64,000 nucleotides of DNA, taken from the sequence record OR532817.1. One strand, 5' to 3'. The notes below the pieces were generated by a model. The model did not search any database. It worked only from the letters and a program-made list of their open reading frames with translations, and was not told the DNA's origin. Made by a program: the position numbers and the translations under genes. Positions within the stretch are counted from its first letter, which is position 1. Each line of letters opens with the position of its first letter. Shown one piece after another: positions 1 through 64,000 of the stretch.

Positions 1-8
1 TTACACCA

Positions 9-662
9 GTGATGGCGGAATATGCTGTTGCTCATGCCACCTGTGGTGAACAAGTTGGATCAGCAAATTTATTAGCTGATGTATTCAGTACTGTACAAAG
101 TACCCAATACAGTGTTAAAATGTATAGGGATAAGTTTGTACAGTTGTATATGCTTGATGTAATAAAAGAAGAACCAGAATGGACTGATTTTATTATTGAA
201 CGTAGGATTAGTGGTGTTTCTAATCCAGATAAAGATGCAGTACAAGTATTTGATGAAATACTTCAAGATGTATATAGTAATGAACAAAAAAGTCTAAATC
301 AATACAATGTACGTTCTACCAAGACAGTGCTCGTGGGATTTGATGAAGATGAAGAATATTACTATTTTCGTTGTACTGAAGTAGATTTTAAATACGAAAC
401 TCCCAGTACAGTTAAAGTTAAAGAATTTACTGAAAAGAGTAAAAACTTCAAAAAACATTCTTCTAATATTAGTAATATAGTTGGTTATAATAAAGATGGT
501 ATTGACATATATCAATGGGTACACCCAAATAACTCAACTTATACCAGATGTTTAAAGAAACGTTATAATTTAAAACAAGAAGAATCATTTTATTTTAAGA
601 TAAAGAAGCATTCCTATCAACGACCTGATGAATCAGTGTTACTTGGTATGATTTACTTCTGA
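9..662 (+). CDS. hypothetical protein, probably 5'-truncated by the window edge
   Basis: 217-aa ORF whose frame is open to the window start; no motif recognised. Confidence 0.7.
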   Translation: MMAEYAVAHATCGEQVGSANLLADVFSTVQSTQYSVKMYRDKFVQLYMLDVIKEEPEWTDFIIERRISGVSNPDKDAVQVFDEILQDVYSNEQKSLNQYNVRSTKTVLVGFDEDEEYYYFRCTEVDFKYETPSTVKVKEFTEKSKNFKKHSSNISNIVGYNKDGIDIYQWVHPNNSTYTRCLKKRYNLKQEESFYFKIKKHSYQRPDESVLLGMIYF

Positions 663-670
663 TTTTAGTC

Positions 671-695
671 GTCCAGTACAATATAAGTACTGGAC
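671..695 (+). terminator. intrinsic terminator-like hairpin
   Basis: GTCCAGTAC-aatataa-GTACTGGAC followed by a T-run, just after a stop codon. Confidence 0.7.
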
Positions 696-715
696 ATTTT
701 TTTAAGGTAAAAAAA

Positions 716-994
716 ATGAATATATTACAAAAAGTTAATCTATTTGGAAAAGCGTATACAAATGCTTTTTATGGTATTGATAAACGTTATGAATATGCTA
801 ATTTTTTAAATAGAGAAATTGAATTTAGTGGAATGAATAGGTTATTGTCTGGTAAACGTGTAACTATTGTTTTTAATGGTTATCAGGGATATATTAATCA
901 AATTCGTCATCTAGATGAGAAAATTTTTGCATACGTTTATACTAATAATGGAAATTTATTGATTAATTTATCTTTTTTGGAATTGATTGAATGA
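716..994 (+). CDS. small hypothetical protein (early array)
   Basis: 92 aa, AAGG RBS, stop overlaps the next start (ATGA). Confidence 0.8.
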   Translation: MNILQKVNLFGKAYTNAFYGIDKRYEYANFLNREIEFSGMNRLLSGKRVTIVFNGYQGYINQIRHLDEKIFAYVYTNNGNLLINLSFLELIE

Positions 995-1275
995 AATTAA
1001 TAGACCAAGTTATTCTTTATAAGAAAGTATTTGATTATATGGAAGATTTTCTTGATGGTACACATTATGAATGTTGCATTTATGTTACATGGAAAAAGAA
1101 TGTAATGGAAATAGAAAAAGCTACCATTTCTAAAATAGTGCGTATAAAAAGCCTTGATACTATTGGTACTATTATTGAACTTAATATAGGAAGATATTTT
1201 GCATTTTTTGGTGTAAAAGTACCTGAAAACGATTTTGCTCTTATAATTTCATTAGATGATATTGAGTTTCTTTGA
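991..1275 (+). CDS. small hypothetical protein (early array)
   Basis: 94 aa, ATGA coupling. Confidence 0.8.
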   Translation: MKLIDQVILYKKVFDYMEDFLDGTHYECCIYVTWKKNVMEIEKATISKIVRIKSLDTIGTIIELNIGRYFAFFGVKVPENDFALIISLDDIEFL

Positions 1276-1304
1276 GTTTTATCTATTTGGTAATATAAAA
1301 TATT

Positions 1305-1616
1305 ATGGATAAATTACACAAAGCAGTATTATTTTTAAAAGCATATAGCTATGAGTACTTACAAAGTCATGGAAAATGGAATGGTAGTTATAAGGATTTA
1401 TATTCATCTGTTTTTCTTAATGAAGTAAATCTTGTGATATCAGAAGTACAAAAATTATATGAAAGAAAACTTGTGCATACGAGATTTGGTATTGGAATTA
1501 TTATTAGTATATTTTGCTTCACATACGGTTCCTTTTTAGTCGCAATAGAAACAATAGTAGAAGGCAAACCACAAACAATAGTATTAAAATTAAGTGAGAT
1601 ATATCTGGATGAATGA
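1305..1616 (+). CDS. small hypothetical protein (early array)
   Basis: 103-aa ORF in a co-directional array. Confidence 0.8.
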   Translation: MDKLHKAVLFLKAYSYEYLQSHGKWNGSYKDLYSSVFLNEVNLVISEVQKLYERKLVHTRFGIGIIISIFCFTYGSFLVAIETIVEGKPQTIVLKLSEIYLDE

Positions 1617-1881
1617 ACATTTTAATAGAATACAATTAATCACCCAACTTCTACAAATGGTTGATGACACATTTGATGAATTAAAAAATAATCTTATGAA
1701 TAAGAAAATCAAATGTAAGGTATATATGAATGATGGTGATTATTTCGATATGCGTGAAGTTGAAGTAACTGGAATTGTTACTAATATTACTTTGTATGAA
1801 TATGATCTAACTATTACAGTGAAAATCGACGAAGGTCGTGAATATTACGTTTGTAATCAACATATTGAGGTGGTTGAATGA
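1609..1881 (+). CDS. small hypothetical protein (early array)
   Basis: ATG at 1609 overlaps the previous stop and is preferred over the track start at 1594. Confidence 0.75.
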   Translation: MNEHFNRIQLITQLLQMVDDTFDELKNNLMNKKIKCKVYMNDGDYFDMREVEVTGIVTNITLYEYDLTITVKIDEGREYYVCNQHIEVVE

Positions 1882-3023
1882 GTTTAGTAGAAATCTATAA
1901 TGATTTAATGAATTTAGTACAAAATAATGAAGCATTTGAATATAAAGATCAGCGTTCAATTGGCGGTGGTTTGTATAGAATCTTTTCTTATCGAATGGCC
2001 TCATATACTGATTTCTGTGAACCTAATGCCAAAGAAACACGAGGATCAATGTGGGAAATCAATGAAGATGGCACTATGATTCGTTGTGCGGCACGTACTA
2101 TGAATAAATTTTTTAACGCATATGAAAACCCATTCACAATGTTTGATAAAAATATGCTTAGTACTGAAATTGAAGTGGCGATGGATAAACGAGACGGTTC
2201 TATTATCAGTACTTTCAGGGATAATGACGGAATTATTCGTTGTAAATCTCACACTTCTCTATCTTCAGAACACGCAATTAATAGTAATGCTATCATGCGT
2301 CCTGGTTCTAGTTTATATCAATACGTAGAAGAAGCTGAACTTCAACAATATACCGTGAACCTCGAATATACTTCACCTGAATATCGTATTGTATTGCCAT
2401 ATCAGAGCGAGAAACTGACTGTATTGAACGTTCGTCATCGAATCACTGGTGAACTACTGTGTGGTGAAAAACTGCGTCAGAAGTTTCCTATGCTCTCTAT
2501 GCGTAGCACTAATATTATAAATGGTCAGAACATTGCCAGTAATTTTCCAATGCGTACTACAGTACTTGAAACTGTGGAAGCAGTAAAAGGAATGCGAGAC
2601 ATTGAAGGATTTGTAGCAGTACTGAAAGATGGCACAATGTTTAAAATTAAAACAGATTGGTACTGTGCTTTGCATTTTAATAAGGATAGTATTAATGTTG
2701 ATTCTAGACTTTATGAATCAGTGCTACAAGGTGCAAGTGATGATTTAAGGCAAATGTTCTCTAATGATCAGTATTGTCTTGATAAGATTAAAAGGATGGA
2801 AGATTTAGTATTCAGTACTTATAATTCTTTTGAAAAATTTGTTAACGATTTTTACAATGAATTTAAACATTTAGAACGCAAAGAATATGCACTAAAAGTA
2901 CAGAAACTTCTACCAAAAGAATTAAATCATCAGGGTTATGCTTTCTCTTTGTATAACAATAAACCGTTTGATTTAAAGGAAAACATGATCAAATACAGCA
3001 AAGAAGTATTAAAAGATTTCTAA
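1878..3023 (+). CDS. rnlA: RNA ligase 1 (T4 Rnl1-like)
   Basis: motif I KRDGS, EYTSPEYRIV, IEGFV, FKIKTDWYCALH; 381 aa. Confidence 0.9.
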   Translation: MSLVEIYNDLMNLVQNNEAFEYKDQRSIGGGLYRIFSYRMASYTDFCEPNAKETRGSMWEINEDGTMIRCAARTMNKFFNAYENPFTMFDKNMLSTEIEVAMDKRDGSIISTFRDNDGIIRCKSHTSLSSEHAINSNAIMRPGSSLYQYVEEAELQQYTVNLEYTSPEYRIVLPYQSEKLTVLNVRHRITGELLCGEKLRQKFPMLSMRSTNIINGQNIASNFPMRTTVLETVEAVKGMRDIEGFVAVLKDGTMFKIKTDWYCALHFNKDSINVDSRLYESVLQGASDDLRQMFSNDQYCLDKIKRMEDLVFSTYNSFEKFVNDFYNEFKHLERKEYALKVQKLLPKELNHQGYAFSLYNNKPFDLKENMIKYSKEVLKDF

Positions 3024-3035
3024 TAAGGACACCAA

Positions 3036-3209
3036 ATGAAGAAAAGGAATTCGTGGAGTACTCCTGAAGAATATAGGAAGATTCAGTATTATTTTGATAC
3101 AATACACAAAGAAAAATCCAGTTCAGGAGTACGAAAAAACAGAAATAAAATTAATACTAAAAAGAAAGAACGTATATATTCTTTAGAACGTCATACAAGA
3201 GAAGCTTAA
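3036..3209 (+). CDS. small basic hypothetical protein (57 aa, not in ORF track)
   Basis: AAGGA RBS; MKKRNSWSTPEEYRK...HTREA. Confidence 0.65.
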   Translation: MKKRNSWSTPEEYRKIQYYFDTIHKEKSSSGVRKNRNKINTKKKERIYSLERHTREA

Positions 3210-3222
3210 ACGGGAGATTATT

Positions 3223-3435
3223 ATGAAAGTACAAATTCAGCACAGTATTGTTCAAGACATGTCAGTGGTTAAATTTAACAATCTTCATGATTTTTTTAGA
3301 TGTATTGACTTTCTCGATAATTCATGTTTAGAATATGATATGATAAAATACAGTTCAGTTCTTGATACTGCCAGTATCAGAGTGAATGAATTGGTACTAC
3401 ATAAATTTAGCAAACGTTTCGGGATTGGGAAATGA
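3223..3435 (+). CDS. hypothetical protein
   Basis: 70 aa, GGGAG RBS. Confidence 0.75.
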   Translation: MKVQIQHSIVQDMSVVKFNNLHDFFRCIDFLDNSCLEYDMIKYSSVLDTASIRVNELVLHKFSKRFGIGK

Positions 3436-3698
3436 TTATGTATGAAAAATTTATATCAACTAAAGAAATGCTTCAAAGGTTGATTGACGATAATGACAAA
3501 GAAATTATAAGGTATTACACTGGAAAAAAAGTAAAAATTTCTGCTGAACTCCTTGAGGAACTCGAATTGGAATCAGAGGATGATATTGTATGGACTATAT
3601 ATGCAGTCACTGTATTCGATGATTGCCTATTTTTTGATGTAGAACACGGTGATGATGATTTACAAGATTTAGAAATAGATGATCTTATATTTCTTTGA
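3432..3698 (+). CDS. acidic hypothetical protein
   Basis: 88 aa, ATGA coupling. Confidence 0.75.
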   Translation: MIMYEKFISTKEMLQRLIDDNDKEIIRYYTGKKVKISAELLEELELESEDDIVWTIYAVTVFDDCLFFDVEHGDDDLQDLEIDDLIFL

Positions 3699-3706
3699 GA
3701 ATAAAA

Positions 3707-3982
3707 ATGAATACAGAACAAGCTATTAGTACTATTGAAAATTTAAATAACACTTTGGCAATTCTTGAAAAAATTAAGTTAGATGTTGAATATCAAGTAC
3801 AAAGTTTATTTTTGAATAAGAAAGCATTATTCAAGGATGGCACAGAAGGATATATTGTCGAGTTGTTTTCTGAAAATGTAAACCTACCTTATGATTTTCA
3901 ATTTCTTGTTCGTTCAGAAGGTGGATACTTAGATTATATATATGAGGTAAAAGATTTTGTGCAATTCATCGAAAATAATTAA
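3707..3982 (+). CDS. small hypothetical protein (early array)
   Basis: ATG at 3707 preferred over 3695. Confidence 0.75.
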   Translation: MNTEQAISTIENLNNTLAILEKIKLDVEYQVQSLFLNKKALFKDGTEGYIVELFSENVNLPYDFQFLVRSEGGYLDYIYEVKDFVQFIENN

Positions 3983-4199
3983 GCAGTACGAACAATACGT
4001 AACTATGCTTGAAACCATGAATGCGGAATTAGAAGTTTCTGCATTTAATTCTGTACATAGATACTTTATAAATCGTCCAGTGTTATATAAAAACAATGAA
4101 TATAAAATTCAAAATGTATTCAGAGATGAAGAAAGTACCATAATTTTCCTACTGTATAATAATATATATGTGGATTATACTGAAGTAACGTTTATTTAA
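3957..4199 (+). CDS. small hypothetical protein (early array)
   Basis: 80-aa ORF; exact start uncertain. Confidence 0.65.
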   Translation: MCNSSKIIKQYEQYVTMLETMNAELEVSAFNSVHRYFINRPVLYKNNEYKIQNVFRDEESTIIFLLYNNIYVDYTEVTFI

Positions 4200-4210
4200 A
4201 GGACATAATA

Positions 4211-5155
4211 ATGCCAACAATCACATTAACAGTTGGACTTCCCGGATGTGGCAAGACTACATGGGCTGTTGAAGAAGTTCGAAGATCTAAAAGTAAAACA
4301 GTAAACATCAACCGTGATGATATGCGAGAAAGCATGGCTGGTTCTCATGAGAATTATAAGTTCAAAGATGATAATGAGAAGTACATAGACGCTATGCAAA
4401 TTGCAGCAGCAGATACAGCAGCAAAGAATAAGTGGAATATTATTATTTCAGATACCAACCTAAAGTTATCTATCCGAAAGAAATGGAAAGATTGGGCTAA
4501 AGCCAATGGCTATGATTACAAAGAAAAGAATTTCTTTGATGACTTTGTAGCAAAAAGTACTTCAGGTGCAGATGTTCATCAGTACTTTAAAATTAAAGAA
4601 TTTGTTAAACAATGCAAATACTATAATTTACTTCGATATAAATCAGTACCGGAATCGGTAATTGATACAATGGCAGATTCTTATTTGTATAGTACTATGC
4701 CAGTTCCTTCTATTCAGAAAGATTCGATGTACGATTTTAGTACTGAATATATCATTGTTGATATTGATGGTACTTTAGCACATAGGGGAAATCGCAACCC
4801 ATATGATGAAAGTACTGTACTGGAAGATACACCAGATCTTGAAGTTATTCGTTCAGTACTTGCTGAAGTGAACCATCATAAACGAAAGGTTATTATCATG
4901 AGTGGTCGTCATGAAACTTGTGCAAAAGACACTCGTTTGTGGCTTCATGAAAATGGAGTTCCATTTGAATATCTTTTTATGCGTTCAGAAAATGACAATC
5001 GTCCTGATGATGTTGTAAAATATGAATTGTACATGAAACATGTTGCACCGTATTACAATGTTGTTAAAGTTTATGACGACCGCCAACAAGTGTGCACGAT
5101 GTGGCGTAAATTATTGAAATTGAAAGTTTTTCAAGTTGATGTTGGAAATTTTTGA
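4211..5155 (+). CDS. pseT: polynucleotide 5'-kinase / 3'-phosphatase (T4 PseT-like)
   Basis: N-terminal P-loop GLPGCGKT plus RDDMR; C-terminal HAD DIDGT, SGR, DDRQQV. Confidence 0.93.
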   Translation: MPTITLTVGLPGCGKTTWAVEEVRRSKSKTVNINRDDMRESMAGSHENYKFKDDNEKYIDAMQIAAADTAAKNKWNIIISDTNLKLSIRKKWKDWAKANGYDYKEKNFFDDFVAKSTSGADVHQYFKIKEFVKQCKYYNLLRYKSVPESVIDTMADSYLYSTMPVPSIQKDSMYDFSTEYIIVDIDGTLAHRGNRNPYDESTVLEDTPDLEVIRSVLAEVNHHKRKVIIMSGRHETCAKDTRLWLHENGVPFEYLFMRSENDNRPDDVVKYELYMKHVAPYYNVVKVYDDRQQVCTMWRKLLKLKVFQVDVGNF

Positions 5156-5163
5156 TGATTATT

Positions 5164-5187
5164 GAAGGGGAACACTTGATCCCCTTC
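5164..5187 (+). terminator. terminator-like hairpin
   Basis: GAAGGGGA...TCCCCTTC followed by a pyrimidine/T tract. Confidence 0.55.
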
Positions 5188-5255
5188 TCTTCTTTTGATA
5201 AAATAGAACTACAAATAGAAAAAATAATCAAGACTCAGTACTTGGGATAAGAAAA

Positions 5256-5522
5256 ATGAAACAATTTTATGAGCACTGGAAAATGTTATTTAATAGTACA
5301 GAGTTGTTGTACTGGAATAGATATTATTCCGGTTGTATCAATGAATTGTATAATCATTTTTTATATGAAGCTACTTCATCATTAAAAGGACAAACAGTTC
5401 AACACAACGTACTCGGTGAATGTAGAATTACAAGAGTTTATTCTTTTTATGATGATGAATTATTTTGTACAATATATTCGAATTTATACAGAATGGATGT
5501 AAAATTGCGAGATTTAATTTAA
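5256..5522 (+). CDS. small hypothetical protein (early array)
   Basis: 88-aa ORF. Confidence 0.8.
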   Translation: MKQFYEHWKMLFNSTELLYWNRYYSGCINELYNHFLYEATSSLKGQTVQHNVLGECRITRVYSFYDDELFCTIYSNLYRMDVKLRDLI

Positions 5523-5824
5523 TGAATTTATCAGAATGTGTAAAATTGACTAAATTTTTAGATTCAGTGAATGATCGTATGTTTGAGGAATTTTGTGATA
5601 ATTCTGAATATTTAAATATAGTAATGGGTATTTTTCATAAACATCTAAATTTGTATATTGATGAACTGAATAAAAAACTAAAAAACAGAGAACTTTTCGT
5701 GTATGGTTTAGGTTACTGTGTAATTTATGATGTTTATCGTTCGATACGCGGTGAATTAAAATGTACAGTAACATTTGAAAATGATTATCATAATGTCTAT
5801 ATGAAATACTCAAAACTCGTATGA
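5522..5824 (+). CDS. small hypothetical protein (early array)
   Basis: ATG overlaps the previous TAA and is preferred over 5465. Confidence 0.75.
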   Translation: MNLSECVKLTKFLDSVNDRMFEEFCDNSEYLNIVMGIFHKHLNLYIDELNKKLKNRELFVYGLGYCVIYDVYRSIRGELKCTVTFENDYHNVYMKYSKLV

Positions 5825-6114
5825 ATAAAATAAAATCACTTGATATTGCTTATACCCTATTTTATATCAAAGATCATACAGATGACTCTTTTTACAAAGT
5901 TATAGTTGATTATACAGAGAATTTAATACAAGAACTTAACACAATACTTATAGGTAGTAGTTGTATTGTTAAACCATCTGGTGTTGAATTCAAAGCTACA
6001 ATTGATTCAATATTGTTTAGTTCTATTTCTGGTTTAGTATATAAAGTAACTGAAAATACTAAATCATTTTATAGTTATCGTTATGTTAATCCATTAAAAA
6101 TTGAGTTCTTATGA
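5821..6114 (+). CDS. small hypothetical protein (early array)
   Basis: 97 aa, ATGA coupling. Confidence 0.8.
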   Translation: MNKIKSLDIAYTLFYIKDHTDDSFYKVIVDYTENLIQELNTILIGSSCIVKPSGVEFKATIDSILFSSISGLVYKVTENTKSFYSYRYVNPLKIEFL

Positions 6115-6386
6115 AATCACTCAAAGAAGATATTAATTTTAAATTGTTATCAGTACTGAAAGAACATACTTTTAGTAACCCACTTTGTCAAGATTTACTT
6201 AATTCAATATATTATAATAAAATTACCAAATATGTTGATAATAAATGTTATTTTATTCATGACGAAGAAAAATTATACTCAACCATAAATGGGTTTTATG
6301 TATCAAAAAACGGTGATGTTTTATGTTATTTGTATCATAATAAAACATACAATTTTATAGAATTAAAGGATGTATATATTGAATAG
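6111..6386 (+). CDS. small hypothetical protein (early array)
   Basis: 91 aa, ATGA coupling. Confidence 0.8.
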   Translation: MKSLKEDINFKLLSVLKEHTFSNPLCQDLLNSIYYNKITKYVDNKCYFIHDEEKLYSTINGFYVSKNGDVLCYLYHNKTYNFIELKDVYIE

Positions 6387-6527
6387 TATTCAGGATGATA
6401 TAGAAAGGAGAATATACTTCATTGTAGTGTGTTATAAAAGAAAATACACCACACAGTACTATAATTTCTGGAATGCAAGATTAAATTTAGAAATTAAAAA
6501 CATATTATACTATCAGAGGATATTGTG

Positions 6528-6668
6528 ATGGATTCTTATTTAGATGAATTGATTGCTGATTTACTAGTTTCTTCAGTACTATCACGACGCGGCGAACAAA
6601 AAGAACGCAAATATAATAAAGAAAAATTTGATGATTATTTGCGTGATTTTCTGGAAAGATTCAAATGA
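6528..6668 (+). CDS. small hypothetical protein (46 aa, not in track)
   Basis: GAGGA RBS; MDSYLDELIADLL...ERFK; stop overlaps the next start. Confidence 0.6.
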   Translation: MDSYLDELIADLLVSSVLSRRGEQKERKYNKEKFDDYLRDFLERFK

Positions 6669-6850
6669 ATCAACAACAAGATTACAAATATCATAAGCTG
6701 CTTGATGAATTCACAGAAAATATAAAAATGTATGGGGTGTTAAAACAGATAGCAACAAAACATAAAACAGGAGACTATTTCAATAAAAGATGCAATTTAA
6801 TTATAAAGAGATTTGTTACAGAAAGTAATTTTATTATTAAAGGAAAATAA
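6665..6850 (+). CDS. hypothetical protein
   Basis: 61 aa, ATGA coupling. Confidence 0.7.
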   Translation: MNQQQDYKYHKLLDEFTENIKMYGVLKQIATKHKTGDYFNKRCNLIIKRFVTESNFIIKGK

Positions 6851-6853
6851 TTT

Positions 6854-7003
6854 ATGGATATTGATGATACGTATTTATATAATCTTGAATTAGTGAGAGT
6901 TGGTGTATTATTGACCACTTATTATACTAACTACAAATGTATTAATTCTGTTATAAATTCTATACTTGATTCATGGGTATATTATAGTTCCAGATTACTA
7001 TAA
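6854..7003 (+). CDS. small hypothetical protein (49 aa, not in track)
   Basis: AAGGA upstream; fills a gap in the array. Confidence 0.45.
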   Translation: MDIDDTYLYNLELVRVGVLLTTYYTNYKCINSVINSILDSWVYYSSRLL

Positions 7004-7057
7004 TGATTAATTTAAATTTAAGTTACAAAACACATAACTTCGAAAGTATAAAATTTG

Positions 7058-7357
7058 ATGAATAAAATAAATGACGCATATCATACTTGGGAAATGCTTT
7101 TTGACTTAACTGATGATTTTTATCCAAGTAACTATTCAAATGTTTATTATGAAGTATATAAAAATTATTATTCAGAACTTAATAATTATGTCAAAGGAAC
7201 TAAAGTTGAACTTATATTATTATATTCAGTGAGTCCTTCAAAACTAGGAACTGTTAATTCAATAAATGTGACACCATTTGGATTACACTTTGAAATAGAA
7301 CTGTGTCATAATTCAGTAATCGTTTTCCGTGAATATTGTGAAATAAAAGAATGTTAA
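7058..7357 (+). CDS. small hypothetical protein (early array)
   Basis: ORF of about 99 aa. Confidence 0.75.
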   Translation: MNKINDAYHTWEMLFDLTDDFYPSNYSNVYYEVYKNYYSELNNYVKGTKVELILLYSVSPSKLGTVNSINVTPFGLHFEIELCHNSVIVFREYCEIKEC

Positions 7358-7371
7358 TATGTGGGGTTATC

Positions 7372-7632
7372 ATGAATTTAAAAACTGATATAGAATATTT
7401 CAATTTACTTATGTCATTAGTAAATGAACAATTGGAGCACATGAATAATACTTATAAAAATACCAATGTATTAATAGATTCACATAAAAAGAATTTATAT
7501 GATGAAGAGGGAAATATTTTATTATTTGATATTTCGGATAAAGACTCTACATTAATGATAAGTGTTCAGTACAGTAACGGTTGGTTTGGTCGTTTAAACT
7601 CAAAATATCATGATTTTGTGATCAAAAAATAA
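7372..7632 (+). CDS. small hypothetical protein (early array)
   Basis: ATG at 7372 with GGGG RBS, preferred over 7351. Confidence 0.7.
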   Translation: MNLKTDIEYFNLLMSLVNEQLEHMNNTYKNTNVLIDSHKKNLYDEEGNILLFDISDKDSTLMISVQYSNGWFGRLNSKYHDFVIKK

Positions 7633-7641
7633 CAAAAAATA

Positions 7642-7670
7642 TTGCAATAGCTTTTATTGTGTTGTATAGT
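7642..7670 (+). promoter_or_regulatory. sigma70-like promoter
   Basis: TTGCAA-17-TATAGT. Confidence 0.65.
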
Positions 7671-7707
7671 CTGTGTATCAGTCTCACTGATGGATGTAAA
7701 ATAAAAA

Positions 7708-7736
7708 TTGAATATTTTTCGTATCAATGATATAGT
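7708..7736 (+). promoter_or_regulatory. second, tandem sigma70-like promoter
   Basis: TTGAAT-17-TATAGT. Confidence 0.6.
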
Positions 7737-7765
7737 GTTATAAACATATAAAAGAGGAAATAAAA

Positions 7766-8437
7766 ATGATCGCTATCTGGTTTATTATGGTTATTCTTGT
7801 CGGTGTTTGGGCTAATGCATGGGGTCGTAGTGGTATTTTATTCGGTCTGTTGTCACTAATTTTGTCACCACTGATTGGTGCAATTGTGCTTCTTTGTGCT
7901 GGTAAAAAAGTTGTTGCAACACAACCACAAAATATGCAACCAATTCAGAACATCGTAATTCATACCAACGGTACTACTCCATCAGAAGTACAAGTAACAA
8001 CTGATACTACTGTACTGGAAAAAGAAGACGAATCTGATAAAAAAAAAGATCAAAGTCTTGAACCCGTAGAAGCAACCGAAGTATCTGAAATAGTAAATGA
8101 GGTTGTTGAATCTTCTCCAAAAGAAGATAATACGAATCCAGTACCAGTTACTAAACAAAAGAGAGCACAACAAGCGAAAAAAGCACGTACTGTTAAAAAG
8201 AAATCAAGTACTGTTGGTGCAACTAAACAAACAAAAACAACTAAAACTGTTGTTGATGATTCCAGTACTAAAAATACATCAAACAACAATGATAGTATTA
8301 ATAGTACTTCAATCGTGCCTGGTGTAGCCGCTGCTGTTATTACAACCCAAATCCTAACGGAGAGTAGTTCAGTGGATAGTAGCTCTTCATACGATTCTGG
8401 AAGTTGTGACAGTTCTTCAAGTTCTTCATGTGATTAA
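7766..8437 (+). CDS. membrane protein with a low-complexity tail
   Basis: two N-terminal hydrophobic helices, charged and Thr-rich linker, Ser/Asp/Cys tail SSSYDSGSCDSSSSSSCD; AAGAGG RBS. Confidence 0.85.
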   Translation: MIAIWFIMVILVGVWANAWGRSGILFGLLSLILSPLIGAIVLLCAGKKVVATQPQNMQPIQNIVIHTNGTTPSEVQVTTDTTVLEKEDESDKKKDQSLEPVEATEVSEIVNEVVESSPKEDNTNPVPVTKQKRAQQAKKARTVKKKSSTVGATKQTKTTKTVVDDSSTKNTSNNNDSINSTSIVPGVAAAVITTQILTESSSVDSSSSYDSGSCDSSSSSSCD

Positions 8438-8442
8438 TAAAC

Positions 8443-8470
8443 AAAAGAAGCCCAAATAAGGGCTTCTTTT
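8443..8470. terminator. intrinsic terminator
   Basis: AAAAGAAGCCC-aaataa-GGGCTTCTTTT. Confidence 0.9.
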
Positions 8471-8499
8471 TATTTAAGTAAAATATATTAAGGATTAAT

Positions 8500-9246
8500 A
8501 TGAGACATTATTTACAAGTAACCGTACCGGATGAGAAGGAATTATATATTGTTGGTGATATACATGGCAATGCAAGACTGTGGGATTTAACTAAAAAAGA
8601 ATTTGGAATCACTGATAATGATGTAGTATTCAGTCTAGGCGATATTGTGGATCGTGGTAAAAATAATTCCAAATTACTATTTGAATTTCTTTTTCAAGAC
8701 AATCGTTATATGATTAACGGAAATCACGAATCCATGCTCGTTGATGGATTGACTAATCGTGAATGGTATCATTGTCATATGAGTAATGGTGGAGACAAAC
8801 TATACGAAGAACTTGGTCATACTGGTGTAGAATTCTTTGCTCAGTACTTAAAAGATTTACCCATGATCATAGAAATACATTATCGTGGTATGAAAATTGG
8901 ATTAGTACACGGTTGCTGTCCTTTACGTTATACAGACTGGAACGAATTTTTAACTGATAGTTCAACGTTATCTCCAAAAATTGTTGAAGAATGTATTTGG
9001 TCCAGAAATGATTTTGACTATGCAAAACAAAACAACACTTATCATTCACCAAGAATTTCCAATATTGATTATGTTATTTCAGGACATTCCCCTGTATTTG
9101 ATCCACTAATTTATGGAAACCGATGGTGGATTGATTCACAATTTAGTACTGGAGATTTGACTGTAGTACAACCAAACAGTGGAAAACTGAGATATTTTAG
9201 AAGAGAAAAGGATGCATATTCTTTTGATCGTAAACGTGGTTATTAA
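8500..9246 (+). CDS. Ser/Thr protein phosphatase (calcineurin-like metallophosphoesterase)
   Basis: GDIHG, GDIVDRG, GNHES, LVHG and SGHS motifs. Confidence 0.92.
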   Translation: MRHYLQVTVPDEKELYIVGDIHGNARLWDLTKKEFGITDNDVVFSLGDIVDRGKNNSKLLFEFLFQDNRYMINGNHESMLVDGLTNREWYHCHMSNGGDKLYEELGHTGVEFFAQYLKDLPMIIEIHYRGMKIGLVHGCCPLRYTDWNEFLTDSSTLSPKIVEECIWSRNDFDYAKQNNTYHSPRISNIDYVISGHSPVFDPLIYGNRWWIDSQFSTGDLTVVQPNSGKLRYFRREKDAYSFDRKRGY

Positions 9247-9258
9247 TAAGGATAAAAT

Positions 9259-9696
9259 ATGAAACTATATCTATTAGTTAACAGTTATTGTACTGGTAAA
9301 CAAGCATATATTCAGGCAATGCACTCTGGTTTTGATCTACTCATGAAATATCATGATGATTCAGCCTATGGTACCAAATGTGTTGATATGATCACCGATT
9401 GGTACAATAATCATAAAACAGTAGTAGTACTGAATGCTGGTAATTCAGATATGCTTCATTATTATGAGACCATTCTTGACGCACAACAAACAGTCCCATA
9501 CGATGTTTTCTGTGAACCCGGACTGGATGGTGCCATGACTGCAATCGCAGTACTCGCAAGTACTGAAATGGTGGAAGATATGAAACATATGCGTGATGGT
9601 TTATATGATGATGTTCCTGGGTTTTTTGGTGTAAAATACGGGTGTGAATTAGAAGAAATCCTAACTGACATTAGTACCATGAGAACTGCGGATTAA
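9259..9696 (+). CDS. peptidyl-tRNA hydrolase PTH2-like protein
   Basis: YLLVN...GKQAYIQAMHS, W...KTVVVL, EPGLDGAMTAIAV pattern. Confidence 0.6.
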   Translation: MKLYLLVNSYCTGKQAYIQAMHSGFDLLMKYHDDSAYGTKCVDMITDWYNNHKTVVVLNAGNSDMLHYYETILDAQQTVPYDVFCEPGLDGAMTAIAVLASTEMVEDMKHMRDGLYDDVPGFFGVKYGCELEEILTDISTMRTAD

Positions 9697-10367
9697 TGAA
9701 AATTTATAATAAAGAAACTAAACTTTATAATAATGTTATAAAATTATATAATTCGGAAATTAATTACTTAAAAAGCAAAGTCAAGAAACTCAAAAATAAC
9801 CCAGTACTTAGAAATGAAATAAAAAGAACCAACGAACTATATACAAAAAAAGCAAAAACAGTATTACCAAAAGAACATTACGAAGCTAGTAGTGCATGGA
9901 TGGAAGCATCCATGAATGTAAACAAAATAAAAAACAATTTGGGAATAAAAAGTTATTCACAACTAATAAAAGATTTAGAAACACAAAAGGAATTTCTATT
10001 AAAAGAAATAGAAAACCATTTAGGTTCAGTTTTATTTCATTTGTGTGAATTAGATGGTAATTCCTCAACGCATTATTCTTTCTTTAGTATGAATGGTGTA
10101 TATATTTGGATTACCAACATCGCAACATCATATATTTTATATGATAATTTTGATTATTACAGTACTGAATTATTTGAGGAACTTATAAAGTACCTTCCCA
10201 AGAAAAATTCTGAACTGAAATTCATTTTGCATGGTAAAAATAAGCATATAATTGTAAAAGATGATATTTTTATTCTTTTTGATGAAGTAAATTTTAACCA
10301 TTTTAGTACAGGATCACTACAGGAATTATTTGAAGAAATTATAAGGATTAATAATGAGTATACCTAG
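9696..10367 (+). CDS. hypothetical protein with an N-terminal coiled coil
   Basis: 223 aa, coupled to its neighbours. Confidence 0.8.
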   Translation: MKIYNKETKLYNNVIKLYNSEINYLKSKVKKLKNNPVLRNEIKRTNELYTKKAKTVLPKEHYEASSAWMEASMNVNKIKNNLGIKSYSQLIKDLETQKEFLLKEIENHLGSVLFHLCELDGNSSTHYSFFSMNGVYIWITNIATSYILYDNFDYYSTELFEELIKYLPKKNSELKFILHGKNKHIIVKDDIFILFDEVNFNHFSTGSLQELFEEIIRINNEYT

Positions 10368-11568
10368 TAAATTATACGTAGCACGTTCATATGCTGGAAC
10401 AGATAAAATAAATGGAAGTATAATCGATGCAACAAAAGATCATACTAAAGCATATCAGGATAAAAAATCCAGAGTAGATCAACGTCACCGACATAATACA
10501 CTGGCTTCACTTGAACTGGATAATGTCCCAACAAAGGGGTTCAGCGTAGTCAAACAATATAGTTATGTCAGCCGTGAATGTTTTTTTTCTATTCATCACC
10601 CAAGAGGTTTTGAATTTAGTATTTCAGTACAAAATATGATTGATTTGATTGCTAACAATAATATCATCAATGGTTCATTTGTTGATGAAATGTACTTCGA
10701 TGATAAATTACAACTAATCAACAGTAATACTGAAGCGTTTGAAAAAATGAAAAAACGCGAAGAAATCAAAGAGAAGAACAAAAATACAAAAGAAAATCTT
10801 AAATGTGGTAGTGGTTTTGTTTATCTGAAAAATGAATTCTATTACTGTGGTAAAGTTCATGCAATTAGTGTTCATGCAAACAAAGATTATGCATTAACTG
10901 ATAAAAGTCGTTCATATGATTTAGTATATGATATTGGCAAGAAACTCTATTCTTTGTGTAATGATTTGAGTAAGTACCAAATTGAACAAAGAGCACTTCT
11001 TAATACAAAAACTGATTTAGAAACAGAAGTACAGAAAGCAAATACATATTTTCAAAGTACAGTCAAAAAAGAATATGCACCTCTTTCTGACCAAAGAGAA
11101 CCAGTACTAATTCATACCAAATCATTCAAGAAATCCGACTTACGTATTCAGTACAATGATATTTCTTATTCAGAAATGTCAAACGGTGTAAATTATTTTT
11201 GTTCTAATTTATTATACTTAGCAGAATATAATAATAACACATATAGAGTGTTCTTTGGTCTTAATAAAAACTATAAGCCAGGTGTATACCGACATTATAG
11301 TAATGATTATGATATAATCAATTCGGGTAATTTTGAGATTTACTGTGCATACCCATGTACTGTATCAGAAAATACATTAGAAATTGATGTTGACATTAAT
11401 GATCATTATTCTTTTGCTATGTGGGGTAAATATAAATCACCATTCTATCCACCAACCAAATGTTATGATGCATATAATCTCAGTTATAAAAACAAAAAAG
11501 AATTAGTTCATCTTGAACCATCGAAAACGACGCTAAAAGTTGGTCATTATTATCTACAAGGAAAGTAA
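10354..11568 (+). CDS. conserved large-phage hypothetical protein
   Basis: 404 aa; DNVPTKGF...HPRGFEFSISVQN pattern recalled from phage hypotheticals. Confidence 0.8.
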   Translation: MSIPSKLYVARSYAGTDKINGSIIDATKDHTKAYQDKKSRVDQRHRHNTLASLELDNVPTKGFSVVKQYSYVSRECFFSIHHPRGFEFSISVQNMIDLIANNNIINGSFVDEMYFDDKLQLINSNTEAFEKMKKREEIKEKNKNTKENLKCGSGFVYLKNEFYYCGKVHAISVHANKDYALTDKSRSYDLVYDIGKKLYSLCNDLSKYQIEQRALLNTKTDLETEVQKANTYFQSTVKKEYAPLSDQREPVLIHTKSFKKSDLRIQYNDISYSEMSNGVNYFCSNLLYLAEYNNNTYRVFFGLNKNYKPGVYRHYSNDYDIINSGNFEIYCAYPCTVSENTLEIDVDINDHYSFAMWGKYKSPFYPPTKCYDAYNLSYKNKKELVHLEPSKTTLKVGHYYLQGK

Positions 11569-11571
11569 AAA

Positions 11572-12975
11572 ATGAGCATTTTGTCCATTCTAAATGAAAT
11601 TAAAAATACCAGCAGTACTAATGCAAAAAAAGATATTCTAAGAGAAAATAAAAATAATATTTTACTACAAAAAGTAATCAAATACGCATTGGATCCTCTT
11701 AAAGTTTATGGATATAAAAAGCTTCCAGAACCAGTCTCAGACGGTTTCAAAATGAGCCTTAATGATGCACTGGACGCACTTGACCGTATTGCTAGTCGTG
11801 AATTTACTGGTCATGCTGGTCGTGATTTTATTGCATCAGTACTTGGTTCAGTTAATGAAGATGATGCTGAAGTACTTCGTAAAGTATTGGTTAAAAACCT
11901 AGATAATGGTATTCAAGCAAAAATGGCAAATGCTGTTTTTGGTAATATCGTTCTCGATGAAAGTTATATGCGTTGTGATCTACTTACTGCAAAAACGGCA
12001 AAAAAAATTAATTTTAAAAAGTTTGGCTATGCAGTTAGTGAATTGAAACATGATGGACAATATCTTTCGCATATTATCAAAGATGGAAAAGTCACCAGTA
12101 CCAGTCGAAACTCCAAAATATATGACTTTTATGGAACTAAAGATGATGATATGCTAAAACTTGCTGAACTTATTCAAAGTTCCGACTCTCGTTTTAGTTC
12201 CGGTGTTGTTGTGATGGGTGAAGCATTAGTATACAGTACTGACATGATTAACCCAGAACCACGAACTACTGGTAATGGTATTATTCAGAAATTTGGTAAA
12301 AATGGTGGTACTATTGACGAAGCCCACAGGGTATTCTTTAAACTATGGGATGTTGTTCCATATGATGCGTTCATTGAAGGTGAGTGGGATGTTATTAGAA
12401 AGGAACGCCGAGAACTATTAGAAAATACATTAAATGAATTAAATTCTAACTTTGTTAAAATGACTGAGTACAGAATCGTTCATTCATTTAAAGAAGCATT
12501 TGATTATAATACAGAAGTGATGACACAAGGTTCCGAAGGTACTATCATCAAGTCTGAAGACAATATTTTCAAATCACATACATCACCAACACAACTTAAA
12601 GTCAAACTCAAGATGGAAGTTGATTTGAAAATTGTTGGATTTGAAAAAGGTGTAGGAAAACGTAAAGGAACACTTGGTTCTATTATTCTACAAAGTGATG
12701 ATGGTCAATTAGTGACCAACTGTGGGACTGGTTTCACTGATAAAATGCTTGACGAAATCTGGAAAAACAGAGATAATCTTCTTTACAAAATCGTAGCAGT
12801 TGAAGCAAATGATATAGTACTGGATAAGCGTACAAAAGTTCCTAGTTTATTCTTACCAGTATTTGTTGAAATTCGTGAAGATAAAAATACTGCTGATACA
12901 TATAGTAGAATTCAAGAAATCAAAGAAAGTAGTATTGAAGTATTCAGTACTAAACTATTAGAATCAATCAAATAA
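11572..12975 (+). CDS. lig: ATP-dependent DNA ligase
   Basis: ELKHDG motif I, EGTIIK, KVKLKMEVDL, GSIILQSDDG...CGTGF, LFLPVFVEIREDK. Confidence 0.95.
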   Translation: MSILSILNEIKNTSSTNAKKDILRENKNNILLQKVIKYALDPLKVYGYKKLPEPVSDGFKMSLNDALDALDRIASREFTGHAGRDFIASVLGSVNEDDAEVLRKVLVKNLDNGIQAKMANAVFGNIVLDESYMRCDLLTAKTAKKINFKKFGYAVSELKHDGQYLSHIIKDGKVTSTSRNSKIYDFYGTKDDDMLKLAELIQSSDSRFSSGVVVMGEALVYSTDMINPEPRTTGNGIIQKFGKNGGTIDEAHRVFFKLWDVVPYDAFIEGEWDVIRKERRELLENTLNELNSNFVKMTEYRIVHSFKEAFDYNTEVMTQGSEGTIIKSEDNIFKSHTSPTQLKVKLKMEVDLKIVGFEKGVGKRKGTLGSIILQSDDGQLVTNCGTGFTDKMLDEIWKNRDNLLYKIVAVEANDIVLDKRTKVPSLFLPVFVEIREDKNTADTYSRIQEIKESSIEVFSTKLLESIK

Positions 12976-13015
12976 TGAACAGGAATAGAGAGTACTAAGT
13001 ACTCTCTAACTTATT

Positions 13016-13411
13016 ATGTACATAAAAATGCTAAATTTTAGGAATAATGATTTTATATTTACATCAACTGCATCACCACAGTCGTATTTGAATATGAATA
13101 ATCTACCTTCTGGTATTATGTATCATTGTGATGTATCTACAATTTTCGATTCCAATAATCCTGAATTTCATTTCGTTGAAAAATCAAGATATAATAACAA
13201 TGTTGGTATTATCAATGGTGGATTATATGAATATGCATTTGATTACGATAAAAATTATTATGTAGCAATACCAAGTAGTAGTTTAGTGTATTCATATATG
13301 CTGACTGATATAATTGGATTACCATTCAGTACTAAATTATTGAAATTTGATTTGAGGGTGATTGAACCAGTACTATTATGGGATTTTATTTTTGCAATGA
13401 AATCGCTTTAA
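13016..13411 (+). CDS. hypothetical protein
   Basis: 131-aa ORF. Confidence 0.7.
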   Translation: MYIKMLNFRNNDFIFTSTASPQSYLNMNNLPSGIMYHCDVSTIFDSNNPEFHFVEKSRYNNNVGIINGGLYEYAFDYDKNYYVAIPSSSLVYSYMLTDIIGLPFSTKLLKFDLRVIEPVLLWDFIFAMKSL

Positions 13412-13464
13412 TTCTTGACAAATGAAAAAATGAAAAAAATATTTAAATATTTTGAAAAAAATGA

Positions 13465-13494
13465 TTGACTTAAAATGTTTTTATATGTTACAAT
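13465..13494 (+). promoter_or_regulatory. sigma70-like promoter for clpP
   Basis: TTGACT-18-TACAAT with an extended -10 TG. Confidence 0.6.
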
Positions 13495-13529
13495 GTTTAC
13501 ATAAATCGATGAACAAAGAGGAAAATGCA

Positions 13530-14231
13530 ATGTTTGAACAATTCATGTTTGGTGGTTATGTTGATGGTACACAAGTAACAAATCAATCCATTCCATATGT
13601 GGTTGAAAAAGAGAATGGTCAAGAACGTACTTATGACCTAGCTTCTCGTATGATGAAAGATCGTTTGATTTTTCTAGATACCGATTTCAATGACCAAATG
13701 GCACATGTTATCAAAATGCAACTTCTGTGGCTTGATTCTCAGAGTGATGAGCCTATTACTTTATATATTTGTAGTCCAGGTGGTTCTGTTGTTAGTGGAC
13801 TAGGTATTGCCGATGTTGTACATTCTCTTCGCTCTCCAGTACGTACTGTAGTAATGGGTTATGCCGCTTCCATGGGTTGTTATACTCAAAGTACCATGGG
13901 TACTCCCGGTTATCGTTTGGGTGGACAACGATCCTATGTAATGTGTCACCAAGTTTCCAGTGGTACTAAAGGTGTAATTATGGATCAGAAAATTTCTCTT
14001 GCTCATTCTGAACGTTTAAACACTCTATTAATGACAGAAATTGCTAACGCAGTTGGTGTTAGTTATGAACAACTACTGGAAGATGCTAATCGTGATTTGT
14101 GGTTAAATGCAGAAGAGGCTTTAAACTACGGAACGAAAGGATTTTACGATGCTATTATTTTAGATGGTAAACCAAATAACAAAGGCCAATATCGTGTAAA
14201 ACGACGTAATGGTGTGGAAGATTGGGTATAA
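13530..14231 (+). CDS. clpP: ClpP-like protease proteolytic subunit
   Basis: YDLASRMMKDRLIFL, CSPGGSV, AASMG (catalytic Ser), MCHQ (His), RDLWL (Asp); GAGG RBS places the start at 13530, not 13452. Confidence 0.93.
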   Translation: MFEQFMFGGYVDGTQVTNQSIPYVVEKENGQERTYDLASRMMKDRLIFLDTDFNDQMAHVIKMQLLWLDSQSDEPITLYICSPGGSVVSGLGIADVVHSLRSPVRTVVMGYAASMGCYTQSTMGTPGYRLGGQRSYVMCHQVSSGTKGVIMDQKISLAHSERLNTLLMTEIANAVGVSYEQLLEDANRDLWLNAEEALNYGTKGFYDAIILDGKPNNKGQYRVKRRNGVEDWV

Positions 14232-14255
14232 AATAGTACTGAATTATATTAAACT

Positions 14256-14274
14256 TGCCCCAGTATATGGGGCA
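14256..14274 (+). terminator. terminator-like hairpin after clpP
   Basis: TGCCCCA-gtata-TGGGGCA. Confidence 0.6.
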
Positions 14275-14293
14275 TTATTTAAATGGATTTTAA

Positions 14294-15229
14294 ATGAAAA
14301 AAAGAATATCAAAAGAACAATTTTTACAAGAGGCACATCTAAAATTTAATAGTAAGTTCATATATCTAATAAATGATAATTCTTGGACTGGAATTACTTC
14401 AATAATTGGTGTAATATGTCCTGATCATGGAATAAAATATACAACTGCATTCAATCATAGGAAAGGGTTATATGGTTGTATGGGATGCCTACACGACGCA
14501 CAACGTAAAAATATAGAACAATTTATCAATGAATCTATAGATAAACATGGTAATTTATATGATTACTCTAAAGTAAAATATATCAACAAAGAAACTAAAG
14601 TATGTATTATTTGCCCAATACATGGTGAATTTTGGCAAACACCAGCAGATCATATTAGACCATACGGTTGTAAAGATTGTGCTCGTGAAAATTCTAAAAT
14701 AGGTTATGATGAATTTGTTAGACGTAGTAACATAAAACATAATAACAAATATGATTATTCTAAAGTAGAATATAATAGATGTGATGAACGTGTTTGTATT
14801 ATTTGTCCTAAACATGGCGAATTTTGGCAATTTGTAACTGGGCATATGCATAGCGGTAATGGTTGTATTAATTGTGCTCGTGAAGAGATGTATCAATCTA
14901 AACCAGTACTTAAAATTAAACAGTATCTATTAGAAAATAATTACAATATAGTAATGGAAAAGTCATTTAGTGATTGTAGAAATGAGAATACATTACCATT
15001 TGATTTTTATTTAGAAGAATATAATCTATGTATCGAATATGATGGTGAACAACACTATAAATCTATTGAATTCTTTGGTGGAGAAGAAAAGCTTATTAAG
15101 CAACAACAAAATGATTCTATAAAGAATCAATATTGTAAAGACAACAATATAAATCTTTTACGTATACGATTTGATGAAGATCCTATACTTAAAATTAAAG
15201 AATACTTTAACAACATAAGGTCTATATGA
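14294..15229 (+). mobile_element. free-standing putative homing endonuclease (repeated Cys/His DNA-binding modules plus a C-terminal PD-(D/E)XK-like domain)
   Basis: repeats of YDYSKV.Y.....VCIICP.HGEFWQ; C-terminal LPFDFYLEEYNLCIEYDGEQHY. Confidence 0.75.
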
Positions 15230-15507
15230 AACAATTAATTCGAAACAATACAAATGAAGAATCCGAAATTCTAGATGATACCGAATTTCTCAGTACTGCA
15301 TTAGAACAGATCAGTACTACTGCATTAAATCTCAAAGAAGTTGATGCAACTGATAAATTACTTGATGGTTTTTCAGATATTCTTGAACTTCTTAGTGAAG
15401 TACTTCTTAAAAATAATATCAATCCAAAAAATGCTTTTATTCATGCAGAAAATCTACGTCAAGAAAAGGGAACTTTTCATGACAAGAAAGCAATTAATAA
15501 AGACTAA
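15226..15507 (+). CDS. MazG-like / PRA-PH nucleotide pyrophosphohydrolase (degenerate)
   Basis: SDILELL...INP......LRQEKGTF matches the family C-terminal pattern. Confidence 0.55.
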   Translation: MKQLIRNNTNEESEILDDTEFLSTALEQISTTALNLKEVDATDKLLDGFSDILELLSEVLLKNNINPKNAFIHAENLRQEKGTFHDKKAINKD

Positions 15508-15530
15508 CATCAATTAAAAGGAATTAGAAT

Positions 15531-15995
15531 ATGTCACAACAAGAACAATATGAACTAGGTAAAGTATCTTTCAACAACGGTATTGTATATACTCAGGAAG
15601 AACTTAAACAATGTAATCCACTATTTCGTACTGGATATAAGGCTGCACAACAAGCAGCGATGCTACGAAATAACAACATTTTCCCCACTGTACTCTTCGA
15701 TGTTCCAAAACGTCCAGAAATTTTCAAACCAACATGGGTTGATATCATGAGTGCAATGAAACGCCCACGATACCATCGCTTACATAGTAATGAAGGCCGT
15801 TGGTTGATGTTTGGTATTGCTAAGCACATTGAAACACGTACAAGTGAAATCAAGCGTTATAAAGACGTGCTCACTATGGTGGATGAAGCATTTGACTATG
15901 TTCTCCAATATGGTTATGATGAAGGTGTATTAACGGCACAGGATTGTGAGCAATATAATTACACACCAAAGCCAGTAATTGCAAATAAAGAATAA
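15531..15995 (+). CDS. hypothetical protein
   Basis: 154 aa, AAGGA RBS. Confidence 0.8.
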   Translation: MSQQEQYELGKVSFNNGIVYTQEELKQCNPLFRTGYKAAQQAAMLRNNNIFPTVLFDVPKRPEIFKPTWVDIMSAMKRPRYHRLHSNEGRWLMFGIAKHIETRTSEIKRYKDVLTMVDEAFDYVLQYGYDEGVLTAQDCEQYNYTPKPVIANKE

Positions 15996-16004
15996 AATAG
16001 ATCC

Positions 16005-16030
16005 AGTACTACACTCTATGTGGTATTTTT
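16005..16030 (+). terminator. terminator-like hairpin
   Basis: AGTACTACA-ctcta-TGTGGTATT (two G-U pairs) plus a T tract. Confidence 0.5.
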
Positions 16031-16044
16031 GAGGTAATTGTAAT

Positions 16045-16404
16045 ATGCGTAAAATTATTTGTGTTGATATGGATTATTCCGCTGATCCTCTGTGGTTAGG
16101 AATTGAAGATGTAGATGAACCAGAAAGTATTTCATTCATCAATGAATGTTTGACTGATTACGAGGATGTTTTGAGTAATGAAGTACTACACAGTTTAACT
16201 CTATTCCAATCCACATGGGAAAGTTTTCATAGTTCAAAATACAAATCTGTATTTTCTGCATATTCTTTTCCTGGATCATTCAGTACCAAAGAATACCTGA
16301 GTACTTTAGCTTTTTTGTGTGCTTCACAAATTAAAAAAGAACACCCAGAATGGCGTGTATTTTATACCTCAATGTATGATTATGAAAGGACTGAATTAAA
16401 ATGA
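16045..16404 (+). CDS. hypothetical protein
   Basis: 119 aa, GAGG RBS. Confidence 0.8.
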   Translation: MRKIICVDMDYSADPLWLGIEDVDEPESISFINECLTDYEDVLSNEVLHSLTLFQSTWESFHSSKYKSVFSAYSFPGSFSTKEYLSTLAFLCASQIKKEHPEWRVFYTSMYDYERTELK

Positions 16405-16949
16405 AATTAAAAAATGCAGATGTAAAAAACATTAGTACTAAAATTGAATACTTGCATAAGCGTAGAATTGAACTTGCATATGAAATTAGTACTAAAGCAT
16501 ATAATTTAGTTAAAGGGTTATATGCCGAATATGAAAAAAATTTCAAATATAGTATTTTAAATACACTTCAATTCAAACCACAATCTTTTGATAGTTTTGA
16601 GAAAGATTTGTTTGGTGGTGGAGGATTCTATAGTACCAAAAAGAAAATTGTACTTGATGTAGTTAATCAGACCAATCCAGGTGTTACTAGGGTGATATTT
16701 GTTGATGCTTTGTGGTTTAAAGTCAAATATACTATAACCAACGAAAAGGATGATGATTTTATTCATCGTGCTGATACAGTAGGTCAAATTTTTGTAGATC
16801 ACAATAAAGACTTTGATTTTTATAAAAAATTCCGTATTATTTCTGAATTGGGTGATATCGTATATGAAGATTCAGATTTATCCCGAATTACACGCTGGGA
16901 AAGAGAGATTGATAATATGGAATCAATTTTAGCGGATTACAATAAATGA
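16401..16949 (+). CDS. hypothetical protein
   Basis: 182 aa, coupled. Confidence 0.8.
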   Translation: MKLKNADVKNISTKIEYLHKRRIELAYEISTKAYNLVKGLYAEYEKNFKYSILNTLQFKPQSFDSFEKDLFGGGGFYSTKKKIVLDVVNQTNPGVTRVIFVDALWFKVKYTITNEKDDDFIHRADTVGQIFVDHNKDFDFYKKFRIISELGDIVYEDSDLSRITRWEREIDNMESILADYNK

Positions 16950-17473
16950 TATATCATTTAACTGAAGAACAAAGTACTGAATACTTTAACAATTTAGAAG
17001 CGGTTCTGGACTATCATAAAAAAATTCATACAGATGCATGTAATATTTTAAATTCTTGGTATACTTTTTATAAACTGAATTTTAATAACCTACCATGGTA
17101 TATGAAATTTGGTGTTTTATCATATAAAAAGTTTTTAGCATCTATTGCTAATGATACTGGTTTAGAAATCAGAAATAAAATGTATCAATATGTAACACCA
17201 CGTAATATGTCTGGATGGGTTTATAAATTAAAAATTAATAAAATCCAAAAATTAACTGGTATTGATTTAAGTACCGAAAGTATAAATTTGGTAATTCATG
17301 CAATGCATTTTGGTTTACAATATGATAGTATGTATGATTTGTATAGAACATTAGAAAAAATAAAAAAATATGGTTCAATTCCATATACTATTGATGAATA
17401 TGATTTGAAAATTTTCGAACATGTATCATTTTTAGTACAACATTATAATATAGAGAAATATAATGAAGCATAA
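16946..17473 (+). CDS. hypothetical protein
   Basis: 175 aa, coupled. Confidence 0.8.
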   Translation: MIYHLTEEQSTEYFNNLEAVLDYHKKIHTDACNILNSWYTFYKLNFNNLPWYMKFGVLSYKKFLASIANDTGLEIRNKMYQYVTPRNMSGWVYKLKINKIQKLTGIDLSTESINLVIHAMHFGLQYDSMYDLYRTLEKIKKYGSIPYTIDEYDLKIFEHVSFLVQHYNIEKYNEA

Positions 17474-17933
17474 AACATGGTTAAATATTGCTAAAGCGGT
17501 TGCTGAGGAAAGTAAATGTATTTCACATAAAGTTGGTGCAGTAATTGTAAAGAATAACAGGATTCTAAGTACTGGATATAATGGTACAAGTTCTGGTGCA
17601 GTTAATTGTTGTGATGCGAATAGTCATTTAATTCATAATAATGAATTTCAAAATTGGGTATCAGATGAAGCTAAACATGAACATCATGAGTGGAGTAATA
17701 TTCATGAAATTCACGCAGAAATGAATGCTTTATTGTATAGCTCTCCACAAGAACGACAGGGTGCAACTCTTTACAGTACAATGCAACCCTGCTATACCTG
17801 TTCTAAATTAATTGCAGGAAGTGGTATTACTAATGTAATTTATGAAAAAGAATACCCACGTACACCACCCGAAGCAATTGAAGTTTTAAAAGATGCTGGT
17901 ATTACAGTTAATAAATTGTCAGATTTGGAATAA
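17463..17933 (+). CDS. cd: dCMP deaminase
   Basis: KVGAVIVK, TGYNG, IHAEMNAL and QPCYTCSK zinc motifs. Confidence 0.92.
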   Translation: MKHKTWLNIAKAVAEESKCISHKVGAVIVKNNRILSTGYNGTSSGAVNCCDANSHLIHNNEFQNWVSDEAKHEHHEWSNIHEIHAEMNALLYSSPQERQGATLYSTMQPCYTCSKLIAGSGITNVIYEKEYPRTPPEAIEVLKDAGITVNKLSDLE

Positions 17934-18007
17934 TTATTTTAACATAATAAATGTACTTTTTGAATTATATGTAATTAGAGTATCTTTTGAGTTAAAATAA
18001 TAAAAAA

Positions 18008-18031
18008 AAGGAGAACAGCAACGTTCTCCTT
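18008..18031. terminator. bidirectional terminator between convergent genes
   Basis: AAGGAGAAC-agcaac-GTTCTCCTT, with A and T tracts on either side. Confidence 0.8.
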
Positions 18032-18042
18032 AATTTTTTAAA

Positions 18043-18681
18043 TTATTCTACTGTGACTTCAACAGTATCAGTTTTGTTTCCATCATTGGTGGTTACAGTT
18101 ATAGTTGCAGTACCAGCAGCTACATATGAAACTAGTCCAGTACTATCTACAGTACAAACACCCACTGCACTGGAAGACCATGTAACAGATTTATCGGTTG
18201 CATCCAATGGTAGTACTGAAACGCTTAGTTGCTCGGTACCACCGACTGCACCAGTAAGCGTTTTTGGTGAAACAGTAACGCTTTCTACATGAACGACTGG
18301 TGGTTTTACGTTAGTGCGTCTAAAGATAAATCCACCATTATCCAACTTGACTTTGTTGAGTTGGTAGAGTATACTGAATCCCTCGACACCGGTTTTTGGG
18401 TCAGATTCTTTGATACAAAAGGTATTTACTGCTAGTGAATCAGCAATATCTTCGTCAGCATCGGAATATTTTAGTGCTACCAGATTTGAATCGCGGTGAA
18501 CTAGTCTAATAAATGTATAAACAGTTCCATCTGTGGAAATCAAATCATACACATCAAAAGTTCTTTGTTTGTATACAAATAGGTCGCCAACATGAACTGT
18601 ACCATTAACATTTGCCGCAGTGACTTTCAATCCATCAACAACAAACGGATAATGGTTTTGTTTTGCGATAACACGTGCCAT
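18043..18681 (-). CDS. virion-associated protein with a C-terminal Ig-like (Big_2) domain
   Basis: VESVTVSPKT...QLSVSVLPLDATDKSVTWSSS...TVDSTGLV...GTATITVTTNDGNKT; GGGAG RBS. Confidence 0.85.
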   Translation of the reverse strand: MARVIAKQNHYPFVVDGLKVTAANVNGTVHVGDLFVYKQRTFDVYDLISTDGTVYTFIRLVHRDSNLVALKYSDADEDIADSLAVNTFCIKESDPKTGVEGFSILYQLNKVKLDNGGFIFRRTNVKPPVVHVESVTVSPKTLTGAVGGTEQLSVSVLPLDATDKSVTWSSSAVGVCTVDSTGLVSYVAAGTATITVTTNDGNKTDTVEVTVE

Positions 18682-18780
18682 TATTTTCTCCCTTTTATAA
18701 AAACTTGTAAACGTTATTAAATTTATGTTTATTATAAAATTTTATATAACCTTACTATTATTTACCAATTTAGAGGAAAT

Positions 18781-19377
18781 ATGTTTATTGTACTAAAAGA
18801 ATTTTTATATAATACATTAATTGCTTTTTCACTTATTTTCCCATCACATGATATTCAACAGAATGTAACTGTAAACGATAGTAACGTATTAATTTTTAAT
18901 ACGAAAATAAACGACGAATCAGTACAAAGAGCGGAAACATTATATAAGAAATATAAGTACAAAACCATTTCTATTACCTCACCTGGAGGTGATGTGAATT
19001 CTAGTTTTGAATTAGCAGTCTTTGCTTCTGACCATAATATTAAAGTTCATGTACCACAGTACTGTGCCAGTGCATGTACAGTTATATTTTTTGCCGCTGA
19101 TAAACAAAACAGGGTTATGGATAAAGATGCTATTATCGCTATTCATAATGTTTCGGTTGTGGCTAATAATGATATTTCTGGTAATGAAACCATATCTATC
19201 AATACTGCCATGGATTTAATGAAAGATACATCAGAAATCGTAGCATCTATGTATAGTTTATATGCATATGTTGGTATTCCAGGTGAAATCCTGATGAGAA
19301 CAAGCACTATGCACGGAGCTGATTCTTATCAAATAACAAAAAAACAACTCCAAATGTGGGGCATTTTAGAAAAATAA
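18781..19377 (+). CDS. secreted or membrane ClpP/crotonase-fold protease-like protein
   Basis: hydrophobic N-terminus; ITSPGGDV, CASACT, IAIHN. Confidence 0.65.
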   Translation: MFIVLKEFLYNTLIAFSLIFPSHDIQQNVTVNDSNVLIFNTKINDESVQRAETLYKKYKYKTISITSPGGDVNSSFELAVFASDHNIKVHVPQYCASACTVIFFAADKQNRVMDKDAIIAIHNVSVVANNDISGNETISINTAMDLMKDTSEIVASMYSLYAYVGIPGEILMRTSTMHGADSYQITKKQLQMWGILEK

Positions 19378-19380
19378 ATC

Positions 19381-19408
19381 TGTACAAGAATATCATTTGT
19401 GATATAAT
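19381..19408 (+). promoter_or_regulatory. sigma70-like promoter for the NAD genes
   Basis: extended -10 TG-a-TATAAT, with TGTACA 16 nt upstream. Confidence 0.55.
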
Positions 19409-19464
19409 AATTAAACAGGGAGTGATGTAGCTCTCTTTTATATAGCTTAGGGAGTACTAAGACA

Positions 19465-20529
19465 ATGAAAGAAAAAGTTTATGTATATATTGGACGTTTC
19501 CAAATTCCACATATTGGTCATGAAGAAGTCCTCAAACATGCAATCAAAATTGCAGATCGTGTTATCATTCAGGTCGGTTCAAGTGAACTGGCTCGTGATC
19601 CAAAAAACCCATTCACGTTTGAAGAACGTAAGTCAGTACTAGAAGAAATTACAAAACGTGTAGCTCAAGATGAATGGAATAAAGGTCGAACTGTTAAAAT
19701 CGATATTATGCCATTACATGATTATGTATATGATAATAATGCATGGCTAAAAGAAGTACAGGATAATGTTAAAACATGTACTTCAAGTAATGATATTACT
19801 ATTACCGGTTGTCGTAAAAATGGTGATACCAGTACTGAATATCTTAACTATTTTCCTCAATGGAAAAATGACTTCATTAACGAAGTACAAAGTAATGCAA
19901 AGGGTACTATTAGTAGTACTGAACTACGCGAAGCTTTTTTTGTCTCTGGTAAAGTTCCAACTGAATTTGTTTCAAAAGAAACAGCAGAATTTCTAGAAAA
20001 TTTTGTCAGTACTAAACCAGATGTATTCGATAATCTTATTAAAGAATATGAATTCATTAATCGTTATATTGAACAAATGAAAGAAGCACTACCTTATGAT
20101 ATTCCATTTTTAACAGCAGATAACATCGTCGTCAGTTGTGGTCACGTTCTTCTTATTCGTAGAAGAACATATCCAGGAAAAGGATTATTAGCTATGCCGG
20201 GTGGATATTTTCAATGTTGGGATGATAAAGACCAGATTGATACTGCAATTCGTGAATTAAAAGAAGAAACTAAAATCGATGTACCTGAAAAAGTACTTCG
20301 TGGTAATATTGTTAGTGCAACAGACTTTACTGACATGAATAGAAGTCTTCGTTGGCGAATTCTAACTAAAGCTGTTCATATTCAATTACCTGACGTCACT
20401 CTACCTAAAGTTAAAGGAAGTGATGATGCAGAAAAAGCTCAGTGGATTCCACTAAGCGATGTAGAAAAATATCGTGATCAGTTCTTTGAGGACCATTATT
20501 CTATTTTGGCTTCAGTACTGAAACTATAA
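19465..20529 (+). CDS. nadM: bifunctional NMN adenylyltransferase / Nudix hydrolase (NadM-Nudix, NatV-like)
   Basis: GRFQIPHIGH (HxGH), ISSTELR; Nudix box GG...AIRELKEET; GSDDAEKAQW. Confidence 0.93.
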   Translation: MKEKVYVYIGRFQIPHIGHEEVLKHAIKIADRVIIQVGSSELARDPKNPFTFEERKSVLEEITKRVAQDEWNKGRTVKIDIMPLHDYVYDNNAWLKEVQDNVKTCTSSNDITITGCRKNGDTSTEYLNYFPQWKNDFINEVQSNAKGTISSTELREAFFVSGKVPTEFVSKETAEFLENFVSTKPDVFDNLIKEYEFINRYIEQMKEALPYDIPFLTADNIVVSCGHVLLIRRRTYPGKGLLAMPGGYFQCWDDKDQIDTAIRELKEETKIDVPEKVLRGNIVSATDFTDMNRSLRWRILTKAVHIQLPDVTLPKVKGSDDAEKAQWIPLSDVEKYRDQFFEDHYSILASVLKL

Positions 20530-20604
20530 AGAATTATTACACAGAGTAATAATAAATCAGAGAACGTAGTAGTTCTCTAACTTAAACTAAGGGAGTCTTA
20601 GAAA

Positions 20605-22077
20605 ATGAAAAACGTAAATCCAAATGTAAACTTTATTCTAAATGCCGATTCATATAAAGTTGGTCATCGCAAAATGCTTCGCAAACATGTTGATGGTTAT
20701 TACAGTACTATTGTACCTCGTAAAAGCTCTCCACATAGCAACCATGTAGTTGTGGCTGGTTTGCAATACACAATTAATACCTATATCAATATTCAGATTA
20801 CCAAAGAAGATGTTGATGAAGCTGAAATTGAAATTCGTGAACAAGGTTCACGTTTTGACCGCACTATTTGGGACAAAATCGTCAATGAGTTTGGTGGTAA
20901 AGTTCCAGTAAAAATTAGTGCTATTAAAGAAGGTACAGTTGTTCCAGTTCAATCAGTAGTTTGTGTTGTTGAAGCTAAAGATGAGTTTGCATTTTTGGCT
21001 AGTTATATTGAAACTTGTATTCAACGTGGTGTATGGTATAGCAGTACTGTAGCATCTGAATGTCGTGCAATGAAAAAAATTCTTGCTGATGTAATGCAAC
21101 GTCATGCTGGTCATAAGAATGTAGATTATCATTTCCACAACTTTGGAGATCGTAGTGCAACTTGTTTTGAACATGCATATGTAGCTGGTATGGCACATGC
21201 AATTATGTTCAATGGTTCGGATAGTTTAACTTCCAATCGTTATATTAAAGCTCACTATAATACTACCAAAGCGTATCTGAGTTCAGTTGACGCTACTGAA
21301 CATAGCGTTATGTGCAGTAATAGTGATGCTGAACATCGCAATGATTATGGTGCAGCAGTAATGGCGGTAGATCATTGGGAAGAACAAGTTACAATGTGGG
21401 AAGAAGATGGATTAGGTGTACCAGTAACTTCATGTGTTATTGATACTTATAATGATTATCGCTTTGTCCGTGACTTTATCGGTACTAAATTAAAAGACCG
21501 TATTGTTGAAATTGGCAAACGAGGTGGTCGCTTTGTTCTTCGTCCTGATTCACGAATTCCCAAAGAAATTTGTATTGATGTAATCGAAATTCTAATGGAA
21601 AAGTTTGGTTATACTATTAACGAACATGGTTACAAAGTACTACCACCATATATTGGAGTAATTCAAGGTGATGGTGTTAATTTCGATAGTATTCATGAAA
21701 TTCTAGATATTCTTGATGAAAAGAAATTATCCCTTGAAAACATTGTATTTGGTTGTGGTACCAAATTGGTTAACCCTGAACGTGGTCGTGATCTTTATAG
21801 TTGGTCAATGAAAGGTACTGCACAACATGTCGAAGATGAACGTGAATGGCAAGACCTATTCAAAGATCCAGCAGGTGAACCAGGCAAACGTTCACATAAA
21901 GGGCGTGTAGTAACCTGGAAATGTAAAGTATCTGGTAAGATTTTTGTTGATCGTGATGATCTTGATAAAGTTAATCATTTCATTGAAAATCTACTTGTAC
22001 CAATGTATGACTGCGGTAAAATTATGAATTTCAGTACTTTTGATGAAGTTCGTGAGCGTGCTAACGTAGGTATCTAA
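20605..22077 (+). CDS. nadV: nicotinamide phosphoribosyltransferase
   Basis: ADSYKVGH, FHNFGDRS, ATEHSVM, VIDTYN, LRPDS, IQGDGV, KDP...GKRSHKG. Confidence 0.93.
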   Translation: MKNVNPNVNFILNADSYKVGHRKMLRKHVDGYYSTIVPRKSSPHSNHVVVAGLQYTINTYINIQITKEDVDEAEIEIREQGSRFDRTIWDKIVNEFGGKVPVKISAIKEGTVVPVQSVVCVVEAKDEFAFLASYIETCIQRGVWYSSTVASECRAMKKILADVMQRHAGHKNVDYHFHNFGDRSATCFEHAYVAGMAHAIMFNGSDSLTSNRYIKAHYNTTKAYLSSVDATEHSVMCSNSDAEHRNDYGAAVMAVDHWEEQVTMWEEDGLGVPVTSCVIDTYNDYRFVRDFIGTKLKDRIVEIGKRGGRFVLRPDSRIPKEICIDVIEILMEKFGYTINEHGYKVLPPYIGVIQGDGVNFDSIHEILDILDEKKLSLENIVFGCGTKLVNPERGRDLYSWSMKGTAQHVEDEREWQDLFKDPAGEPGKRSHKGRVVTWKCKVSGKIFVDRDDLDKVNHFIENLLVPMYDCGKIMNFSTFDEVRERANVGI

Positions 22078-22085
22078 TATATTTT

Positions 22086-22115
22086 GGAGAGTCATTATGG
22101 CTCTCCATTCTTTTT
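22086..22115 (+). terminator. intrinsic terminator after nadV
   Basis: GGAGAGTCA-tta-TGGCTCTCC plus a T tract. Confidence 0.7.
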
Positions 22116-22140
22116 AATTAAAGTAATAAAGGTATATAAT

Positions 22141-22317
22141 GTGTTTATTGGTTTTAAAATAGTTATTGTCTTCTTTATATGGTTTATTACATATCAAATA
22201 ATTGAAGAAATCAGCACTAAATTCTCTTCAGATAATTTCTTAGTAGACGTTTGTTTATTATCCATTGCGGTACTGGGATTTTTGATCATACCAGTTATAT
22301 TTTCATATTTTATATGA
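22141..22317 (+). CDS. small membrane protein
   Basis: two hydrophobic segments; GTG start preferred because the track start (22084) lies in the terminator. Confidence 0.55.
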   Translation: MFIGFKIVIVFFIWFITYQIIEEISTKFSSDNFLVDVCLLSIAVLGFLIIPVIFSYFI

Positions 22318-22323
22318 AAAATG

Positions 22324-22352
22324 TTGACATTTTTTTCTTCATAAGATATAGT
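22324..22352 (+). promoter_or_regulatory. strong sigma70-like promoter
   Basis: TTGACA-17-TATAGT. Confidence 0.8.
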
Positions 22353-22385
22353 ATAGATATCAACAATTAACAACGGATATCAAAA

Positions 22386-22652
22386 ATGTTCCAACATCTT
22401 TTGGATTTTTTCTGTACTGTAAACATTGAAAAACAAGCTAAGTTCATTATTGCAGAACTGGTCTGGTTTTACTTAGGTGGCCTGGTAATTACAATGTGTG
22501 CATTTTTACATAGTGATATTAATCTTGGTATTTCCTATGCAAAAAGTGAGAATAAACCATCATTACTACTCAAGTTTATTAGATGTTTATTGTACTTAGC
22601 TTATATCTTATATATTGTTGGATTTTTTGGTGTATATTATGTAATTCATTAG
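22386..22652 (+). CDS. small membrane protein
   Basis: 88 aa with two hydrophobic helices. Confidence 0.75.
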   Translation: MFQHLLDFFCTVNIEKQAKFIIAELVWFYLGGLVITMCAFLHSDINLGISYAKSENKPSLLLKFIRCLLYLAYILYIVGFFGVYYVIH

Positions 22653-22662
22653 GAATCGATTG

Positions 22663-23400
22663 ATGATTAGTACTAAATTCATTAAAAAAGCTGGTGATAA
22701 AAGATTACTAATCATTTCTGGAAATGGATTGTCAATGGATAGTGGTTTTGATTTATATGATATTCCTGATAATTTTCAGATAAATGATGTATGTAATATT
22801 GCCAGTTTAGGTACAAAATATCACGTAGTACATTCTTATTATAATACTCTTAGAGTTAAATTAAAAGATATTGAACCAAACGAAATGCATTACTATATTA
22901 AATCATTACAAGATGAGTATGGTGATAACTTTTTACACATGACCAGTAATGTAGATGATTTATATACAAGAATTGGTGGCACTGAATTAAAATTGCATGG
23001 TAATATTAAAGAGGTTATAGAAAACTACACCGCTGATGGTTCTGAAATAGAAATAAAAGAATTAGGTTATGAACCATATATTCCATGTAGTGGTATTTTT
23101 TCTAAACCCGGTGTTACATTAATTGGTGAGTTCCATAGTTATTTTTATGGATATAAAACCCCAATTTATGAAGAACGAAATGAAATACTAAAATCATTAA
23201 ATGAAAATGATACTGTAGTAGTAATTGGAAGTTCTGATTCAGTACTGAAATGGAGCCATTTAATAAATGATAAATGTTACACAGTACTAATCAATATAAG
23301 AAAAAATGAAAACGATCATCGTTTCAATGAACGAATTTATAAATCTTGTTCCAAATCTGTATTAGATTTATCTGGAATAATTTCAAAAAGGATGGTATAG
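22663..23400 (+). CDS. Sir2/sirtuin-family protein (divergent)
   Basis: SGNGLSMDSG (GAGxS-like), TSNVDD (TQNVD-like), LHGN (catalytic His), KPGVTLIGE, VIGSS. Confidence 0.8.
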   Translation: MISTKFIKKAGDKRLLIISGNGLSMDSGFDLYDIPDNFQINDVCNIASLGTKYHVVHSYYNTLRVKLKDIEPNEMHYYIKSLQDEYGDNFLHMTSNVDDLYTRIGGTELKLHGNIKEVIENYTADGSEIEIKELGYEPYIPCSGIFSKPGVTLIGEFHSYFYGYKTPIYEERNEILKSLNENDTVVVIGSSDSVLKWSHLINDKCYTVLINIRKNENDHRFNERIYKSCSKSVLDLSGIISKRMV

Positions 23401-23954
23401 TGGAAAAAATTGATTTCGGTAAAAGAAGTACCAGAGCCGATTTTGCTTTTTGTTGGATTTTTGCCAGAGATTGTACTCCATACTCTGGATATGATGATCA
23501 ACTTGGAATTGATAAAGTAAATTTAGTACTAGCACAATTACGTTTTGATGGTTGCATTGGGGCGTGTGGTGGTATGGTGGAAAGTGATGATAAATCATTA
23601 GAAGAAGCTGTACAGCGTGAAGTACTGGAAGAAATTGGTTATACTGTTGATTTAACACATTTAAAACCACTTCTAAGCTTGCGTTTACCATCAGGCAGCC
23701 ATTGCCATAGCTATAGTTATGAAGTTGATTACAATGAATTACAAAGCATTAGAGATGGTGCTTATAGAGGAATACATTTCAATCCAGAATGTGCTGGTGT
23801 GAATCTTTTACATATTTCAAGATATACAAAAGGTTATGGAAATGAATGTGGATATAATGTATTATTAGAACAACACTGGAGTGGTACATCAAAAGAAGAA
23901 TTTGTGTACCTTGTAGAGAAAGAAAATCTATTAATTAGTTATTTGAAGGAATGA
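23400..23954 (+). CDS. Nudix hydrolase of the NUDT16 (U8 snoRNA-decapping) type
   Basis: LAQLRFDGCIGACGGMVESDDKSLEEAVQREVLEEIG; GTG start overlaps the Sir2 stop. Confidence 0.85.
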   Translation: MEKIDFGKRSTRADFAFCWIFARDCTPYSGYDDQLGIDKVNLVLAQLRFDGCIGACGGMVESDDKSLEEAVQREVLEEIGYTVDLTHLKPLLSLRLPSGSHCHSYSYEVDYNELQSIRDGAYRGIHFNPECAGVNLLHISRYTKGYGNECGYNVLLEQHWSGTSKEEFVYLVEKENLLISYLKE

Positions 23955-24286
23955 TAATGGGATACCAGTTATTTTTAGATGATATTCGTGACCCATCAAA
24001 ATATTATAGTACTGAAATGGTACTATGTAGATCTTATGATGAAGCTGTCAAATATGTAGAAGAACATGGAATTCCAGAATTTATCAGTTTTGACCATGAC
24101 CTTGGAGATACTTCTGATAATGAAAAAACTGGTTATTCATTTGCTAAATTTTTGATTGATTATATGATTGATAATGGTATCAGTACTGAATTCAAATATA
24201 ATATTCATAGCTCAAATCCAGTAGGTGCAGATAATATCGATTCTTATCTAAAAGCTGGTTTTAAATATCTAAGAGAAAATATGTAA
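23951..24286 (+). CDS. cyclic-phosphate-processing receiver (cREC) domain protein
   Basis: LFLDDIRDP, ISFDHDLG, TGYSFAKFL, IHSSNPVG. Confidence 0.75.
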   Translation: MIMGYQLFLDDIRDPSKYYSTEMVLCRSYDEAVKYVEEHGIPEFISFDHDLGDTSDNEKTGYSFAKFLIDYMIDNGISTEFKYNIHSSNPVGADNIDSYLKAGFKYLRENM

Positions 24287-24609
24287 TGAATATTAGTAAT
24301 CATATTTTTGCATGTTTTATTAGTATATGCATATGTTCTGTTGTTGGTGGATTGTGGTATAATTCAATGAGGTACGAAAAACACAATATTAGATATAATT
24401 CAGTTAAAGTTGTTGGTATTGGTCAATGTTCTAATAAAAGAAAAAGTTCGAGTGCCGAGTGTGCTTTTTGGTACAAAGATGGAAATTCTACACAATTTGC
24501 AATTTCAGATAATCCAGTTTCAATTGGTCAAATTGTTTATCAAATGTGCTGGACAGAAAAGGCTCGTGGTGATAGATGTTATGTAAATTACCAAACGAGT
24601 AAGCAGTAA
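24286..24609 (+). CDS. membrane-anchored Cys-containing hypothetical protein
   Basis: N-terminal TM helix; periplasmic-type domain with four Cys. Confidence 0.75.
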   Translation: MNISNHIFACFISICICSVVGGLWYNSMRYEKHNIRYNSVKVVGIGQCSNKRKSSSAECAFWYKDGNSTQFAISDNPVSIGQIVYQMCWTEKARGDRCYVNYQTSKQ

Positions 24610-24631
24610 AAAAAGTTGTATTTTAGCAGTT

Positions 24632-24639
24632 CTAAATAC
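24632..24639 (+). promoter_or_regulatory. putative late-type promoter CTAAATAC
   Basis: same motif precedes RBP genes at 53872 and 56936. Confidence 0.45.
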
Positions 24640-24685
24640 ATATGAGAGTCTAAAGATACTCTCCCCTAACAAATAAGGATATTTT

Positions 24686-26131
24686 ATGTCGAATTATCTA
24701 CTAGACACAAACATTGTTTTGGCAGACCCACAGTCAGTTGTTGCATTTGATGGACATACTGTAATTATTCCATTCACAGTACTACAAGAACTGGATAATA
24801 TCAAATCAAAAACACTTGATATTTCTAAAGATGCCAGAGTAGCAATTCGTTTAGTTGAAAGTATTATTAAAGATTCTTCATATGAAGATATTAGTATTAA
24901 TGGTGTTGATTTAACAAAGACCCATCGTTTTCTTAGTCCAGGTAGTAAACTACGTATTGTCACAGAAGAACAAGTAAATAAACTAATTCATGATAAGGAA
25001 CTTGAGTTAGATTATAAATCCCTGATCGAAAGTACTGTACCGGATGATAAGATTATTCTTTCCGCAGCAGCAACTGATTCAGTTTTGGTTAGCCGTGATA
25101 TCAACGCCCGCCTGAAGGCTATGAGTTTTGGTATTGAAGTGCAAGATTACCGCCACGATAAGGTAATCGACGATACCGATTACATGCATAATGGGTCTCA
25201 TGAATTAGATTTTGATTTCTGGAAAACCTTAGAAACAATTGATGGAATTGATATCACAAGTAATCAGGAAGGCAAGCGTTTATATCATTATATTCCAGTA
25301 CTACAAATCGAACACCTAATGCCAGAAAATCTATATCCAGGTGATTACATCTATGACAACGATGAAGGTGATGTATTATTTGTATATCATGGTATTGCAG
25401 ATCGTGAAATGCAGGACGGTAGTACTGAAGGAGTTGCTTATTATAAATTTGAAGATATTGGCAAATCCAAAGCAATGAAACTAAAAGCATGGGACATTAA
25501 GCCTAAGAATCTTCATCAGGCAATGTGTATGCAAGCACTAATGGATAATGAAGTAGAATTGGTAATTATTCTTGGTCCAGCAGGGTCTGGTAAAACTCTT
25601 CTAACTACAGCATGTGCATTAGAACAAACAATGGAAAAACCAGCATACAACCAAATTGTATATACTCGTTCACAGGAAGATTTGGGGCGTGATACTGGAT
25701 TTTTACCTGGTAATTTGCATGACAAACTAGCTCCGTGGTGTGGTGCAATTTTTGATAGTTTAGATTACTTACACAAAGACGATAAAGATCCGAAAGGAAG
25801 TATTGAATATATTTTCGAAAAACAACTTATTACTCTACAAAGTCTAAACTATGTTCGCGGGCGTTCTTACCAAAGTACTTTTTTGATTTGTGATGAGTAT
25901 CAAGATCTGACTGCACATATGAGCAAGTCTTTGACTACTCGTATTGCACAGACTTCAAAGAAAGTTGCATTGGGGAACCTCAAACAACAAGACTCAAAAT
26001 ATCTAACAGCAAATAGTAGTGGTCTAACATATTTGGTTGAAATTATGAAACATTATTCTAACTGTCGAATTATTCAGTTAGAGGGTGTACAACGCGGTGG
26101 GCTGGCTGAGTACGCAGAAGAAAATATGTAA
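24686..26131 (+). CDS. phoH: PhoH-family ATPase with an N-terminal PIN domain
   Basis: LDTNIVL...VLQELD...PDDKII (PIN); GPAGSGKT, GFLPG, YVRGRS, ICDEYQD, LGNLKQQD. Confidence 0.93.
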   Translation: MSNYLLDTNIVLADPQSVVAFDGHTVIIPFTVLQELDNIKSKTLDISKDARVAIRLVESIIKDSSYEDISINGVDLTKTHRFLSPGSKLRIVTEEQVNKLIHDKELELDYKSLIESTVPDDKIILSAAATDSVLVSRDINARLKAMSFGIEVQDYRHDKVIDDTDYMHNGSHELDFDFWKTLETIDGIDITSNQEGKRLYHYIPVLQIEHLMPENLYPGDYIYDNDEGDVLFVYHGIADREMQDGSTEGVAYYKFEDIGKSKAMKLKAWDIKPKNLHQAMCMQALMDNEVELVIILGPAGSGKTLLTTACALEQTMEKPAYNQIVYTRSQEDLGRDTGFLPGNLHDKLAPWCGAIFDSLDYLHKDDKDPKGSIEYIFEKQLITLQSLNYVRGRSYQSTFLICDEYQDLTAHMSKSLTTRIAQTSKKVALGNLKQQDSKYLTANSSGLTYLVEIMKHYSNCRIIQLEGVQRGGLAEYAEENM

Positions 26132-26136
26132 TACCA

Positions 26137-26172
26137 AAAAATGGTAGTACTGGTTAAAGTACTACCATTTTT
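26137..26172. terminator. intrinsic terminator
   Basis: ATGGTAGTACT-ggttaa-AGTACTACCAT with A and T flanks. Confidence 0.8.
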
Positions 26173-26205
26173 ATATAAAGGGATTTTTTATATAAAGGGA
26201 TTTTT

Positions 26206-27525
26206 ATGAAAGTATCAATGTTATATTACATAGATCCAAAAATAAAAGAAGTAATCGAATTATCAAAAACGAATAATGCATTAGAAATAACAAAAAGAAT
26301 ATTTCGAGATAAGTATAGTCATTGGTTAGATGTAGATAATTTGGATTTTAAAAATTTACTACAAGATGAATTTTGTATTGACAATATAATTGGATATACA
26401 AGACACCCAACAAGAAATAAAATGTATTTCAAGTTATGTGATATATGCTCTAAAAACATTGAAATGAATGGGCTTGGAATATATTTGTTTTCTAAAAAAG
26501 ATATCAAGAGTGGCGTTAAGTGCTGTAATTGTTCAAAATCAACAAAATACACACATTATCAAAATATTATCAGATTTAATAAAATAGCATTACTTAATAA
26601 TTTAGAATTGTTAAATTACAATCACAGTTCTAAAATCATAACTTACATATGCAATAAAAACAACCATAAAATTGTACAATCATCTAAAGTTGATTATTTT
26701 TTAGTATTAAAACATTTTTGTAAAAAATGCATTTTTGAGAATAAATCAAAAACACACTCTGTTGATGATGAAATACACATAAAAGAATTCATGAGTACTG
26801 GTAATTTTCTAGAAGGAACTAAGTTCTGGCGTTCAGATAGAAGAACTACAAGTGGGTTATTAAATTTCTGGTATTATGAATGCCCCAAATGTTCATATGA
26901 TGAGTATGTACAAAATGGATTATGCGATGGTAAATTTGAAGTTAATATTGGTAATTTAAAATTAGGAAATCGTGCATGTAGATGTGAAAGTAGATACAGA
27001 TGGACACAGGATCAAAGAGAATACCAATTAAATAAAAACTTATCTTCAAGAAATATTACACAAAAATTTCTGTACTGGGATAATGGTTTTTATGAAAATG
27101 CATTTAGTTATGCATGGGTGGAGTGTTCTATACCTGAACATGAGAATTACAAAAGTACATGTGACAATCTTCTTAGGGGTAGAGGGTGTGGGCAGTGTCG
27201 TGGTCATTCACAGCGACAGTGTTACATTAATTTAGTACTTGACAATGATATTCCAATTGCGTTAAAATATGGCATTGCAGTTGAACATGAATCTAGAGTA
27301 CAAAATCAATGTAAAAAATCAATATATGATATAAAAAATTATGGTGTATGGGAATTTGATGGTGTATACTCATGCAAATCAGCAGAATCTGAGTGTAAGA
27401 GGACATTTACCAGAGTACTGGAAAAACGAGAAATGCAAGATGGCTTTACTGAAACCACCGAAGTTTTAAATCTAAATAAAATTATTGAGATTTATGAAAA
27501 TTGGGGTGGTATTCGTATAAAATAA
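26206..27525 (+). mobile_element. free-standing putative homing endonuclease (Cys-rich modules plus a GIY-YIG-like C-terminus)
   Basis: several CxxC motifs; C-terminal CYINLV...LKYGIA...R...Q...AESECK. Confidence 0.6.
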
Positions 27526-27547
27526 TATATTTGGGGATAACTCTATT

Positions 27548-28003
27548 TTGAAATCATTTAAATTATATAATTCAGAAAATACAAATGAATGGACATGGGT
27601 CATTGATGATAATGAATTCATTTATCTATTAGTTGAGATTTTTGGATTTATGAAAATGAAATACAATGGTGATGGTGATAAAACATTAGATACTTCATAC
27701 AGTTGGGTTGATGACCCAAATGAAGAAGAATATCCAGAAATTTATCAAGAATTATTGAATTTGTGGAAAAATGAACACCCACCAGAGAAAGAAAATTCAA
27801 TGCTTGAAATGCTAAATGAACGTTGTAATGATGATTCACCTGGAATTCCAGTACTCGGGGATACATTAGAACAAATCAAAGAATGCATGTCAGCGATGAT
27901 GGATTCAAGATATGGTGATAATGGATATCCACAAACATGGCAAGAATTTGAAGATTGGAAAATTAAAAATAATTGGAAATTTGAAAAAAATAGTGACAAA
28001 TGA
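27548..28003 (+). CDS. acidic hypothetical protein
   Basis: 151 aa, TTG start with a GGGG RBS. Confidence 0.7.
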   Translation: MKSFKLYNSENTNEWTWVIDDNEFIYLLVEIFGFMKMKYNGDGDKTLDTSYSWVDDPNEEEYPEIYQELLNLWKNEHPPEKENSMLEMLNERCNDDSPGIPVLGDTLEQIKECMSAMMDSRYGDNGYPQTWQEFEDWKIKNNWKFEKNSDK

Positions 28004-28021
28004 TTTAAAATCACCTATAAT
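27993..28021 (+). promoter_or_regulatory. sigma70-like promoter
   Basis: GTGACA-17-TATAAT. Confidence 0.75.
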
Positions 28022-28068
28022 AATCTCATCAACACGAAACACAGAAACAATAAAAGAGGAAATAAAAA

Positions 28069-28365
28069 ATGGCTAAACAAGCAAAGAAAAAAGTTCAAGA
28101 AGCTCCAGTTAAAGTTAAAAAAGCAAAAACCGAAAAACTGTCCAAAGAAGAACGCGTAAGTGCACTGTACAAAGCCGAAGCACAAACAACTCTCCAAACC
28201 CTACGTAAGAAAGGTGTGCTGACCCGCCGCCAACAACGCATGATTGCGTACACAAAAGGTCTTGGTGGTGTCAAAGGTGTACCACTGGTAAATACCTATG
28301 AAGTGGAGAAAAAAGGCGACAAAAAAGTTGTAGTTCACAAACTCCAACAATGGCATCGTATCTAA
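28069..28365 (+). CDS. very basic Lys-rich small protein
   Basis: 98 aa, AAGAGG RBS, host-optimal codons (CTG, CGT, CGC, ACC). Confidence 0.9.
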   Translation: MAKQAKKKVQEAPVKVKKAKTEKLSKEERVSALYKAEAQTTLQTLRKKGVLTRRQQRMIAYTKGLGGVKGVPLVNTYEVEKKGDKKVVVHKLQQWHRI

Positions 28366-28408
28366 TATAATTTTATAGTACTGTAATTATATTACAATAC
28401 TTCACATT

Positions 28409-28432
28409 AAATCCCCACAAAAGTGGGGATTT
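28409..28432 (+). terminator. intrinsic terminator
   Basis: AAATCCCCAC-aaaa-GTGGGGATTT. Confidence 0.85.
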
Positions 28433-28448
28433 TCCTTATATAAGGACA

Positions 28449-28580
28449 ATGAGTATGCACCATTTATTCGAAGCTTTTTTGGATATTGTTACTTTTGTTA
28501 TTCCATCTACTAAGAAAAGTACTATCATTTTTCTTGGTATTATCCTGTTATTGACAATTGGCTATTTCCTCACTGCATAA
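28449..28580 (+). CDS. small membrane protein (43 aa, not in track)
   Basis: AAGGA RBS, C-terminal hydrophobic helix. Confidence 0.6.
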   Translation: MSMHHLFEAFLDIVTFVIPSTKKSTIIFLGIILLLTIGYFLTA

Positions 28581-28656
28581 GGAGTATAATGAAAAAATTA
28601 ATCAGAGGTAGAATGACATTTCATTAAGTTAAACTAACTTAATGGAGATCATATAC

Positions 28657-29205
28657 ATGTTTTTCAACCAAACTTTCGTTTTGTATCATGACAACGGTAA
28701 TGTAGAAATTACTGATGATTTATTAAAAACAGTAAAGAAATATGGTGGTTCAGAAAAATTTCATAGTCTAATGAAATTTAATCTAGGTTCTTTTGAAGAA
28801 CGAAAAAGAAAGTATTATCGTCCTAACGGATATTTTGATTATGAATTCACAAATCATATGGGCTTTTTTCTTTGTAATGAAAAAGGATTACTTATTTCTC
28901 CTGATTTATTTTATGGTGAATATGAAGTAATCTGGAATAAGTACTGGGAACAGAGAAATCATACTCGTACTATGCATTTCAAACATAATAGATCATGGGT
29001 TCATAAACACAATAACACTCGTTATAAACACCCGCAAACAATGAATGCTCGTAGAGCATCATGTGCAGTATTAAAAGAAGAAGGTGAACCTGAATTTCGA
29101 GGTAAACGTAAGGTACGTTCTATTCCAACGTTGTGGGATGATAAAAAAACTCGTCACGGTACTGGATGGAAGTATAGTACAAAACGAAAACATCAATACA
29201 AATAA
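28657..29205 (+). CDS. conserved phage hypothetical protein with a basic C-terminus
   Basis: GGAG RBS places the start at 28657; RGKRK...PTLWDD...GWK...KRKHQYK. Confidence 0.8.
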   Translation: MFFNQTFVLYHDNGNVEITDDLLKTVKKYGGSEKFHSLMKFNLGSFEERKRKYYRPNGYFDYEFTNHMGFFLCNEKGLLISPDLFYGEYEVIWNKYWEQRNHTRTMHFKHNRSWVHKHNNTRYKHPQTMNARRASCAVLKEEGEPEFRGKRKVRSIPTLWDDKKTRHGTGWKYSTKRKHQYK

Positions 29206-29223
29206 TCCAAAAGGAGAACGTAA

Positions 29224-29607
29224 ATGTTCTCCTTTTTCTATTGGACAATATCAATGTCAAAATATAAAAAGAAAATTTTATCAAAAATAATTCATACTGA
29301 ATCACTGGAAGATGATAATTTGGATGATATTATTTCAGTACTATTACACTGGAAAGAACAATACCCAAATGAAGAATTACGTGTTGAATATGGTTCTTGT
29401 GGTTTAGATCCTTATGGTGGATATGATGAATATTATATTATCCGTGATTGTTTAGAAACTGATGAAGAATTTAATACAAGAGTTCAGTACGAAGAAGATA
29501 AATTAAGAACTAAAGAGCAAAAAGAAATGGAACGTTTATTGAGATGTAAAACTTTAAACGAATCCAACAAAGAAAAGTTAATCAAATATATCGAGAAATA
29601 TAAATGA
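29224..29607 (+). CDS. hypothetical protein
   Basis: AGGAG RBS, 127 aa. Confidence 0.75.
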   Translation: MFSFFYWTISMSKYKKKILSKIIHTESLEDDNLDDIISVLLHWKEQYPNEELRVEYGSCGLDPYGGYDEYYIIRDCLETDEEFNTRVQYEEDKLRTKEQKEMERLLRCKTLNESNKEKLIKYIEKYK

Positions 29608-30464
29608 ATCATATTACTGAAGAAAAAATTCTATATCACGCATTACATAATGGATCATTTACTTTACAAAGTTGTGATTATATTGGTCATACTCAGACAT
29701 GTATTGATAACCTTCTGAAGTGTAAATTTCTTACATGGGAAACTAATAGTTTGTGGAGTGATTATAAACATAATGATAGTTCTGAATATTATGACATAGC
29801 ATTTCATCAGTATAAAATCACAGAAACAGGTGAAGTACGTTTAGCCATTTATCGTTTATCTTATGCTCATAAGAATCATCGTGATACTTCTAAACATACG
29901 AAAAGAATGGAACAATTAACAAAAGTATTGAAACAGTATTCTCTGGATATTGATAACTTCAAAAAGAATTGTACTAAAAATGAAGTGAAAGCAATTAATT
30001 ATTATAAAGAAAACTATAATAAAACAGTTGATATAGAAGAAGCGAAAGCTGGCAGTGATGCATTAAAACAAGCTATTCAGACTGTATTCAGTACTGAAAA
30101 AATTCAATCCAAAAATTCTCATCTAAATGATATTGATTTCGGTGATGTAGTACTTAATAATATGTTCCAAATGAGTTCTATGCTTGGTGAAAAAGGTTAT
30201 GATAAATCCAGAACATGGGATTATGTTCTTCGTAAAATTAATGAAGAATTAGGTGAAATGACACTTGAAATGAATGTAGCAGATGGGTTATCATATAAAG
30301 AAGCAGGGAAAGATGGCGTAAAAGGTGAAGCCGTTGATTTAGCAATTTGTGCTATGGATATGTTTGCGTTAGAATGTCCTGGTATGAGTGCTGATGAAAT
30401 TGAGCGTGAATTTTTAACATACATGAACATCAAACTAGCTAAATGGAGAAAATCAATACAATGA
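29604..30464 (+). CDS. protein with a C-terminal MazG-like NTP pyrophosphohydrolase domain
   Basis: KINEELGEM...GEAVDLAICAMD (EExGE / ExxD). Confidence 0.7.
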   Translation: MNHITEEKILYHALHNGSFTLQSCDYIGHTQTCIDNLLKCKFLTWETNSLWSDYKHNDSSEYYDIAFHQYKITETGEVRLAIYRLSYAHKNHRDTSKHTKRMEQLTKVLKQYSLDIDNFKKNCTKNEVKAINYYKENYNKTVDIEEAKAGSDALKQAIQTVFSTEKIQSKNSHLNDIDFGDVVLNNMFQMSSMLGEKGYDKSRTWDYVLRKINEELGEMTLEMNVADGLSYKEAGKDGVKGEAVDLAICAMDMFALECPGMSADEIEREFLTYMNIKLAKWRKSIQ

Positions 30465-30763
30465 ATAAATTTATTTTTGGCATGGTCTTGATTGGTACAG
30501 TACTGTTAAGTGGTTGTGTTAGTTATTTTGAATGTGATACTTATACACAATACTTACCATTTAGTGCTAATGCACCGGAAAATTGTTATCTTGTGAATAG
30601 TGAGATTACTGTCATTAATGGTATTCCTTCATTTGAATATATTTGCAATAAAGGAGAAGAATTACAAGAAGGTTCATCTCGTTCTCAATATTTAACTGGT
30701 TCTACACCATATAAATGGCCGGTAAGTACTGAAGATATTATATTCATAGGTGGAAAAGAATAA
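30461..30763 (+). CDS. putative lipoprotein
   Basis: MNKFIFGMVLIGTVLLSGC lipobox; start at 30461. Confidence 0.7.
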   Translation: MNKFIFGMVLIGTVLLSGCVSYFECDTYTQYLPFSANAPENCYLVNSEITVINGIPSFEYICNKGEELQEGSSRSQYLTGSTPYKWPVSTEDIIFIGGKE

Positions 30764-31137
30764 TGTGTAAAATTGATTATGTAGCATTTTTATTAAAGGA
30801 TGGTACAGTAATTGAAAAGCATATTATTCGTATGCCAGCGTATAATGAGAAGGGATGGTATAATAGTGTAGTTAGTATTGATGCATTCAACAATCGTGAG
30901 TCCGAAAGATATTATCAAATTAGATGTGTTAAAAAGAAACCACTTCTTGGTTTATTGTGTCATTTATATCGATTAACTGAATGGGAACGTGATACACAGT
31001 TATCAACTAATCGTATGAAAAAATATGATCCTTCATATGAACATCCTTACAATTTAGTACCATGCATTGAGCATCAAAATGTGTTTGACTTTTATAAACA
31101 CATCGGGTATGATTATAAAAAGAAGCGATACATTTAA
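30763..31137 (+). CDS. hypothetical protein
   Basis: 124 aa, coupled. Confidence 0.8.
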   Translation: MCKIDYVAFLLKDGTVIEKHIIRMPAYNEKGWYNSVVSIDAFNNRESERYYQIRCVKKKPLLGLLCHLYRLTEWERDTQLSTNRMKKYDPSYEHPYNLVPCIEHQNVFDFYKHIGYDYKKKRYI

Positions 31138-31148
31138 AGGTAAATTTA

Positions 31149-32348
31149 ATGAAACTTTGTAAGCATTGCCAGAAACCAAAATTCAAACATCAACGTGAAA
31201 CACTGAATTGTCCAAGTCCAACTCGTTCATTGGCTGCGAATTTTAATAGTACAACTGTATATGATGAATATGAATCCGATCCAGTACATTATGCTATTGC
31301 ACAAGTACAATTGAAAGCTGATATTGCTGAAATTACTGCTGGTCTTGATGAACTTCTTGCTAAAGGTGATATTAACGAACAGTCGTATAAAATGAATTTA
31401 GCAAATGCAACTGCTAATCTTACTCGTATTGCTGAAAATAGTAAACGCGAAGAATTTGAACCTAATGCAGTACTGTATGTTTCTTTTAACGATGTGGTGT
31501 ATTTTTATGATGCACAATGGGAAGGAAATGCAGTACTAGAAGGTGAAAAAGCAGTAGAAGATTTATATTTTTCTGATAAATTCAAAGAATATTATGATGC
31601 TGGTATTGTACCAGTATTAGAAGTGTTGGATAATGAAAGTACTGAAATGATTAAAGTAATTTATAATGCAGAACGTGCTGAATTTATTTCTGATATTAGT
31701 CGTGATAAACATTTGAAAGAAAAAGATACAAAACAAGAAGAAGTATCTTTATCTGATTTGAATAATGATGATTTTGTACTTCCATTGCATGATAAACAAT
31801 GGGTACTAAATACTATTCGAAAAAATTCTGACGATGATTGTGATATTGAAGAACTTGAATGTGCATTGAAAAGCTGTGATGGATCTATTGTTCTTGGTAA
31901 ACCAGATACAGAAAACGATGGAACTTATCTAATGCTTGGTATGAAAACCAACGATGGTTTCCTTGAAAATGATTACTGTCTTCTTGATAACATTTTGCTT
32001 AAAGATTGGAGTGTACTTGAAAATTCAGGGTTGATTGAAATTGGTACTTTTGAAAGCCACATTGACATTGATGAAAGCAAAAATAAAGGTATTACTACTT
32101 TTATGTCTGAAGTAATTGCACGTTCATTATTCAGTACTGAAGCATTGGATATGAAAAGTACGGATGATTGTAAAGCATTCTTGAAATCAGAATACAATGT
32201 ACAAAAAGCAAAACGCATCAAGAAAGAAAAATGGGGTAAAATTGAGTACCGAATCTTTGAAGATGATAATGGTGAACAGTATACTATTGTCACTTACTGT
32301 GATAAGTTGATTTCACATTATCCATTTGCTTACAATGAGGATTATTAA
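31149..32348 (+). CDS. acidic hypothetical protein with an N-terminal CxxC...H...C motif
   Basis: 399 aa; LCKHCQKPKFKH...NCP. Confidence 0.8.
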   Translation: MKLCKHCQKPKFKHQRETLNCPSPTRSLAANFNSTTVYDEYESDPVHYAIAQVQLKADIAEITAGLDELLAKGDINEQSYKMNLANATANLTRIAENSKREEFEPNAVLYVSFNDVVYFYDAQWEGNAVLEGEKAVEDLYFSDKFKEYYDAGIVPVLEVLDNESTEMIKVIYNAERAEFISDISRDKHLKEKDTKQEEVSLSDLNNDDFVLPLHDKQWVLNTIRKNSDDDCDIEELECALKSCDGSIVLGKPDTENDGTYLMLGMKTNDGFLENDYCLLDNILLKDWSVLENSGLIEIGTFESHIDIDESKNKGITTFMSEVIARSLFSTEALDMKSTDDCKAFLKSEYNVQKAKRIKKEKWGKIEYRIFEDDNGEQYTIVTYCDKLISHYPFAYNEDY

Positions 32349-32566
32349 TGATCATCTATGCTGTTCAGGAAATTGATTTTTATACTGAAGAATACGACAA
32401 TCAAAAAATTCGTAAATTATTTTTAAATTTAGACGCTGCACTTAATTATGTAAAAACTACATATGATATTAAAATTACTAACGTTAATACATGTAAAACA
32501 TATATCGAAAATGATGAAGAACGTGGAGAAGTTTCCGTTGGTATTTATGAAATGAGTGTGTTATAA
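32348..32566 (+). CDS. hypothetical protein
   Basis: 72 aa, coupled. Confidence 0.75.
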   Translation: MIIYAVQEIDFYTEEYDNQKIRKLFLNLDAALNYVKTTYDIKITNVNTCKTYIENDEERGEVSVGIYEMSVL

Positions 32567-32588
32567 TTAAATAGTTTTTAACAAACAA

Positions 32589-32707
32589 GAAAGTACTGTC
32601 ACCGTGCATCTGGGTAAAATCAGTATAAGTCCGTAAAGCACAATGCCAATACTCAACAATCTCCCTACTCCTTGAGATCTACCAAAGTTGAGGGTGGTAG
32701 TACTTTC
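32589..32707 (+). ncRNA. candidate structured ncRNA or 5' leader
   Basis: 15-bp closing stem with two G-U pairs and two internal arms; GC-richer than the flanks; extended -10 at 32559-32567. Confidence 0.55.
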
Positions 32708-32728
32708 ACCTTTTAAGAGAAACTTAAT

Positions 32729-33193
32729 ATGTTTTCACAAATTACTGATAAAAAAGAAATCAAAGAGATTAAAGAATTATTTTTAGAAGGAGAGTATATT
32801 AATACTGTTTCTTTTGAGAATGGTACACCTTTCCACCAATCAGTTAAATTTGGTAAATTACGTAATTTACAATTTAAAGACAAACAAACTTTTGAAAAAT
32901 TTCATGAAATTAAATCTCCAAAAATTGAAGATGTAATTTCTGCATTGTCTTTGGATAAAGCTTCTTTCACCAATACAACACATCGTCGATATAGATTATG
33001 GGCTGTAAAATATATCGATAAACATATTCTTATTTCTCATAATAAAGATCGTGGTATTGATGTGTATTATGATCCAGGATTATTCGTTGAGCATGATGTA
33101 TATAATATGCTTTATAATTATTATAAAACAATTTATGAATCAAAAGGAAACACCGATTTTAAACAATATTATCCAGCGTGGGATGAATTATGA
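32729..33193 (+). CDS. hypothetical protein
   Basis: 154-aa ORF. Confidence 0.8.
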   Translation: MFSQITDKKEIKEIKELFLEGEYINTVSFENGTPFHQSVKFGKLRNLQFKDKQTFEKFHEIKSPKIEDVISALSLDKASFTNTTHRRYRLWAVKYIDKHILISHNKDRGIDVYYDPGLFVEHDVYNMLYNYYKTIYESKGNTDFKQYYPAWDEL

Positions 33194-33541
33194 CAGTCAA
33201 AAATGAAATCAAACTCCAAGATAAAGTTGTTTTTATTTCTGGAACTACCATCCGACGTGGTACAGTGATAAAAATCAACAAAAGTACCTATAAAATTGAA
33301 TTCAAAGCTACACTGTTCCATAGTACAACTGGCACTGAAAATATTAAAAAAAGAAAAAGTAGCACATGAAGATGATGTATTAATCGCATTCTGGGATAAC
33401 GTTAAAGATAAAAGTCATATGGGTAGTCATTTGAATTATAATGAACATCAACATCTTGCACAAAAAGCTACACGATGGGTTGGTACGGGTTTTTGTGTAT
33501 GGTTGAAGCCAGATGGACAACCTCATTTACATATTAGTTGA
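33190..33541 (+). pseudogene. frameshifted gene (KOW/SH3-like N-terminus) split at an A7 run
   Basis: ORF 33190-33369 stops 17 nt after A7 (33346-33352); removing one A fuses it to the 33296-33541 frame. Confidence 0.6.
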
Positions 33542-33786
33542 GAAATATTATGATTTTATTAATTATTACATTACTGTTAGGATTTTTTAATTGTTTCATT
33601 TATTTAAGAATTGAAAAGAAAGAAGGATATTGCTTTCATAGTACAAAAGATGGTAAATTAGTTTCGATGTTTAGTATAGAATCTCCATCAATATGTAAAT
33701 TCTTTATTCTTTTACAATTCATCCCGTTTGTTAATATTGTTTTCGCATTTTTATATCTCTTAGATATTCTCAATGGACATTTATAA
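33538..33786 (+). CDS. small membrane protein
   Basis: two hydrophobic helices, TTG start overlapping the previous stop. Confidence 0.65.
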   Translation: MRNIMILLIITLLLGFFNCFIYLRIEKKEGYCFHSTKDGKLVSMFSIESPSICKFFILLQFIPFVNIVFAFLYLLDILNGHL

Positions 33787-34442
33787 TGAATATTAAAACA
33801 ACAGCAGATAAGTACTGGTTCATTATGAACCATCCAAAATTTGTAAATAAAAATTACATTGTACCAAAAATTGAAATTGAACCACATAATGTATGCCCAC
33901 AAACCAACAGAATTGAACAGTATGAATATTTGAATACAAAAGTTCAGTACTGGATTGAGTTTTATATCCCAGTACAAGAAGATGGAAAATGGGATATTGC
34001 ACATGATTACAAACACGATTGTGGTGGTGATACGATGGATGAAGCAATCGACTGCTTATACAATTCAGTACTAAATGAATATGGAAATTATACACAAGAA
34101 GAATTGGACAAAAAAGAAGACGAAGTGTATAATTACAATAAATCCAAGGTTGGTGGTGCAACAATGTCATATATTTTATCTAAAATCCACGAAGACCTGT
34201 TTGAATACGTAAATGATAAAATTTTGCCAGATGAAGAAGCGGAATGCTATAATAATAACACAGTTGGTTATTATGAAAACAAAATTAAAGAATTAAAAGG
34301 AACTTTAAATTCATTAATCGAATTCAAAAGAAATGCACCAAAAGAAATGCACAAAGTGATTGACAAAGACATAAAAAACGTAGAACATGACATTTTTGCA
34401 AATGAAATGAGTATTAAATTTATGGTGGATTTAGATCTATGA
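33786..34442 (+). CDS. hypothetical protein
   Basis: 218 aa; HDCGGDTMDEAI pattern recalled from phage hypotheticals. Confidence 0.8.
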   Translation: MNIKTTADKYWFIMNHPKFVNKNYIVPKIEIEPHNVCPQTNRIEQYEYLNTKVQYWIEFYIPVQEDGKWDIAHDYKHDCGGDTMDEAIDCLYNSVLNEYGNYTQEELDKKEDEVYNYNKSKVGGATMSYILSKIHEDLFEYVNDKILPDEEAECYNNNTVGYYENKIKELKGTLNSLIEFKRNAPKEMHKVIDKDIKNVEHDIFANEMSIKFMVDLDL

Positions 34443-34807
34443 ATAAAGATCTTTCAAAATTAGTTGAAGACCTGCGACAGATGCCGAAAGTTGAACAAGT
34501 TGGGTCGTTTAAACGTTTTTTGGTTATTGCACGTGCATTAGATAAAAAGGGACGTGTACTCAGTACTAAAACTAATTCATACACACAAACACATCCAGTA
34601 CAGAAGAAGTTTGCAGTTAAAGCTGGGCGGTGTGAAGCTGTATGGCTCCATGCAGAAATTCGTTGTTTGTTAGCTGCAAGAAAAGATGTTCATACATTAC
34701 TAATTGCCAGAATTAACAAAGAAGGTCTTCCTGTTCCAGCAAAGCCATGTTCTGTTTGTGAACTGGCTATAAAAGAATATGGTGTAAAAAGGGTGATTTA
34801 TACATGA
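34439..34807 (+). CDS. cytidine/dCMP deaminase-superfamily zinc protein
   Basis: LHAEIRCL and KPCSVCE motifs. Confidence 0.75.
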   Translation: MNKDLSKLVEDLRQMPKVEQVGSFKRFLVIARALDKKGRVLSTKTNSYTQTHPVQKKFAVKAGRCEAVWLHAEIRCLLAARKDVHTLLIARINKEGLPVPAKPCSVCELAIKEYGVKRVIYT

Positions 34808-34977
34808 AAAATATTTTTAAAAAAGAATATGATGGTGAAAGCCTTTGTGATGTTCAACGAGATGTTGTTGAAGCATTCAGTACAGTATTCAATCCAGAAA
34901 TGATTGATATCCCAGTCGATGAATACGGATTTCAGGAAGGTACATTTGTTGTAAGTATTAAATGGAAGCCAGAATAA
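34804..34977 (+). CDS. small acidic phage protein (57 aa, not in track)
   Basis: ATGA coupling; YDGESLCDVQRDV...DEYGFQEGTF. Confidence 0.75.
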   Translation: MKNIFKKEYDGESLCDVQRDVVEAFSTVFNPEMIDIPVDEYGFQEGTFVVSIKWKPE

Positions 34978-35105
34978 TGCGTGATCTTATTATGTTCTTT
35001 TCTGCAATCATAGGACTATGTACTTATTATTTTTCCAATCATTATATTATAGCTATGGTATTTGCAATTATATATATTGCACTTTACAGTACTGACGACG
35101 AATAA
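34977..35105 (+). CDS. small membrane protein (42 aa, not in track)
   Basis: TAATG coupling; hydrophobic. Confidence 0.55.
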   Translation: MRDLIMFFSAIIGLCTYYFSNHYIIAMVFAIIYIALYSTDDE

Positions 35106-35126
35106 AAGCACCCTAGTGGTGCTTTT
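35104..35126 (+). terminator. intrinsic terminator
   Basis: AAAAGCACC-ctagt-GGTGCTTTT. Confidence 0.85.
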
Positions 35127-35163
35127 TTCCATTTGTACAAAATATAATCTAAGTGACTTTTTA

Positions 35164-35205
35164 TTGATTTAAATCAAGAATAAAATCACCTTTTAGTGAT
35201 ATAAT
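35164..35205 (+). promoter_or_regulatory. putative FNR-dependent class II promoter of the nrdD operon
   Basis: TTGAT-TTAA-ATCAA at 35164-35177; TG-a-TATAAT at 35197-35205; box centre about -41.5; poor -35 element. Confidence 0.75.
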
Positions 35206-35261
35206 ATGTTACGTAGCATTTAAATAAATCTACCACATAATAAAAAAATCAAGGAAGAAAA

Positions 35262-37067
35262 ATGAATTCAAATAAATTATATGAAGATATTGAAAATTTT
35301 ATTAATAATACGAATAAAGATATTACTACTGAAAATGCTAATAAAGATGCCAAAGTAGTTAATACACATAGAGATTTATTTGCTGGTATCCTTTCTAAAC
35401 ATTATGCCCAAGATACTATCCCAGAAGAATTTATTAAATGGCACAATGATGGTTATGGACACTGCCACGATTTAGATTACTGGATCTCACCATTAACAAA
35501 TTGCTGCCTTATTAATTATCCAGATATGCTTAGAAATGGTTTTAAAATTGGTAGTGCTAACATTGAAGAACCAAAAAGTTTTTCTGTGGCTTGTACGGTA
35601 CTAACACAGATTGTGCAAGCGGTTGCAAGTTCACAATATGGTGGACAATCATTAGCTCACATTGACAAATATTTAGAACCATATGTTAAAATGTCATGGA
35701 ATAAACTATTAGAAAAACAAAAGAAATATAATTTAAGTACCGAATTCATTGAAGACGAATTAAAAAAAGAAGTTTATGATGGGTGTCAAACATTTTTATA
35801 TCAATTAAACAGTACTGTTTCCGTGTCAGGCCAAACCCCTTTCATATCTATTAGTTTAGGTTTAAGTACTACTAAATTTGGACGTTTAATTACTGAACAA
35901 TATTTAAAAGTTCATGAAAAAGGTTTAGGCAAAGATGGCATTACTCCAGTATTTCCGAAAGTTATTTTCTTTTTAGAAGATGGTATTAATACTAATAGTA
36001 CTGATCCAAATTATGATTTAAAACAACAAGCATTACATTGTAGTTCTAAAAGAATTTATCCTGATTTCGTTAGTGTTACATTGAATAAAGAAATCACAGG
36101 TAGTACTTCTGAAGCTGTTACTCCAATGGGTTGTCGTTCATTCCTTTCCAAATGGATAAATGAAGATGGTGAAGAGCAATATAATGGCCGTTGTAATTTA
36201 GGGGTGGCATCAATCAACCTACCGTTAATTGCTCTTGAAAGTACGTCAGATGACGTTTTCTTTGACAAGTTACACCATCACATGGACATGGCATATCGCT
36301 TCTTATCTCTTCGTGTAGAGCGTTTAAAAGGCACAAAAGCCCGACAGAACCCAGTACTGTACATGTACGGAGCCTTAGCTCGTTTAGATCCAGATGAGAC
36401 TATCGAACAACTATTTTACAATGGCAGAAGTTCCATTAGTATTGGATATGTTGGTTTATCTGAATGTTCTGAAATTCTTAAAGGAAAAATAGACAAAGAT
36501 TTTGGATTAAAAGTACTAAAATATATGCAAATGAAATGCAATCAATATAAAGAAGAAACTAATATCGCATATAGTTTATATGGAACACCAGCCGAAAGTT
36601 TGTGTTATAAATTTGCAAAAATTATTAATGAGAAATACCCCTCTGTATTGAATAGAGATTACATTAGTAATTCATTTCATTATCCAGTTCATTATGATAT
36701 TTCAATTTTCGATAAATTTCAATATGAAAGTTTATTTGGAAATATCAGTTCAGGTGGTAATATTAGTTATGTTGAAACTCCAAATCTTTCTAATAATTTA
36801 AAAGCATTAGAAACTATAGTTGATTATGCCAGAACGAAAGTACAATATTTCGGTATAAATCAACCAGTGGATCACTGCTATGAATGTGGATATGATGGAC
36901 AATTCAACGTAGATAAAAATGGATATAATTGCCCACACTGTGGTAATAATGATGAAAGTACTATATCAGTTATTAGACGTGTTTCAGGTTATCTTGGTGC
37001 ACCAAATAGTCGTCCGTTCAATAAGGGAAAACAAGCCGAAGTAATTGAAAGAATTAAACACCAATAA
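35262..37067 (+). CDS. nrdD: class III (anaerobic) ribonucleotide reductase large subunit, no ATP cone
   Basis: [45 protein letters not shown]...CPHC, RRVSGYL glycyl-radical loop. Confidence 0.97.
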
Positions 37068-37077
37068 GGAGTCAATT

Positions 37078-37440
37078 ATGACAATTAAAGCAAAACAAAT
37101 TTTATCCGGCGAACACACTGGAACAATCTTTTTACACGATGATGAATATGCACGTATTTTAGTATCAAAAACATTTTCAGAAGATGATGAAGTATTATTC
37201 AGTACTTTTGAAAATGAAGAAATGCGTGAAGTTGATATTCAAGAACAACCCAAAATTGAAGGTGGTCAACATTTAAATGTAAATGTATTATCACGTTCTC
37301 AATTAGAAGAAGCACAGAAATTTCCTGAAAAATATCCTCAACTTACTATTCGTGTTTCTGGATATGCAGTTCGTTTTAATTCTCTTACGAAAGAACAACA
37401 AAATGATGTAATTTCACGAACTTTCACTACTAAGTTCTAA
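37078..37440 (+). CDS. grcA: autonomous glycyl radical cofactor GrcA (YfiD / T4 Vs.6-like)
   Basis: [11 protein letters not shown]...[35 protein letters not shown]; AAGGAG RBS places the start at 37078. Confidence 0.95.
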
Positions 37441-37444
37441 TGTA

Positions 37445-37792
37445 ATGTTTTTTGAATATAATGATGAAAATATATATCCAATTGTGGTTAATAAGTACAA
37501 AGAACCATATGATGTATATATTGGAAGAGGTTCAAAATGGGGGAATCCATTCACTCACATAAAAAATCGTGATACGAAAGCTGAGTTTATTGTTAATACC
37601 AGAGAAGAATCTATTTCAAAATATAGAGAATGGATATTTAATAAAATTGAAAATGGTGAAATTACCATTGATGAGTTGCTAGAATTATCTGGTAAAAAAT
37701 TAGGATGTTTTTGTAAGCCTAAATCATGTCATGGTGATGTTCTTGTGGAAATAGTGAGTGCGTTATTAGATGAATTATCAAACAATAATTAA
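37445..37792 (+). CDS. DUF4326-family protein
   Basis: VVN...YDVYIGRGSKWGNPF...LSGKKLGCFCKPKSCHGDVL. Confidence 0.85.
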   Translation: MFFEYNDENIYPIVVNKYKEPYDVYIGRGSKWGNPFTHIKNRDTKAEFIVNTREESISKYREWIFNKIENGEITIDELLELSGKKLGCFCKPKSCHGDVLVEIVSALLDELSNNN

Positions 37793-38240
37793 AGATGACT
37801 TAATAAATGGGGAGGGGGTTAGATGCTCCCTTTTTGTTTCGGGTTGTTCAATGGGTTGTAAAAATTGCTACAATGAAAAAGCATGGGATTATAGAAGCGG
37901 TACTGAATTCGGTACTGAACAAGTTGAACTTATACTAAACGAATTATCTAAATCATATGTATCTGGTTTATCATTACTTGGTGGTGATCCACTTGCTCTT
38001 AAAAATTGCAGTACTGTAATCGAACTATGCAAAGTTGTTAAAGAAAAATACCCAGACAAAACCATTTGGTGTTGGAGTGGTTACACACTTGAAGAAATTA
38101 TAAATAATCATGCAGCCTCTGTATTAGAATATATTGATGTTCTTGTCGATGGTAAATTTGAAGAAGAACTAAAAGACTTATCACTTCCATATAGAGGTTC
38201 TAGCAATCAACGTATTTTATATAAAGGGAAAGATTTCTGA
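37770..38240 (+). CDS. nrdG: anaerobic RNR activating radical-SAM protein
   Basis: NGEGVRCSLFVSGCSMGCKNCYN (CxxxCxxC), LLGGDPL, IWCWSGYT, DVLVDG, YRGSSNQR. Confidence 0.96.
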   Translation: MNYQTIIKDDLINGEGVRCSLFVSGCSMGCKNCYNEKAWDYRSGTEFGTEQVELILNELSKSYVSGLSLLGGDPLALKNCSTVIELCKVVKEKYPDKTIWCWSGYTLEEIINNHAASVLEYIDVLVDGKFEEELKDLSLPYRGSSNQRILYKGKDF

Positions 38241-38401
38241 TGAAATATAGTGATTTGATTACTGAAAAAATTCGTAAACGTGGTGATAAATGGGAAGTGA
38301 CCGATAGTACTGGAAAGAAAGTTCTAGGAACTCATCCGACACGTGAAGAAGCTCTTAAACAACTACGTGCAGTAGAATGGTCTAAGCACGGTGGAAAATA
38401 A
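38240..38401 (+). CDS. small basic protein (53 aa, not in track)
   Basis: MKYSDLITEKIRKRGDKWEVTDSTGKKVLGTHPTREEALKQLRAVEWSKHGGK; coupled to the nrdG stop. Confidence 0.75.
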   Translation: MKYSDLITEKIRKRGDKWEVTDSTGKKVLGTHPTREEALKQLRAVEWSKHGGK

Positions 38402-38402
38402 T

Positions 38403-38427
38403 AAAAGCCTCCAATATGGAGGCTTTT
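38403..38427. terminator. bidirectional terminator between the nrd operon and the RBP cluster
   Basis: AAAAGCCTCCA-ata-TGGAGGCTTTT. Confidence 0.9.
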
Positions 38428-38430
38428 TGT

Positions 38431-40713
38431 TTAACTCGCTCTTCGCCACGTTGAACCATCCCAAATTAATGAACGTCCTTCATTTATTGGAATAGTCATG
38501 TCAGCACCCAATGATAATAAACCAGCATTATTTGATTTTATAAGTATAGGTTGAGTACTATTAGTATGATTATTCATTATAATTAATTGTCCGGGATATG
38601 CACCTTTAGACATTGTTGAAACAACAACACCGGCAATTGATACAGTGAAACGTAAAAATATAACACTATCACCAGAATTTTGTAAATCTATATTATTCGA
38701 ACCTGCCACATTGTATGAATAAACTCTATATCTTAACGGATAAGAAGTGGCTCCTACCCTAATATTTGCAAATGCTTTAGCACCAGTATTTTGTAAACCC
38801 AAAAATGGATTTCCATTCCAGCTATCACAGGTTACATCAAATTCACTTTGTATATCATATTGTGATGCAGATGTTGCTAAATATTGAACTAAATTTGCAC
38901 CAGATATATTTAATTTAATTTTTGCTATAGTATTTGTTACATTATGAGAAACTATTTTATGTGTATTTCCTGTCAAAAATGCAATATCACCATTCAGTAC
39001 TGAAACACTAGCATTATCATTTAAATCAATAACAGATGAACCATTTGTATAAGGTGAATATTGACCTGACAAATATTTTATAGTAACATCGGAGTTAGTT
39101 ATTGAAATAACATTATTATTTTCAGTTATAAAATTAAAATCATCAATGATTATTTTATTTAAATATGAGCTTGAACCAGTAATGCTTAAAGGTAAGCATG
39201 ACATTTTTGACATTACACGTATAGTTCCAACACTCACAATCGATTTGCTTGTTTTCGATGCACCTGAGAAAAATAAGCCAACTTTTGGATTTATTGCTTC
39301 CAAAACATCAATCCTAGCAGAATTAGCACGAATTTGCAATGCAACTCCACCAGCAGTATCACCTCTATAATCATCTAAACAGGTAATTGTTCCGAAATGA
39401 GGTTTATATGCTGGACTATGTGTGTCTATACCACAAGCATTAGCTTGAACAATACAATTCATAACTTTTGGCATCATGCTTCTACCTTTCAAAAACCATG
39501 ATGAATCATCCGCATTACTGGATGGAGTGCTGGTGGTAAATGCATGTCGTGTATATTGTGCATTGATTGAATGCCATTGAGTACCAAAACTAGCTGAATC
39601 ATTGGCAAGATAGCCATATGACAATGATGCTGTATTATTTTTTATTCTGTTACCAATAATGCTTGCTTGAACATCACCAAAATAACAACTTGTCAAACTT
39701 AAAAATGTTGCATTGAGATTTTCCGCATACCATGTTCCACGAATTGATGGCATAATAAAACCTCGAACTGTGATAAATGCTGAATTAATTGTATCATCCC
39801 AAGTTGATGATGCAAACATATCAGTTAAAATTAATTTAGCATTTGATGGTCTACATACTTTGATATTAGTAGTATAATTTTCTATTAACACTCCTGTACT
39901 GTAAATATCATTTCCATCAATTGCACCAACCGTAAACCATTCACCAATAAATTGATTAGATGCGTCACTATCAGATACCAAATCATCACTATATATTTTA
40001 CCTATTTGACCAACTTCAGTAAATGAATGATTTGGAATTGTCATTTTCGTAACTCTAGACGAAGTTGTTGGATTATTTAAATTATATGATACTTCAGAAA
40101 TTGAATCAACTTTATTAATAGTACTATTGATATGTAAATTATTATTAAATGAAAATGGATTAATATTACCTATTTGTGTAATTTTAGCATTTGAAAAATC
40201 AATATTTAATACATCATCTGTATTTAAATCAATTTTAATATTAGAACTTATTTTATATTCAATATCTGAACTAAAAATTAATTTTTTCTTTGATTGTATC
40301 GCATATAAAATTGATTTTTTTATTGCAGTTGTATGATCTGAAATTGGATTTGTATAAAACATTTCAGGAGTGATATAATTAATAGAATCCTGTACAGTAC
40401 CACTTGGTAATATTGAAACATTATTTGCAATAGTATATACATTAAATTTATTCAATGAATAGTTATTAACTGTAGTATTCAATGTTAAAATATCATTATT
40501 AATAGTCCATGAAATAATCTTACCAACTTCTGTACCAGTTAATGTCCAAATAGTTTCAGTACTGCTATCATATAGATATTTTAATCCAGCAATATCTAAA
40601 TTATTTTCTATATATTCTACGTCAGTATGTTTAGTTTCAGTAATAATAGCAATACTTTGTTTGGTTGTTTCTTTTGAAACTGAACCTTTCGGTTGTATTA
40701 AATTATTTGCCAT
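38431..40713 (-). CDS. tailspike / putative capsule depolymerase (short conserved N-terminal anchor)
   Basis: N-terminal MANNLIQPKGSVSKET shared with neighbours; YITPEMF...AIKKSI; beta-helix-like core (GIDTH). Confidence 0.85.
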   Translation of the reverse strand: MANNLIQPKGSVSKETTKQSIAIITETKHTDVEYIENNLDIAGLKYLYDSSTETIWTLTGTEVGKIISWTINNDILTLNTTVNNYSLNKFNVYTIANNVSILPSGTVQDSINYITPEMFYTNPISDHTTAIKKSILYAIQSKKKLIFSSDIEYKISSNIKIDLNTDDVLNIDFSNAKITQIGNINPFSFNNNLHINSTINKVDSISEVSYNLNNPTTSSRVTKMTIPNHSFTEVGQIGKIYSDDLVSDSDASNQFIGEWFTVGAIDGNDIYSTGVLIENYTTNIKVCRPSNAKLILTDMFASSTWDDTINSAFITVRGFIMPSIRGTWYAENLNATFLSLTSCYFGDVQASIIGNRIKNNTASLSYGYLANDSASFGTQWHSINAQYTRHAFTTSTPSSNADDSSWFLKGRSMMPKVMNCIVQANACGIDTHSPAYKPHFGTITCLDDYRGDTAGGVALQIRANSARIDVLEAINPKVGLFFSGASKTSKSIVSVGTIRVMSKMSCLPLSITGSSSYLNKIIIDDFNFITENNNVISITNSDVTIKYLSGQYSPYTNGSSVIDLNDNASVSVLNGDIAFLTGNTHKIVSHNVTNTIAKIKLNISGANLVQYLATSASQYDIQSEFDVTCDSWNGNPFLGLQNTGAKAFANIRVGATSYPLRYRVYSYNVAGSNNIDLQNSGDSVIFLRFTVSIAGVVVSTMSKGAYPGQLIIMNNHTNSTQPILIKSNNAGLLSLGADMTIPINEGRSLIWDGSTWRRAS

Positions 40714-40742
40714 ATTATCCTCATTTAATTATAATATAATGA

Positions 40743-40780
40743 TATTTATATAAAAAATCCTCCACGTAGGAGGATTTTTT
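40743..40780 (-). promoter_or_regulatory. terminator plus T4-type late promoter cassette
   Basis: hairpin ATCCTCC/GGAGGAT (40752-40780); TATAAATA on the minus strand (40743-40750). Confidence 0.75.
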
Positions 40781-40781
40781 A

Positions 40782-43028
40782 TTATGATGATACATATATA
40801 ACTTTATTCCATGCATTCCACGATAACGTATTGGTATTCCATGTTCTAATATATCTCACAAGTCCAGACACTGAGATAAACTCCTGATATGCGGTTGCAC
40901 GATCACCTCTTGCGGCTCCAGTATACGTATTCACAATTCCACCAGTTTCGGGCCAACCACTACCACCAATAATAGAAGTTGTTATTTTTATTCTAGGTGT
41001 ATAGCTTGTTGGTACTGAATTGGCTGTTATATAATTATCTGCATCATCATATGAACTATTAATTATACTCCATTTTGGAGAACTACCACCTGTAGTACAC
41101 ACCCAACCCTGACATTCTCCAATTGGTGAATTTGTTGTTTTAATTACAGTTCCGATTTTCCAATCAGTAACTTTGTTATATGCTGGAAAATTGGTTGAAT
41201 TTGGTCTACCGAAATATGTAGTATCCCATACTGTACAAAAATCATCAAATACCCAACCACCCAATAGAGAATCTCGACGAACCGAACCCAAATATCGATC
41301 TTTAAAATAACAACCGAGTGCTGGATTAACTGATACAAAATTATCATTACCGTTAACTATTAAATCATTACCGAATAATGTTACACGATTTGTAAATCCA
41401 GATGTGTACAATACATTACCAATCCATGATAAATTGTCAGATGAACGTCTGGTTGTAATATTATTACCTTTTATTGATGTAACGGTTGTTGCACCAAGAG
41501 ATACCCTAATAGCAGGTCTAGCATTATTAATTGTATCAGTTTCACTTCCTTTATTGGCTAAAATTACATTAGAAACTTCAACTCTAGGTATAGTTGATTG
41601 CCCAGTTAATGTAATCGCCGAGCACGTGTCTGTATTATCAACAAAGTTAACTATTACATTGGAAATAATTAAAGATTCAACATTAACGTGACCAACCATA
41701 ATACCAGTTCTGATTTTACCACTTGTATTAACTATAACACCATCTATTAAAATGTTTTTATAATTAATACCACGATTAGTCAATGTCATAGATTGTTGAT
41801 GTGTACCAATAAGAACAGGGCATGTTTCATATTGATCTGTAGATTTACCTTCAACATAACAACAAATATTTTTTATTATAATATTGTCTATATTACCAAT
41901 TAATGTTAAATCATCACCAGATGATGGGGAAACTCTACATCTCACACCACCATCCTGGCATTCACCTTTGACGTTTTGGATATCAAGTGTTCTTAGTGAT
42001 ACATTATTCCAACAACCAGCAGTGACAGCGTGCCATGTGTAAATTAAATTATTAGATTCATCGTATTTAGATTCAGCAATTATATTTCTAATTGTAATTG
42101 TATCAACTTGTAATTTATCTAAATTTGTTTCTCCTGGTATCCAAGTTGCACCAGGAAAAACACCAATAAGATCATCTGAACTATAACCCTGAACATTATC
42201 AATGTAAATATGTTTGCTGCAACCAGTAATACCATCACCGCGTGCACCACCTGATGGAAAATTACTACTTATATGAGAATTTATTTTTATATTGTTTGCA
42301 TAAAAATAGTTATTACCAGCATGATTTATGTGATGCCCCATACAATCATGTAGATACATATTTTGTAAACTTACCCTGTTCCACCTAGAAACAACAAATC
42401 CATGAGAAACATCATCGATGTGATTATTAACAACAACTTCACCACCCTGACCTTCCCAATTTCCGTCAATTTCACCACCAAACCAACTAAAATTATGATT
42501 GTAATCACCATAAAAGTGGAACATATGCTTTCTAACATTATTTCCTAATTTAAAAATAACACCATCATCACAAACAACTTCAACGTCTTTATTAAAGACT
42601 ATTTCAATTAGGTCAGTAATCAGGTACGTTCCCGGATAAATTCTAAATTTAACATAATTTGAATTGAACATCGCTTTCAATGAACTATTAGCTGATGTAT
42701 TTCCATCATTTGGAACAGAAAACATAAACGTACTTGCATATATTTCATCAGGTATTATATATTTTCTTAATGTGTAAGTACCATTTGATGTTAGTAGTTG
42801 AATAACATCATCTTGAATAACCCACGAATCCACTGTACCAGTTTCATCACCATTTAGTTTCCAAACAGTTTCAGTACTGGAATCATATAGATATTTTATA
42901 CCAGTAACATCCAAATTATCTTCTAAATATTTTACTTCTGAAATCTTAACTCCAGTAATTCGAGCTATACTTTGTATATTAGTTTCTTTTGAAACTGAAC
43001 CTTTTGGTTGGATTAATTCATTCGCCAT
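40782..43028 (-). CDS. tailspike / putative pectate-lyase-like depolymerase
   Basis: MANELIQPKG anchor; VPNDG...PGTYLI; RGDGITG...SSDDLIG beta-helix; C-terminal lectin-like region. Confidence 0.88.
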   Translation of the reverse strand: MANELIQPKGSVSKETNIQSIARITGVKISEVKYLEDNLDVTGIKYLYDSSTETVWKLNGDETGTVDSWVIQDDVIQLLTSNGTYTLRKYIIPDEIYASTFMFSVPNDGNTSANSSLKAMFNSNYVKFRIYPGTYLITDLIEIVFNKDVEVVCDDGVIFKLGNNVRKHMFHFYGDYNHNFSWFGGEIDGNWEGQGGEVVVNNHIDDVSHGFVVSRWNRVSLQNMYLHDCMGHHINHAGNNYFYANNIKINSHISSNFPSGGARGDGITGCSKHIYIDNVQGYSSDDLIGVFPGATWIPGETNLDKLQVDTITIRNIIAESKYDESNNLIYTWHAVTAGCWNNVSLRTLDIQNVKGECQDGGVRCRVSPSSGDDLTLIGNIDNIIIKNICCYVEGKSTDQYETCPVLIGTHQQSMTLTNRGINYKNILIDGVIVNTSGKIRTGIMVGHVNVESLIISNVIVNFVDNTDTCSAITLTGQSTIPRVEVSNVILANKGSETDTINNARPAIRVSLGATTVTSIKGNNITTRRSSDNLSWIGNVLYTSGFTNRVTLFGNDLIVNGNDNFVSVNPALGCYFKDRYLGSVRRDSLLGGWVFDDFCTVWDTTYFGRPNSTNFPAYNKVTDWKIGTVIKTTNSPIGECQGWVCTTGGSSPKWSIINSSYDDADNYITANSVPTSYTPRIKITTSIIGGSGWPETGGIVNTYTGAARGDRATAYQEFISVSGLVRYIRTWNTNTLSWNAWNKVIYVSS

Positions 43029-43064
43029 ATTTATTCCTTAATAAATTGTAAACCTTACTTTTAT

Positions 43065-45011
43065 TTAATCTACAGCCTCTATTTCAATGGATACAGGATA
43101 CTCGTCATTAACAACGTTAGGATGCGTACCATCAAGGTGAATATCAAATCCTAACGTTTTATCTATGCTGTAGGTGTTGTCGACAAGACCTCCAGCGTTA
43201 GTTATGTAGAAAGGCCCATAACTCTTGTTCGTGTTTGTAGTTGTTGAAGTAGATGTGCTAGTTGCAGTTGATCCGCTAATAGTTGTCACAGTGTTTGTTG
43301 TTGTTGTTGCCGCAGGCACGGAGTCTGTGCGAGTTGTAATACCTCCATTGTTTGGTGATGGGACGTTTACAATATACTGTTGTTGTGCAGTAGAGGATAA
43401 ATTACAACGTAATGTTACTTTATACCTATGATATGGAAGTAGACCCCTCACGTTAACTGTCGAGTGCTGCCCTTTGAACAGGGTTCCGGTGAGCTTGCAC
43501 TTCATCCCTGGAGTGCTAACTATTGATTCCCCCGGGTATTCAGGATGTGCTGTTCCTCTTCCGTTTGTAATATCTGCAATCGCCAACCAGGGTATAATTG
43601 TAAGTTCTGTGGTTCCTAATGTTAAACCAAGCCCTGCGATATTTTTATAGTTTTCACACTTCAGATTAACATATCCACTGGTGCCAGATTTTCGGATCAA
43701 TCGGCATGGCTGAGTACTAGAAGTAATCGTGCTTGCTGCGAATCCGTCATACCTGAACACCACACGACCATCAACTTTCGCTTTATCCAAGGCCAATATC
43801 GCAGTGCTATCCCCGCCGCCTTCCCACCAGCCTGACATGTCAATGTCACAGTTATATAGGTTATCAGCTCTGGTTCCATCACCAACTTTAATACCTTGTG
43901 AAGCCCCAGCTATCCCATGCTGGAAAGCATAATTATTGATTTTGGCTCCAAAGAATGAAAGTGTTTGATTATCAGTTGATGCCGGGTTTGAGTGGAACCA
44001 AATACCAACTTGACTTGTTCTTACAATAACGTTATCAATAATAATAGCTTCTGTCCAACCTATATTATTATAAACATCTATAGCTCTTCCTGTTGTATAA
44101 TCTCTAATGAAACTATTCTTAACCTCTGCACCATAAAAATCTGAAAATCTTACAAAGGCTTGCCCACTACTACTACCTACAACTGTAAAGTTTTTTAAGC
44201 ATACACGGTTAAATAGGCTTTGTGCTTGAGAGTTACGCTTAAAAGTAAGAGCAATATTATTTCCAGTATGAGTTATTACTGGGCTTACACCTTTAGTAGC
44301 CATGCCTGGTCCATAGATAGTTAATTCATTAGTGCTGTTCACGAACTCTAAACCACCATTAATTGTATAACCTGATGCTCCTAGTGAAGGTATTTCTAAC
44401 CTACGGATAGATTTTGAAATACAATAATTAATTGCATTAAGTAATATTTGATCAATTGTAGCTCCATCATATAATCCAAATTCTGTGGCACAAACTTGTC
44501 CAGGGTTGATAGGAATTCTTTGCCAAAAAAGAGACGTACTACCAGTTGGTACACATGTATAACCACCATCATCCACTGCTGTACCAAGTACTGCAACAAA
44601 CTCCCCACCACCTGTTGTACCACCTTCATAATAAGAAGAAAGAAGTATTTTTTGTCCAACCTTTCTTGGTGTAATTAGTTTTAGGCTTTCATAAGAACTA
44701 ACCTGACCAATTAAATCGAATCCGGTTTTAGAACCTAGCGTTGCTATTTGTAAACTAAATGTACCAGAACTTGTTATCAGTTCAAGTACTTCATTGTTTA
44801 TACTCCATGATATAGGAGTACCAGTGGCAGTACCAACATTCCAACATGTAGTTGTTTTTGAATCATATAATACCAGTGTAGTACTGGCGATTTCATGTTT
44901 ATTAGACAAATATTGAATATTTTCTGGAGAAATTCCATATATTAATGAAATACTAGTTTTTGATGTATGAATCGCAGACGATCCTTTTGCTTGTGTTAAA
45001 TCAGTTGACAT
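43065..45011 (-). CDS. tailspike / putative depolymerase
   Basis: start at 45011 (GGAG RBS); degenerate anchor; GGGEFVAV...DDGG module; beta-helix core. Confidence 0.85.
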   Translation of the reverse strand: MSTDLTQAKGSSAIHTSKTSISLIYGISPENIQYLSNKHEIASTTLVLYDSKTTTCWNVGTATGTPISWSINNEVLELITSSGTFSLQIATLGSKTGFDLIGQVSSYESLKLITPRKVGQKILLSSYYEGGTTGGGEFVAVLGTAVDDGGYTCVPTGSTSLFWQRIPINPGQVCATEFGLYDGATIDQILLNAINYCISKSIRRLEIPSLGASGYTINGGLEFVNSTNELTIYGPGMATKGVSPVITHTGNNIALTFKRNSQAQSLFNRVCLKNFTVVGSSSGQAFVRFSDFYGAEVKNSFIRDYTTGRAIDVYNNIGWTEAIIIDNVIVRTSQVGIWFHSNPASTDNQTLSFFGAKINNYAFQHGIAGASQGIKVGDGTRADNLYNCDIDMSGWWEGGGDSTAILALDKAKVDGRVVFRYDGFAASTITSSTQPCRLIRKSGTSGYVNLKCENYKNIAGLGLTLGTTELTIIPWLAIADITNGRGTAHPEYPGESIVSTPGMKCKLTGTLFKGQHSTVNVRGLLPYHRYKVTLRCNLSSTAQQQYIVNVPSPNNGGITTRTDSVPAATTTTNTVTTISGSTATSTSTSTTTNTNKSYGPFYITNAGGLVDNTYSIDKTLGFDIHLDGTHPNVVNDEYPVSIEIEAVD

Positions 45012-45039
45012 TATAATTCTCCAAATATAATTATAATAA

Positions 45040-45078
45040 TATTTATAAAAGAAAAAGCCCCTCATCATGGGGCTTTTT
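45040..45078 (-). promoter_or_regulatory. terminator plus late promoter cassette
   Basis: AAAAAGCCCC/GGGGCTTTTT hairpin (45052-45078); TATAAATA minus strand (45040-45047). Confidence 0.8.
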
Positions 45079-45082
45079 ATTA

Positions 45083-47431
45083 TTATGAAACATATTTAGA
45101 TAATAATTCTTTTAATTTTTTTATTTCTCTTCTTTGATATGCTGATTCCACAGCTAAACATTCTTCCATTCTTAACATATAGATTTCACCATCTTCTGTT
45201 GCAGGAGAAATTTCATTTCCATCATTGTCGTATACAGCTTCACTTGAATCCCATGATTCATAAGTAATTAAACCATATTGTGTCCAGTCGAGACCAGCAT
45301 TGGTTAGTGCTTCTTTGACTTCCTGTGCAATATAACCAACATGCCATCTTGCTGAATCTTCCCCTTTCAATTCTACTGCTGATTTCATTTTCCATATTTT
45401 AAAATTAACAGTACCCCATGCATCTAGTAATTCGTCTGGTATATCACCTATATTAGTTTTATAATTTTCATCAGAAACAACAGTAACAGCGTTTTGACTA
45501 TATATATTATTAAATGTGTTTGATGATGCACCTAAATTATAAGTTGCTGTTGTGTTTGGACGAACCGTAGCTTGTACAACAACATAATTTGTTGAACCAG
45601 GTGGATTTAAAATCAAATTACCATTGGTATTCAACGTCATAGAACCGTCGGTATTTCCAACTATAGAACTGGTTAGTGTTGTATCAGCCCCAGAGTAGAA
45701 ATTAATCCTTTTATTAGCTGCTGTTGTGGTTCTATATCCAACACTAAGTGCTGTGTCTGAATGTATAGTCGAATTGGCATATAATTCACCGGAAGTACTG
45801 AATTTTAACAAAGATGAAGATATATTATAATTGGAATCAACATTACTGTAATATAAATTCAGTGAAGAACTATCATTTGAATCAACATCTAGTACATATT
45901 TTCTAGTTACGACTGAAGAATCAGAAAAAATAATACCAGTACTAAATCTACGGTTGAAATTATTTAAAGAACAATTATATAATATAAATGAATTTTTACC
46001 CTGTGATGTATTGCTATAATCAAATACCGGTAATAACGAACCACTTCCACTGACATTAGAAAAAGCGGATGAAAAATAGCAACCATCAAAAATTCTACCG
46101 GTTGCGGATGAATTACCAAAAACAATCATAGATTTATGTACAGATGAATCATATGCAACAGATGATTGTTTAAGTGTTTGAAAAGTACAATTGGTAAATT
46201 TAATTTGATTGCTATTAATATAAGCTAAATTATATGTTCCAGCAGTAATAGTTGGATTATTTGGACCATTATCTGTAAAAACTACAGTATCAAAATGAAT
46301 TCCAGTGCATCCAGATATATTAAGCCATTGTGCACCATAACAATGTGGTTCAATATGTCCACCAGAGAATAATATATTATGGTCTGGTTGTCCTGATGCT
46401 ACATTTGTATCAAATTTCAATGCACAATAATTTTTAGTATATGATGTTTCAATATGCGGTCTTATAAAAACAATATTATTACTATTATCCGAAATATTAC
46501 TTAATACATGTATACCAGTTGCTGGATTATTAGTATCAGAATCATCAACTGCTTTAAAACCCACCATGAATATTTCTTCAAAAATTGCATCATAACATTG
46601 TCCAAATGTAATAGCTTTAGTTGGACTGTAAAATTTTATATTTTTAAAATACCCATTAACAGCGGTTGAATTGGCATTATTTTCAGAACCCATTTTTAAA
46701 TAATACGGTCTAATTGAACCAGTTTCAGCAACAAAAGAAATACCTTCGATTTCCGCTCTCAACCCGATTAATTCAAATGAATATTGAGTACTAAAATTAA
46801 CAGATATATACGCACCATTCGATTTAATTTTAACTTTTGGTTCACCTGTTGTTAAAATATGAGACGAATAATCCAACACAATAGGAGAATCAATTCTATA
46901 TTTTCCCGGTGGTATTTCCAACACACCACTACAATACATGGAATCAGAAGATGTGAATGTTTCTTGTTTCACACAATACTCAATCGCAGCTTGAATTGCT
47001 GGTTGCCAATCCCATGTTCTATAGTCATTAATATCATCTTTTGTTACTACATAATCAGAAAATTCCCATAAATTAACATTTTTTGTATTCAAACTGGTAT
47101 CAATCGAATTCTTATTGAATTTTAATTTGTCATTTAATTTAGATCTATTAAAATTTATGATATCAATTTTATCAAGGGTATATGTTCCAGATGATGTGGT
47201 AATATTCAATTTATTATCAACCACATACCAAGTTAGTGGAATTCCAGATGCAGAAAATCTATACCAATATGTTTCAGTTTTAGCATCATATAAAATAGAA
47301 AATTGTGAAATATCATTTACTGTATCAATATAACCAACATCTGTTTTTTTACTACCAGTAATTCTAGCTATAGATTCCTTATTAGTCTCTTTCGTAACTG
47401 AACCTTTCGGTTGTGTTAATTTATTTGTCAT
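45083..47431 (-). CDS. tailspike / putative depolymerase with a C-terminal peptidase S74 intramolecular chaperone
   Basis: start at 47431; MTNKLTQPKG anchor; VSDENYKTNI...RWHVGYIAQEV...YMLRMEECL. Confidence 0.9.
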   Translation of the reverse strand: MTNKLTQPKGSVTKETNKESIARITGSKKTDVGYIDTVNDISQFSILYDAKTETYWYRFSASGIPLTWYVVDNKLNITTSSGTYTLDKIDIINFNRSKLNDKLKFNKNSIDTSLNTKNVNLWEFSDYVVTKDDINDYRTWDWQPAIQAAIEYCVKQETFTSSDSMYCSGVLEIPPGKYRIDSPIVLDYSSHILTTGEPKVKIKSNGAYISVNFSTQYSFELIGLRAEIEGISFVAETGSIRPYYLKMGSENNANSTAVNGYFKNIKFYSPTKAITFGQCYDAIFEEIFMVGFKAVDDSDTNNPATGIHVLSNISDNSNNIVFIRPHIETSYTKNYCALKFDTNVASGQPDHNILFSGGHIEPHCYGAQWLNISGCTGIHFDTVVFTDNGPNNPTITAGTYNLAYINSNQIKFTNCTFQTLKQSSVAYDSSVHKSMIVFGNSSATGRIFDGCYFSSAFSNVSGSGSLLPVFDYSNTSQGKNSFILYNCSLNNFNRRFSTGIIFSDSSVVTRKYVLDVDSNDSSSLNLYYSNVDSNYNISSSLLKFSTSGELYANSTIHSDTALSVGYRTTTAANKRINFYSGADTTLTSSIVGNTDGSMTLNTNGNLILNPPGSTNYVVVQATVRPNTTATYNLGASSNTFNNIYSQNAVTVVSDENYKTNIGDIPDELLDAWGTVNFKIWKMKSAVELKGEDSARWHVGYIAQEVKEALTNAGLDWTQYGLITYESWDSSEAVYDNDGNEISPATEDGEIYMLRMEECLAVESAYQRREIKKLKELLSKYVS

Positions 47432-47459
47432 TATAATTCTCCAAATATAATTATAATAA

Positions 47460-47495
47460 TATTTATAAATAAAAAGCCCCAATTTGGGGCTTTTT
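47460..47495 (-). promoter_or_regulatory. terminator plus late promoter cassette
   Basis: AAAAAGCCCC-aattt-GGGGCTTTTT (47471-47495); TATAAATA minus strand (47460-47467). Confidence 0.8.
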
Positions 47496-47496
47496 A

Positions 47497-50400
47497 TTAT
47501 CCGTGACCGTTTATATTCATCAGAACAACAGTAGCTGTGTAAGAAGTATAATTTGTAATTGTTATAGAATTACCAGTTGTTGTTTTTGTGATATGTACCA
47601 TACCATCACCAGCAGTTCCAGAGGTAAATGATAATAATGATGTATTCGTTATACCAAAAGAAACTAATGTATTATTTGATGAATCAACTAATATAACACC
47701 ACTGGAAGCTTCCCCATTTACAATCACCCTAACCAAATACATAGAACAACCCACAACCGTGTTTGGTGAAACAGTTCCATTGACTGCTATATTACTATAA
47801 ACTCCTGAATTTATTGAACCTACACCTAATCCATTGATATTATTATTAACTAATGTATTATAGGTAGTTGATTGTGTTGATAAAGTTCCAATATGATTAT
47901 TTGATATATCAATTTTATTATCTCGTATTCTTTGAGATAATGCAGCTTTAAATCCATATTGACGATAACCACCAAATGTATTTCCAGTAATTGTGGTATC
48001 AGTTGATGATAAAGTATTAATAAATGCACCAGAATCTGTTATACTACCTGGCTGCGAAGAAAAATAACAATTTCTCACAGAACAATTAGAACCAGTTATT
48101 ATTATTGCATCCTCAGTACCATCGGAGACTGTAACAGGTTTTAATGCTCTCCACACAACATTATCAACATTAACATTGGATGTTGCATAAATTAAATTTT
48201 TTCCACAATCATAAAAATCACCTCCTAAAATATCACAATATCCACCATGAAATAACTTACTTATTCCACGTGCTGATGGAGAAAGCAATTCTAATGGTCC
48301 GGCAGTTCCTGTGTGTCTAAAATACCATCCTGAACCAGAGCTTGAGATCATCACCGGAGCTATAAACTTCACACCCCAACTATCAGATCCTGAAACCGGA
48401 TAAATATCAAATTGTGGTGATGTAGTTGAATTCCACGTCATTTCTGGTGTGGTGAATGTTACACCTTGACACCCTTCCAATAAATGTGATGTATCATCCC
48501 TTTCAAATTTTGGAAAATTAAAATTAAGATGGCGGCATTTATTTAAAGTCATACCAACATAATTTGCCTCTAAATGCAATCTATTGAAATAACAAGCATT
48601 AGTTGCATCATCACTTCCAATATTATCAAATTTCATACATGGTGTGTTTTCTGAATTATTTCCACAATACATAATACTAATATTATCAAATGTTGTATCA
48701 AATAATTCATCGCCATAAATTGCACATGCTTTAATTCTACGAAATCTAACATTTCTCAAATATCCATATGATGCAAATTTAAGTTGTATTCCACCAATAC
48801 CACTCGGTATATCATTTTCATCAGCCCAATAGTCACCAATGATCAGATTTTCAATACCGAAGTACATTAATCTTTCCCACACCCTAACACCATTTAAATC
48901 AAATGGTTTTGTCCCAATTGTAGTGAATATCCAACTTGCAGATGCATGTGGTATTAATTTGGTAGCATAACCAGATTGACCTTCATAAAAAACCCCAGAA
49001 TATAATGGCAAATCTTTTATTTTATATGTCCCTCTACCAAATATCACTCTTATAAAAGAATTTTGACCTATTACATATTTGCTATCAGCCATCCCAGTTA
49101 TTAGTGTTATTCTTTCAATTATAGCTTCAGTACAACCATCCTCTGCATTATTGAATTTTCCCAATGAATCTACATAAATTTCACTAAATGCATCAGAAAC
49201 TACACCAGAATATTTTAAGCCAATTAAAGATGAACCCTTATTTTCATCATTTGATAACAAATCAGCTTTATAATTATAGTAATTGATTAAGTCATTTTGT
49301 ACAGTACCATTAACACTACCAACCATATTTGCACCAGTATTTGACTTTAGTTCAGCTTTATTAATAAAAATATTAGAAGATTCAGCCATAGTCAAATATG
49401 GATTTGTATTTAAAACTAATTTACCAAGAATTGCAATTAAATTATCCCCAGTTTGTAATGCACCATTTAAATTAACGTACTGTCCATCAAGTGTGTAGTG
49501 ATTTAAATTAATACTTTGTAAAACACCATTAATAAAAATATTAATGCTACCAAAATTATACGGAACGAAAATTCTGGTTACATTATCAGAGGTTGCAGTA
49601 TAAGTCCAAGTAATTACGTCTTTGTTTGAATCTAATTTATAAAATGGTACACTGGGTACAGTACCAAGCGTTCCTGTACCAGTCCAGACAGTACCGTCCA
49701 CTGGATATAACCAGTACTGGTTCACAGTTGATGTACTACCAACTGTCCATATTTTCAATGATCTTCGTGGTAAACCAAATGCTACTTCAATACTCGGTAA
49801 ATGTGGTTGCCATTTTAAATTTATACCTTCATTTTTTAATGAATTTTTTAATTCCTGTAGTTCTTCTTCGGTTGCATAGGAGGTCAAATCTGCCTTGGTT
49901 ACTAAATTACTGTTCTGTACTGGAGAGTTATAAACAATAACATGAATATCATCTCCTAATTGTAAAGGAGAACTTAACGTAACTTCAGTACCGTTTAATA
50001 TATAAGCACCGCTGTCTGGATTTTGTAAAACACCATTGATAAAAACTTGCAATTCACTAAAATTAAAATAAGGTATATTTAGTTTATTATTCGATTCATC
50101 GGTTATAGTACTGGTATAACTGGCATTAACACTATCAATGAATTTTGGATCATTCAATGTAACAAAAACATTATCATTTTCATCCAAAGATGAAATAAAT
50201 GATAAAGTTGTACCTGATACACTATATGCATTATCGTACTGTAAAACACCATTGATATAAACAAGACCATCATCAAATTCACCGGGTAAAGTAAAATCAG
50301 TTTGATCTTGGGTTGCGAGAGCGGTAAATGAAACCAAGTCAGTCTCATTACCAAGAACAAGAATATCATCATTTAAATACAATTTATCACCAAGAGTGAT

Positions 50401-51069
50401 AGTACTACCGGATACGGTATATGAATCTGGATATTGTAAAATACCATTAATAAAAACAAAATTAGTTTTTTTAGTAAATGGTAACGCGATATCAGTTTGA
50501 TCTTCAGTTGCAGTTGCAGTGAATTCTTCATTATCAGTGTTGATTGTGTCTTCACCAACAACAACATAAATGGTATCACCTGTACTTAATTTGGAATTAA
50601 AAGTTACAGTACCACCAAATGTTTGGTAAGATAAACCTGGATATTGTAGTACACCGTTAACATAGATAATTGCTTTTTTGAAATCTAGATTAGGAACGGT
50701 AAATTGAGTTTGTCCGGCGGTAGCAATAGAACTCCATGTTACTGTAGTTTTGGATGAATCAAAGATTGTAACCCAATCTGAATCATTAACATCATTAACA
50801 ACTCTCATCATCAATTTCACTGGTGCCGAATCGGTGTCTTTCCAATCTCCAGTATTAAAAGAAAACATACCAGCGATATTTTCTTGTTTACCAAAATTTG
50901 TTACTAAAGTATTACCTGCTAAATCTGTAGTGCTTTCATCAATTTCATTTATTGTGAATTTTCCTTTAGGCATAATTTTAGAATCTGATAACTTTTCATT
51001 ATCAAATATCACTCCACCTTTAAGGGATGCATCAACTGCTGATAGTGATCCTTTAAATTTAAATGCCAT
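47497..51069 (-). CDS. large branching tailspike: multiple N-terminal docking repeats plus a beta-helix domain
   Basis: five F/YINGVLQ-type repeats, [11 protein letters not shown] module, then GRGTYKI...GQSGYAT beta-helix; 1190 aa. Confidence 0.88.
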
Positions 51070-51103
51070 TTCATAATCCTTTTAAAATTAAAAATTTATA
51101 ATG

Positions 51104-51140
51104 TATTTATAACGAAAAAGCCCCCACAAGGAGGCTTTTT
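51104..51140 (-). promoter_or_regulatory. terminator plus late promoter cassette
   Basis: AAAAAGCC...GGCTTTTT hairpin (51115-51140); TATAAATA minus strand (51104-51111). Confidence 0.75.
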
Positions 51141-51141
51141 C

Positions 51142-53817
51142 TTATACTGAAGTTCCTGAAGAATCCACCCATCCAGTATTGTCAGCATTTCTCCAAATAG
51201 GTTTGTTTATAGTAGTGTCAAAATATTGCATCCCAGTTGTTGCAGCCGTGGAAGGTCTCTCAGCGGTAGTACCAGAATAAACACGCACTACATCTCCAAC
51301 TTCTCTCCATATAGTAGCGGATGTTTTTATAAATTTATAAACTCTACCAACCACCATTGTTTTGTTTGAATTTTTTGCAAAATTATTAATTAAGAATGTT
51401 GAACTATTAACCAAAGTCACGGATGCAGTAGCATTTAAATATACATCAACTTCCTGTCCTATCATACCACCAACAAATCCTGTTATTTGTGATAACGATG
51501 TTGTTGAAATCGAAATAACACTAACACCATCTACGTTTGGTGTTGTGGTAGCATTCGATGAAATCGTTAATAAGCCATTAGTTGGTGTGTATTCAACGCC
51601 ATATGTCAATGGAGAATTTATCCATCCATTTTTATCACCATAAGAAAAACATTGATTTATCCAAGGTTTTAATCTAAGTGATAGATAATCAACATTAGAA
51701 AAATCAAATCCATAACTATGCAAACGTTGTGTACCAGTTCCATCAACTGGTGCATTGTCAGTCCATGCTAAACAATTACTTAATAATAATCTTGATGCAG
51801 AATCCAATGCACCAAAAGCTGGATATAGACCATCACCAGTTCTAGAATTATTATATGAATGACAATTAACCATTTGTACACCATTTAAAAGATAACCAGG
51901 ACCAACATTATTATCTGCACGTGAATCAGAAATTTTGTGATGAATGGAACTAGCAGATATATATATACCAGTTTCTGATATTTCACCCATTAATCCTGAA
52001 ATATAATGATTATTTCCTGATATTTTAATTCCACATATATAAGGAGACGAATTGGTAATTGAGTTAAGTCCTTTTACTTGAGCATTTCCCTCAATTCTGT
52101 GTATTTGACAATCTGATGCACCTGATATTTCAATAGTTCCGACATAATCAGTTCTGATTCTATTTTTTAAACATTCGTTGGCGATAACATCCTCTATTAA
52201 TCCAATATTACCACTAACTTCTAAACCTTGATCTTGAAAACCATAAAAACTACAAGATTTAACGCAAAATTCAGGACCACGTAATCTTACCCCACCGGCA
52301 CTATTAATAGCATCAGTAGCATCAAAATCTATTCCAATAATACCAAAACTTCTGGATGATACATCATTTTGGCTATTAGTTTCTGATTTTATAATCCAAT
52401 CATTGGAAAAATTCCTGAATCTCGTTCCATATGGTCTAGATGGGTTTCCCGGCGTGCCATAAGTCCAAGGTAAGGAACGACGAACTGAACCATTTCTACT
52501 ACCAATAAGCACCACATATTGTTTAGTAACTATATTACAATAATATTGCCCAGGTGGACACTCAATTACTGCTCCACCCAATGAATTTGCTTGATTGATG
52601 GCATTTTGTATATATACAGACAAATCACCTTTATATGTATAATTTCTAATACCATCATGCAATTCTGGTGGTATGAATTCAAATAATGATAACTTATTTT
52701 GGTATAAATCATATAGAGTAGATTTATAATTATTAGAAAACATAGAACTTTTATAATTTATATTACTCAACCCATCATCATTGGAAAATGAATTGTTAAA
52801 GGTGGAAAAATTATCAATATTCTGTTGCACAGAAGTCCCATTATTGGTATTAATATTTTCAGAAGCATCATATGATAATAAATCATTTTTCAAAACATAT
52901 TCATCACTTTGTACAACAACATCACCAAGCATTACAATAATTTCATCATCTTGATATAATTCTTCAGAAAAGGTGATAATTCTATCAGCACCAATACTAT
53001 ATGCAGTACTGGGATTCTGTAAAACACCATTAATATAAACAATAGCAGTACTGAAATCATATGGCACTTGAATTGTTGTTTGACCTTGCATTGCATTAGC
53101 GGTGTAAATTCTATTAAGTTTATCATTAGTACTGATATTGGGATTACCAATAAAAACATACAACAAATCACCAGCTTCCAATTCAGTAGTGAATGTTAAT
53201 GTGCTACCAGATACAGTGTAATTCAATCCTGGTAACTGAATTGAACCATTAACAAATACAGTTATAGTACTAAAAGTGAATGGAATATTAAAATCAGTTT
53301 GACCATCAGTTGCTGATGCAGAATATGTTTTAATACTTGCATTAAAATTCGGAGTAATTTTTTCAAAACCAGTACTGGTTTCAGGTGTACTACCAAGAAC
53401 ACCAACCCCATTCCACACTGTACCATCAGTATATAACCAATAATCATCTGATGTTGCAGTAGTACCAGATTTCCACATTTTTAATGAATTTTTGGTTAGT
53501 CCATAAGCAACTTCTACAGTAGGAAGATGTGCGTTCCAGTCCAGAGTTAAACCCTCTGTTTCCATTTTTTCTTTTAATTTGCTGTATATAACCGGAACCC
53601 AAGCAGTATCTGAAATACCACCATCAGTATTTGGATCGTTAGTACTGGTAATATGAGGTAATGTACCTTTCCATACATATCCAGTTTTAATTGAAGTTAC
53701 TGGATCTGTATAATATAAAATTTGGTTGTTTGATACTAATCGTTTGTTAATAACAAAGTCACCAGCATCAATTAGTGCACCTGAAATATTTGTTGCACTT
53801 AAATTGTTCAATGACAT
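51142..53817 (-). CDS. tailspike / putative polysaccharide lyase
   Basis: start at 53817 (GAGG RBS); TSP N-terminal module YVWKGTLP...DGGISDTAW; two NG.LQ repeats; CPPGQY beta-helix; C-terminal TTAERP...YFDTTINKPIW. Confidence 0.9.
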   Translation of the reverse strand: MSLNNLSATNISGALIDAGDFVINKRLVSNNQILYYTDPVTSIKTGYVWKGTLPHITSTNDPNTDGGISDTAWVPVIYSKLKEKMETEGLTLDWNAHLPTVEVAYGLTKNSLKMWKSGTTATSDDYWLYTDGTVWNGVGVLGSTPETSTGFEKITPNFNASIKTYSASATDGQTDFNIPFTFSTITVFVNGSIQLPGLNYTVSGSTLTFTTELEAGDLLYVFIGNPNISTNDKLNRIYTANAMQGQTTIQVPYDFSTAIVYINGVLQNPSTAYSIGADRIITFSEELYQDDEIIVMLGDVVVQSDEYVLKNDLLSYDASENINTNNGTSVQQNIDNFSTFNNSFSNDDGLSNINYKSSMFSNNYKSTLYDLYQNKLSLFEFIPPELHDGIRNYTYKGDLSVYIQNAINQANSLGGAVIECPPGQYYCNIVTKQYVVLIGSRNGSVRRSLPWTYGTPGNPSRPYGTRFRNFSNDWIIKSETNSQNDVSSRSFGIIGIDFDATDAINSAGGVRLRGPEFCVKSCSFYGFQDQGLEVSGNIGLIEDVIANECLKNRIRTDYVGTIEISGASDCQIHRIEGNAQVKGLNSITNSSPYICGIKISGNNHYISGLMGEISETGIYISASSIHHKISDSRADNNVGPGYLLNGVQMVNCHSYNNSRTGDGLYPAFGALDSASRLLLSNCLAWTDNAPVDGTGTQRLHSYGFDFSNVDYLSLRLKPWINQCFSYGDKNGWINSPLTYGVEYTPTNGLLTISSNATTTPNVDGVSVISISTTSLSQITGFVGGMIGQEVDVYLNATASVTLVNSSTFLINNFAKNSNKTMVVGRVYKFIKTSATIWREVGDVVRVYSGTTAERPSTAATTGMQYFDTTINKPIWRNADNTGWVDSSGTSV

Positions 53818-53850
53818 ATTAAACCTCATCTAAAAGTTTATGTATAGTAT

Positions 53851-53879
53851 TATTTATGATGCTCATTAGAACTAAATAC
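53851..53879. promoter_or_regulatory. back-to-back putative late promoters
   Basis: CATAAATA on the minus strand (53851-53858) and CTAAATAC on the plus strand (53872-53879) in a 94-bp divergent gap. Confidence 0.55.
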
Positions 53880-53911
53880 ATGAAAGCAAATGCAAACTAA
53901 GAGGTTTTGAC

Positions 53912-56902
53912 ATGTCTTTAAGTAATTTAAGCTCAAGCAATAGTAATGGGGCATTTCTTGATTATGGGGAATTCAGAAGTGGTGTTTATATCCAAACATC
54001 AAATCAGATTTTGTACTTCACTGATGAAAATGGAAATAAAGTAGGTTATCAGTGGAAGGGACTTTTGCCTCACACAACAACAACAAATGATCCAAATACA
54101 GATGGTGGTATTTCAGATACTGCTTGGTGTAGTATTGTTGGTAGTGGTTTTATTGAAAAATTATCAAAAGAGGGAATTGATTTAAGTTGGAAAGCACACT
54201 TACCAACAGTTGAAGTTTCTTACAATTTACCACATAAATCACTAAAAATATGGGAAGAAGGTACCATTAGTACTGATAATGATTATTGGTTATACCCTGG
54301 GGATGGTACCGTATGGAATGGGGTTGGTGTTCTTGGTAGTATCCCAGATGTACCTTTTAAGCAAATTGTACCACAAAATAATGTAATAGAGTGGAGCACA
54401 ATTGCAACAGAAGGACAAAACCAATTTACTGTACCGTATGAATTCACAAATATATCAGTTTTTATTAATGGATTATTACAGAATAAAAGTACCGGTGGTT
54501 ATGTAGTTAATGGCAGTACTGTTACATTAAATGGTTCATTAAAAGCTGGTGATGACATTCACGTAGTAATATCAAATATCCCTATTAAAAATATAAACTA
54601 TATTACTGATGTTGAATTATCACAACCAGATGCAGCACAAAAAATTGGATTATTGCATGGTGGAAATATACAAAATTTACAAAATTTTCTTTCTTTTGAC
54701 ATGTTTAATATTGATAAAACTGGTTCAACTGATGTAACTAGTCAAATAAATAGTATTTTTTCATTAGCAAATCAATTAAATATTCCAATAAAACAACATG
54801 ATGGTATATATTTAGTTTCTGGCTCCCCTATATTTACAATAAACACGGATTGTGATTTATCCGGTGTAACAATTTTACCATCTTCTAATTTTACTGGATA
54901 TTTTCTATATACACAAAATGAACAGCCAACAACATATAATTCATCTTCATCATTGGTCACTTTAATAAATTCAGCAACAATTAATGCAAATGATTCAATA
55001 TTATATGGATTAATAAATGATACCACATTGGATGGTAATGCTATTTTTATGAAAGGCAATGATCCTCTATATGTTGGTCGTGGCACAACAAAAAATTGGT
55101 GGTGCAATACGAGAATATCAAATCGAGGTAAAATGGATGATTATTTAAAATATGGGGTATCAGGTATAAATGAAGTTATTTCATTACCTATATCAAAAAA
55201 AGTAACTACAATAAAATTACCAAATTGGGATTTTATAAATCAACCTGCTAATAATGGAGTAATAAGATTTAATAATATTTCTAGATATAGAATACACGGT
55301 GGTAGTATTTTTAATAGGCCACTTAATGATATAAATAAAGATCCAGTTATAATTAGTATAAATTATGCATATGATATAATACTTCAAGATTTTTATGATG
55401 AATATCCATCTTGGCCATTAGTAGGTGGCTCTATTGCTTATGCATATACTATAAATTTCAACTATATTAATCGTGTTACATTTAAAGATATTAATTCACA
55501 AGGTTATGGTTGGGGAATTGTTGGAGGGCAACTAGCAACTAATATTACATATCTTCGTTGTAATATTAATAGAGTTGATATGCATGATCCATTTATGGGG
55601 TATTTAAAAATTTTAGACTGTGATTTGGGATATTATGGCGTATCTGCAACTGGTATGGGAGACATGTATATTGAAAGAACCACTTTTAATATTGATGATC
55701 TAGCATTTAATGGTTGGAGAGAAGTTGATGGTATAATAAACACTAGACCGGATTTTGGTGGGTGGTTTGATGGTGGTGTATATATAAAAGATATTACAAT
55801 TATTGGAGATGCATCCAAATTTAGAGAAATTAATAATCGCGGAGTTTCTTTATTTTCAGCATATTCATATAATGCAACATTAAGTTATATTCCTAATGGA
55901 TCACCGGTTGAACCGTGGGGATTTAAAGAAATTATAGTTAATGGATTACGATGCACTAAACCTATAACCGGAAAAAGATTTTCATCACTAATATTTGCTG
56001 CTTCTGTACAAAATGTAGATTATTTTCCAAGGCATGTAAAATTTAATAATTGTGATTTTAATTCTTCTGATGTTGAATGTATAGATTTGCATGGATGGAA
56101 AATAACACCAGACAATTCAAGTAAAACATCAATATCAAATACCATGAATTTTAAATCAACAAATTTTATAGAATTCACTGATTGTTCATTTGTGGGATTA
56201 GAAATTTTAAGACCATATTCTTCATATGATTATATGAATTTAGAGTTAAAACTTAATAATTGTAAATGTATTGGTTCAAACATTTCTCCTATTAGTTTTT
56301 ACACTGATCAAGTTGGAAATTACGAGTTTACAAACTGTGATATCAATTTTATTAGTGATACCACAAAGAGTACTTCAAGTTTATCAAATAGACAGTCATC
56401 ATTTGTAATAAATGGTGGTCAGATAAATTCTGTATCAGTACCATTTTCAATATTATATAATAGTGGTTATTCGACTCCAGTTTTAGTTAATAATACAATT
56501 TTTAAAGGTTCATTTTCACAATCATCAGTGACTTCTATTAATTTAAATGTGGCAGAATTCGCACAATTATCAAATTGTAGATTTTATAGTAATGTGAATA
56601 ATTCTTATATATCACCAGCATTATGGCTAGGTAGTACTTCGAACTCAGCAACATCAATAACTGTTATGCGTGGAAATAAAATTAATACAGTTATAACCAA
56701 TACCACAACTGTTAGTGGTATATCCATAAAAACTGATATAATTCCATTTGGAGTTGCATCTGGACACATAAATGGGTCTTTTTATGTTGATGCTACTGGA
56801 ACAACTGGAACATACCAATTGTATTTAAATTCATTGAATTTGAAATCACAAATTGGAAAAATTGTTTCAAATGGTACAATATCAGGAATTTATTTACAGT
56901 AA
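53912..56902 (+). CDS. tailspike / putative depolymerase
   Basis: same N-terminal modules, one FINGLLQ repeat, FDMFNIDKTGSTD then a long beta-helix; GAGG RBS. Confidence 0.9.
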   Translation: MSLSNLSSSNSNGAFLDYGEFRSGVYIQTSNQILYFTDENGNKVGYQWKGLLPHTTTTNDPNTDGGISDTAWCSIVGSGFIEKLSKEGIDLSWKAHLPTVEVSYNLPHKSLKIWEEGTISTDNDYWLYPGDGTVWNGVGVLGSIPDVPFKQIVPQNNVIEWSTIATEGQNQFTVPYEFTNISVFINGLLQNKSTGGYVVNGSTVTLNGSLKAGDDIHVVISNIPIKNINYITDVELSQPDAAQKIGLLHGGNIQNLQNFLSFDMFNIDKTGSTDVTSQINSIFSLANQLNIPIKQHDGIYLVSGSPIFTINTDCDLSGVTILPSSNFTGYFLYTQNEQPTTYNSSSSLVTLINSATINANDSILYGLINDTTLDGNAIFMKGNDPLYVGRGTTKNWWCNTRISNRGKMDDYLKYGVSGINEVISLPISKKVTTIKLPNWDFINQPANNGVIRFNNISRYRIHGGSIFNRPLNDINKDPVIISINYAYDIILQDFYDEYPSWPLVGGSIAYAYTINFNYINRVTFKDINSQGYGWGIVGGQLATNITYLRCNINRVDMHDPFMGYLKILDCDLGYYGVSATGMGDMYIERTTFNIDDLAFNGWREVDGIINTRPDFGGWFDGGVYIKDITIIGDASKFREINNRGVSLFSAYSYNATLSYIPNGSPVEPWGFKEIIVNGLRCTKPITGKRFSSLIFAASVQNVDYFPRHVKFNNCDFNSSDVECIDLHGWKITPDNSSKTSISNTMNFKSTNFIEFTDCSFVGLEILRPYSSYDYMNLELKLNNCKCIGSNISPISFYTDQVGNYEFTNCDINFISDTTKSTSSLSNRQSSFVINGGQINSVSVPFSILYNSGYSTPVLVNNTIFKGSFSQSSVTSINLNVAEFAQLSNCRFYSNVNNSYISPALWLGSTSNSATSITVMRGNKINTVITNTTTVSGISIKTDIIPFGVASGHINGSFYVDATGTTGTYQLYLNSLNLKSQIGKIVSNGTISGIYLQ

Positions 56903-56906
56903 AAAT

Positions 56907-56943
56907 AAAAGCACCTTCGGGTGCTTTTGTTTTTGCTAAATAC
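56907..56943 (+). promoter_or_regulatory. terminator plus putative late promoter
   Basis: AAAAGCACC-TTCG-GGTGCTTTT then CTAAATAC at 56936. Confidence 0.75.
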
Positions 56944-56974
56944 ATAATAAAATCTTTATAAAGAGGTTTATTAA

Positions 56975-59203
56975 ATGTCATTAATTCAACTTTCACCTAG
57001 TAATGGTGATTCATTATTAATAAATTCTGGTTCTTTTAGTACTGGTAAAATTATAAGAACACGAAATGAACTTGTATTTTATACAGATCAATACGGTAAC
57101 AGTACTGGATATCGTTGGTTGGGCAATTTACCTCATACAATTAATGGTAATTCACCACAAACCGATGGTGGTATTTCAAGTACATCATGGGAATCTTATA
57201 TTACTGCAAATTTATATGATAAATTAAAATCAGAAAATATAACTCTATCAGGTACAGCACATTTACCAACTGTTGAAGTTTCATATGGATTACCAAAAGG
57301 TTCATTGAAAGTTTGGACACCGGGTTCTACCAGTTCATCTTCTCAGTACTGGTTATATTCAGATGGAACTGTGTGGGGTGGTGTTGGTATGTTAGGAACT
57401 GAACCAGATGTACCATTCAAACAAATACATCTACAACGAGATATTATAAAATATAATTATATTGTCCAATCAAATGGTGAGGATACTGTTACTATACCAT
57501 ATGATTTTAGTTCCATTGTTATCTATATTAATGGTGTATTACAAAGTGACATAATTGATTCATATACTATTACTGGAAGAATGGTTAGATTTAGTTCAGT
57601 TCTTAATCAAGGGGATAATATACAAGTATTTCTTGATAATGTTCCAATAAGCAGCGTTGATTATGTATTAAAAAGTGATTTATCAGTATTTCCATCTTAT
57701 GATATCCTACAATCACAGACCGGTGCATCATTAATAGGACTATCACAAGGTGGTAATATCCAAAATTCAATACAATATATATGCCCTGAACAAATTGATG
57801 GTTGTTTATTATCTTATTCCGATTCAGTAGATGATACTTATTATGTTCAAGAAGCAATAAACAAAGCTGCAAGCAAGTCTGTTTTGGTGTCTAATATTTC
57901 ATATTCACCAGTTACTGTTTTTTTAAATAGGCCATATAGAATAACAAAAACATTAATTATCGATGGTTCTAAAGTTAGGGTTAGGGGATTGTCCGGCGGC
58001 TCTTTATATTTTGATACAACAGGTACATATAATAGTAATAACTGTATAACTGTAACTGGAAATTACCAACAAGCAGCTTTCCAAGGACAAATGTCAAATA
58101 TATTAGAAAATATATCATTATATTCAAAATCCCGCACCTTGAACTGTATATATTCAATTAGAGGTGATTCAGTATCATCAAATAATGGTGCATGTTTGCA
58201 TAATGTGTCTAATTGTACATTTACTGGGTTTAACAAAGTATATACTGCTGGACCAGGCGGGTGGGGTTGGAATTGGGTAGGGTGTCAGTTCAGTAATTGT
58301 GAAAATTTACTACAATTAGATGATGTAGATGACACATATGAAAGATTTACATTTACTGGTTGTATATGGCAAAATTCTGGCTATGCATTTATTATAAACA
58401 ATCCAGATGGAAAAGTATATTGGCATGGTGGTTCAATTGATTATGGGTCTGGATTGGGTATTATATCTGCTGGATTTATAGAAGCTAATTCACACTATGA
58501 ATGGACAAATAGAACTGTACCATTTCTACAACTAACATCTTCTAATGCCTCTGCTTCATTATCAGGTGCAATGTTTATAAGAAATAATCCATCAACACAA
58601 TATTATATAATAAATCAATCAATAAGTAGACAAGTGAAAATTGATAATCTAGTTATAATCTCAGATGGTGTCAATATAGGAAATGGTTTATTATCAAATA
58701 TGGAATTAAGAAAAGGAAGTATTTTTTCTCAAATCCAAGCAGCTAAAGGTATATTATATCATTCATCTGATGAAAATATAATTGAAGGTGATAAATTATA
58801 TGGTCAAATTACTGTGACAAACCCAACTTATCATTCATATAGTATTAACAATGGAATTCTTACTGTTACATGCAGTGGTTCAGGACAAAATGGATTCATA
58901 TTTATTGATATTCCGTCTAATTCATATATTTCATATGCTTACAAACTTATTGCATCTAATACATCCACTGGTAGTGTATATTTAGAAAAATTTATATTAA
59001 ATGGAAATAAAGAAACAATCAGAGTTGATACATCATATGGAACTACACAATGGATTTCAGGGTCTAACTTAGTTTCTGGTGGTACAGTTACAACAATTGA
59101 TTTACCAAAAAGTTCGTCATATATAAGATTAGCTTTTAATTTATCTTCGATGAATAGTGGGGGGACTTTTGTAATATCATCATTAAAAACTTTTACATAT
59201 TAA
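56975..59203 (+). CDS. tailspike / putative depolymerase
   Basis: same N-terminal modules, one YINGVLQ repeat, YICPEQ...DDTYYVQEAI beta-helix, C-terminal carbohydrate-binding-like domain. Confidence 0.88.
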   Translation: MSLIQLSPSNGDSLLINSGSFSTGKIIRTRNELVFYTDQYGNSTGYRWLGNLPHTINGNSPQTDGGISSTSWESYITANLYDKLKSENITLSGTAHLPTVEVSYGLPKGSLKVWTPGSTSSSSQYWLYSDGTVWGGVGMLGTEPDVPFKQIHLQRDIIKYNYIVQSNGEDTVTIPYDFSSIVIYINGVLQSDIIDSYTITGRMVRFSSVLNQGDNIQVFLDNVPISSVDYVLKSDLSVFPSYDILQSQTGASLIGLSQGGNIQNSIQYICPEQIDGCLLSYSDSVDDTYYVQEAINKAASKSVLVSNISYSPVTVFLNRPYRITKTLIIDGSKVRVRGLSGGSLYFDTTGTYNSNNCITVTGNYQQAAFQGQMSNILENISLYSKSRTLNCIYSIRGDSVSSNNGACLHNVSNCTFTGFNKVYTAGPGGWGWNWVGCQFSNCENLLQLDDVDDTYERFTFTGCIWQNSGYAFIINNPDGKVYWHGGSIDYGSGLGIISAGFIEANSHYEWTNRTVPFLQLTSSNASASLSGAMFIRNNPSTQYYIINQSISRQVKIDNLVIISDGVNIGNGLLSNMELRKGSIFSQIQAAKGILYHSSDENIIEGDKLYGQITVTNPTYHSYSINNGILTVTCSGSGQNGFIFIDIPSNSYISYAYKLIASNTSTGSVYLEKFILNGNKETIRVDTSYGTTQWISGSNLVSGGTVTTIDLPKSSSYIRLAFNLSSMNSGGTFVISSLKTFTY

Positions 59204-59223
59204 TTTAAAGGATATATTTTACT

Positions 59224-61308
59224 ATGTCATTAGCTAATTTAAATTCAACAAACTCGAAAAGTATGTTGATCAATTCAGGAACATTTAGGAGTGGGGTTTA
59301 TATAACCTCACCCAATCAATTTCTATCATATACAGACAATAATGGTATGAATGCTGCATATTATTATACTGGTGCACTACCCTATACAACTATATCAAAT
59401 ACACCAGCATCGGATAGTTCATTATGGAAAATATTATACATAGCCGATAAGTTTTCGTATTTGAAAACAGATATTGTACCAATCACTAGTGGTGGTACTG
59501 GAGCTAATAATATATCTAATGCAAGAACTAACTTTGGTTTAGGCACTGCTGATACCCCAACGTTCCAGAGTCTTAATATTCAGTACAGTTCCAATGAACC
59601 AAAAATTAATTTAAATAATTCAATAATTAGATCTAACACCAGTAACGCATTAGTTGTTAGTGCATTACAAGGGATTTATTTACGTCCAGCAGGTGACAAT
59701 GTTTCGAGTCCACAAATTTTATATTCTACGGCTGGGGCATTGACAATGACAAACACTAATGTTACAGTTAACGGTAATGTTAGTGTTAACGGTAGTTTAA
59801 CATTAAGTACTGCATTAGCACTTTCAAGTGGTGGAACTGGGGCAACTGATGCACCCACAGCGAGAACAAATTTAGGATTAGGTACATCATCAACTGTTGA
59901 TACTGGTACAAGTGGTGCCACAATTCCATTGCTAAGTACTGCAAATACATGGTCATCTACTCAAACTATACAAGGCAACTTAGTTGTTGGTGTATCAGGT
60001 ACGAGTACTATTAATTTGGGTGCTTCTGCTTTTATGCGAGATAATGGATCAAAAGCATTAATTATCACGTCCAACTCAGCATCTGATGCATCCCCTGCTG
60101 GTCTGTATCTACGACCGATGGGTGATACTGTAAGTAATGTGCAAATTTATGGTAACAGTACTGGATGGTCAGTCAATGGTAATACTCAAATTTCTGGAAC
60201 ATTTTCTAATACAGGAAATGCTTCATTTTTGAATAGTGCGTATACAGTTGATAGTACTGGGATATACTCATCAAGTACTGGTAAAGTGTTGGGTGCTGTT
60301 GGTACACCGTGGAGTAATACTTATACTAATACATTAACATCTGGTACATCAGCACAGCTTTATTTGAATTCAACATCCGGTACTATAAATTTACAAAATT
60401 CCGGTGTAACCACATATACATACACATCTAGTGCTTTTAGTCCAGCAACAACGGGTAAAAACTCAGCGGCGGTTGGAACTCCGTGGAGTATAACATATAG
60501 CAATTCTATTACATCAGGAACCAGTACTGCATTAACTTTAAATGGTACTTCATCCAACATAAATATGCAAATAGCTGGAACTACGATATTGCAATTGGGG
60601 TCAGCTAACTTAATTATCAACAATAACATAGGAATGCAATCTAAAAATACTTCAAATACAGCATTAGATTTGATAAAAATTGATAGTTCTAATATTTCAC
60701 AAATTGGTAATACATCAATTCCAACAAATATTAATTCTTCAGTTAATCCTACAGTCAAGGTTGGTGCAAATACTTATACATTGTATAGTACTGGAAACAA
60801 ACCTACGGTAAGTGCATTTAGAGCAAGCTATTTAACCACCGCTGGTTCTGATTCTAAACAAACATTAACTGCATCTAATACACCACAGACTTTATTGGTC
60901 AATACTATAACTGCTGCGTCGAGTATCATAACTGCTAACACCAGTACTGGTACATTTTTATCTAATGTTACACAGGGCATGATGATGTCAATTAATGCAC
61001 AGATTATTAGAGAAGTAACTGGTGGTGGTGATGTTTATTGGATGATGTTTTTGGAAACAAGTCCTGATGGAACGACATGGACACCAGTTACAGGTTCAAA
61101 TAGAATAGTTACATTAAGTTCTAGTACTACAAATGAAATGAAACAAGTAGATTTTTCAGTAGCAATACAATCTACAGCGGGAACATATCTTAGAATTCGA
61201 CATGCATGTACAGATAGTACTAAAACCGTTTCTGTAATTTCTAAAGATTCGTTATTTGCAGGTGTTCCAATTTCATCTGGTTTGATAGTAAGTTTCTTAA
61301 CTATATAA
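59224..61308 (+). CDS. tail fibre protein (non-beta-helix)
   Basis: shares only the first N-terminal module; two GGTGA...ARTNxGLG repeats; repeated LRPxGD and AVGTPWS units. Confidence 0.82.
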   Translation: MSLANLNSTNSKSMLINSGTFRSGVYITSPNQFLSYTDNNGMNAAYYYTGALPYTTISNTPASDSSLWKILYIADKFSYLKTDIVPITSGGTGANNISNARTNFGLGTADTPTFQSLNIQYSSNEPKINLNNSIIRSNTSNALVVSALQGIYLRPAGDNVSSPQILYSTAGALTMTNTNVTVNGNVSVNGSLTLSTALALSSGGTGATDAPTARTNLGLGTSSTVDTGTSGATIPLLSTANTWSSTQTIQGNLVVGVSGTSTINLGASAFMRDNGSKALIITSNSASDASPAGLYLRPMGDTVSNVQIYGNSTGWSVNGNTQISGTFSNTGNASFLNSAYTVDSTGIYSSSTGKVLGAVGTPWSNTYTNTLTSGTSAQLYLNSTSGTINLQNSGVTTYTYTSSAFSPATTGKNSAAVGTPWSITYSNSITSGTSTALTLNGTSSNINMQIAGTTILQLGSANLIINNNIGMQSKNTSNTALDLIKIDSSNISQIGNTSIPTNINSSVNPTVKVGANTYTLYSTGNKPTVSAFRASYLTTAGSDSKQTLTASNTPQTLLVNTITAASSIITANTSTGTFLSNVTQGMMMSINAQIIREVTGGGDVYWMMFLETSPDGTTWTPVTGSNRIVTLSSSTTNEMKQVDFSVAIQSTAGTYLRIRHACTDSTKTVSVISKDSLFAGVPISSGLIVSFLTI

Positions 61309-61312
61309 TAAT

Positions 61313-61346
61313 AAAAAAAGCCGCAATTTATGTTGCGGCTTTTTTT
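61313..61346. terminator. intrinsic terminator ending the RBP cluster
   Basis: AAAAAAAGCCGCAA...TTGCGGCTTTTTTT. Confidence 0.9.
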
Positions 61347-61394
61347 ACATTATGATATTATTACATCATTCTAAATCCATTTAAAAATCTTTTA

Positions 61395-61423
61395 TTGACA
61401 AAGGATCTATTTTAAGTTAAAAT
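61395..61423 (+). promoter_or_regulatory. strong sigma70-like promoter
   Basis: TTGACA-17-TAAAAT. Confidence 0.8.
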
Positions 61424-61451
61424 GCAAAAATAACTATCAAGAGACTGAAAA

Positions 61452-61955
61452 ATGGCTAAATTTGATCTACTACCAAAAAAGTATACTTTTGTATTACATT
61501 TACTAAGAAGAAGTTCAGTACTAAAATCGTTAGTACCTGATGATAAATCAAGAAAAGAACTTATTGAATGCATGTATGATATGTCCAGACATACATTATA
61601 TAAATTATTAAAGGATTATAGTACTGATCCGTTTAATTCACGCTTTGAACTAAATTCTTCACCGAATTATGTATCATTAGCGTCCATTGAAAAGTTTGAA
61701 CTAAGAGACAAAACTAACAATATTCTTTTATGTATCAGCAACTATAATGGCAGTACCGAAAAATACAACCCAAAGTATATCAAATGTAATGCATATATCA
61801 ATGGAAAGTACACAAGTGATGTTTTAACTGAAAATGAAAAATTGTACTTTTTACGCTTACATGAAGATGTACGAGTAATGATCAAAAACTTTGATGAATT
61901 GGAAAAATATCAGAAAATCAACGAAGTCAAAGATGAATTAAAAAGGTTATATTAA
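61452..61955 (+). CDS. hypothetical protein
   Basis: 167-aa ORF. Confidence 0.8.
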   Translation: MAKFDLLPKKYTFVLHLLRRSSVLKSLVPDDKSRKELIECMYDMSRHTLYKLLKDYSTDPFNSRFELNSSPNYVSLASIEKFELRDKTNNILLCISNYNGSTEKYNPKYIKCNAYINGKYTSDVLTENEKLYFLRLHEDVRVMIKNFDELEKYQKINEVKDELKRLY

Positions 61956-62443
61956 TGGCTATTGCACCCAAGAAACCAAAACCAAACGATAACTCAGTAA
62001 AATGCATGTTAGGTGCATTGTTATTATCCAAAAGTTTAATACTAATGGAGTACAATAACAAAAGAGATATTTTAAATGCGAAGTACTACAATTCAAAAGT
62101 CTCACAAGAGGTATATCATTTCTGTAAGTACTGTGTGAACAATCCATCAGATATAAGTTATTTTAATGAAAGTGGTAATTTAAGATACCAAAATCCTGTT
62201 TTTGAATTTTATATCGAACATTATGATATGGGATTCAAATATTCATCACAATCTGATGTTGTATACTTTAAAGTTCAAAATAATTGGATGGAATTCAGTA
62301 CTAACAAATATGACAAAATGTTATTGAGTTCAGTATTTTTCTGTTTATCAGAAAGAGAAAGAAATGAAAAAATTCTTTCCAATATACAAAATACAATAGA
62401 TAGTAAATTGCGTTATCTTGCTATGTATAAGGAGACAAAATGA
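61955..62443 (+). CDS. hypothetical protein
   Basis: 162 aa, TAATG coupling. Confidence 0.8.
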   Translation: MAIAPKKPKPNDNSVKCMLGALLLSKSLILMEYNNKRDILNAKYYNSKVSQEVYHFCKYCVNNPSDISYFNESGNLRYQNPVFEFYIEHYDMGFKYSSQSDVVYFKVQNNWMEFSTNKYDKMLLSSVFFCLSERERNEKILSNIQNTIDSKLRYLAMYKETK

Positions 62444-62838
62444 CAATTGATGATATTTACAGTACAATAAGGAATTTGGATAAGTACAAAAAAGTTTTTG
62501 ATTCAATTAACCGTAACATTTTTTATGGTATTGGTACTTATGATATTATACAACTGGAATACGATCAGGAAGGAAAAAGTGGTATAAATTTCGTGTGTCC
62601 ACGTGACAGTGAAAACAATTTCATGTATGTTGAAGTGAACGAAGATGGCATCAAATTTACAAAAATCTTCAAAGGTGGAATTGATTACGAAGAACTGGAT
62701 TTGAATGAAGAAGATAGTTTCTTTCAACAAGATACTGTTATAAATCTTGGTTTTTCATTACAAGAGTACAGAGAAATGCATAAAGATTTTATGCGTTATT
62801 ACAATGGCTTCCTCAAAGAATTAACGGTACATTTATGA
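62440..62838 (+). CDS. hypothetical protein
   Basis: 132 aa, AAGGAG RBS. Confidence 0.8.
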   Translation: MTIDDIYSTIRNLDKYKKVFDSINRNIFYGIGTYDIIQLEYDQEGKSGINFVCPRDSENNFMYVEVNEDGIKFTKIFKGGIDYEELDLNEEDSFFQQDTVINLGFSLQEYREMHKDFMRYYNGFLKELTVHL

Positions 62839-63299
62839 ATCTCAATACAAGTGAAATGTTCTTTAATGATGTAAAATCAAAATTTCTAAAAAATGATGGT
62901 AGTGGTTTTGATGAAAAAATCAAAGAAGTAGTATTGCGTTGGAAAAATAGTCCAGTACTGAATAATATATGCCCTCGCTGGTCATGTCAAAGTCATGATT
63001 ATGATGATTTTAATACTTATTATTACATTATATTCTGTACCCAAAACGATGGTGCGGAATTTCTGTACAATAAAGTATTGAAAAAGCTAATCGAACTCAG
63101 TGCAAAGTACGGTGTGATGGATAATTGTTGGGAATACAAGGTAATCCAGTTAATGAACACAATTGATAATAATCACACACCCTTTGAACCACACGTAGAA
63201 ATTGCATGTAGAGTATTTGGGGATTATAATAAAATTTGTATTTTAGAAAAAGTATGGTTAGAATTACTAGAAGGTATTGAAAAAGAATATGGGCAATAA
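62835..63299 (+). CDS. hypothetical protein
   Basis: 154 aa, ATGA coupling. Confidence 0.8.
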   Translation: MNLNTSEMFFNDVKSKFLKNDGSGFDEKIKEVVLRWKNSPVLNNICPRWSCQSHDYDDFNTYYYIIFCTQNDGAEFLYNKVLKKLIELSAKYGVMDNCWEYKVIQLMNTIDNNHTPFEPHVEIACRVFGDYNKICILEKVWLELLEGIEKEYGQ

Positions 63300-64000
63300 T
63301 AATTTTTTAGAACAAAATATAGTTAAACATCTTGCAGGTTCAAATGCATATGGTACTAATACCCCTGAAAGTGATGTTGATTACAGGGGTATTTTTTTAG
63401 CATCAAAAGAATATATCATGACTCCCTTTTATAATGTAAAAGAAGTCACTGATTCTTCAGAAGAAGATACAAAATTTTATGAATTGAATCAGTACATGAA
63501 ATTATATCTGGACGCTAATCCAAACATTCTCGAAAGTTTATGGGTAGATCCATCAGATATCGTTGATAGTACTGAATTTTATGATTATCTACGCAAACAC
63601 AATGCTGATTTACTAAGTTCACGAATTGCATTTACTTATACTGGTTATGCTTATAATCAGGTAACTCGTATGAAAAATCATCACGGTTGGATGGATAAAG
63701 AACGTACAGCAGAAAATAGATTAAATGAAATTATTTCTTTATATCCATATGTTATCACAAAAGAATGGATGTATGATACGTTTCCAGATTATCTGGTTGA
63801 ACGCGTATTAAAAGATGTAATCTTATCAAACATGAACATTTTAATTGATTTTGAAAAATTAATGCGTGATACTTCATTACAACTGGTTTCTATTGTTCCA
63901 CTGAAGCAATACCATTTTGTTAAATTGGTGCACAATTACAGTACTGAAAAAGTTCTTGATCGTGATTTCAATTTACTGAATTACAATAATGGTTATGAAT
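63289..64000 (+). CDS. Pol-beta-superfamily nucleotidyltransferase (RlaP-like), 3'-truncated by the window edge; not in ORF track
   Basis: LAGSNAYGTNTPESDVDYRGIF (GS...DxD), NPNILESLW; frame open to 64000. Confidence 0.85.
   Translation, partial: MGNNNFLEQNIVKHLAGSNAYGTNTPESDVDYRGIFLASKEYIMTPFYNVKEVTDSSEEDTKFYELNQYMKLYLDANPNILESLWVDPSDIVDSTEFYDYLRKHNADLLSSRIAFTYTGYAYNQVTRMKNHHGWMDKERTAENRLNEIISLYPYVITKEWMYDTFPDYLVERVLKDVILSNMNILIDFEKLMRDTSLQLVSIVPLKQYHFVKLVHNYSTEKVLDRDFNLLNYNNGYE

Follow-up and report, generated by a model that had tools for sequence, protein, structure and literature searches.

The palindrome AGTACT is enriched throughout a clade of jumbo phages and may be the recognition word of a phage DNA-binding protein

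The window analysed here is a 64,000-nucleotide stretch of the Klebsiella jumbo phage RCIP0023 (RaK2/K64-1 group; bases 186,001-250,000), with a GC content of 31.1%. It contains 161 copies of AGTACT (87..63945, no strand assigned), 147 in annotated genes and 14 intergenic. The sites start at positions 87, 686, 1354, 2160, 2208, 2561, 2618, 2814, 3057, 3728, 4556, 4581, 4691, 4739, 4811, 4855, 5237, 6152, 6455, 6575, 8207, 8264, 8303, 8843, 9145, 9426, 9549, 9559, 9803, 10161, 11103, 11614, 11838, 11871, 12235, 12816, 12946, 12991, 12998, 13328, 13369, 14235, 14905, 15292, 15313, 15399, 16005, 16182, 16300, 16434, 16488, 16973, 17568, 18139, 18212, 19058, 19453, 19635, 19831, 19915, 20008, 20292, 20514, 20704, 21043, 21636, 22033, 22669, 23241, 23283, 23525, 23621, 24008, 24182, 24778, 25031, 25297, 25421, 25874, 26146, 26158, 26794, 27234, 27414, 27850, 28377, 28518, 28940, 29337, 30090, 30149, 30499, 30725, 31469, 31532, 31638, 32133, 32592, 32699, 33811, 33946, 34067, 34562, 35088, 35811, 35865, 35997, 36102, 36353, 36512, 36957, 37201, 38010, 38306, 38554, 38996, 40120, 40558, 42873, 43713, 44587, 44785, 44880, 45794, 45938, 46787, 49713, 50107, 50401, 53005, 53047, 53128, 53266, 53371, 53641, 54269, 54515, 56369, 56633, 57038, 57101, 57345, 59806, 59935, 60004, 60157, 60253, 60274, 60523, 60787, 60943, 61123, 61216, 61517, 61620, 62082, 62127, 62297, 62954, 63568 and 63940. 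A preliminary description of this DNA had estimated about 160 sites, about 114 of them in the first 38.4 kb, against about 20 expected. Exactly 114 sites lie at positions ≤38,400, and the expectation is 21.8 from base composition or 14.1 ± 3.4 (largest 25) from dinucleotide shuffles, so these estimates were sound. The whole 350-kb genome holds 954 sites, a 12-fold enrichment with a mean density of ~2.7/kb, and the word fills 41% of the codon positions able to encode it. A sample of E. coli K-12 contained 3 sites per 50 kb (0.06/kb), making the phage DNA ~45-fold richer than this stretch of host-type DNA. The excess is real and withstood all controls run. We found no description of AGTACT enrichment in such phages in the literature searched.

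Coding sites occupy all three frames, as previously claimed (93, 11 and 43 in frames 0, 1 and 2). Keeping each protein and the codon usage of each gene predicted 42.0 ± 5.6 coding sites, against 147 observed. A stricter null, which fixed proteins, pooled codon usage and exact dinucleotide content while moving 45% of codons, predicted 43.0 ± 6.2 (maximum 61; O/E 3.4, z 16.9). The same null gave only 1.37x for GTAC, 1.18x for AGTACA and 0.99x for TGTACA, so it is the complete palindrome that is in excess. The preliminary description would have abandoned its reading had the ratio after shuffling fallen below about 2, or had GTAC bias explained everything; neither proved to be the case. Several observations would suit a mere by-product of codon, dipeptide or GTAC/dinucleotide bias, with the hexamer itself unselected: the codons AGT, ACT and GTA are preferred, a first-order model gives GTAC an enrichment of 2.6-2.8x, and the order-4 Markov O/E for AGTACT is merely 1.18. 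However, the order-4 model draws on the pentamers AGTAC and GTACT, two thirds of which lie within AGTACT, and its ratio near 1 is no refutation because the model absorbs the signal in this way. Noncoding DNA is also richer in the word than coding DNA (4.8 vs 2.4 per kb). The protein-, codon- and dinucleotide-keeping shuffle leads us to reject this explanation as extremely improbable.

The pressure for AGTACT is strong enough to reshape protein composition. The recurrent peptides FSTE and SVL, already remarked upon, both exceed expectation (3 vs 0.2 and 24 vs 8.4), as do FST (21 vs 5.1) and STE (22 vs 5.4). Dipeptides shift in the same manner (ST 1.46x vs TS 0.89x; VL 1.45x vs LV 0.84x), and AGTACT spells 49% of Ser-Thr dipeptides where codon usage predicts 13%. 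Sites are evenly distributed along genes. With every frame enriched, noncoding DNA denser and dipeptide usage itself altered, the pressure acts at the level of DNA rather than codons or protein, in agreement with the initial proposal.

Around the core, preference extends in graded fashion to a 12-bp dyad, TTCAGTACTGAA, equally in coding and noncoding DNA. In each half-site, position -1 is C in 49% and G in 6% of cases, and T reaches 44-50% at -2 and -3. The two flanks are mirror images, a pattern repeated in 197 noncoding sites. As this symmetry holds although nearly all genes lie on one strand, it indicates recognition of the duplex. The 8-bp palindrome CAGTACTG has 248 copies against 24 expected given the core. 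In the window it accounts for 36 of the 161 sites (86..63946, no strand assigned), where a pooled dicodon shuffle predicts 3.7 ± 1.8 (9.8x, z 17.7); these start at 86, 2617, 6151, 10160, 12234, 15291, 19057, 19830, 20513, 21042, 23240, 24181, 30089, 30498, 31468, 32132, 33945, 35087, 35810, 36352, 38009, 38995, 40557, 42872, 49712, 53004, 53046, 53370, 54514, 57100, 57344, 60156, 60522, 60942, 62953 and 63939. The complete TTCAGTACTGAA is present at all five positions noted earlier: 20511..20522 (frame 2 of gene 19465-20529), 23238..23249 (frame 2 of gene 22663-23400), 30087..30098 and 32130..32141 (both frame 0, encoding Phe-Ser-Thr-Glu, in genes 29604-30464 and 31149-32348) and 38993..39004 (frame 2 of the minus-strand gene 38431-40713). 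The palindrome depletion expected of lytic phages is evident for other words in this genome, with GCGC absent where 126 copies are expected, and not one copy of six different 6-bp palindromes.

Five other phage genera, with hosts from five bacterial genera, also have AGTACT as their commonest hexamer relative to expectation. It ranks first in RaK2, Muenster, 121Q, Munch, Serratia phage BF, GAP32 and a 378-kb IMG/VR contig. Enrichment is confined to phages infecting Klebsiella, Escherichia, Salmonella, Serratia and Cronobacter, and none was found in Pseudomonas phage PA5oct or in T4. Enrichment thus tracks phage lineage, not host. The core is constant between genera while flank preference drifts (chi-square 188, p 2e-30). 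Occupancy is 0.44-0.52 in all compared genomes, whereas the positional association of sites falls with distance between genomes (odds ratio 9.3 to 3.5 to 1.5); density is conserved and individual positions turn over. Every 20-kb bin has an occupancy of 0.30-0.55, except for the terminal-repeat bin at 0.69. Within the window, the motif thins across eight large tail-fibre/depolymerase-type genes (38431..59203, no strand assigned), with 3-8 sites per 4 kb vs 9-14 elsewhere. Their N-terminal thirds are near normal (20 of 51 possible positions occupied), while the middle and C-terminal parts approach the codon-usage baseline (8 of 59; Fisher p = 0.004 vs N-terminal). It is in these fibre genes that the phage departs from K64-1 and RaK2 (coverage 73%). 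AGTACT is under-represented in such exchangeable, recently swapped domains; newly acquired DNA starts without the word.

Control regions carry the motif at fixed positions. Only one distance between copies is favoured: 21 pairs lie 20 bp apart where 2.6 would be expected. These are early promoters built as AAAAAGTACTTGACA-N11-CAGTACTGTATAAT. Approximately 25 early sigma-70 promoters carry two boxes, of which one abuts the -35 hexamer at ~-41..-36 and the other lies at -19..-14; being 20 bp apart, the boxes lie on roughly the same helix face. The annotated promoters of GAP32 carry the same two boxes, and box positions are conserved between Alcyoneusvirus and Mimasvirus. Phased ATTCAGTACT(G) arrays occur no more than ~140 bp from the point where the direct terminal repeat (~20 kb) has its physical left end in Muenster/RCIP0023 (6 copies) and in vB_Ec-M-J and fEgEco12 (3 copies), representing two genera, and are followed at the cut by a conserved GATAT(G/C)(C/T)CACTA. 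The fEgEco12 termini were confirmed by restriction mapping (PMC13070987). Muenster has a further array at the right boundary of the repeat with no counterpart in vB_Ec-M-J, so the link to the terminus comes from the left boundary only. These arrays, which adjoin the physical terminus in three phages, lend circumstantial weight to the earlier suggestion that the word serves a packaging or nucleoid protein. Promoters and terminus arrays together hold only ~5-7% of AGTACT sites.

Paired copies also form stable hairpins on the plus strand. A terminator-type hairpin at 671..703, after the gene ending at 662, has the motif stem GUCCAGUAC / GUACUGGAC, with the paired copies at 671-695, followed by seven U (-14.8 kcal/mol, z -5.35; matched by none of 200 shuffles). 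At 12986..13008, two copies 7 bp apart (AGAGAGUACU A AGUACUCUCU; -13.0 kcal/mol, z -3.86) lie between the DNA ligase gene, ending at 12975, and the next gene, starting at 13016, with no U-run after. The long hairpin at 26137..26172, after the gene ending at 26131, joins two copies 12 bp apart, and its stem takes in an A-run and a U-run in the shape of a bidirectional terminator (-20.1 kcal/mol, z -6.45; again matched by none of 200 shuffles). While such structures would suit AGUACU acting in transcripts as an RNase site or pairing module, the mirrored flanks imply duplex recognition, close pairs are rare apart from the promoter spacing, and the even distribution along genes also argues against a role in RNA, which we regard as highly unlikely.

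We propose, with a probability of roughly 45%, that AGTACT, preferably within TTCAGTACTGAA, is the recognition word of a dyad-symmetric DNA-binding protein encoded in this phage lineage and reading double-stranded DNA as a homodimer. Graded flanks in a 12-bp dyad are more in keeping with dimeric binding than with an enzyme whose 6-bp site has sharp edges; the contiguous, strongly conserved 6-bp centre would also be expected from a type II methyltransferase or nuclease. The reader would most likely be an architectural or regulatory protein with a sequence preference, playing a part like that of IHF or of the recognition subunit of a terminase/pacase. The word would be used in two ways, at fixed positions in early promoters and terminus arrays, and as a dense, position-independent mark over the whole chromosome. 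Steady genome-wide pressure would hold the plateau at 40-50% of codon-compatible positions while single sites come and go; selection on each dispersed site must be very weak, and a marking function for this dispersed 90% is presumed, as are the phage origin of the reader and the effect of its binding. Our search identified no reader protein. The sole DNA-binding candidate found in the early region is H-NS/StpA-like (Pfam PF22470); it is detectable in two genera only and belongs to a family that reads AT-rich minor grooves, not palindromes.

The main rival, which we consider doubtful, holds that a DNA methyltransferase encoded by the phage modifies AGTACT, and that the methylation state of the word is what is read. 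Virion DNA would arrive fully modified with early promoters on, and replicated DNA would be transiently unmodified, with early promoters off and no packaging cut until the enzyme catches up. This would resemble GATC/Dam/SeqA of E. coli and the pac site of phage P1, where arrays of Dam-site hexamers flank the cut and methylation gates cleavage. The terminus arrays recall the repeated hexamers of P1 pac (PMC10028697), and the RaK2 authors report methylated DNA, specifically CpG methylation (PMC3622015). The 6-bp core is typical of type II enzymes, and cyanobacterial HIP1, aptly named by the preliminary description and the closest precedent for the enrichment, contains a methylated site. The phage encodes two recognisable methyltransferases, a small Dam-family N6-adenine enzyme (genome 180,646-181,164, 5 kb upstream of the window) and a C5 enzyme (65,017-65,904), yet neither can be assigned to AGTACT. 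Over its whole length the C5 enzyme matches DNMT3A/B (E 3e-22), and it fits CpG; the C in AGTACT precedes T. The family of the Dam-like enzyme occurs in >1,200 unrelated phage records. No further ORF with a methyltransferase motif passed Pfam or NCBIfam, and the ScaI-like m4C enzyme once envisaged was not found. A flank preference graded to ±3 is unusual for a methyltransferase site, and methylation alone does not explain a 12-fold enrichment.

Two other accounts appear unlikely. Sequence-biased repair, gene conversion or replication could convert near-matches into AGTACT by molecular drive, akin to very-short-patch repair at E. coli CCWGG-related words or uptake bias (USS/DUS), with promoters, terminators and terminus arrays simply built from an abundant word. 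Such a functionless process could yield the same position-independent plateau, and is consistent with greater density where constraint is lower, peak occupancy in the terminal repeat, which recombines every cycle, and the absence of the word from new domains. However, none of the one-mismatch neighbours is depleted, and the deamination product AGTATT/AATACT has an O/E of 0.9-1.4, leaving no Vsr-type footprint; other palindromes are not enriched, which excludes generic quasi-palindrome correction. The conserved promoter positions and the arrays in two genera argue for function, and the pressure overrides amino-acid choice. Alternatively, a conserved DNA-binding protein of Enterobacterales might be recruited or titrated by the sites, an idea that arises because all hosts of the clade belong to this order and the signal is missing from the Pseudomonas relative. 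The nucleoid-occlusion factor SlmA is a concrete candidate, since AGTACT is central in its binding site. It is an unlikely reader, as SlmA-type flanks (GTG...CAC) are disfavoured (G at -1 in 5-7% vs 17% background) and sites within 3 mismatches of GTGAGTACTCAC number 76 vs 113 expected. Drifting flank preferences are unexpected for one conserved host protein, and the scarcity of AGTACT in the E. coli sample also counts against a host factor. A recombination signal or decoy, as also suggested, drew no support from any test run.

Overall, the preliminary interpretation is partly supported, and the feature extends beyond what it described. It spans the whole 350-kb genome, is common to the phage clade and is built into early promoters, a pattern that points to an undescribed phage protein reading the word.

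The window is identical in sequence to bases 186,001-250,000 of Klebsiella phage RCIP0023 (OR532817.1), a 350-kb jumbo myovirus of the RaK2/K64-1 group (genus Alcyoneusvirus, 31-32% GC). Its genes include RNA ligase, polynucleotide kinase, DNA ligase, dCMP deaminase, NrdD, and many unnamed genes, together with a block of large tail-fibre/depolymerase-type genes. The palindrome AGTACT occurs 161 times here, compared with 14.1 +/- 3.4 copies in dinucleotide shuffles (highest shuffle 25). It ranks first of 4,096 hexamers for over-representation in the window, and the runners-up are its own overlapping neighbours. Our recount agreed exactly with the 114 sites which the preliminary description placed in the first 38.4 kb, and the five copies of the extended palindrome TTCAGTACTGAA it reported were all recovered in place. 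Based on deposited gene coordinates, 147 sites fall within genes (93, 11, and 43 in the three frames), while intergenic sequence, 3.3 kb in all, accounts for the other 14.

Three null models of rising strictness were applied to the 147 coding sites. Shuffling codon order predicted 23.5 +/- 4.8 copies, and shuffling synonymous codons per gene predicted 42.0 +/- 5.6. The strictest model, a DicodonShuffle-type procedure pooled over genes, preserved each protein, codon usage, and exact dinucleotide counts while moving 45% of codons. It predicted 43.0 +/- 6.2 copies (maximum 61), leaving a 3.4-fold coding excess (z 17). A within-gene dicodon shuffle gave 88 +/- 5.5, a value which overstates the expectation because this version mixes poorly (one gene was returned without any change); the pooled shuffle is the fair version. 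Under the pooled null, CAGTACTG was enriched 9.8-fold, GTAC 1.37-fold, AGTACA 1.18-fold, and TGTACA 0.99-fold, with other palindromes unrelated to the word near 1. The preliminary description had reasoned that the excess could collapse under codon- and dipeptide-preserving shuffles or reduce to a bias for GTAC. It withstood both, as the three shuffles rule out codon, dipeptide, or dinucleotide bias as the cause, and GTAC is only slightly elevated, without enrichment of TGTACA, AGTACA, or GGTACC. The order-4 Markov ratio for AGTACT in the window is only 1.18 because two thirds of AGTAC pentamers already sit inside AGTACT.

The same excess extends across the RCIP0023 genome, where 954 copies are present versus 79 expected in 350 kb (2.7 per kb; observed/expected 12). 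AGTACT is the top hexamer of 4,096 genome-wide and is found in each 10-kb bin. Thus, as in HIP1-type palindromes, a many-fold genome-wide excess is measured against composition-aware nulls, and the word occupies coding DNA in every frame as well as intergenic DNA. Density is 4.8 per kb in noncoding and 2.4 per kb in coding sequence. Sites are evenly distributed along genes, and dispersed sites showed no helical periodicity aside from a 20-bp spacing found in promoters.

Base preferences continue into the flanks of AGTACT. Genome-wide, the two sides mirror each other, with C at -1 in 49% of half-sites (G in merely 6%), T at -2 in 44%, T at -3 in 50%, and no preference beyond -3. The complete dyad is TTCAGTACTGAA, with information falling off from the centre outward; in a DNA-affinity design, TTCAGATCTGAA is the control counterpart to TTCAGTACTGAA arrays. 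The pattern is equal or stronger at 197 noncoding sites and is therefore not a codon effect. Its symmetry, with nearly all genes on one strand, implies that the word is read on duplex DNA.

The distribution of AGTACT was compared using syntenic segments of related phages, with RCIP0023 counted over its full genome. Observed and expected copies were 125 and 11 in RaK2 (Klebsiella), 92 and 9.0 in Muenster (Klebsiella), 45 and 7.3 in 121Q (E. coli), 69 and 12.4 in Munch (Salmonella), 85 and 12.2 in BF (Serratia), and 181 and 8.7 in GAP32 (Cronobacter). Two loci of 12-14 kb from a 378,379-bp IMG/VR contig (IMGVR_UViG_2974588491_000001) contained 70 (4.3 expected) and 84 (4.6 expected); this contig is a further jumbo member of the clade. 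No enrichment was detected in the segments tested from the more distant relative PA5oct (Pseudomonas; 2 observed, 7.5 expected) or from T4 (8 observed, 5.3 expected). AGTACT was the top hexamer in seven tested genomes or contigs from at least five genera, a lineage-wide signature such as HIP1-type palindromes provide. A scan of IMG/VR with a two-box promoter pattern returned 27 matches, approximately the chance level, and the AGTACT-rich ones were known clade members only.

The preferred flank differs between genera (chi-square 188, p 2e-30). Alcyoneusvirus and 121Q favour C, GAP32 and the 378-kb contig favour A, and Munch and BF show mixed preferences; G is avoided in all. The AGTACT core stays fixed while its flanks drift between genera.

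We then scored, in codon alignments of 28-43 orthologue pairs, every position whose amino acids permit AGTACT. The word occupied 44-52% of permitted positions in all genomes aligned. Across the RCIP0023 genome, occupancy was 747/1,809 (41%), ranging from 0.30 to 0.55 per 20-kb bin and reaching 0.69 in the terminal repeat. Where amino acids were conserved, AGTACT was kept in 62-69% of cases, versus 12-24% for other hexamers. The odds ratio for sharing positions with RCIP0023 fell with increasing distance, from 9.3 in 121Q to 3.5 in Munch and 1.5 in BF (not significant). Steady occupancy with fading position sharing indicates that density is held at a plateau while individual sites turn over.

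Pressure for the word extends to proteins and changes which amino acids neighbour each other. Ser-Thr and Val-Leu are over-represented 1.46- and 1.45-fold, while the reversed dipeptides stand at 0.89 and 0.84. Ser-Thr is spelled AGT-ACT in 93 of 189 pairs, where codon usage predicts 13%. One of six phage tRNAs, tRNA-Ser(GCU) (genome segment L004, 27863-27951, outside the window), reads AGY codons, among them AGT, which half of all Ser-Thr pairs carry because of the motif.

Within the window, eight fibre genes (38,431-59,203) have conserved N-terminal thirds occupied at 20/51 permitted positions, while their exchangeable remainder is occupied at 8/59 (p 0.004). This under-occupancy accounts for the thinner distribution of AGTACT in the second half of the window, and it indicates that newly acquired DNA begins without the word. 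The fibre/depolymerase genes (38431-61308) are also compositional mosaics, with the gene at 43065-45011 having 38.6% GC against 29-33% in the genes around it. Unlike the other eight, the gene that closes the block (59224-61308) shows normal occupancy, at 11/19.

Fixed positions were found in early promoters. The sole over-represented spacing between AGTACT sites is exactly 20 bp (21 pairs versus 2.6 expected). These pairs correspond to early promoters at genome positions 125-144 kb with the consensus AAAAAGTACTTGACA-N11-CAGTACTGTATAAT, in which box 1 abuts the -35 hexamer and box 2 spans -19 to -14; the promoter at genome 126,411-126,450 is one example. The annotated sigma-70 promoters of GAP32 have an identical two-box layout. 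The word thus holds a fixed place relative to the -35 and -10 elements of a sigma-70 promoter family, where it may act as an operator. The second box does not represent an extended -10 element, as its TG falls at -14/-13, one base off the canonical -15/-14. Promoters with boxes number about 25-35 and account for <7% of AGTACT sites. A pair 25 bp apart at window positions 4556-4586 (AAAAAGTACTTCAGG...CAGTACTTTAAAAT), inside the polynucleotide kinase gene (4211-5155), resembles a two-box early promoter within coding sequence. Elsewhere in the window, paired AGTACT copies form three stable hairpins after genes.

The AGTACT hotspot (5-7 per kb) coincides with an approximately 20-kb direct terminal repeat and the early-gene region; no known RNA families were detected in it. 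The repeat runs from genome position 123,701 to ~143,700 (segment L005, 23701-43700), outside the window. Its left end was placed by transferring the PhageTerm annotation of Muenster to RCIP0023 position 123,701, the RCIP0023 record not being opened at its physical end. Just outside this terminus, RCIP0023 and Muenster share six copies of ATTCAGTACT spaced 40, 40, 20, 10, and 10 bp apart. Only 12 bp separate the end of the final copy from the terminus, with the junction AGTACTGATATGCCACTA|AGTCC, and the terminus junction next to the array reads GATATGYCACTA. This junction recurs in two E. coli phages. In vB_Ec-M-J, it is AGTACTGATATGTCACTAA|AGTAGG, with copies 13 and ~68 bp upstream. In fEgEco12, three ATTCAGTACTG units within 100 bp are followed by GATATCCCACTA|AGTAGG, and its termini have been confirmed by restriction mapping (PMC13070987). 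The sequence GATAT(G/C)(C/T)CACTA lies right at the left terminus and is conserved in Alcyoneusvirus and Asteriusvirus. An array at the right boundary of the repeat is present in Muenster and absent in vB_Ec-M-J, and was not used.

Clustered hexamer repeats beside the left cleavage site invite comparison with P1 pac, which contains seven TGATCA/G hexamers in 161 bp around the cut (PMC10028697). By analogy, the terminus array resembles a P1-type pac array. The terminal repeat begins with a stretch devoid of ORFs, also outside the window, which contains (genome 124,780-125,931; L005 24780-25931) three Fur-box-like AATGATAATGATTCTCATT copies directly upstream of TTTACAGTACTGAATA, as well as repeated CTTTACAAATCTTTACAAAA units and terminator-promoter cassettes.

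The enrichment of AGTACT coincides with the loss of other palindromes. GCGC is absent from the window (1-64000) and from the whole RCIP0023 genome (0 versus 126 expected in 350 kb). It is likewise absent from all tested segments of RaK2, Muenster, 121Q, Munch, BF, GAP32, and the 378-kb contig (11-41 expected each; loci L009-L014, L025, L027, L036, and L040), while it has a normal frequency in PA5oct and T4 and reaches 6.8 per kb in an E. coli K-12 sample. The distribution of GCGC absence matches that of AGTACT excess exactly. RCIP0023 also lacks AGGCCT, CCTAGG, GAGCTC, CGATCG, TCGCGA, CGTACG, and AGCGCT (11-19 expected each), is depleted in GGCC and CTAG, and has GTC/GAC as its rarest trinucleotide (observed/expected 0.59). 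Lytic phages are known to shed short palindromes and thereby evade restriction, and site avoidance appears to be what this lineage depends on. It purges palindromes thoroughly, yet fills itself with one palindrome.

We searched for proteins that might read or modify the word. The preliminary description had suggested looking for a ScaI-like m4C methyltransferase. A motif scan of all phage ORFs of >=100 aa, followed by Pfam and NCBIfam searches, gave only Dam-family N6A and C5 enzymes. Neither a ScaI-like N4-cytosine methyltransferase nor an AGTACT endonuclease was found among these ORFs, although sequence alone does not reveal enzyme specificity, and with no AGTACT-assigned enzyme found in the phage, the word is not supported as a demonstrable restriction-modification target. 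The C5 cytosine methyltransferase (295 aa; genome 65,017-65,904; L004 15017-15904) is outside the window and corresponds to RaK2 ORF194. Its best matches among solved structures are the DNMT3A/B catalytic domains (full length, E 3e-22), with M.HhaI and M.HaeIII far worse, consistent with the CpG methylation reported for RaK2 DNA (PMC3622015). The Dam-family methyltransferase (172 aa) lies 5 kb upstream of the window, and its family is present in >1,200 unrelated phage records. As candidates for the cognate methyltransferase of a HIP1-type palindrome, the genome offers a predicted CpG-type, DNMT3-like enzyme and a predicted member of a generic phage Dam family. DNA from fEgEco12 was cut as predicted by ten enzymes, ScaI not among them (PMC13070987), and is thus not globally hypermodified.

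A Pfam search of 30 early-region proteins for regulators returned nothing beyond an H-NS/StpA-like protein, a ParE-like domain, two DUFs, and some weak matches. The H-NS/StpA-like protein (166 aa; genome 129,553-130,053; L005 29553-30053), encoded inside the terminal repeat by the equivalent of RaK2 ORF332 and Muenster gene 011, was the only DNA-binding candidate among the 30. Its N-terminal oligomerisation domain matches PF22470 (27.1 bits), and the Muenster annotation records an HHpred match of 97% to NP_417155.1. Homologues could be detected only in the Klebsiella and E. coli/Salmonella branches, limiting this protein to two genera. The early loci at L005 40095-40343 and 41026-41610, outside the window, include the ParE-like toxin domain (PF24732, E 2e-10) as well as a protein-kinase-like match that is weak (E 3e-4), and a YeeU-like antitoxin is annotated nearby in Muenster. 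Elsewhere in the genome (285,196-287,153; segment L007, 35196-37153), the thymidylate synthase gene is annotated as two pieces split by an intron-associated endonuclease gene, an arrangement that points to a group I intron like the one in T4 td.

Among known systems, the comparison with cyanobacterial HIP1 (GCGATCGC) drawn in the preliminary description is apt. Both are short palindromes in many-fold excess genome-wide, in all frames and in intergenic DNA, and both mark a lineage. HIP1, whose function is still debated, belongs to cellular genomes and embeds methylated CGATCG with known cognate methyltransferases, whereas AGTACT is carried by a lytic phage clade and is placed at set distances in promoters and next to the packaging terminus. 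The literature searched contained no account of an iterated palindrome in any phage.

The uptake sequences USS (Pasteurellaceae) and DUS (Neisseria) are asymmetric words of 9-12 nucleotides, which competent bacteria maintain through their uptake machinery. They occur at ~1 per kb in all frames, bias peptides, and form terminators as inverted pairs; their density is held while positions turn over, and foreign DNA lacks them. AGTACT behaves similarly in population-genetic terms, with 2.7 copies per kb in all frames, 1.45-fold enrichment of Ser-Thr and Val-Leu, and three hairpins in the window, but it is a palindrome in a lytic phage without a competence or uptake step. P1 pac and the GATC/Dam/SeqA system also share with AGTACT a 6-bp word that is found in phased arrays beside a cut, scattered genome-wide, and in promoters. 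However, GATC shows no strong genome-wide enrichment and is read out through Dam methylation, whereas AGTACT is 12-fold enriched. Chi and KOPS, short words of bacterial chromosomes, owe their high density to genome-wide selection, because DNA-tracking machines read them, and they mark self DNA. They are asymmetric and strand-polarised; AGTACT and its flanks are dyad-symmetric, which excludes a polar motif of this type, as a palindrome cannot carry polarity.

The best fit to our data is a dimeric DNA-binding protein that the phage encodes and uses in genome architecture, regulation, or packaging, to which we assign a probability of roughly 0.45. Such a reader would recognise a dyad-symmetric duplex word, travel with the phage lineage, and act across the chromosome, and the same reader would act position-specifically at early promoters and the terminus. 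Because the 12-bp footprint is graded and the flanks drift, a binding protein is a better candidate than an enzyme, for which a sharp 6-bp site would be expected. The strongest competing reading, in which AGTACT is a methylation word, draws on the presence of the C5 and Dam-family methyltransferases, but neither is tied to AGTACT, and we consider it unlikely. A functionless drive that makes the word abundant would suit the plateau and the pattern of amelioration. It leaves the conserved fixed positions unexplained, and Vsr-type biased repair is rejected because AGTACT has no depleted neighbour, making such a drive very improbable.

Recruitment of a host factor would match the host range of the clade. 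AGTACT forms the central six bases of the SlmA site consensus GTGAGTACTCAC, and SlmA occurs in the clade's hosts. However, the phage sites avoid the very flanks that SlmA needs (G at -1 in 5-7% of half-sites versus 17% background), and close matches to its site number 76 versus 113 expected. With this concrete candidate excluded, we give a host factor little credence. An RNA-level signal and a by-product of codon bias are poorly supported or rejected, given symmetric flanks that are also found at noncoding sites and an excess that persists under codon-aware shuffles.

A more speculative reading, which we regard as distinctly unlikely, combines AGTACT with GCGC in a two-word, sequence-encoded distinction between self and non-self DNA. 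AGTACT (2.7 per kb in phage versus 0.06 per kb in a host-type sample) would saturate phage DNA as the positive mark, and a phage protein reading it would license transcription, packaging, or protection. GCGC would be a purged negative mark, such that a phage nuclease or effector could act on host DNA only. The arrangement would be a counterpart to the hydroxymethylcytosine of T4, free of base modification.

In the literature searched, no paper connects AGTACT to jumbo phages, describes iterated palindromes in bacteriophages, or reports over-represented palindromes for this group, and the genome papers of RaK2, CBB, and fEgEco12 do not mention the word. This suggests that an iterated genomic word in a lytic phage clade that otherwise purges palindromes is new. 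Its excess across at least five phage genera and five host genera implies a strong, conserved interaction between chromosome and protein, one that extends to the control of early promoters and to the place at which the genome end forms. Together, AGTACT excess and GCGC absence provide a signature for the clade in metagenomes and a means of dating horizontally acquired segments, such as depolymerase domains. Identifying the reader protein would open a way to study the recognition, organisation, switching, and packaging of 350-kb phage genomes, and would allow iterated palindromes of the HIP1 kind to be studied in a tractable viral system.

Follow-up and report, generated by a model that had tools for sequence, protein, structure and literature searches.

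Introduction

The closest described relative of the locus considered here is a gene neighborhood of Serratia phage BF, in which Iyer, Burroughs, and Aravind (Viruses 2022, PMC9503650 section 3.7.3) place a sirtuin together with a 2H, a Nudix, a cREC, and a PIN protein and predict NAD+-dependent RNA repair. The cREC domain itself was delineated in a 2021 study of jumbo phages (PMC7824862), section 3.4.8 of which proposes that cREC and Nudix degrade cADPr-type signals. The description in section 3.7.3 does not place the Nudix in the NUDT16 family or the 2H in the Acb1 family and makes no mention of a conserved four-cysteine membrane protein, while PhoH is absent from the entire PMC9503650 text. 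No experimental work on cREC proteins, or on phage sirtuins from this clade, was found in the literature.

A functional analogue, not a homologue, is the Tpt1/KptA RNA 2'-phosphotransferase pathway with its Appr>p clean-up. With NAD+ as its substrate, Tpt1/KptA removes or caps phosphates on RNA and yields nicotinamide and ADP-ribose 1'',2''-cyclic phosphate. The latter calls for a cyclic phosphodiesterase as well as further hydrolysis, a scheme that fits a sirtuin/cREC/Nudix set (PMC8883491). Unlike that pathway, the phage module has no ART-fold enzyme, and sirtuin activity on phosphate acceptors is purely predicted. Also relevant is NARP2 (Nampt + Nmnat), a tested counter-defense that rebuilds NAD+ (10.1101/2024.02.11.579819).

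The window analyzed is a 64,000-nucleotide stretch of Klebsiella phage RCIP0023 (OR532817.1), a RaK2-like jumbo phage to which it is 100% identical; RaK2, K64-1, and Muenster are 97.7–99% identical to it. Public runs containing RCIP0023 sequence are wastewater contigs. A first-pass annotation had read five of its genes as a candidate ADP-ribose-processing phage module that could be undescribed. In its general form, a phage module that acts on NAD+/ADP-ribose derivatives in conflict with its host, this idea is in line with what had been predicted in print, and the block does lie among NAD+/nucleotide counter-defense genes (NARP2, and an Acb1-like gene in relatives). The claim of novelty falls away, as section 3.7.3 of PMC9503650 presents this neighborhood for the same phage clade and PMC7824862 presents the cREC. 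The gene set itself holds up, and genome-based work of 2021–22 had predicted it to be an NAD+-dependent RNA-repair/ADP-ribose-processing system. RCIP0023 shares with the BF prototype the phage clade, gene order, sirtuin clade, Nudt16-like Nudix, cREC, PIN protein, and upstream NAD salvage. It differs in that Nudix and cREC are separate genes (fused in BF), an 88-aa membrane protein replaces the 2H (Acb1-like) gene, the sirtuin lacks its FR arginine, and PIN-PhoH is a divergent allele.

Gene layout and transcription unit

The features of the locus, in window coordinates, are as follows.

19465–20529, + strand: bifunctional NMN adenylyltransferase–Nudix (NMNAT-Nudix; NARP2 component, context); Pfam CTP_transf_like 2.6e-11, NUDIX 1.8e-10; same annotation in Muenster and BF
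20605–22077, + strand: nicotinamide phosphoribosyltransferase NAMPT (NARP2 component, context); Pfam NAMPT_N 1.9e-14, NAPRTase 1.2e-23
22085–22107, + strand: intrinsic terminator 3' of NAMPT; 10-pair stem, 3-nt loop, T-run
22141–22317, + strand: 58-aa 2-TM protein, GTG start, between terminator and promoter (context only); ORF, Muenster annotation with 2 TMDs
22324–22352, + strand: sigma-70-type promoter TTGACA-17-TATAGT; 11/12 consensus positions
22386–22652, + strand: 88-aa 2-TM protein (TM88), lineage-specific first operon gene; ORF
22663–23400, + strand: Zn-less phage-clade sirtuin with degenerate NAD-binding loop; SIR2 PF02146 4.8e-11
23400–23954, + strand: NUDT16-family Nudix hydrolase, GTG start, 184 aa; Nudt16-like PF22327 8.8e-16
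23957–24286, + strand: cREC (cyclic-phosphate-processing receiver-like) protein, alternative ATG 23951; cREC_REC PF20274 5.1e-25
24286–24609, + strand: 107-aa 1-TM membrane-anchored protein (TM107), four invariant Cys; phrog_14661 4.3e-37
24686–26131, + strand: PIN-PhoH, PhoH2-like RNA helicase/nuclease; PIN_4 3.6e-20, PhoH 3.2e-40

All five genes and domain identities of the first-pass annotation are borne out by ORFs and Pfam, and the operon lies, as it had stated, directly after the NAD salvage genes. Following the promoter, a 2-TM protein, Sir2, Nudix, cREC, and a 1-TM protein are tightly packed. Sir2 begins at ATG 22663, not TTG 22660, 10 nt after TM88, and the Nudix begins at its GTG, not at the start of a 202-aa mechanical ORF. 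The stop-to-start packing claimed from Sir2 onward is confirmed at the Sir2/Nudix (TAGTG) and cREC/TM107 (TAATG) junctions, each a 1-nt overlap. At the Nudix/cREC junction it depends on the start codon: 23951 gives an ATGA overlap, and 23957, which has the better Shine–Dalgarno spacing, leaves a 2-nt gap.

The claimed promoter sequence is present, with TTGACA at 22324–22329 and TATAGT at 22347–22352. It is the top-scoring site within 19000–26500, an interval with no overall enrichment of promoter-like sites (32 found versus 43.7 expected). Muenster has the same hexamers and spacing, and so, despite a differing spacer sequence, does a metagenomic relative (L015) whose module proteins are only 74–83% identical to those of RCIP0023. 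The hairpin that closes the upstream NAMPT gene is the same in L015. On the + strand after 24609 there is no terminator-like site, so PIN-PhoH is probably co-transcribed as the last gene of the unit.

Conservation across phages

The block of Sir2, Nudt16-like Nudix, cREC, TM107, and PIN-PhoH occurs in 15/15 RaK2-like IMG/VR loci and also in BF, 121Q, Munch, Muenster, RaK2, and two metagenomic relatives. NAMPT/NARP2 lies upstream in 14 of the 15 loci, and an Acb1-like 2H enzyme lies beside the block in 13, where it occupies the slot that TM88 fills in RCIP0023. The 121Q module is adjacent to neither NAD salvage nor Acb1, and one metagenomic lineage keeps Nudix, cREC, and PIN-PhoH without an adjacent sirtuin. 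As the 15 full-block loci all come from a single clade of related jumbo phages, synteny by itself is weak evidence. The stop–start overlaps or very short gaps persist even in comparisons with saturated synonymous sites (dS 0.7–1.9).

The upstream membrane protein, which the first-pass annotation counted in the operon, is not a conserved member of it. TM88 has no significant Pfam match and no PHROG match, and its L015 copy is only 51% identical. The 58-aa 2-TM protein ahead of the promoter likewise has no family match; its L015 copy is 78% identical. NARP2 adjoins the module in the RCIP0023 window and Acb1 does so in relatives, but both are separate transcription units (terminator at 22085) and have no homology to module genes. 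The tested role of Acb1 is the cleavage of cyclic oligonucleotides, and its homologues were reportedly validated by experiment as counter-defenses by Hobbs and colleagues in 2022.

The module enzymes

By sequence and fold, the sirtuin is closest to E. coli CobB and SIRT5-type (class III) deacylases: its best PDB match is CobB (E 1e-13), and its AF2 model (pLDDT 89) reaches a TM of 0.74 to CobB/SIRT5/Sir2Af. Like these enzymes, it keeps the catalytic HG histidine, the NxD Asn and Asp, and the Rossmann core; Y60 and R64 are also invariant. Unlike them, it has none of the four Zn-binding cysteines (the CxxC pairs are absent), and the TQNxD Gln is S, A, or T. Both losses extend across the entire phage sirtuin clade, whose signature combines missing Zn cysteines, T[S/A/T]NVDD at the position of TQNxD, and a [D/E][V/I]CNI motif. 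In RCIP0023, the GAGxS loop, GAGLS in other sirtuins, reads GNGLS, the NAD loop is shortened, and the otherwise nearly invariant GIxxFR-loop Arg is lost, as it is in the closest relative; taken together, these changes suggest that NAD+ use may be weakened or changed. The first-pass description of a sirtuin with its catalytic His, an altered GxGxS loop, and no Zn tetrad is thus accurate. A dN/dS of 0.18 indicates purifying selection. The protein scores 61 bits against CobB equivalog cut-offs of 318, and none of the defense-type Sir2 models matched.

Xenopus X29 and human NUDT16 are U8 snoRNA decapping enzymes and hydrolyze IDP and ADP-ribose. The phage Nudix is a member of this family by Pfam, PDB sequence search, and fold. 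In phmmer, residues 42–177 match human NUDT16 chains in the PDB (E 2e-10). When the AF2 model (pLDDT 96) is compared with PDB folds, its top 39 matches are all NUDT16/X29/TIRR, with a TM of ~0.8 and ~25% identity across the full fold. The invariant residues are R48, E74, E77, E78, and E130; as in NUDT16/X29, they include the glutamates of the Nudix box and the Glu downstream of it (E130). Unlike NUDT16/X29, the protein comes from a phage operon and, in relatives, forms a fusion with cREC. Three alignments given in the first-pass annotation were reproduced by phmmer, while the end-to-end match that it claimed holds at the fold level only. Its label "eukaryote-type," with the implied transfer from eukaryotes, is not supported. 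The best tree sets the eukaryotic NUDT16 clade apart from the RaK2-like clade, and a sister placement of the two (AU p 0.078) is disfavored, though not formally rejected. The nearest relatives are metagenomic sequences, phage-borne where context is readable, and the family at large has hundreds of metagenomic members, whose contigs with readable context are phage-like.

The cREC protein has a REC-like fold, its Atlas neighbors are all cREC, and D10, D11, R13, S46, F47, D48, D50, H86, N89, and P90 are invariant. Nudix and cREC form a single polypeptide in BF and P0006 and, judged by coordinates, in GAP32, CBB, and Erwinia and Yersinia phages. The Sir2–cREC linkage recurs in unrelated rV5-like phages. 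One of these, Escherichia phage FFH2, carries a sirtuin with the same clade signature adjacent to cREC, along with a T4-type RNA ligase 1 (Rnl1), a P-loop kinase, and a metallophosphoesterase; its cluster thus holds an RNA ligase and end-healing enzymes instead of the Nudix and PIN-PhoH of RCIP0023. Unbiased neighbor clustering placed an RNA ligase (PF09414) and/or a kinase and phosphoesterase within 5 kb at 22 of 65 other cREC loci.

TM107 was found in 15/15 RaK2-like loci and is absent from two metagenomic ones (L008 and L010). Its cysteines C48, C59, C88, and C98 are invariant in an alignment with the 121Q, BF, Munch, and L015 homologues. PIN-PhoH follows the module in every relative. The first-pass five-gene operon omitted it, although it is more constant than any other downstream partner and directs attention to RNA. 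It resembles mycobacterial PhoH2, a PIN + PhoH RNA helicase/RNase, in its two-domain architecture and in its top NCBIfam match (RNA 5'-3' helicase PhoH2, 2.3e-41, under the cut-off); unlike that enzyme, the phage version reaches 142 bits against an equivalog cut-off of 680. RCIP0023 has a divergent allele, only 49% identical to RaK2 PhoH. Elsewhere, a T4 Pnkp homologue lies at 4373–5152 of the window, ~17.5 kb from the operon, and the RaK2 genome codes for an RNA ligase.

Functional interpretation

The reading that we tentatively prefer, at a probability short of even, is that the locus is the RaK2-clade version of the Iyer–Burroughs–Aravind sirtuin module, which would spend NAD+ on phosphate-bearing RNA ends, then clear the ADP-ribose by-product, and serve in counter-defense. 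Counted in its favor are the 15/15 block, the Nudix–cREC fusion, the FFH2 linkage, and the 22/65 cREC loci; the PhoH2 match, the Pnkp homologue, and the RaK2 RNA ligase; a sirtuin that lies far under the CobB cut-offs and yet keeps its catalytic residues under purifying selection; and the prediction published in PMC9503650 (section 3.7.3) and PMC7824862. Several points weigh against it. The operon has no RNA ligase of its own, Pnkp is distant, and T4-type healing and sealing makes no 2'-phosphate, which leaves no evident need for a Tpt1-like step. The altered sirtuin loop may compromise NAD+ use, and one lineage carries the remaining enzymes minus an adjacent sirtuin. The window lacks the 2H of the published configuration, whose counterpart in relatives is an Acb1-family enzyme of the anti-CBASS type. 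By analogy with their tested homologues, NARP2 and Acb1 would act against NAD+ depletion and nucleotide signals rather than against RNA damage, and the four-cysteine TM107 is left without a role.

The main rival, a real but lesser prospect, builds on the proposal of the first-pass annotation. Here Nudix–cREC would destroy immune messengers derived from ADPR, such as the cyclic ADPR isomers of TIR/Thoeris, or cut back ADP-ribosyl marks that phage DNA, RNA, or protein has received. The sirtuin would then be an accessory enzyme or binder, and the module a third arm of a counter-signaling island beside NARP2 and Acb1. The NAMPT/NMNAT and Acb1-family genes directly upstream in most relatives speak for this, since homologues of both are experimentally validated counter-defenses (for NARP2, 10.1101/2024.02.11.579819), as does the early sigma-70-type promoter. 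By their PDB titles, some solved NUDT16 structures contain ADP-ribose or di-ADPR; the enzyme splits the pyrophosphate of conjugated ADP-ribose and removes protein-linked ADPR (PMC8883491); and cREC and Nudix have been proposed as cADPr-type signal degraders (PMC7824862 section 3.4.8). Erasure of marks or signals leaves PIN-PhoH and an NAD+-consuming sirtuin without a role, however, and in other phages cREC is linked with RNA ligase, kinase, and phosphoesterase, an association that speaks for RNA ends. A scan of module genes from the window, BF, Munch, and 121Q found no macro, ARH, or NADAR eraser domain, and the 121Q module stands apart from NAD salvage and Acb1.

Two further readings rest on what NUDT16 is known to do. 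It removes metabolite caps from RNA, and the phage enzyme might strip host or phage RNA of NAD, FAD, dpCoA, or ADP-ribose caps during host takeover, after which cREC and PIN-PhoH would process and degrade the RNA while the sirtuin supplies or regulates ADP-ribose-type caps. The decapping activity of the NUDT16/X29 family, an FAD complex among the PDB fold matches, and the PhoH2-like helicase/nuclease downstream are consistent with this, but the Nudix–cREC fusion and the need for a sirtuin go unexplained, and T4 NudE falls outside the NUDT16 family, which leaves decapping without a phage precedent within that family; we consider it unlikely. NUDT16 is also a (deoxy)inosine di/triphosphatase, has been crystallized with IMP (2XSQ title), and is cited by papers on ATP/ADP-deaminase defenses and toxins. 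Detoxification of ITP, IDP, and dITP from host adenosine-deaminase defenses (RADAR, Cad1-type), with the other genes as unrelated neighbors, would nevertheless explain neither the cREC fusion nor the constant linkage to sirtuin and PIN-PhoH and is the least probable of these accounts. Scarcely more probable is that the genes have no joint function and are neighbors through shared descent, each acting alone, for example a sirtuin deacylating host proteins. The single-clade origin of the full-block loci and the deacylase folds nearest the sirtuin would suit that account; the Nudix–cREC single protein in several genera, the Sir2–cREC adjacency in unrelated rV5-like phages, the junctions that persist at dS 0.7–1.9, and the clade-wide loss of the Zn module and TQNxD Gln argue against it.

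For the preferred reading of NAD+-dependent RNA-end processing, we infer all substrates and reaction steps. Sirtuin chemistry, in which a nucleophile attacks C1' of NAD+ and a His-activated 2'-OH attack follows, parallels the two steps of Tpt1. The Zn-less, CobB-derived sirtuin would move ADP-ribose from NAD+ to an RNA terminal or 2'-phosphate, the Tpt1/KptA job, and release nicotinamide and ADP-ribose 1'',2''-cyclic phosphate. cREC would open cyclic phosphates, either on this product or on 2',3'-cyclic RNA ends, and the NUDT16-family Nudix would split the ADP-ribose pyrophosphate, free or RNA-attached, into AMP and phosphoribose. PIN-PhoH would unwind or trim the RNA, and the adjacent NAMPT/NMNAT would recycle the released nicotinamide to NAD+. 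Expressed early from a host-type promoter, such an operon may serve to keep phage and host RNA usable after cuts by host ribonuclease-type defenses.

Organization of the operon

Positions 22000-24700 of the window match Klebsiella phage RCIP0023 (OR532817.1) at 100% identity; for RaK2, K64-1, Muenster, and KP13-7, which are Alcyoneusvirus jumbo phages, the identity is 97.7-99%. The GC content of the window is ~30%, and every gene in the 19-27 kb interval is carried by the + strand. Gene starts were set from the curated starts of Muenster and Shine-Dalgarno spacing, giving the following features.

22085-22107, + strand: stem-loop terminator, 3' of NAMPT
22141-22317, + strand: 58-aa open reading frame with two transmembrane segments
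22324-22352, + strand: predicted promoter TTGACA-17-TATAGT, 11/12 positions matched
22386-22652, + strand: TM88, 88-aa protein with two transmembrane segments
22663-23400, + strand: Sir2, single-domain sirtuin of 245 aa
23400-23954, + strand: Nudix, GTG start
23957-24286, + strand: cREC, alternative start at 23951
24286-24609, + strand: TM107, 107-aa protein with one transmembrane segment
24686-26131, + strand: PIN-PhoH

The sequence at 22324-22352 is the top promoter match within a 7.5-kb region in which promoter-like matches overall are not enriched (32 vs 43.7 expected). It is conserved in Muenster and in the metagenomic locus L015 despite a different spacer sequence, and the module proteins of L015 are 74-83% identical to those of the window. 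Two of the module junctions are 1-base overlaps, and the third is either an ATGA overlap or a 2-nt gap. The first-pass annotation had described a strong promoter ahead of a packed gene set, and this observation is accurate: the open reading frames, the promoter match, and the junction overlaps were reproduced, and the feature is real. No terminator-like site was found on the + strand 3' of 24609, so PIN-PhoH is probably part of the module transcript. A second promoter-like sequence inside PhoH, TTGACA-17-TAAAGT, is kept in six relatives and was set aside as conserved coding sequence. Public “RNA” runs containing the window sequence are wastewater assemblies (contigs), and close relatives are present in them, but they yielded no 5' ends or strand information.

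Conservation and linkage of the block

RaK2, Muenster, L015, and the related phages BF, 121Q, and Munch all have the genes in the order Sir2, Nudix, cREC, TM107, PIN-PhoH. The cREC profile recovered 80 loci from IMG/VR, 15 RaK2-like and 65 others, and the complete block is present in 15/15 of the RaK2-like loci. The first-pass annotation had proposed gene-neighborhood co-occurrence as a check, and the genes do recur together, in these loci as in the cultured relatives. NAMPT lies upstream of the block in 14/15 loci. Directly 5' of Sir2, 13/15 carry a 148-aa gene of the Acb1 anti-CBASS family (PF23474, 1e-15 to 1e-16), a slot that in Alcyoneusvirus is occupied by TM88, which is unrelated to Acb1. 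Examples of the Acb1-family gene in this position are found in L003 (4507-4953), L005 (4395-4841), and L008 (4366-4815). A tblastn search of the 64-kb window with three Acb1-like 2H proteins found no homologue. Phage 121Q also has no Acb1-like gene near the module.

Nudix and cREC are fused in BF and in the homologous protein P0006, and by coordinates in GAP32, CBB, and Erwinia and Yersinia phages. The metagenomic lineage L008 has Acb1, Sir2, Nudix, cREC, and PIN-PhoH without TM107, and the metagenomic lineage L010 has Nudix, cREC, and PIN-PhoH without the sirtuin. A 248-aa protein upstream of Nudix in L010 was considered as a divergent sirtuin and ruled out (hhalign probability 0.1). In the rV5-like phage FFH2, a sirtuin of the same clade adjoins cREC, T4-type RNA ligase 1, a P-loop kinase, and a metallophosphoesterase.

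Label-free clustering of the neighbors of the 65 non-RaK2 loci gave RNA ligase PF09414 (16 loci), metallophosphoesterase (16), and P-loop kinase (14) as the biggest partner families among those annotated. An RNA ligase and/or a kinase with a phosphoesterase stands beside cREC in a union of 22/65 loci, which are not 22 independent events because many are probably related. Ten large neighbor clusters scanned against Pfam contained no histidine kinase; many other clusters have no annotation. The best match of PIN-PhoH is the RNA helicase PhoH2, and RaK2 is reported to encode an RNA ligase. At 4373-5152, ~17.5 kb before the module, the window encodes a homologue of T4 Pnkp (PseT) that shares 97% identity with RaK2 pseT.

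The Nudix protein belongs to the NUDT16 family

The Nudix protein matches the Pfam Nudt16-like family PF22327 at 58.7 bits (cut-off 27, E 8.8e-16). Human NUDT16 is its first match among PDB sequences (phmmer, E 2e-10), followed by X29 and TIRR, whereas ordinary MutT and ADPRase proteins have E above 0.01. Three alignment stretches with NUDT16 that the first-pass annotation had given reappear in the phmmer alignment with the human protein. An AlphaFold (AF2) model built on 42 homologues (pLDDT 96.1) returns NUDT16, X29, or TIRR at each of Foldseek PDB ranks 1-39, with TMq of 0.69-0.80, and the next family, CoA pyrophosphatase, follows after a clear drop to 0.57. The HMM and structure search that had been proposed against NUDT16 confirms both the PF22327 family and the NUDT16-type fold.

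The RExxEExG Nudix-box residues and the downstream acidic residue are retained in the window protein. In the 42-sequence alignment, which includes eukaryotic members, E74, E77, E78, and E130 never vary, and R73 almost never. TIRR is a catalytically dead paralogue of NUDT16; unlike TIRR, the phage protein keeps the catalytic Nudix residues. Profile and predicted fold firmly place it as a NUDT16-family enzyme and, by family, a candidate decapping, IDP, or ADP-ribose hydrolase. T4 NudE, in turn, hits the generic NUDIX model but not PF22327, and the family HMM misses it. A T4-NudE-like identity was therefore ruled out, T4 NudE being outside the Nudt16-like family. Aeromonas-phage proteins labelled “NudE” are Nudt16-like.

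Outside animals, the Nudt16-like family is architecturally diverse. Distant Nudt16-like domains are fused to a 200-aa N-terminal extension, an HD_4 domain, and ankyrin repeats (L012 5001-6143; L013 5001-6092; homologous protein P0122), with HD and PTP-NADK-like genes as neighbors. More distant Nudt16-like genes occur in unrelated gene contexts.

Family membership is a separate matter from origin, and the first-pass annotation had called the protein eukaryote-type. A word-index protein search and a first IMG/VR scan gave near-identical relatives only, and an exhaustive profile search was needed. This search, of 1.84 billion representative proteins, yielded 366 relatives, almost all metagenomic, and many metagenomic members outscore true eukaryotic NUDT16 proteins, one of which, P0138, matches X29 at 1e-42. 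The nearest relatives of the window protein are metagenomic, and the nearest one with a readable contig is in a phage-like context. The ESM Atlas holds Nudt16-like clusters from viruses, bacteria, and animals.

A quick 148-row tree set the eukaryotes apart, but the AU test indicated that its search was too shallow, and it was replaced by a careful 72-row maximum-likelihood tree. There, the RaK2-like Nudix proteins form a clade (support 99/98), and the eukaryotic clade (100/99) lies inside a starred 23-row set that contains no RaK2-like row. Forcing the RaK2-like and eukaryotic clades to be sisters costs 30.5 log-likelihood units (AU p 0.078), and in the shallower 148-row tree the forced grouping was also not rejected by the AU test. 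The sister grouping is disfavored, though not formally rejected. A one-residue insertion in the Nudix box was considered as a synapomorphy of the window protein and NUDT16, and was dropped because it varies within both groups. From the profile, tree, and AU results, the family assignment is therefore firm and a eukaryotic origin of the phage Nudix is not supported. Nor is the term eukaryote-type supported for a protein whose clade falls outside the eukaryote-holding set and whose relatives are mostly metagenomic.

A remodelled sirtuin

The sirtuin matches PF02146 at 43.4 bits (cut-off 24). CobB, Sir2Af, and SIRT5 lead both its sequence and its fold matches (Foldseek TM 0.67-0.75), and the Rossmann-plus-small-domain fold is present in the model. 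The catalytic H112 and the N-x-D residues N96, D98, and D99 are invariant. The cofactor loop, GAGxSxxSGIPxFR, is not matched: the window protein reads GNGLSMDSGFDLYD, and the loop is shortened. Conservation of the Arg column of this loop is at least 90% among relatives; the window sirtuin and the homologous protein P0162 are the only ones to have lost the residue. The combination of GNGLS, a shorter loop, and loss of the GIxxFR Arg is found in the window sirtuin and its nearest relative alone. The window protein contains no CxxC pairs of the Zn-binding four-Cys module. These results agree with the first-pass annotation on all three of its points, the retained catalytic His, the altered GxGxS loop, and the missing Zn tetrad.

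Alignments with 28 relatives delineate a distinct sirtuin clade common to RaK2-like and rV5-like phages. All of its aligned members (26 RaK2-like sequences and that of rV5-like FFH2) lack the Zn cysteines, which the bacterial homologue P0199 retains. The clade is further marked by replacement of the TQNxD Gln with S, A, or T and by a [D/E][V/I]CNI motif; its invariant residues are Y60, R64, N96, D98, D99, and H112. The best NCBIfam score, 61.6 bits to the CobB equivalog, is far below the cut-off of 318. PADLOC gave no match at E 0.01 or better to defense-type Sir2 (ThsA, DSR1/2, SIR2-HerA), and no HerA or SLOG neighbor accompanies the gene. The gene is under purifying selection, with a dN/dS of 0.18 vs 0.17 for Nudix and 0.10 for cREC. 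Sirtuin homologues are found in 971 phage records (~970 sequenced phages).

cREC and the membrane proteins

Against PF20274, cREC scores 88.4 bits (cut-off 27, E 5e-25), and its family is present in at least 148 phages. Its ESM Atlas neighbors are all cREC, and a cluster model, which is that of a neighbor and not of the window protein, superposes on response-regulator receivers (TM 0.6-0.67). Seven diverse members share the invariant acidic, receiver-type residues D10, D11, D48, and D50, together with R13, H86, N89, and P90. Matches to adenovirus hexon (E ~0.01) were dismissed as chance.

TM107 is a member of phrog_14661, with an N-terminal anchor and four invariant cysteines. The core of this family reads GQC...PVSIGQxVYQxCW...RCYV, and every cultured RaK2-like phage shows translational coupling of TM107 to cREC. 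The Lys/Ser-rich linker of TM107 carries an in-frame 6-nt deletion, at window position 24436, in a close relative from one public run (X16); the 121Q, BF, and Munch homologues have a shorter version of this segment or lack it. TM88 has no family match and is poorly conserved.

Allele turnover and mobile sites

The window PIN-PhoH shares just 49% identity with its RaK2 and Muenster counterparts, though the genes just upstream are 97-99% identical (DNA). RaK2 PhoH is closer to the proteins of other genera (121Q 80%, Munch 71%, BF 67%). DNA similarity to other Alcyoneusviruses fades out within ~110 nt of the PhoH start and is still missing at 27,600; the last weak match (78%) ends at ~24,800. The swapped block (24686-27600) is common only to OU509535. 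At the sequence level, this looks like xenologous replacement at a fixed slot. Directly 3' of the swapped PhoH, a 439-aa Cys-rich open reading frame (26206-27525) contains a pair of CapR homology domains (PF21817, 2.6e-11). This gene, possibly mobile and related to homing endonucleases, could explain the replacement of the PhoH allele.

The site between NMNAT and NAMPT (20529-20605) is empty in the window. Muenster has an EDxHD homing endonuclease there (L001 3522-4529), RaK2 an HNH endonuclease (L017 16227-17252), and a metagenomic relative a DUF723 gene (L015 3755-4660). Since the occupants differ or are absent between phages, this spacer is a polymorphic homing site. Divergence from L015 across 19465-26131 is strongly mosaic along these 7 kb. 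Synonymous divergence is 0.15 for NAMPT, 0.32 for NMNAT, ~0.7 for Sir2 and Nudix, 1.9 for cREC, and 2.1 for PhoH, a pattern that points to recombination breakpoints inside the island.

Relation to the described system

The first-pass annotation had suggested an undescribed system. The module belongs to a type of system for which genome-based descriptions exist, in section 3.7.3 of Iyer et al. 2022 (PMC9503650) and, for cREC, in a 2021 jumbo-phage survey (PMC7824862). The survey defined cREC and predicted that it opens cyclic phosphates on ADPR derivatives or RNA ends. Section 3.7.3 of Iyer et al. proposes a KptA-like action of the sirtuin toward RNA 2'-phosphates and leaves ADPr>P to the other enzymes. 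The window has the four non-2H components of configuration 1 of their sirtuin-centered phage “RNA repair” neighborhood, tightly packed and in BF order. It differs in missing the 2H phosphoesterase, which is present as an Acb1-like 2H in 13/15 relatives. With a degenerate NAD loop in its sirtuin and no 2H gene, the window represents a reduced or modified form of the module of its clade. A literature search found no experimental papers on cREC or phage sirtuins. New here are the placement of Nudix in the NUDT16 family with a fold-level test, not as T4-NudE-like; the identification of the “2H” partner of the relatives as Acb1-family; the signature of the sirtuin clade and the additional decay that it shows in Alcyoneusvirus; the conserved membrane partner with four cysteines; and the quantification of synteny.

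Possible functions of the module

That the module genes work together is well supported by the Nudix-cREC fusion, the recurrent linkage, and the tight packing, which makes it improbable that they have no joint function at all. A role in host-phage conflict is likely because of the early host-type promoter, the neighbors with tested counter-defense homologues, and the allele turnover. The chemistry performed is what we infer from these enzymes. Our tentative first choice, held at somewhat less than even confidence, is NAD+-dependent processing of RNA ends and ADPR-phosphates. No other reading draws on all four enzymes together with the rV5-like and RNA-ligase linkages. Erasure of ADPR signals or marks is the less likely rival, favored by the neighboring Acb1 and by the neighboring NARP2, the NAMPT and NMNAT pair that overcomes NAD+-depleting defenses (10.1101/2024.02.11.579819). 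RNA decapping, quite unlikely, and sanitation of inosine nucleotides, the least probable of the readings, leave part of this enzyme set or its linkages unused.

We regard two bolder proposals as rather unlikely, and equally so. Nudix-cREC and the remodelled sirtuin could constitute a new anti-defense enzyme class, or the Zn-less sirtuin could ADP-ribosylate nucleic-acid phosphates and so replace Tpt1. To our knowledge, such transfer to nucleic-acid phosphates has never been shown for sirtuins. As an anti-defense class, the enzymes would target ADPR-derived messengers and by-products, such as the cyclic ADPR isomers of TIR/Thoeris and ADPR cyclic phosphates. They would then form the third arm of a counter-signaling island, beside NAD+ rebuilding by NARP2 and cyclic-oligonucleotide cleavage by Acb1.

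The RaK2-type operon is the most compact site joining a sirtuin and cREC with the well-understood NUDT16 family and an RNA helicase/nuclease, and the module adjoins two pathways with proven counter-defense roles. The labels “NAD-dependent deacetylase” and “NudE” are probably wrong for these genes. At stake are the action of sirtuins on nucleic-acid phosphates, the role of cREC, and the choice between RNA repair and signal degradation as counter-defense. Because RaK2-like phages are used against Klebsiella, their counter-defense repertoire helps predict host range.

Follow-up and report, generated by a model that had tools for sequence, protein, structure and literature searches.

The 162-nt gap at positions 32567–32728 of the window analyzed here (the whole 64,000-nucleotide stretch of sequence record OR532817.1) contains a multi-helix element that is almost certainly a genuine RNA structure maintained by selection. 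The window derives from the 350-kb genome of RCIP0023, a Klebsiella jumbo phage and RaK2-like Alcyoneusvirus, with which positions 32300–33000 are 100% identical. The element constitutes a new RNA family of a known general kind, without a relative in Rfam 15. The original prediction, made from the sequence of this region, had proposed a phage small RNA or a cis-regulatory leader. That it is a structured RNA is borne out by covariation, by an excess of G-U pairs and by the lack of any Rfam or tRNA counterpart and of a conserved open reading frame (ORF); the evidence that bears on the choice between the two roles is weighed below.

Architecture of the element in RCIP0023

The genes around the element are tightly packed on the plus strand, on which all of the features described here are also located. 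The gap is bounded by a 72-aa ORF (32348–32566), the upstream neighbor of the RNA in RCIP0023, and by a 154-aa ORF (32729–33193), the first ORF on its 3′ side. The fold is closed by a long stem, P1, in which the 5′ strand GAAAGUACUGUCACC (32589–32603) pairs with the 3′ strand GGUGGUAGUACUUUC (32693–32707) over 15 bp, just as originally described, with a G-U wobble at 32598/32698 and a U-G wobble at 32599/32697. The 119-nt limits proposed at the outset (32589–32707) coincide exactly with the ends of P1 in every homologue, and the element is indeed richer in GC (0.36–0.39) than its flanks (0.22–0.32). The minimum free energy fold of the plus strand (−32.5 kcal/mol, z = −2.81, equaled by 0–2 of 200 shuffled sequences) is the structure that had been predicted, and the reverse strand is unremarkable (z = −1.09).

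Within P1, the junction segment J1/2 (GUGCAU, 32604–32609) carries a GUGC that is invariant in 29 sequences and unpaired in the family consensus. It is followed by the hairpin P2 (CUGG-GUAAAA-UCAG, 32610–32623), whose CUG/CAG pairs are invariant and which RNAalifold predicts independently. The first inner arm of the original prediction thus survives in part: its CUG/CAG helix is a fixture of the family, but the enclosing GUGC/GCAC helix, present in the window, was dropped from the family structure as not conserved, GCAC being found only in the RaK2 group and at loci L006 and L007. A GUA/UAC helix proposed during the analysis was likewise rejected for lack of conservation. J2/3 (32624–32637) contains the near-invariant block UAUAAGUCCGU, of which AAG-N-CCGU is conserved in 29 of 29 sequences. 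A tentative mini-hairpin, GCA-CAA-UGC (32638–32646), is energetically marginal; versions of it recur across lineages (CUC-AUA-GAG, AGC-UUA-GCU, CGC-ACA-GCG or a 2-bp GC/GC stem), and it is broken in XbC2 and L357.

The remaining arm, P3, begins with an outer helix in which CUCAAC (32652–32657) pairs with GUUGAG (32687–32692). Above it, an inner helix and its apical loop occupy 32659–32678, with AUCUC (32659–32663) and GAGAU (32674–32678) enclosing the loop CCUACUCCUU. Both helices of this arm had been predicted; the outer one covaries, but the inner one, 5 bp long in RCIP0023, is lineage-specific and shrinks to 0–4 bp elsewhere. The interior of P3 contains an invariant pyrimidine block, UCCCUACUC (32662–32670), with CCUACU unchanged in 29 of 29 sequences, and a 3′ bulge, CUACCAAA (32679–32686), whose ACCA is present in all sequences. 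Downstream of P1, a U/A-rich tail (ACCUUUUAAGAG..., 32708–32728) runs to the next start codon, and nearly all homologues have a tail resembling YYUUUAA(U/G)U after P1.

Homologues and evidence for folding as RNA

Homologues were collected with blastn, pattern scans and nhmmer/Infernal. Trimmed at the ends of P1, they comprise 29 distinct sequences of 111–121 nt from about 27 isolates in at least five genera and from a dozen metagenomic contigs, all of them ∼350–370-kb RaK2-supergroup genomes or fragments thereof. The carriers are Alcyoneusviruses, fENko-Kae01, the Salmonella Munch/7t3/SE_PL/PHA46 group, Escherichia EJP2, Erwinia Hallingskeid and Kaldavass, the Mimasvirus members GAP32, CBB and XbC2, and the Eneladusvirus members fHe-Yen9-03/04, Serratia BF and six pEa_SNUABM phages. 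Every blastn search located the element at a single place per record, and the covariance model has one match in the window. Between lineages the RNA is 73–100% conserved in sequence while both of its immediate neighbors vary. The Asteriusviruses 121Q and Turkey5 retain the neighboring operon with no copy of the RNA adjoining it.

Covariance models R1 and R2 found no further members in 1.7 Mb of unrelated viral loci. Loose patterns run against IMG/VR (TCCCTACTC..CTACCAA; the P1 ends; CCGTGC..TCTGG..AGNCCGT) each returned more than 100 loci, mostly by chance, and among 185,579 bacterial and archaeal genomes a strict pattern gave 0 matches and a relaxed one gave 2 chance matches, both rejected by R2. 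Coincidence explains a few short sequences that look like P3 (L020, L102) and the 3′ end of a tRNA (L122). The element had been described as unannotated, and under almost all homologue matches there is no annotated feature. Short ‘hypothetical protein’ ORFs are annotated across it in the K64-1 RefSeq record (NC_027399.1), in 7t3 (MK773491.1) and in PHA46 (L378:3451–3579); judging from reading frames that differ between lineages, these are probably spurious.

The original prediction was to be abandoned if homologues showed no compensatory base changes; such changes are present in the helices across the 29 distinct sequences. In the alignment of these sequences (A6), 95.2% of structure cells are standard pairs, compared with 79% after shuffling, and none of 500 shuffles reaches the observed value; sliding the partners by 1–3 columns lowers pairing to 36–48%. 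Double-sided changes affect 17 pairs. Ten of the 14 pairs of P1 show them, with 99.2% of cells paired. In the family this stem has a lower part of 10–12 bp and a top of 3 bp (GCC/GGC, GCC/GGU or ACC/GGU), in most cases with an internal loop of the AA/G or A/G type between them. The lower stems are very dissimilar in sequence (GAAAGUACUAU, GAAAGUAUUGU, GAGAAAUACAU, GAAGUACUAU and others). The outer helix of P3 exists in more than 10 sequence versions of 5–7 bp across lineages, and at its base all four junction-proximal pairs carry double changes (98.2% of cells paired), with a C-G pair replaced by U-A in L006. In P2 the fourth pair varies between G-C (19 sequences) and G-U (10), and a fifth, closing pair has been acquired independently in two forms, U-A in the Mimasvirus type and G-C in EJP2. 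Unguided RNAalifold recovers P1, P2 and P3, and fold z-scores range from −2.2 to −3.9 in 12 lineages. Among Alcyoneusviruses that are 97–99% identical, the few substitutions in the element fall at unpaired positions or convert A-U to G-U.

Helix cells contain 43 G-U or U-G pairs and a single A-C, and the covariance model gives 145 bits for the plus strand as against 24 bits for the reverse strand. The 43:1 ratio and the strand bias of the model together indicate that the folding molecule is plus-strand RNA rather than DNA. No conserved ORF runs through the element in the homologues: the longest open frame switches strand and frame between lineages, and element lengths differ by non-multiples of three.

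The helices drift around four invariant single-stranded blocks, CCGUGC, AAGNCCGU, UCCCUACUC and ACCA, shared by the 29 sequences from at least five genera. Inside P3 it is the sequence that is conserved (UCCCUACUC and ACCA) while the helices change. Invariant blocks amid drifting helices are the signature of what may be a specific binding surface or a tertiary core. As a hypothesis drawn from the alignment, base pairs may form between UGG(N)(N) of P2 and (N)(N)CCA in the P3 bulge. L357 and L365 speak for this pairing of the P2 loop with ACCA through one compensatory change, in which GGUA:UACC has become GGUU:AACC; most sequences have a C-A mismatch at the site, where a local hairpin is possible instead. 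The suggestion that the CU-rich apical loop pairs with Shine–Dalgarno (SD) sequences is not borne out across the family: it rests on CUCCUU, a motif carried by the RaK2 group and L357 only. What is invariant in the loop is UCCCUACUC, and the complement of that block is not enriched in the window.

Comparison with established RNA families gave no match at gathering threshold in the window for any of the 4227 models of Rfam 15, which include all riboswitch, ribozyme, Y RNA, 6S and SRP models. At E ≤ 10 on 401 nt, nothing was found on the plus strand of the element, and the same holds for five homologous loci; the sole overlapping permissive match is to U4, on the minus strand, at 12 bits against a threshold of 46 bits. 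A hit to the RT-17 RNA (RF03020), seen at L363 only, was rejected because it reaches 21.3 of the 40.4 bits needed and its alignment skips 95 nt into downstream coding sequence. ARAGORN detects no tRNA or tmRNA gene in the 64-kb window, in agreement with the earlier statement that the fold is not a tRNA cloverleaf.

Neighboring genes and expression signals

In every lineage checked, a gene for a ∼212-aa protein lies downstream of the RNA in the same orientation and is followed by a dCMP deaminase gene and, further on, by Tmk (in some phages) and/or NrdD. The RCIP0023 version of the first protein has 218 residues (33786–34442, phrog_16370), and the dCMP deaminase is encoded immediately after it (34439–34807; PF00383, phrog_174). 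The RNA ends 19–26 nt before the start codon of the ∼212-aa gene in L005, L007, L363, L364, GAP32, CBB, Yen9-03/04, BF and EJP2, and is separated from it by one to three unrelated ORFs in the RaK2 group, fENko/Munch, Hallingskeid, XbC2/Kaldavass and L110/L089/L358. The 3′ flank of the RNA (for example L003:3136–3160, L373:2313–2330 and L089:4934–4960) is a hot spot of gene gain, at which at least six different, unrelated sets of ORFs are located between the RNA and the ∼212-aa gene, depending on lineage. Cassette exchange appears to use the RNA and this gene as anchors of homology.

The upstream neighbor also varies, being the 72-aa ORF in RCIP0023, tyrosyl-tRNA synthetase (TyrRS) plus a small ORF in GAP32 and CBB, and a DNA methylase in BF. 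In the Mimasvirus/Eneladusvirus loci (L373–L377, L380), MazG, GroES and tyrosyl-tRNA synthetase are encoded just upstream of the RNA. A 399-aa protein of RCIP0023 (31149–32348), considered as the equivalent of TyrRS, proved unrelated to it.

Homology to the closest relatives of RCIP0023 breaks next to the element. RaK2, K64-1, Muenster, KP13-7, phiKp_21 and one other Alcyoneusvirus are 97–99.5% identical over a stretch that ends at about position 32727. An 820-bp insertion (32714–33533) is restricted to RCIP0023 and one or more contigs nearly identical to it; it holds two orphan ORFs, of 154 aa (32729–33193) and 81 aa (33296–33541), and relatives that do not carry it have 32713 joined directly to 33534, as seen both from the end of blastn homology and from a contig joint (32713>33534). 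The 154-aa product has no family match, and its homologues form two clusters only.

The ∼212-aa protein has no match in Pfam or NCBIfam, to sequences in the PDB, or at a significant level to any fold. An AlphaFold2 model of the 218-aa protein (pLDDT 81) consists of an N-terminal α-β-β-β-α domain (residues 1–100, pLDDT ∼90) and a C-terminal helical hairpin. Invariant residues of the N-domain include H, C, H and D-x-GG-x-T, and homologues that consist of the N-domain only are present in Vibrio and Shewanella phages. Foldseek pairs the model with several double-stranded RNA-binding domains (dsRBDs) at levels that are not significant (E 0.4–1.2, probability 0.2–0.75, TM < 0.5), VIA-align matches the helical hairpin only, and the ESM Atlas suggests Nmad4 (score 0.79), a match that finds no confirmation in hmmscan. 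The predicted resemblances to dsRBDs and to Nmad4 are thus weak, and may serve as leads rather than findings.

A candidate σ70-like promoter with 10 of 12 consensus matches, TTGGTA-18-TGtTATAAT (32538–32567), overlaps the end of the 72-aa ORF and is among the better promoter-like sites of the region. The extended −10 noted originally is thus present in the window; across the family it does not recur, being specific to the RaK2 group. Strong σ70-like sites precede the RNA in only three of ∼16 lineages (the RaK2 group, EJP2 and Yen9-04), at 15–24 nt upstream, and a σ70-like search found no promoter conserved across lineages. Phage-specific promoters have been described for CBB (PMC5259590). The two best σ70-like sites of the region, each with 11 of 12 matches, are TGGACA-17-TATAAT (34105–34133) and TTGCCA-18-TG-TATAAT (34224–34253), both inside the 218-aa ORF and upstream of dCMP deaminase.

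A terminator scan detected no terminator-like site flanking the RNA in the window or in the lineages checked. The 3′ end of P1 lies 8–13 nt from the SD without overlapping it, and neither conserved pairing of the 3′ tails or SDs with the element nor any SD-sequestering helix was found. In 121Q and Turkey5, a canonical terminator hairpin (AAAAGCACC...GGUGCUUUUU) is located in the gap upstream of nrdD (L371:6376–6650 and L372:5754–6026) and is followed by more predicted hairpins; the matching gap of the window is 156 nt long (35106–35261). The literature yielded no transcriptome for the RaK2-like group. The only public ‘RNA’ runs that contain the element are wastewater libraries, in which it seemed to be enriched. 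The signal was traced to low-depth (2–5×) contigs from relatives without the 820-bp insertion, and these matches are silent on transcription of the element.

Possible functions of the RNA

The reading that we favor, tentatively, is that the nucleotide-precursor operon has the element as its leader, acting in cis as a sensor. The RNA would be the structured 5′ leader of an operon that starts with the ∼212-aa gene and goes on to dCMP deaminase and NrdD, with Tmk included in some phages, and the nucleotides that never change in its junction and loops would create a pocket or surface to which a small molecule or protein binds. Occupancy of this site would adjust the amount of downstream message that is produced or that survives, via elongation, Rho or RNase access, and owing to the long P1 the leader could also last as a stable fragment after processing. 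Judging from the alignment, hiding of the ribosome-binding site is probably not the mode of action, because there is no conserved SD helix and ORFs are inserted before the operon in several lineages.

Several observations are consistent with such a leader. The operon is the sole constant part of the surroundings, on the same strand and often directly adjacent; this gene association does not count as independent evidence, because it concerns a single syntenic locus. The lack of an independent σ70 promoter in most lineages, and of a terminator in those checked, agrees with an RNA carried within a longer transcript. Unpaired nucleotides that do not vary are a typical mark of RNAs that bind ligands or proteins. 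Counting against a cis role are the lack of an expression platform, the inserted ORFs, and the retention of the operon without the RNA in 121Q and Turkey5; moreover, the switching P1 helices of known riboswitches are far shorter and less stable than the 14–15 bp of the element.

The nearest parallels to a leader are similarly mixed. Like orphan riboswitch candidates and junction aptamers, the element has ∼110–120 nt, helices radiating from a junction, an aptamer-like covarying fold with invariant junction and loop nucleotides, and a coding-strand position upstream of one pathway (dCMP deaminase, Tmk, NrdD). It differs from them in its 14–15-bp P1, in having no expression platform (neither terminator/antiterminator nor SD-sequestering helix), and in its constant position upstream of the 212-aa/dCMP deaminase unit being known from a single syntenic locus of related phages in one supergroup. 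Autoregulatory leaders bound by the protein encoded downstream are exemplified by the T4 gene 32 and gene 43 operators and by ribosomal-protein leaders. The element resembles these as a structured leader directly before a conserved gene in at least nine lineages, with a possible single-stranded protein site; unlike them, it keeps P1 off the SD, is separated from the gene by one to three ORFs in at least six lineages, and has no copy beside the operon in 121Q and Turkey5, where the protein is kept. HK022 put, which consists of two simple stem-loops just after a promoter and acts in cis in antitermination with no expression platform, is likewise a phage-encoded structured element heading a long operon; the element differs as a multi-helix junction, mostly without a conserved promoter, and no similarity between the two was detected.

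Nearly as likely is a stand-alone, stable small RNA that acts in trans, whose invariant loops might engage a phage or host protein, or another RNA, with the element serving as scaffold, decoy or partner. Such an RNA might be cut from a polycistronic transcript at its A/U-rich flanks or have its own promoter, and would be protected by the long P1. This reading accounts equally well for the sealed ends and for the indifference to immediate neighbors: the long terminal stem closes the molecule between A-rich and U-rich flanks, and both adjoining genes vary while the RNA is conserved at 73–100%. The strong σ70-like sites 15–24 nt upstream in three lineages also speak for it, as does the α-β-β-β-α N-domain of the ∼212-aa protein with its weak Foldseek matches to dsRBDs, although that resemblance is not significant (E 0.4–1.2, TM < 0.5). 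Most lineages, however, have no promoter and those checked have no terminator, so that the promoter and Rho-independent terminator of an Hfq-type or other independent small RNA gene are not found together; no candidate target emerged, the loop complement not being enriched in the window; and an RNA acting in trans does not require a constant position and orientation before one operon.

Stable phage-encoded RNAs do have precedents in T4, whose RNAs C and D are of unknown function. The relative PA5oct expresses abundant unexplained ncRNAs, ncRNA001–004 (PMC7318152). The element is alike in being phage-encoded, non-coding and intergenic, within the ∼100–300-nt range, in the genome of a T4-related large myovirus; it differs in that it has no sequence or Rfam relationship to these RNAs, lies outside a tRNA cluster and is known from sequence alone. 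Y RNA (YrlA) and other long-stem RNAs share with it a similar size and a terminal stem that closes a multi-branched, pyrimidine-rich interior, but the element has neither an Rfam Y RNA match nor a tRNA-like T or D arm.

It is unlikely that the element is a purely structural part of an mRNA, such as an RNase III/E site, a 5′ or 3′ stabilizer or an unusual terminator, with no specificity for a ligand or partner. The intergenic position, the long duplex of P1 and the U-rich tail after it would suit such a role, but a processing hairpin needs neither invariant single-stranded blocks nor a junction conserved in at least five genera. Unlike intrinsic terminators, P1 is AU-rich at its base and encloses ∼90 nt, and the terminator scan does not report it.

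Explanations at the level of DNA, like those by chance or coding, are as good as excluded. A hot spot of recombination, a cruciform or a site of protein binding in DNA might be suspected from the break in close-relative homology right after the element and from the different genes inserted there by lineage. The 43:1 ratio of G-U to A-C, however, places the helices on one strand only, so that a symmetric cruciform would be mismatched on the other, and the model score of 145 bits falls to 24 bits on the reverse strand; the element is single-copy in each genome, unlike repeated recombination stem-loops, including those of the PeSL type in T4-like phages, and the nearby insertions are explained simply by the RNA as a conserved homology anchor. 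Chance complementarity or a small protein-coding gene, for which the short ORFs annotated over the element in K64-1 RefSeq, 7t3 and PHA46 could be cited, is the least credible of all given frames that shift strand between lineages, compensatory helix substitutions and 0 of 500 shuffles attaining the observed pairing.

A more specific and rather unlikely proposal is that the RNA is the aptamer of a new sensor class found only in giant phages, either a riboswitch-like RNA for the (deoxy)nucleotide pool or one half of an RNP with the adjacent 212-aa protein. In the first version, a nucleotide-pool signal could set expression of dCMP deaminase, Tmk and NrdD. In the second, the RNP partner could be the 212-aa protein, whose modeled N-domain has the order of elements seen in dsRNA-binding domains.

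RaK2-like jumbo phages are under development against Klebsiella, E. coli, Salmonella and Erwinia, and more than 80% of their genes are unexplained. Whether it acts in cis or in trans, the RNA merits annotation, several records carrying probably spurious ORFs over it, and it is small enough for direct structural and biochemical work. The family described here, with 29 sequences, heads the phage's own DNA-precursor genes. If it is a sensor of a metabolite or protein, it would be a rare, phage-specific case in which an RNA controls nucleotide metabolism; should it instead be a stable RNA that acts in trans, it would be a new component of host takeover or of an RNP.

Follow-up and report, generated by a model that had tools for sequence, protein, structure and literature searches.

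A predicted FNR-activated promoter in front of the anaerobic ribonucleotide reductase operon of Klebsiella jumbo phage RCIP0023

The DNA described here is a stretch of 64,000 nucleotides from sequence record OR532817.1—hereafter called the window—whose position 1 corresponds to record position 186001. By megablast, positions 34400–37500 match Klebsiella phage RCIP0023 (OR532817.1, 350,174 bp) at 100% and the phages RaK2, K64-1, Muenster, and KP13-7 at 96–99%. These four belong to Alcyoneusvirus, a group of lytic jumbo myoviruses. The genome of RCIP0023 has a G+C content of 31%, and the majority of the 564 features in its record are labelled "hypothetical".

The window bears an operon for anaerobic nucleotide reduction on its plus strand. 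Its first gene, nrdD (35262–37067), is annotated as such in the record and encodes a class III (anaerobic) ribonucleotide reductase of 601 amino acids, which according to Pfam carries its own glycyl-radical domain (NRDD, 3e-169; Gly_radical, 1.9e-25). It is followed by a gene for a grcA/yfiD-like autonomous glycyl-radical cofactor (37078–37440; 120 amino acids; Pfam Gly_radical, 1.8e-16), whose product shares 60% identity with E. coli GrcA over 107 amino acids, and by a gene for a DUF4326 protein (37445–37792; 115 amino acids; Pfam DUF4326, 4.9e-25), which the annotations of RaK2 and Muenster call NrdA.1-like. Then come nrdG (37770–38240; 156 amino acids; Pfam Fer4_12, 7e-52, and Radical_SAM), the radical-SAM activase of NrdD, and a last small open reading frame of 53 amino acids (38240–38401), which is annotated in RaK2 and matched no family in Pfam. 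A hairpin at 38403–38427, detected by the terminator scan, has an 11-bp stem flanked by an A-run and a T-run and is probably a bidirectional terminator that ends both this operon and a convergent tail-fibre gene. The operon hence contains two oxygen-sensitive glycyl-radical proteins together with an activase.

The content of the operon differs among relatives. The gap after nrdD measures 75 nt in RaK2 (L008:4168-4244) versus 10 nt in RCIP0023, and in KP13-7 a 321-amino-acid open reading frame replaces the grcA-like and DUF4326 genes (L009:4190-5155). Phages WPEC5 and vB_Ec-M-J are without the grcA-like gene (L005/L006:4467-4476); UE-S1 and Munch retain it.

Some features of the genome at large were seen along the way. 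Outside the window, at record positions 285196–287153, thymidylate synthase is annotated as two pieces with an intron-associated endonuclease gene between them, so that this gene is probably td-like and intron-containing. The palindrome AGTACT occurs 161 times in the window against 21.6 copies expected from base composition—the palindromic 6-mer second to it exceeds expectation merely 2-fold—and CAGTACT occurs 155 times against 5.6 in shuffled sequence; an example of such a site is CAGTACTG at 35087–35094. In all parts of the RCIP0023 genome, the excess is about 6–15-fold; the loci of Munch, UE-S1, and a CBB-like phage (L003, L004, and L019) show one of about 7-fold, and Phapecoctavirus, T4-like, and T5-like loci show none. 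The copies lie in coding as well as intergenic DNA at a median spacing of 264 nt. At the other extreme, the palindromes CAGCTG, AGCGCT, AGGCCT, CCTAGG, and CGATCG have zero copies. A literature search found no paper on AGTACT over-representation.

On its upstream side, the operon is separated from its neighbors by an intrinsic terminator on the plus strand (35104–35131, with stem and T-run at 35104–35126). The scan reports a 9-bp stem with four G–C pairs and a T-run; the fold has an energy of -12.7 kcal/mol (z = -3.8), and the stem is invariant in our MAFFT alignment, A1. This terminator closes the upstream transcription unit of small genes and dCMP deaminase and shields the nrdD promoter from read-through. 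The stretch that follows (35132–35163, plus strand) contains the palindrome TTTGTACAAA (35132–35141) and a GTGAC motif 5' of the box described below. It is partly invariant in A1: palindrome and motif are kept in RaK2-type phages and Asteriusvirus and are not conserved in the Munch type and the CBB type. Inspection by eye revealed no NrdR-like or CRP-like pattern in this stretch.

At 35164–35177 lies the palindromic FNR box, TTGATttaaATCAA. With the form TTGAT-N4-ATCAA, it agrees with the FNR consensus TTGATnnnnATCAA (Myers et al., PMC3688515) at 10 of 10 positions. Twenty-two nucleotides separate it from the TATAAT of an extended -10 element, TGaTATAAT, at 35197–35205 on the plus strand, and this TATAAT is invariant in A1. 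The predicted transcription start, placed 7 nt past the -10 hexamer, is 35212 (plus strand), which would put the center of the box (35170.5) at about -41.5. At the -35 position stands AGAATA (35177–35182, plus strand), which agrees with TTGACA at two of six positions and is not a functional -35 element. The candidates at spacings of 16–18 nt—GAATAA, AGAATA, and AAGAAT—reach one to two of six, and good TTGACA hexamers are present at other promoters of the window. A sigma-70 scan of the window, which needs at least four of six matches per hexamer, does not list the nrdD promoter. The exact box, the extended -10, the poor -35, and the upstream terminator had all been named in a preliminary description of this DNA, and each was found again here. 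The rule it invoked, that a site at -41.5 is the canonical class II geometry, agrees with the literature: in 19 of 23 directly FNR-activated E. coli promoters, the site lies at -41.5 ± 4, and the validated site of yfiD lies at -40.5 (PMC3688515).

Downstream of the predicted start, the leader contains a TAAATA hexamer at 35221–35226 (plus strand; invariant in A1), a candidate T4-type late promoter, and the Shine-Dalgarno sequence AAGGAAG of nrdD at 35251–35257 (plus strand); a ribosome-binding site is annotated at the equivalent place in phage Muenster. No relevant Rfam match was obtained for the leader, and its fold is not significant (z = -0.6).

In DNA this rich in A and T, an FNR-like palindrome can arise by accident. 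The exact box is the single match in the 64-kb window; shuffled versions contain 0.40 on average, with at least one match in 37 of 100 shuffles, so that the earlier estimate of about 0.3 chance matches per window was fair. Since shuffles yield a match this often, the exact match alone proves nothing. Sites with one mismatch are not enriched either (16 in the window versus 12.2 expected). On this ground, the palindrome could be functionless and the promoter an ordinary, constitutive extended -10 early promoter, as TGnTATAAT by itself is known to drive transcription and the genome has a base composition that favors such palindromes. It is the position of the box, together with its conservation, that lifts it above chance. 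Across 349,799 of the 350,174 bases of the genome, one exact box is found (2.6 ± 1.7 expected in a Markov simulation), and this sole consensus FNR site of the phage sits at the one position from which FNR would activate the one operon for oxygen-labile enzymes. A wider FNR regulon in RCIP0023 was considered and rejected: the same 349,799 bases contain 72 one-mismatch sites, which is about the expectation, and when their coordinates were compared with the annotation tables, none combined a gap of 21–23 nt to a good -10, an intergenic position, and the correct orientation.

Whether related phages keep the box and its spacing had been named beforehand as a check on the idea. nrdD upstream regions were drawn from annotated relatives and IMG/VR contigs, and the box served as the anchor for 15 loci, which correspond to about eight lineages. 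Each of these loci has a TAnnnT hexamer 22–23 nt after the box. The RaK2 type, with the window, has the exact box, 22 nt, and TGaTATAAT; the Salmonella Munch type (L003, L021, and L091) has the exact box, 23 nt, and again TGaTATAAT. In Escherichia Asteriusvirus, including 121Q (L004, L005, L006, and L028), the distance is 22 nt and the TATAAT lacks the TG; the box is exact in L004 and L005 and has the right half GTCAA in the two genomes L006 and L028, a change at the least critical position. The CBB type of Erwinia and Pectobacterium, Cronobacter phage GAP32, and Serratia phage BF (L019, L020, L022, and L029) show the exact box, 23 nt, and TATTTT or TATTAT. The phi92-like L023 has one mismatch in its left half (TTGAC), 22 nt, and TAAAAT; the Phapecoctavirus L012 has the right half CTCAA, 22 nt, and TAGAAT; and an unplaced, G+C-rich contig, L067, has the exact box, 22 nt, and TACCCT. 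The hosts of the relatives are all Enterobacterales, save for one record that lists Xanthomonas; for the Asteriusvirus relative Sharanji, the host given is E. coli K-12 MG1655.

Among representatives of the eight lineages, the mean pairwise identity is 95% for each half-site, 47% for the central N4, and 36% for both the 20-nt upstream flank and the 21-nt spacer; alignment A1 shows the same islands of invariance as the anchored set. The announced check hence came out strongly in favor of the box: it is kept with its spacing in 15 loci whose central bases, flanks, and spacers have diverged, which points to purifying selection on box and spacing in these relatives. In the 80 nrdD loci from IMG/VR, nine exact boxes lie in the 25.6 kb directly upstream of the NrdD match versus three in the other 355 kb, a density about 40-fold higher directly upstream of phage nrdD; the surveyed loci are phylogenetically related to one another, and the locus counts therefore overstate the number of independent events. 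A functionless AT-rich palindrome would have to be the only exact box in about 350 kb, fall by accident on the single activating position before nrdD, keep half-sites at 95% identity within flanking DNA that is 36% identical, and recur about 40-fold more densely in front of other phage nrdD genes. Chance is thus a very improbable explanation.

NrdD is encoded in roughly 2,900 phage records, and the box is not universal among phages that carry nrdD. No box with at most one mismatch was found upstream of nrdD in a T4-like locus, a Vequintavirus, a FelixO1-like phage, and the T5-like FFH1 (L015); in all of these, nrdD lies inside larger operons. A different kind of match was discounted. In other phages (IMG/VR loci L033, L037–L039, L042, and L043), many FNR-like "boxes" with one mismatch, which precede the NrdD match by about 235 nt, lie inside the coding sequence of the ATP cone, at its motif V-D-F-D-Q. 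ATP-cone coding sequence is a systematic source of false positives in FNR-box scans near nrd genes.

Several loci display arrangements of their own. In the CBB/GAP32/BF-type phages (L019:1421-1450; also L020, L022, and L029), the hairpin that terminates the upstream gene (ATACCCC...GGGGTAT, then a T-run) lies between the FNR box and the -10, and its T-run provides the -10 TATTTT—an unusually compact overlap of terminator and promoter. In the phi92-like locus (L023:1407-1490), a terminator-like hairpin and T-run come after the box TTGACtaagATCAA, the 22-nt gap, and TAAAAT, just 5' of the nrdD ribosome-binding site; this hairpin may act as an attenuator, or else the box may belong to the end of the upstream gene. 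The T5-like contigs L068, L070, L079, and L083 bear one-mismatch boxes, ATGATccagATCAA and TTGACtcagATCAA, about 90–100 nt before nrdD. A strong TTGACA-17-TATAAT promoter is present there too, and the boxes precede its predicted start by about 70 nt. In T5-like Vibrio phages of Thalassavirus (L017:2119-2147 and L048:1119-1147), exact FNR-type palindromes with the N4 ctat and ctgg occur upstream of nrdD, and they stand only 9 nt before TATAAT. At this distance, the left half doubles as a -35 at 17-nt spacing, a geometry that suggests repression or promoter switching and not class II activation.

This raises the question of whether FNR might act negatively in RCIP0023 as well, that is, as a repressor or roadblock. 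FNR does repress where its site overlaps core promoter elements (PMC3688515), and the exact Thalassavirus box close to its TATAAT would be a phage example. Against this, RCIP0023 and the 14 related loci have the activating spacing of 22–23 nt, and it would be physiologically senseless to shut off an anaerobic enzyme when oxygen is absent. Repression at this promoter is therefore extremely unlikely.

The protein that would bind the box is expected to come from the host. A tblastn search with E. coli FNR against 50,697 phage records returned one fragment from a Listeria phage and nothing from a jumbo phage, so a phage-encoded FNR or CRP was dismissed as a candidate; since no jumbo phage encodes an FNR homologue, the binding factor would be that of the host. 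E. coli FNR and the FNR of K. pneumoniae ATCC 13883 share 98% identity over the full length (250 amino acids). Two other bacterial regulators were tried on the palindrome. It does not fit the CRP site TGTGA-N6-TCACA, as its half-sites read aTTGA and TCAAg around a 4-bp center, with the core TTGA and not GTGA. For NrdR, whose paired 16-bp boxes overlap the promoter, inspection revealed no such conserved palindrome in A1 or in the anchored set.

A palindrome as such fits any dimeric helix-turn-helix protein, and jumbo phages encode many unannotated proteins, as the mostly "hypothetical" features of the RCIP0023 record illustrate. Hence, a dimeric DNA-binding protein other than FNR, for instance one encoded by the phage, might instead use the box as its operator. 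Besides the lack of FNR and CRP homologues in jumbo phages by tblastn and the core TTGA in place of the CRP-type GTGA, three points speak against this: a regulator of the phage's own that had just one site in 350 kb would be unparsimonious, the motif is common to different phage families such as Phapecoctavirus and the phi92-like phages, and the palindrome equals exactly the host FNR consensus and the site of host grcA. We consider an operator of this kind highly improbable.

Cells contain FNR before they are infected, the protein works only in the absence of oxygen, and class II FNR promoters are textbook knowledge. Against this background, positions 35164–35205 are best read as a class II FNR-activated sigma-70 promoter of the genes nrdD, grcA-like, DUF4326, and nrdG, a reading to which we assign a probability of roughly 80%. 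In an oxygen-starved host, the pre-existing FNR would be a [4Fe-4S] dimer that binds the perfect palindrome near -41.5. From there it would contact RNA polymerase through sigma region 4 and alpha and so make up for the absent -35, bringing sigma-70 polymerase to the extended -10. Because the upstream terminator prevents read-through, this promoter would be the main early input of the operon. With oxygen, FNR would be an inactive monomer, and the promoter would drop to the basal level of TGnTATAAT. In this way, the glycyl-radical enzymes would be made mainly when they are able to work, and the host sensor would be read without any new host gene expression. The cellular level of FNR is about 2.5 µM (PMC3688515).

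How complete such a switch would be is a matter of the other promoter elements. It is established that TGnTATAAT can fire without an activator, so phages of the RaK2 and Munch types may depend on FNR only in part; the dependence should be stronger in Asteriusvirus, which lacks the TG, and in the CBB type with its weak -10. The hexamer TAAATA of the leader, invariant in A1, is also present in the loci of the CBB/GAP32/BF and Munch types. It resembles the ATAAATA late motif that has been predicted, along with a gp55-like sigma factor, for Rak2-like phages and CBB/GAP32 (PMC5259590); the T4-type late element is TATAAATA-like, precedes a late transcription start by about 6–8 nt, and works with a gp55-like sigma factor. 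The hexamer TAAATA is common in AT-rich DNA. Motifs of the type cTAAATAca precede tail-fibre genes in the window. The leader TAAATA may thus serve as a second, late, FNR-independent promoter, and a tandem arrangement of an FNR-dependent early and an FNR-independent late promoter is plausible. Our searches found neither published transcription start data nor a transcriptome for Rak2-like enterobacterial phages, and no report of FNR binding at such a site.

Carried further, these elements would reduce FNR to a modulator: the basal extended -10, the late TAAATA promoter, or both would give most of the nrdD expression, every infection would express the operon, and the effect of oxygen would be modest. 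A TG combined with a perfect TATAAT, a leader TAAATA that is invariant across lineages and recurs upstream of the tail-fibre genes, and the predicted late motif and sigma factor of the Rak2-like phages speak for this reading. On the other side, TAAATA is a common hexamer at 31% G+C and its promoter role is putative. Moreover, relatives retain the box but weaken the -10 (cgcTATAAT, TATTTT, and TACCCT), which argues that an activator is needed: the TG is missing in Asteriusvirus, and the -10 hexamers of the CBB type and L067 are weak. We regard a merely modulating FNR as unlikely. The proposal of the preliminary description, a lytic phage that wires its oxygen-sensitive operon to the host oxygen sensor, gains support from the conservation, the roughly 40-fold density, and the lack of an FNR in jumbo phages, but the "environment-conditional" expression it envisaged might be partial, given TGnTATAAT and TAAATA.

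Taken beyond RCIP0023, the wiring of anaerobic ribonucleotide reductase to host FNR is, somewhat more probably than not, a trait that strictly lytic phages of Enterobacterales share in general and have long maintained; it would extend over the whole Rak2-like jumbo supergroup, Phapecoctavirus, and the phi92-like phages, and possibly, in other geometries, T5-like phages and Vibrio Thalassavirus. Class II FNR promoters and the use of host PhoBR by lytic cyanophages (PMC10976474) are already known. In full-text searches of the literature, no paper turned up that describes an FNR site in front of nrdD in a phage, and the genome papers of RaK2 and CBB do not mention one. If true, this would be the first oxygen-conditional expression within a lytic programme that is read directly from the Fe–S sensor of the host, and the "FNR regulon" of RCIP0023 would consist of exactly one operon in 350 kb. 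Strictly lytic enterobacterial phages would, if this is confirmed, not follow a fixed programme; they would sample the oxygen status of the host via a pre-existing sensor and tune nucleotide metabolism accordingly, with consequences for phage replication in the gut and other anoxic niches as well as for anaerobic efficacy tests of therapeutic Klebsiella and E. coli jumbo phages. The use of host regulons by phages, so far known for phosphate in cyanophages, would be extended to oxygen and to Enterobacterales, and the region would provide a natural anaerobic promoter that is compact and has a perfect FNR site.

Among known systems, the cyanophages offer the closest parallel in regulatory logic. 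There, genes of lytic phages are placed under host PhoBR via pho boxes (PMC10976474). As with the predicted FNR site, a strictly lytic phage carries the site of a global host regulator in front of its own metabolic genes. The two cases differ in the sensor and the signal—a two-component response regulator for phosphate in the cyanophages, a one-component Fe–S sensor for oxygen in RCIP0023—and in the host phylum. They also differ in that transcriptomic and gel-shift data support the cyanophage case (PMC10976474), whereas that of RCIP0023 is predicted from sequence.

In terms of genes, the operon resembles the nrdD–nrdG region of T4, which has homologous NrdD and NrdG proteins; vs.6/grcA-like and nrdA.1-like genes are annotated in T4-type phages. 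In the T4-like locus that we examined, gene 49 precedes nrdD, no promoter lies between the two genes, and, as described above, there is no FNR box upstream. The enzyme pair is also that of the nrdDG operon of E. coli and Salmonella. The preliminary description had named nrdDG and grcA/yfiD as FNR-activated in enterobacteria, and the literature agrees (PMC3688515 and PMC2892513): host nrdDG is anaerobically activated by FNR (PMC2892513 and PMC4009431) and co-regulated by NrdR (PMC2892513). As a model for the phage promoter, however, host nrdDG fits less well, as it is not a simple -41.5 promoter. The region upstream of E. coli nrdD contains imperfect boxes only, e.g., TTGAGctacATCAA and TTGATgcaaAGCAC, and overlapping NrdR boxes (PMC2892513), whereas in the phage a single perfect box stands in simple class II geometry, and an NrdR box cannot be recognized. 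Furthermore, the phage NrdD is T4-like, with about 47% identity to T4-type NrdD, and therefore was not copied from the host nrdDG locus.

The promoter of E. coli grcA/yfiD is much more similar. When E. coli K-12 (L100:1056-1069) is compared with window positions 35158–35177, the two share the identical 14-mer TTGATTTAAATCAA and the same tttttA 5' flank. In both, the box is 22 nt from the -10—TATATA in E. coli—and a good -35 is lacking. Both promoters are also tied to a glycyl-radical spare-part protein, which is grcA itself in the host and its 60%-identical homologue in the phage, where the grcA-like gene stands second in the operon, behind nrdD. The likeness has its bounds: past box and flank, there is no similarity between the two promoters, and the host alone has a second FNR site at -93.5, where the phage has its terminator. 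This second site of yfiD is said to be down-regulating, as Green et al. reportedly found in 1998 (cited in PMC3688515). A horizontal capture of the host grcA promoter was considered and rejected; because the N4 and the flank read differently at the homologous site of relatives, the identity is more simply explained by convergence or drift. Judged by sequence, the nearest known look-alike of the phage promoter is hence grcA/yfiD and not nrdDG.
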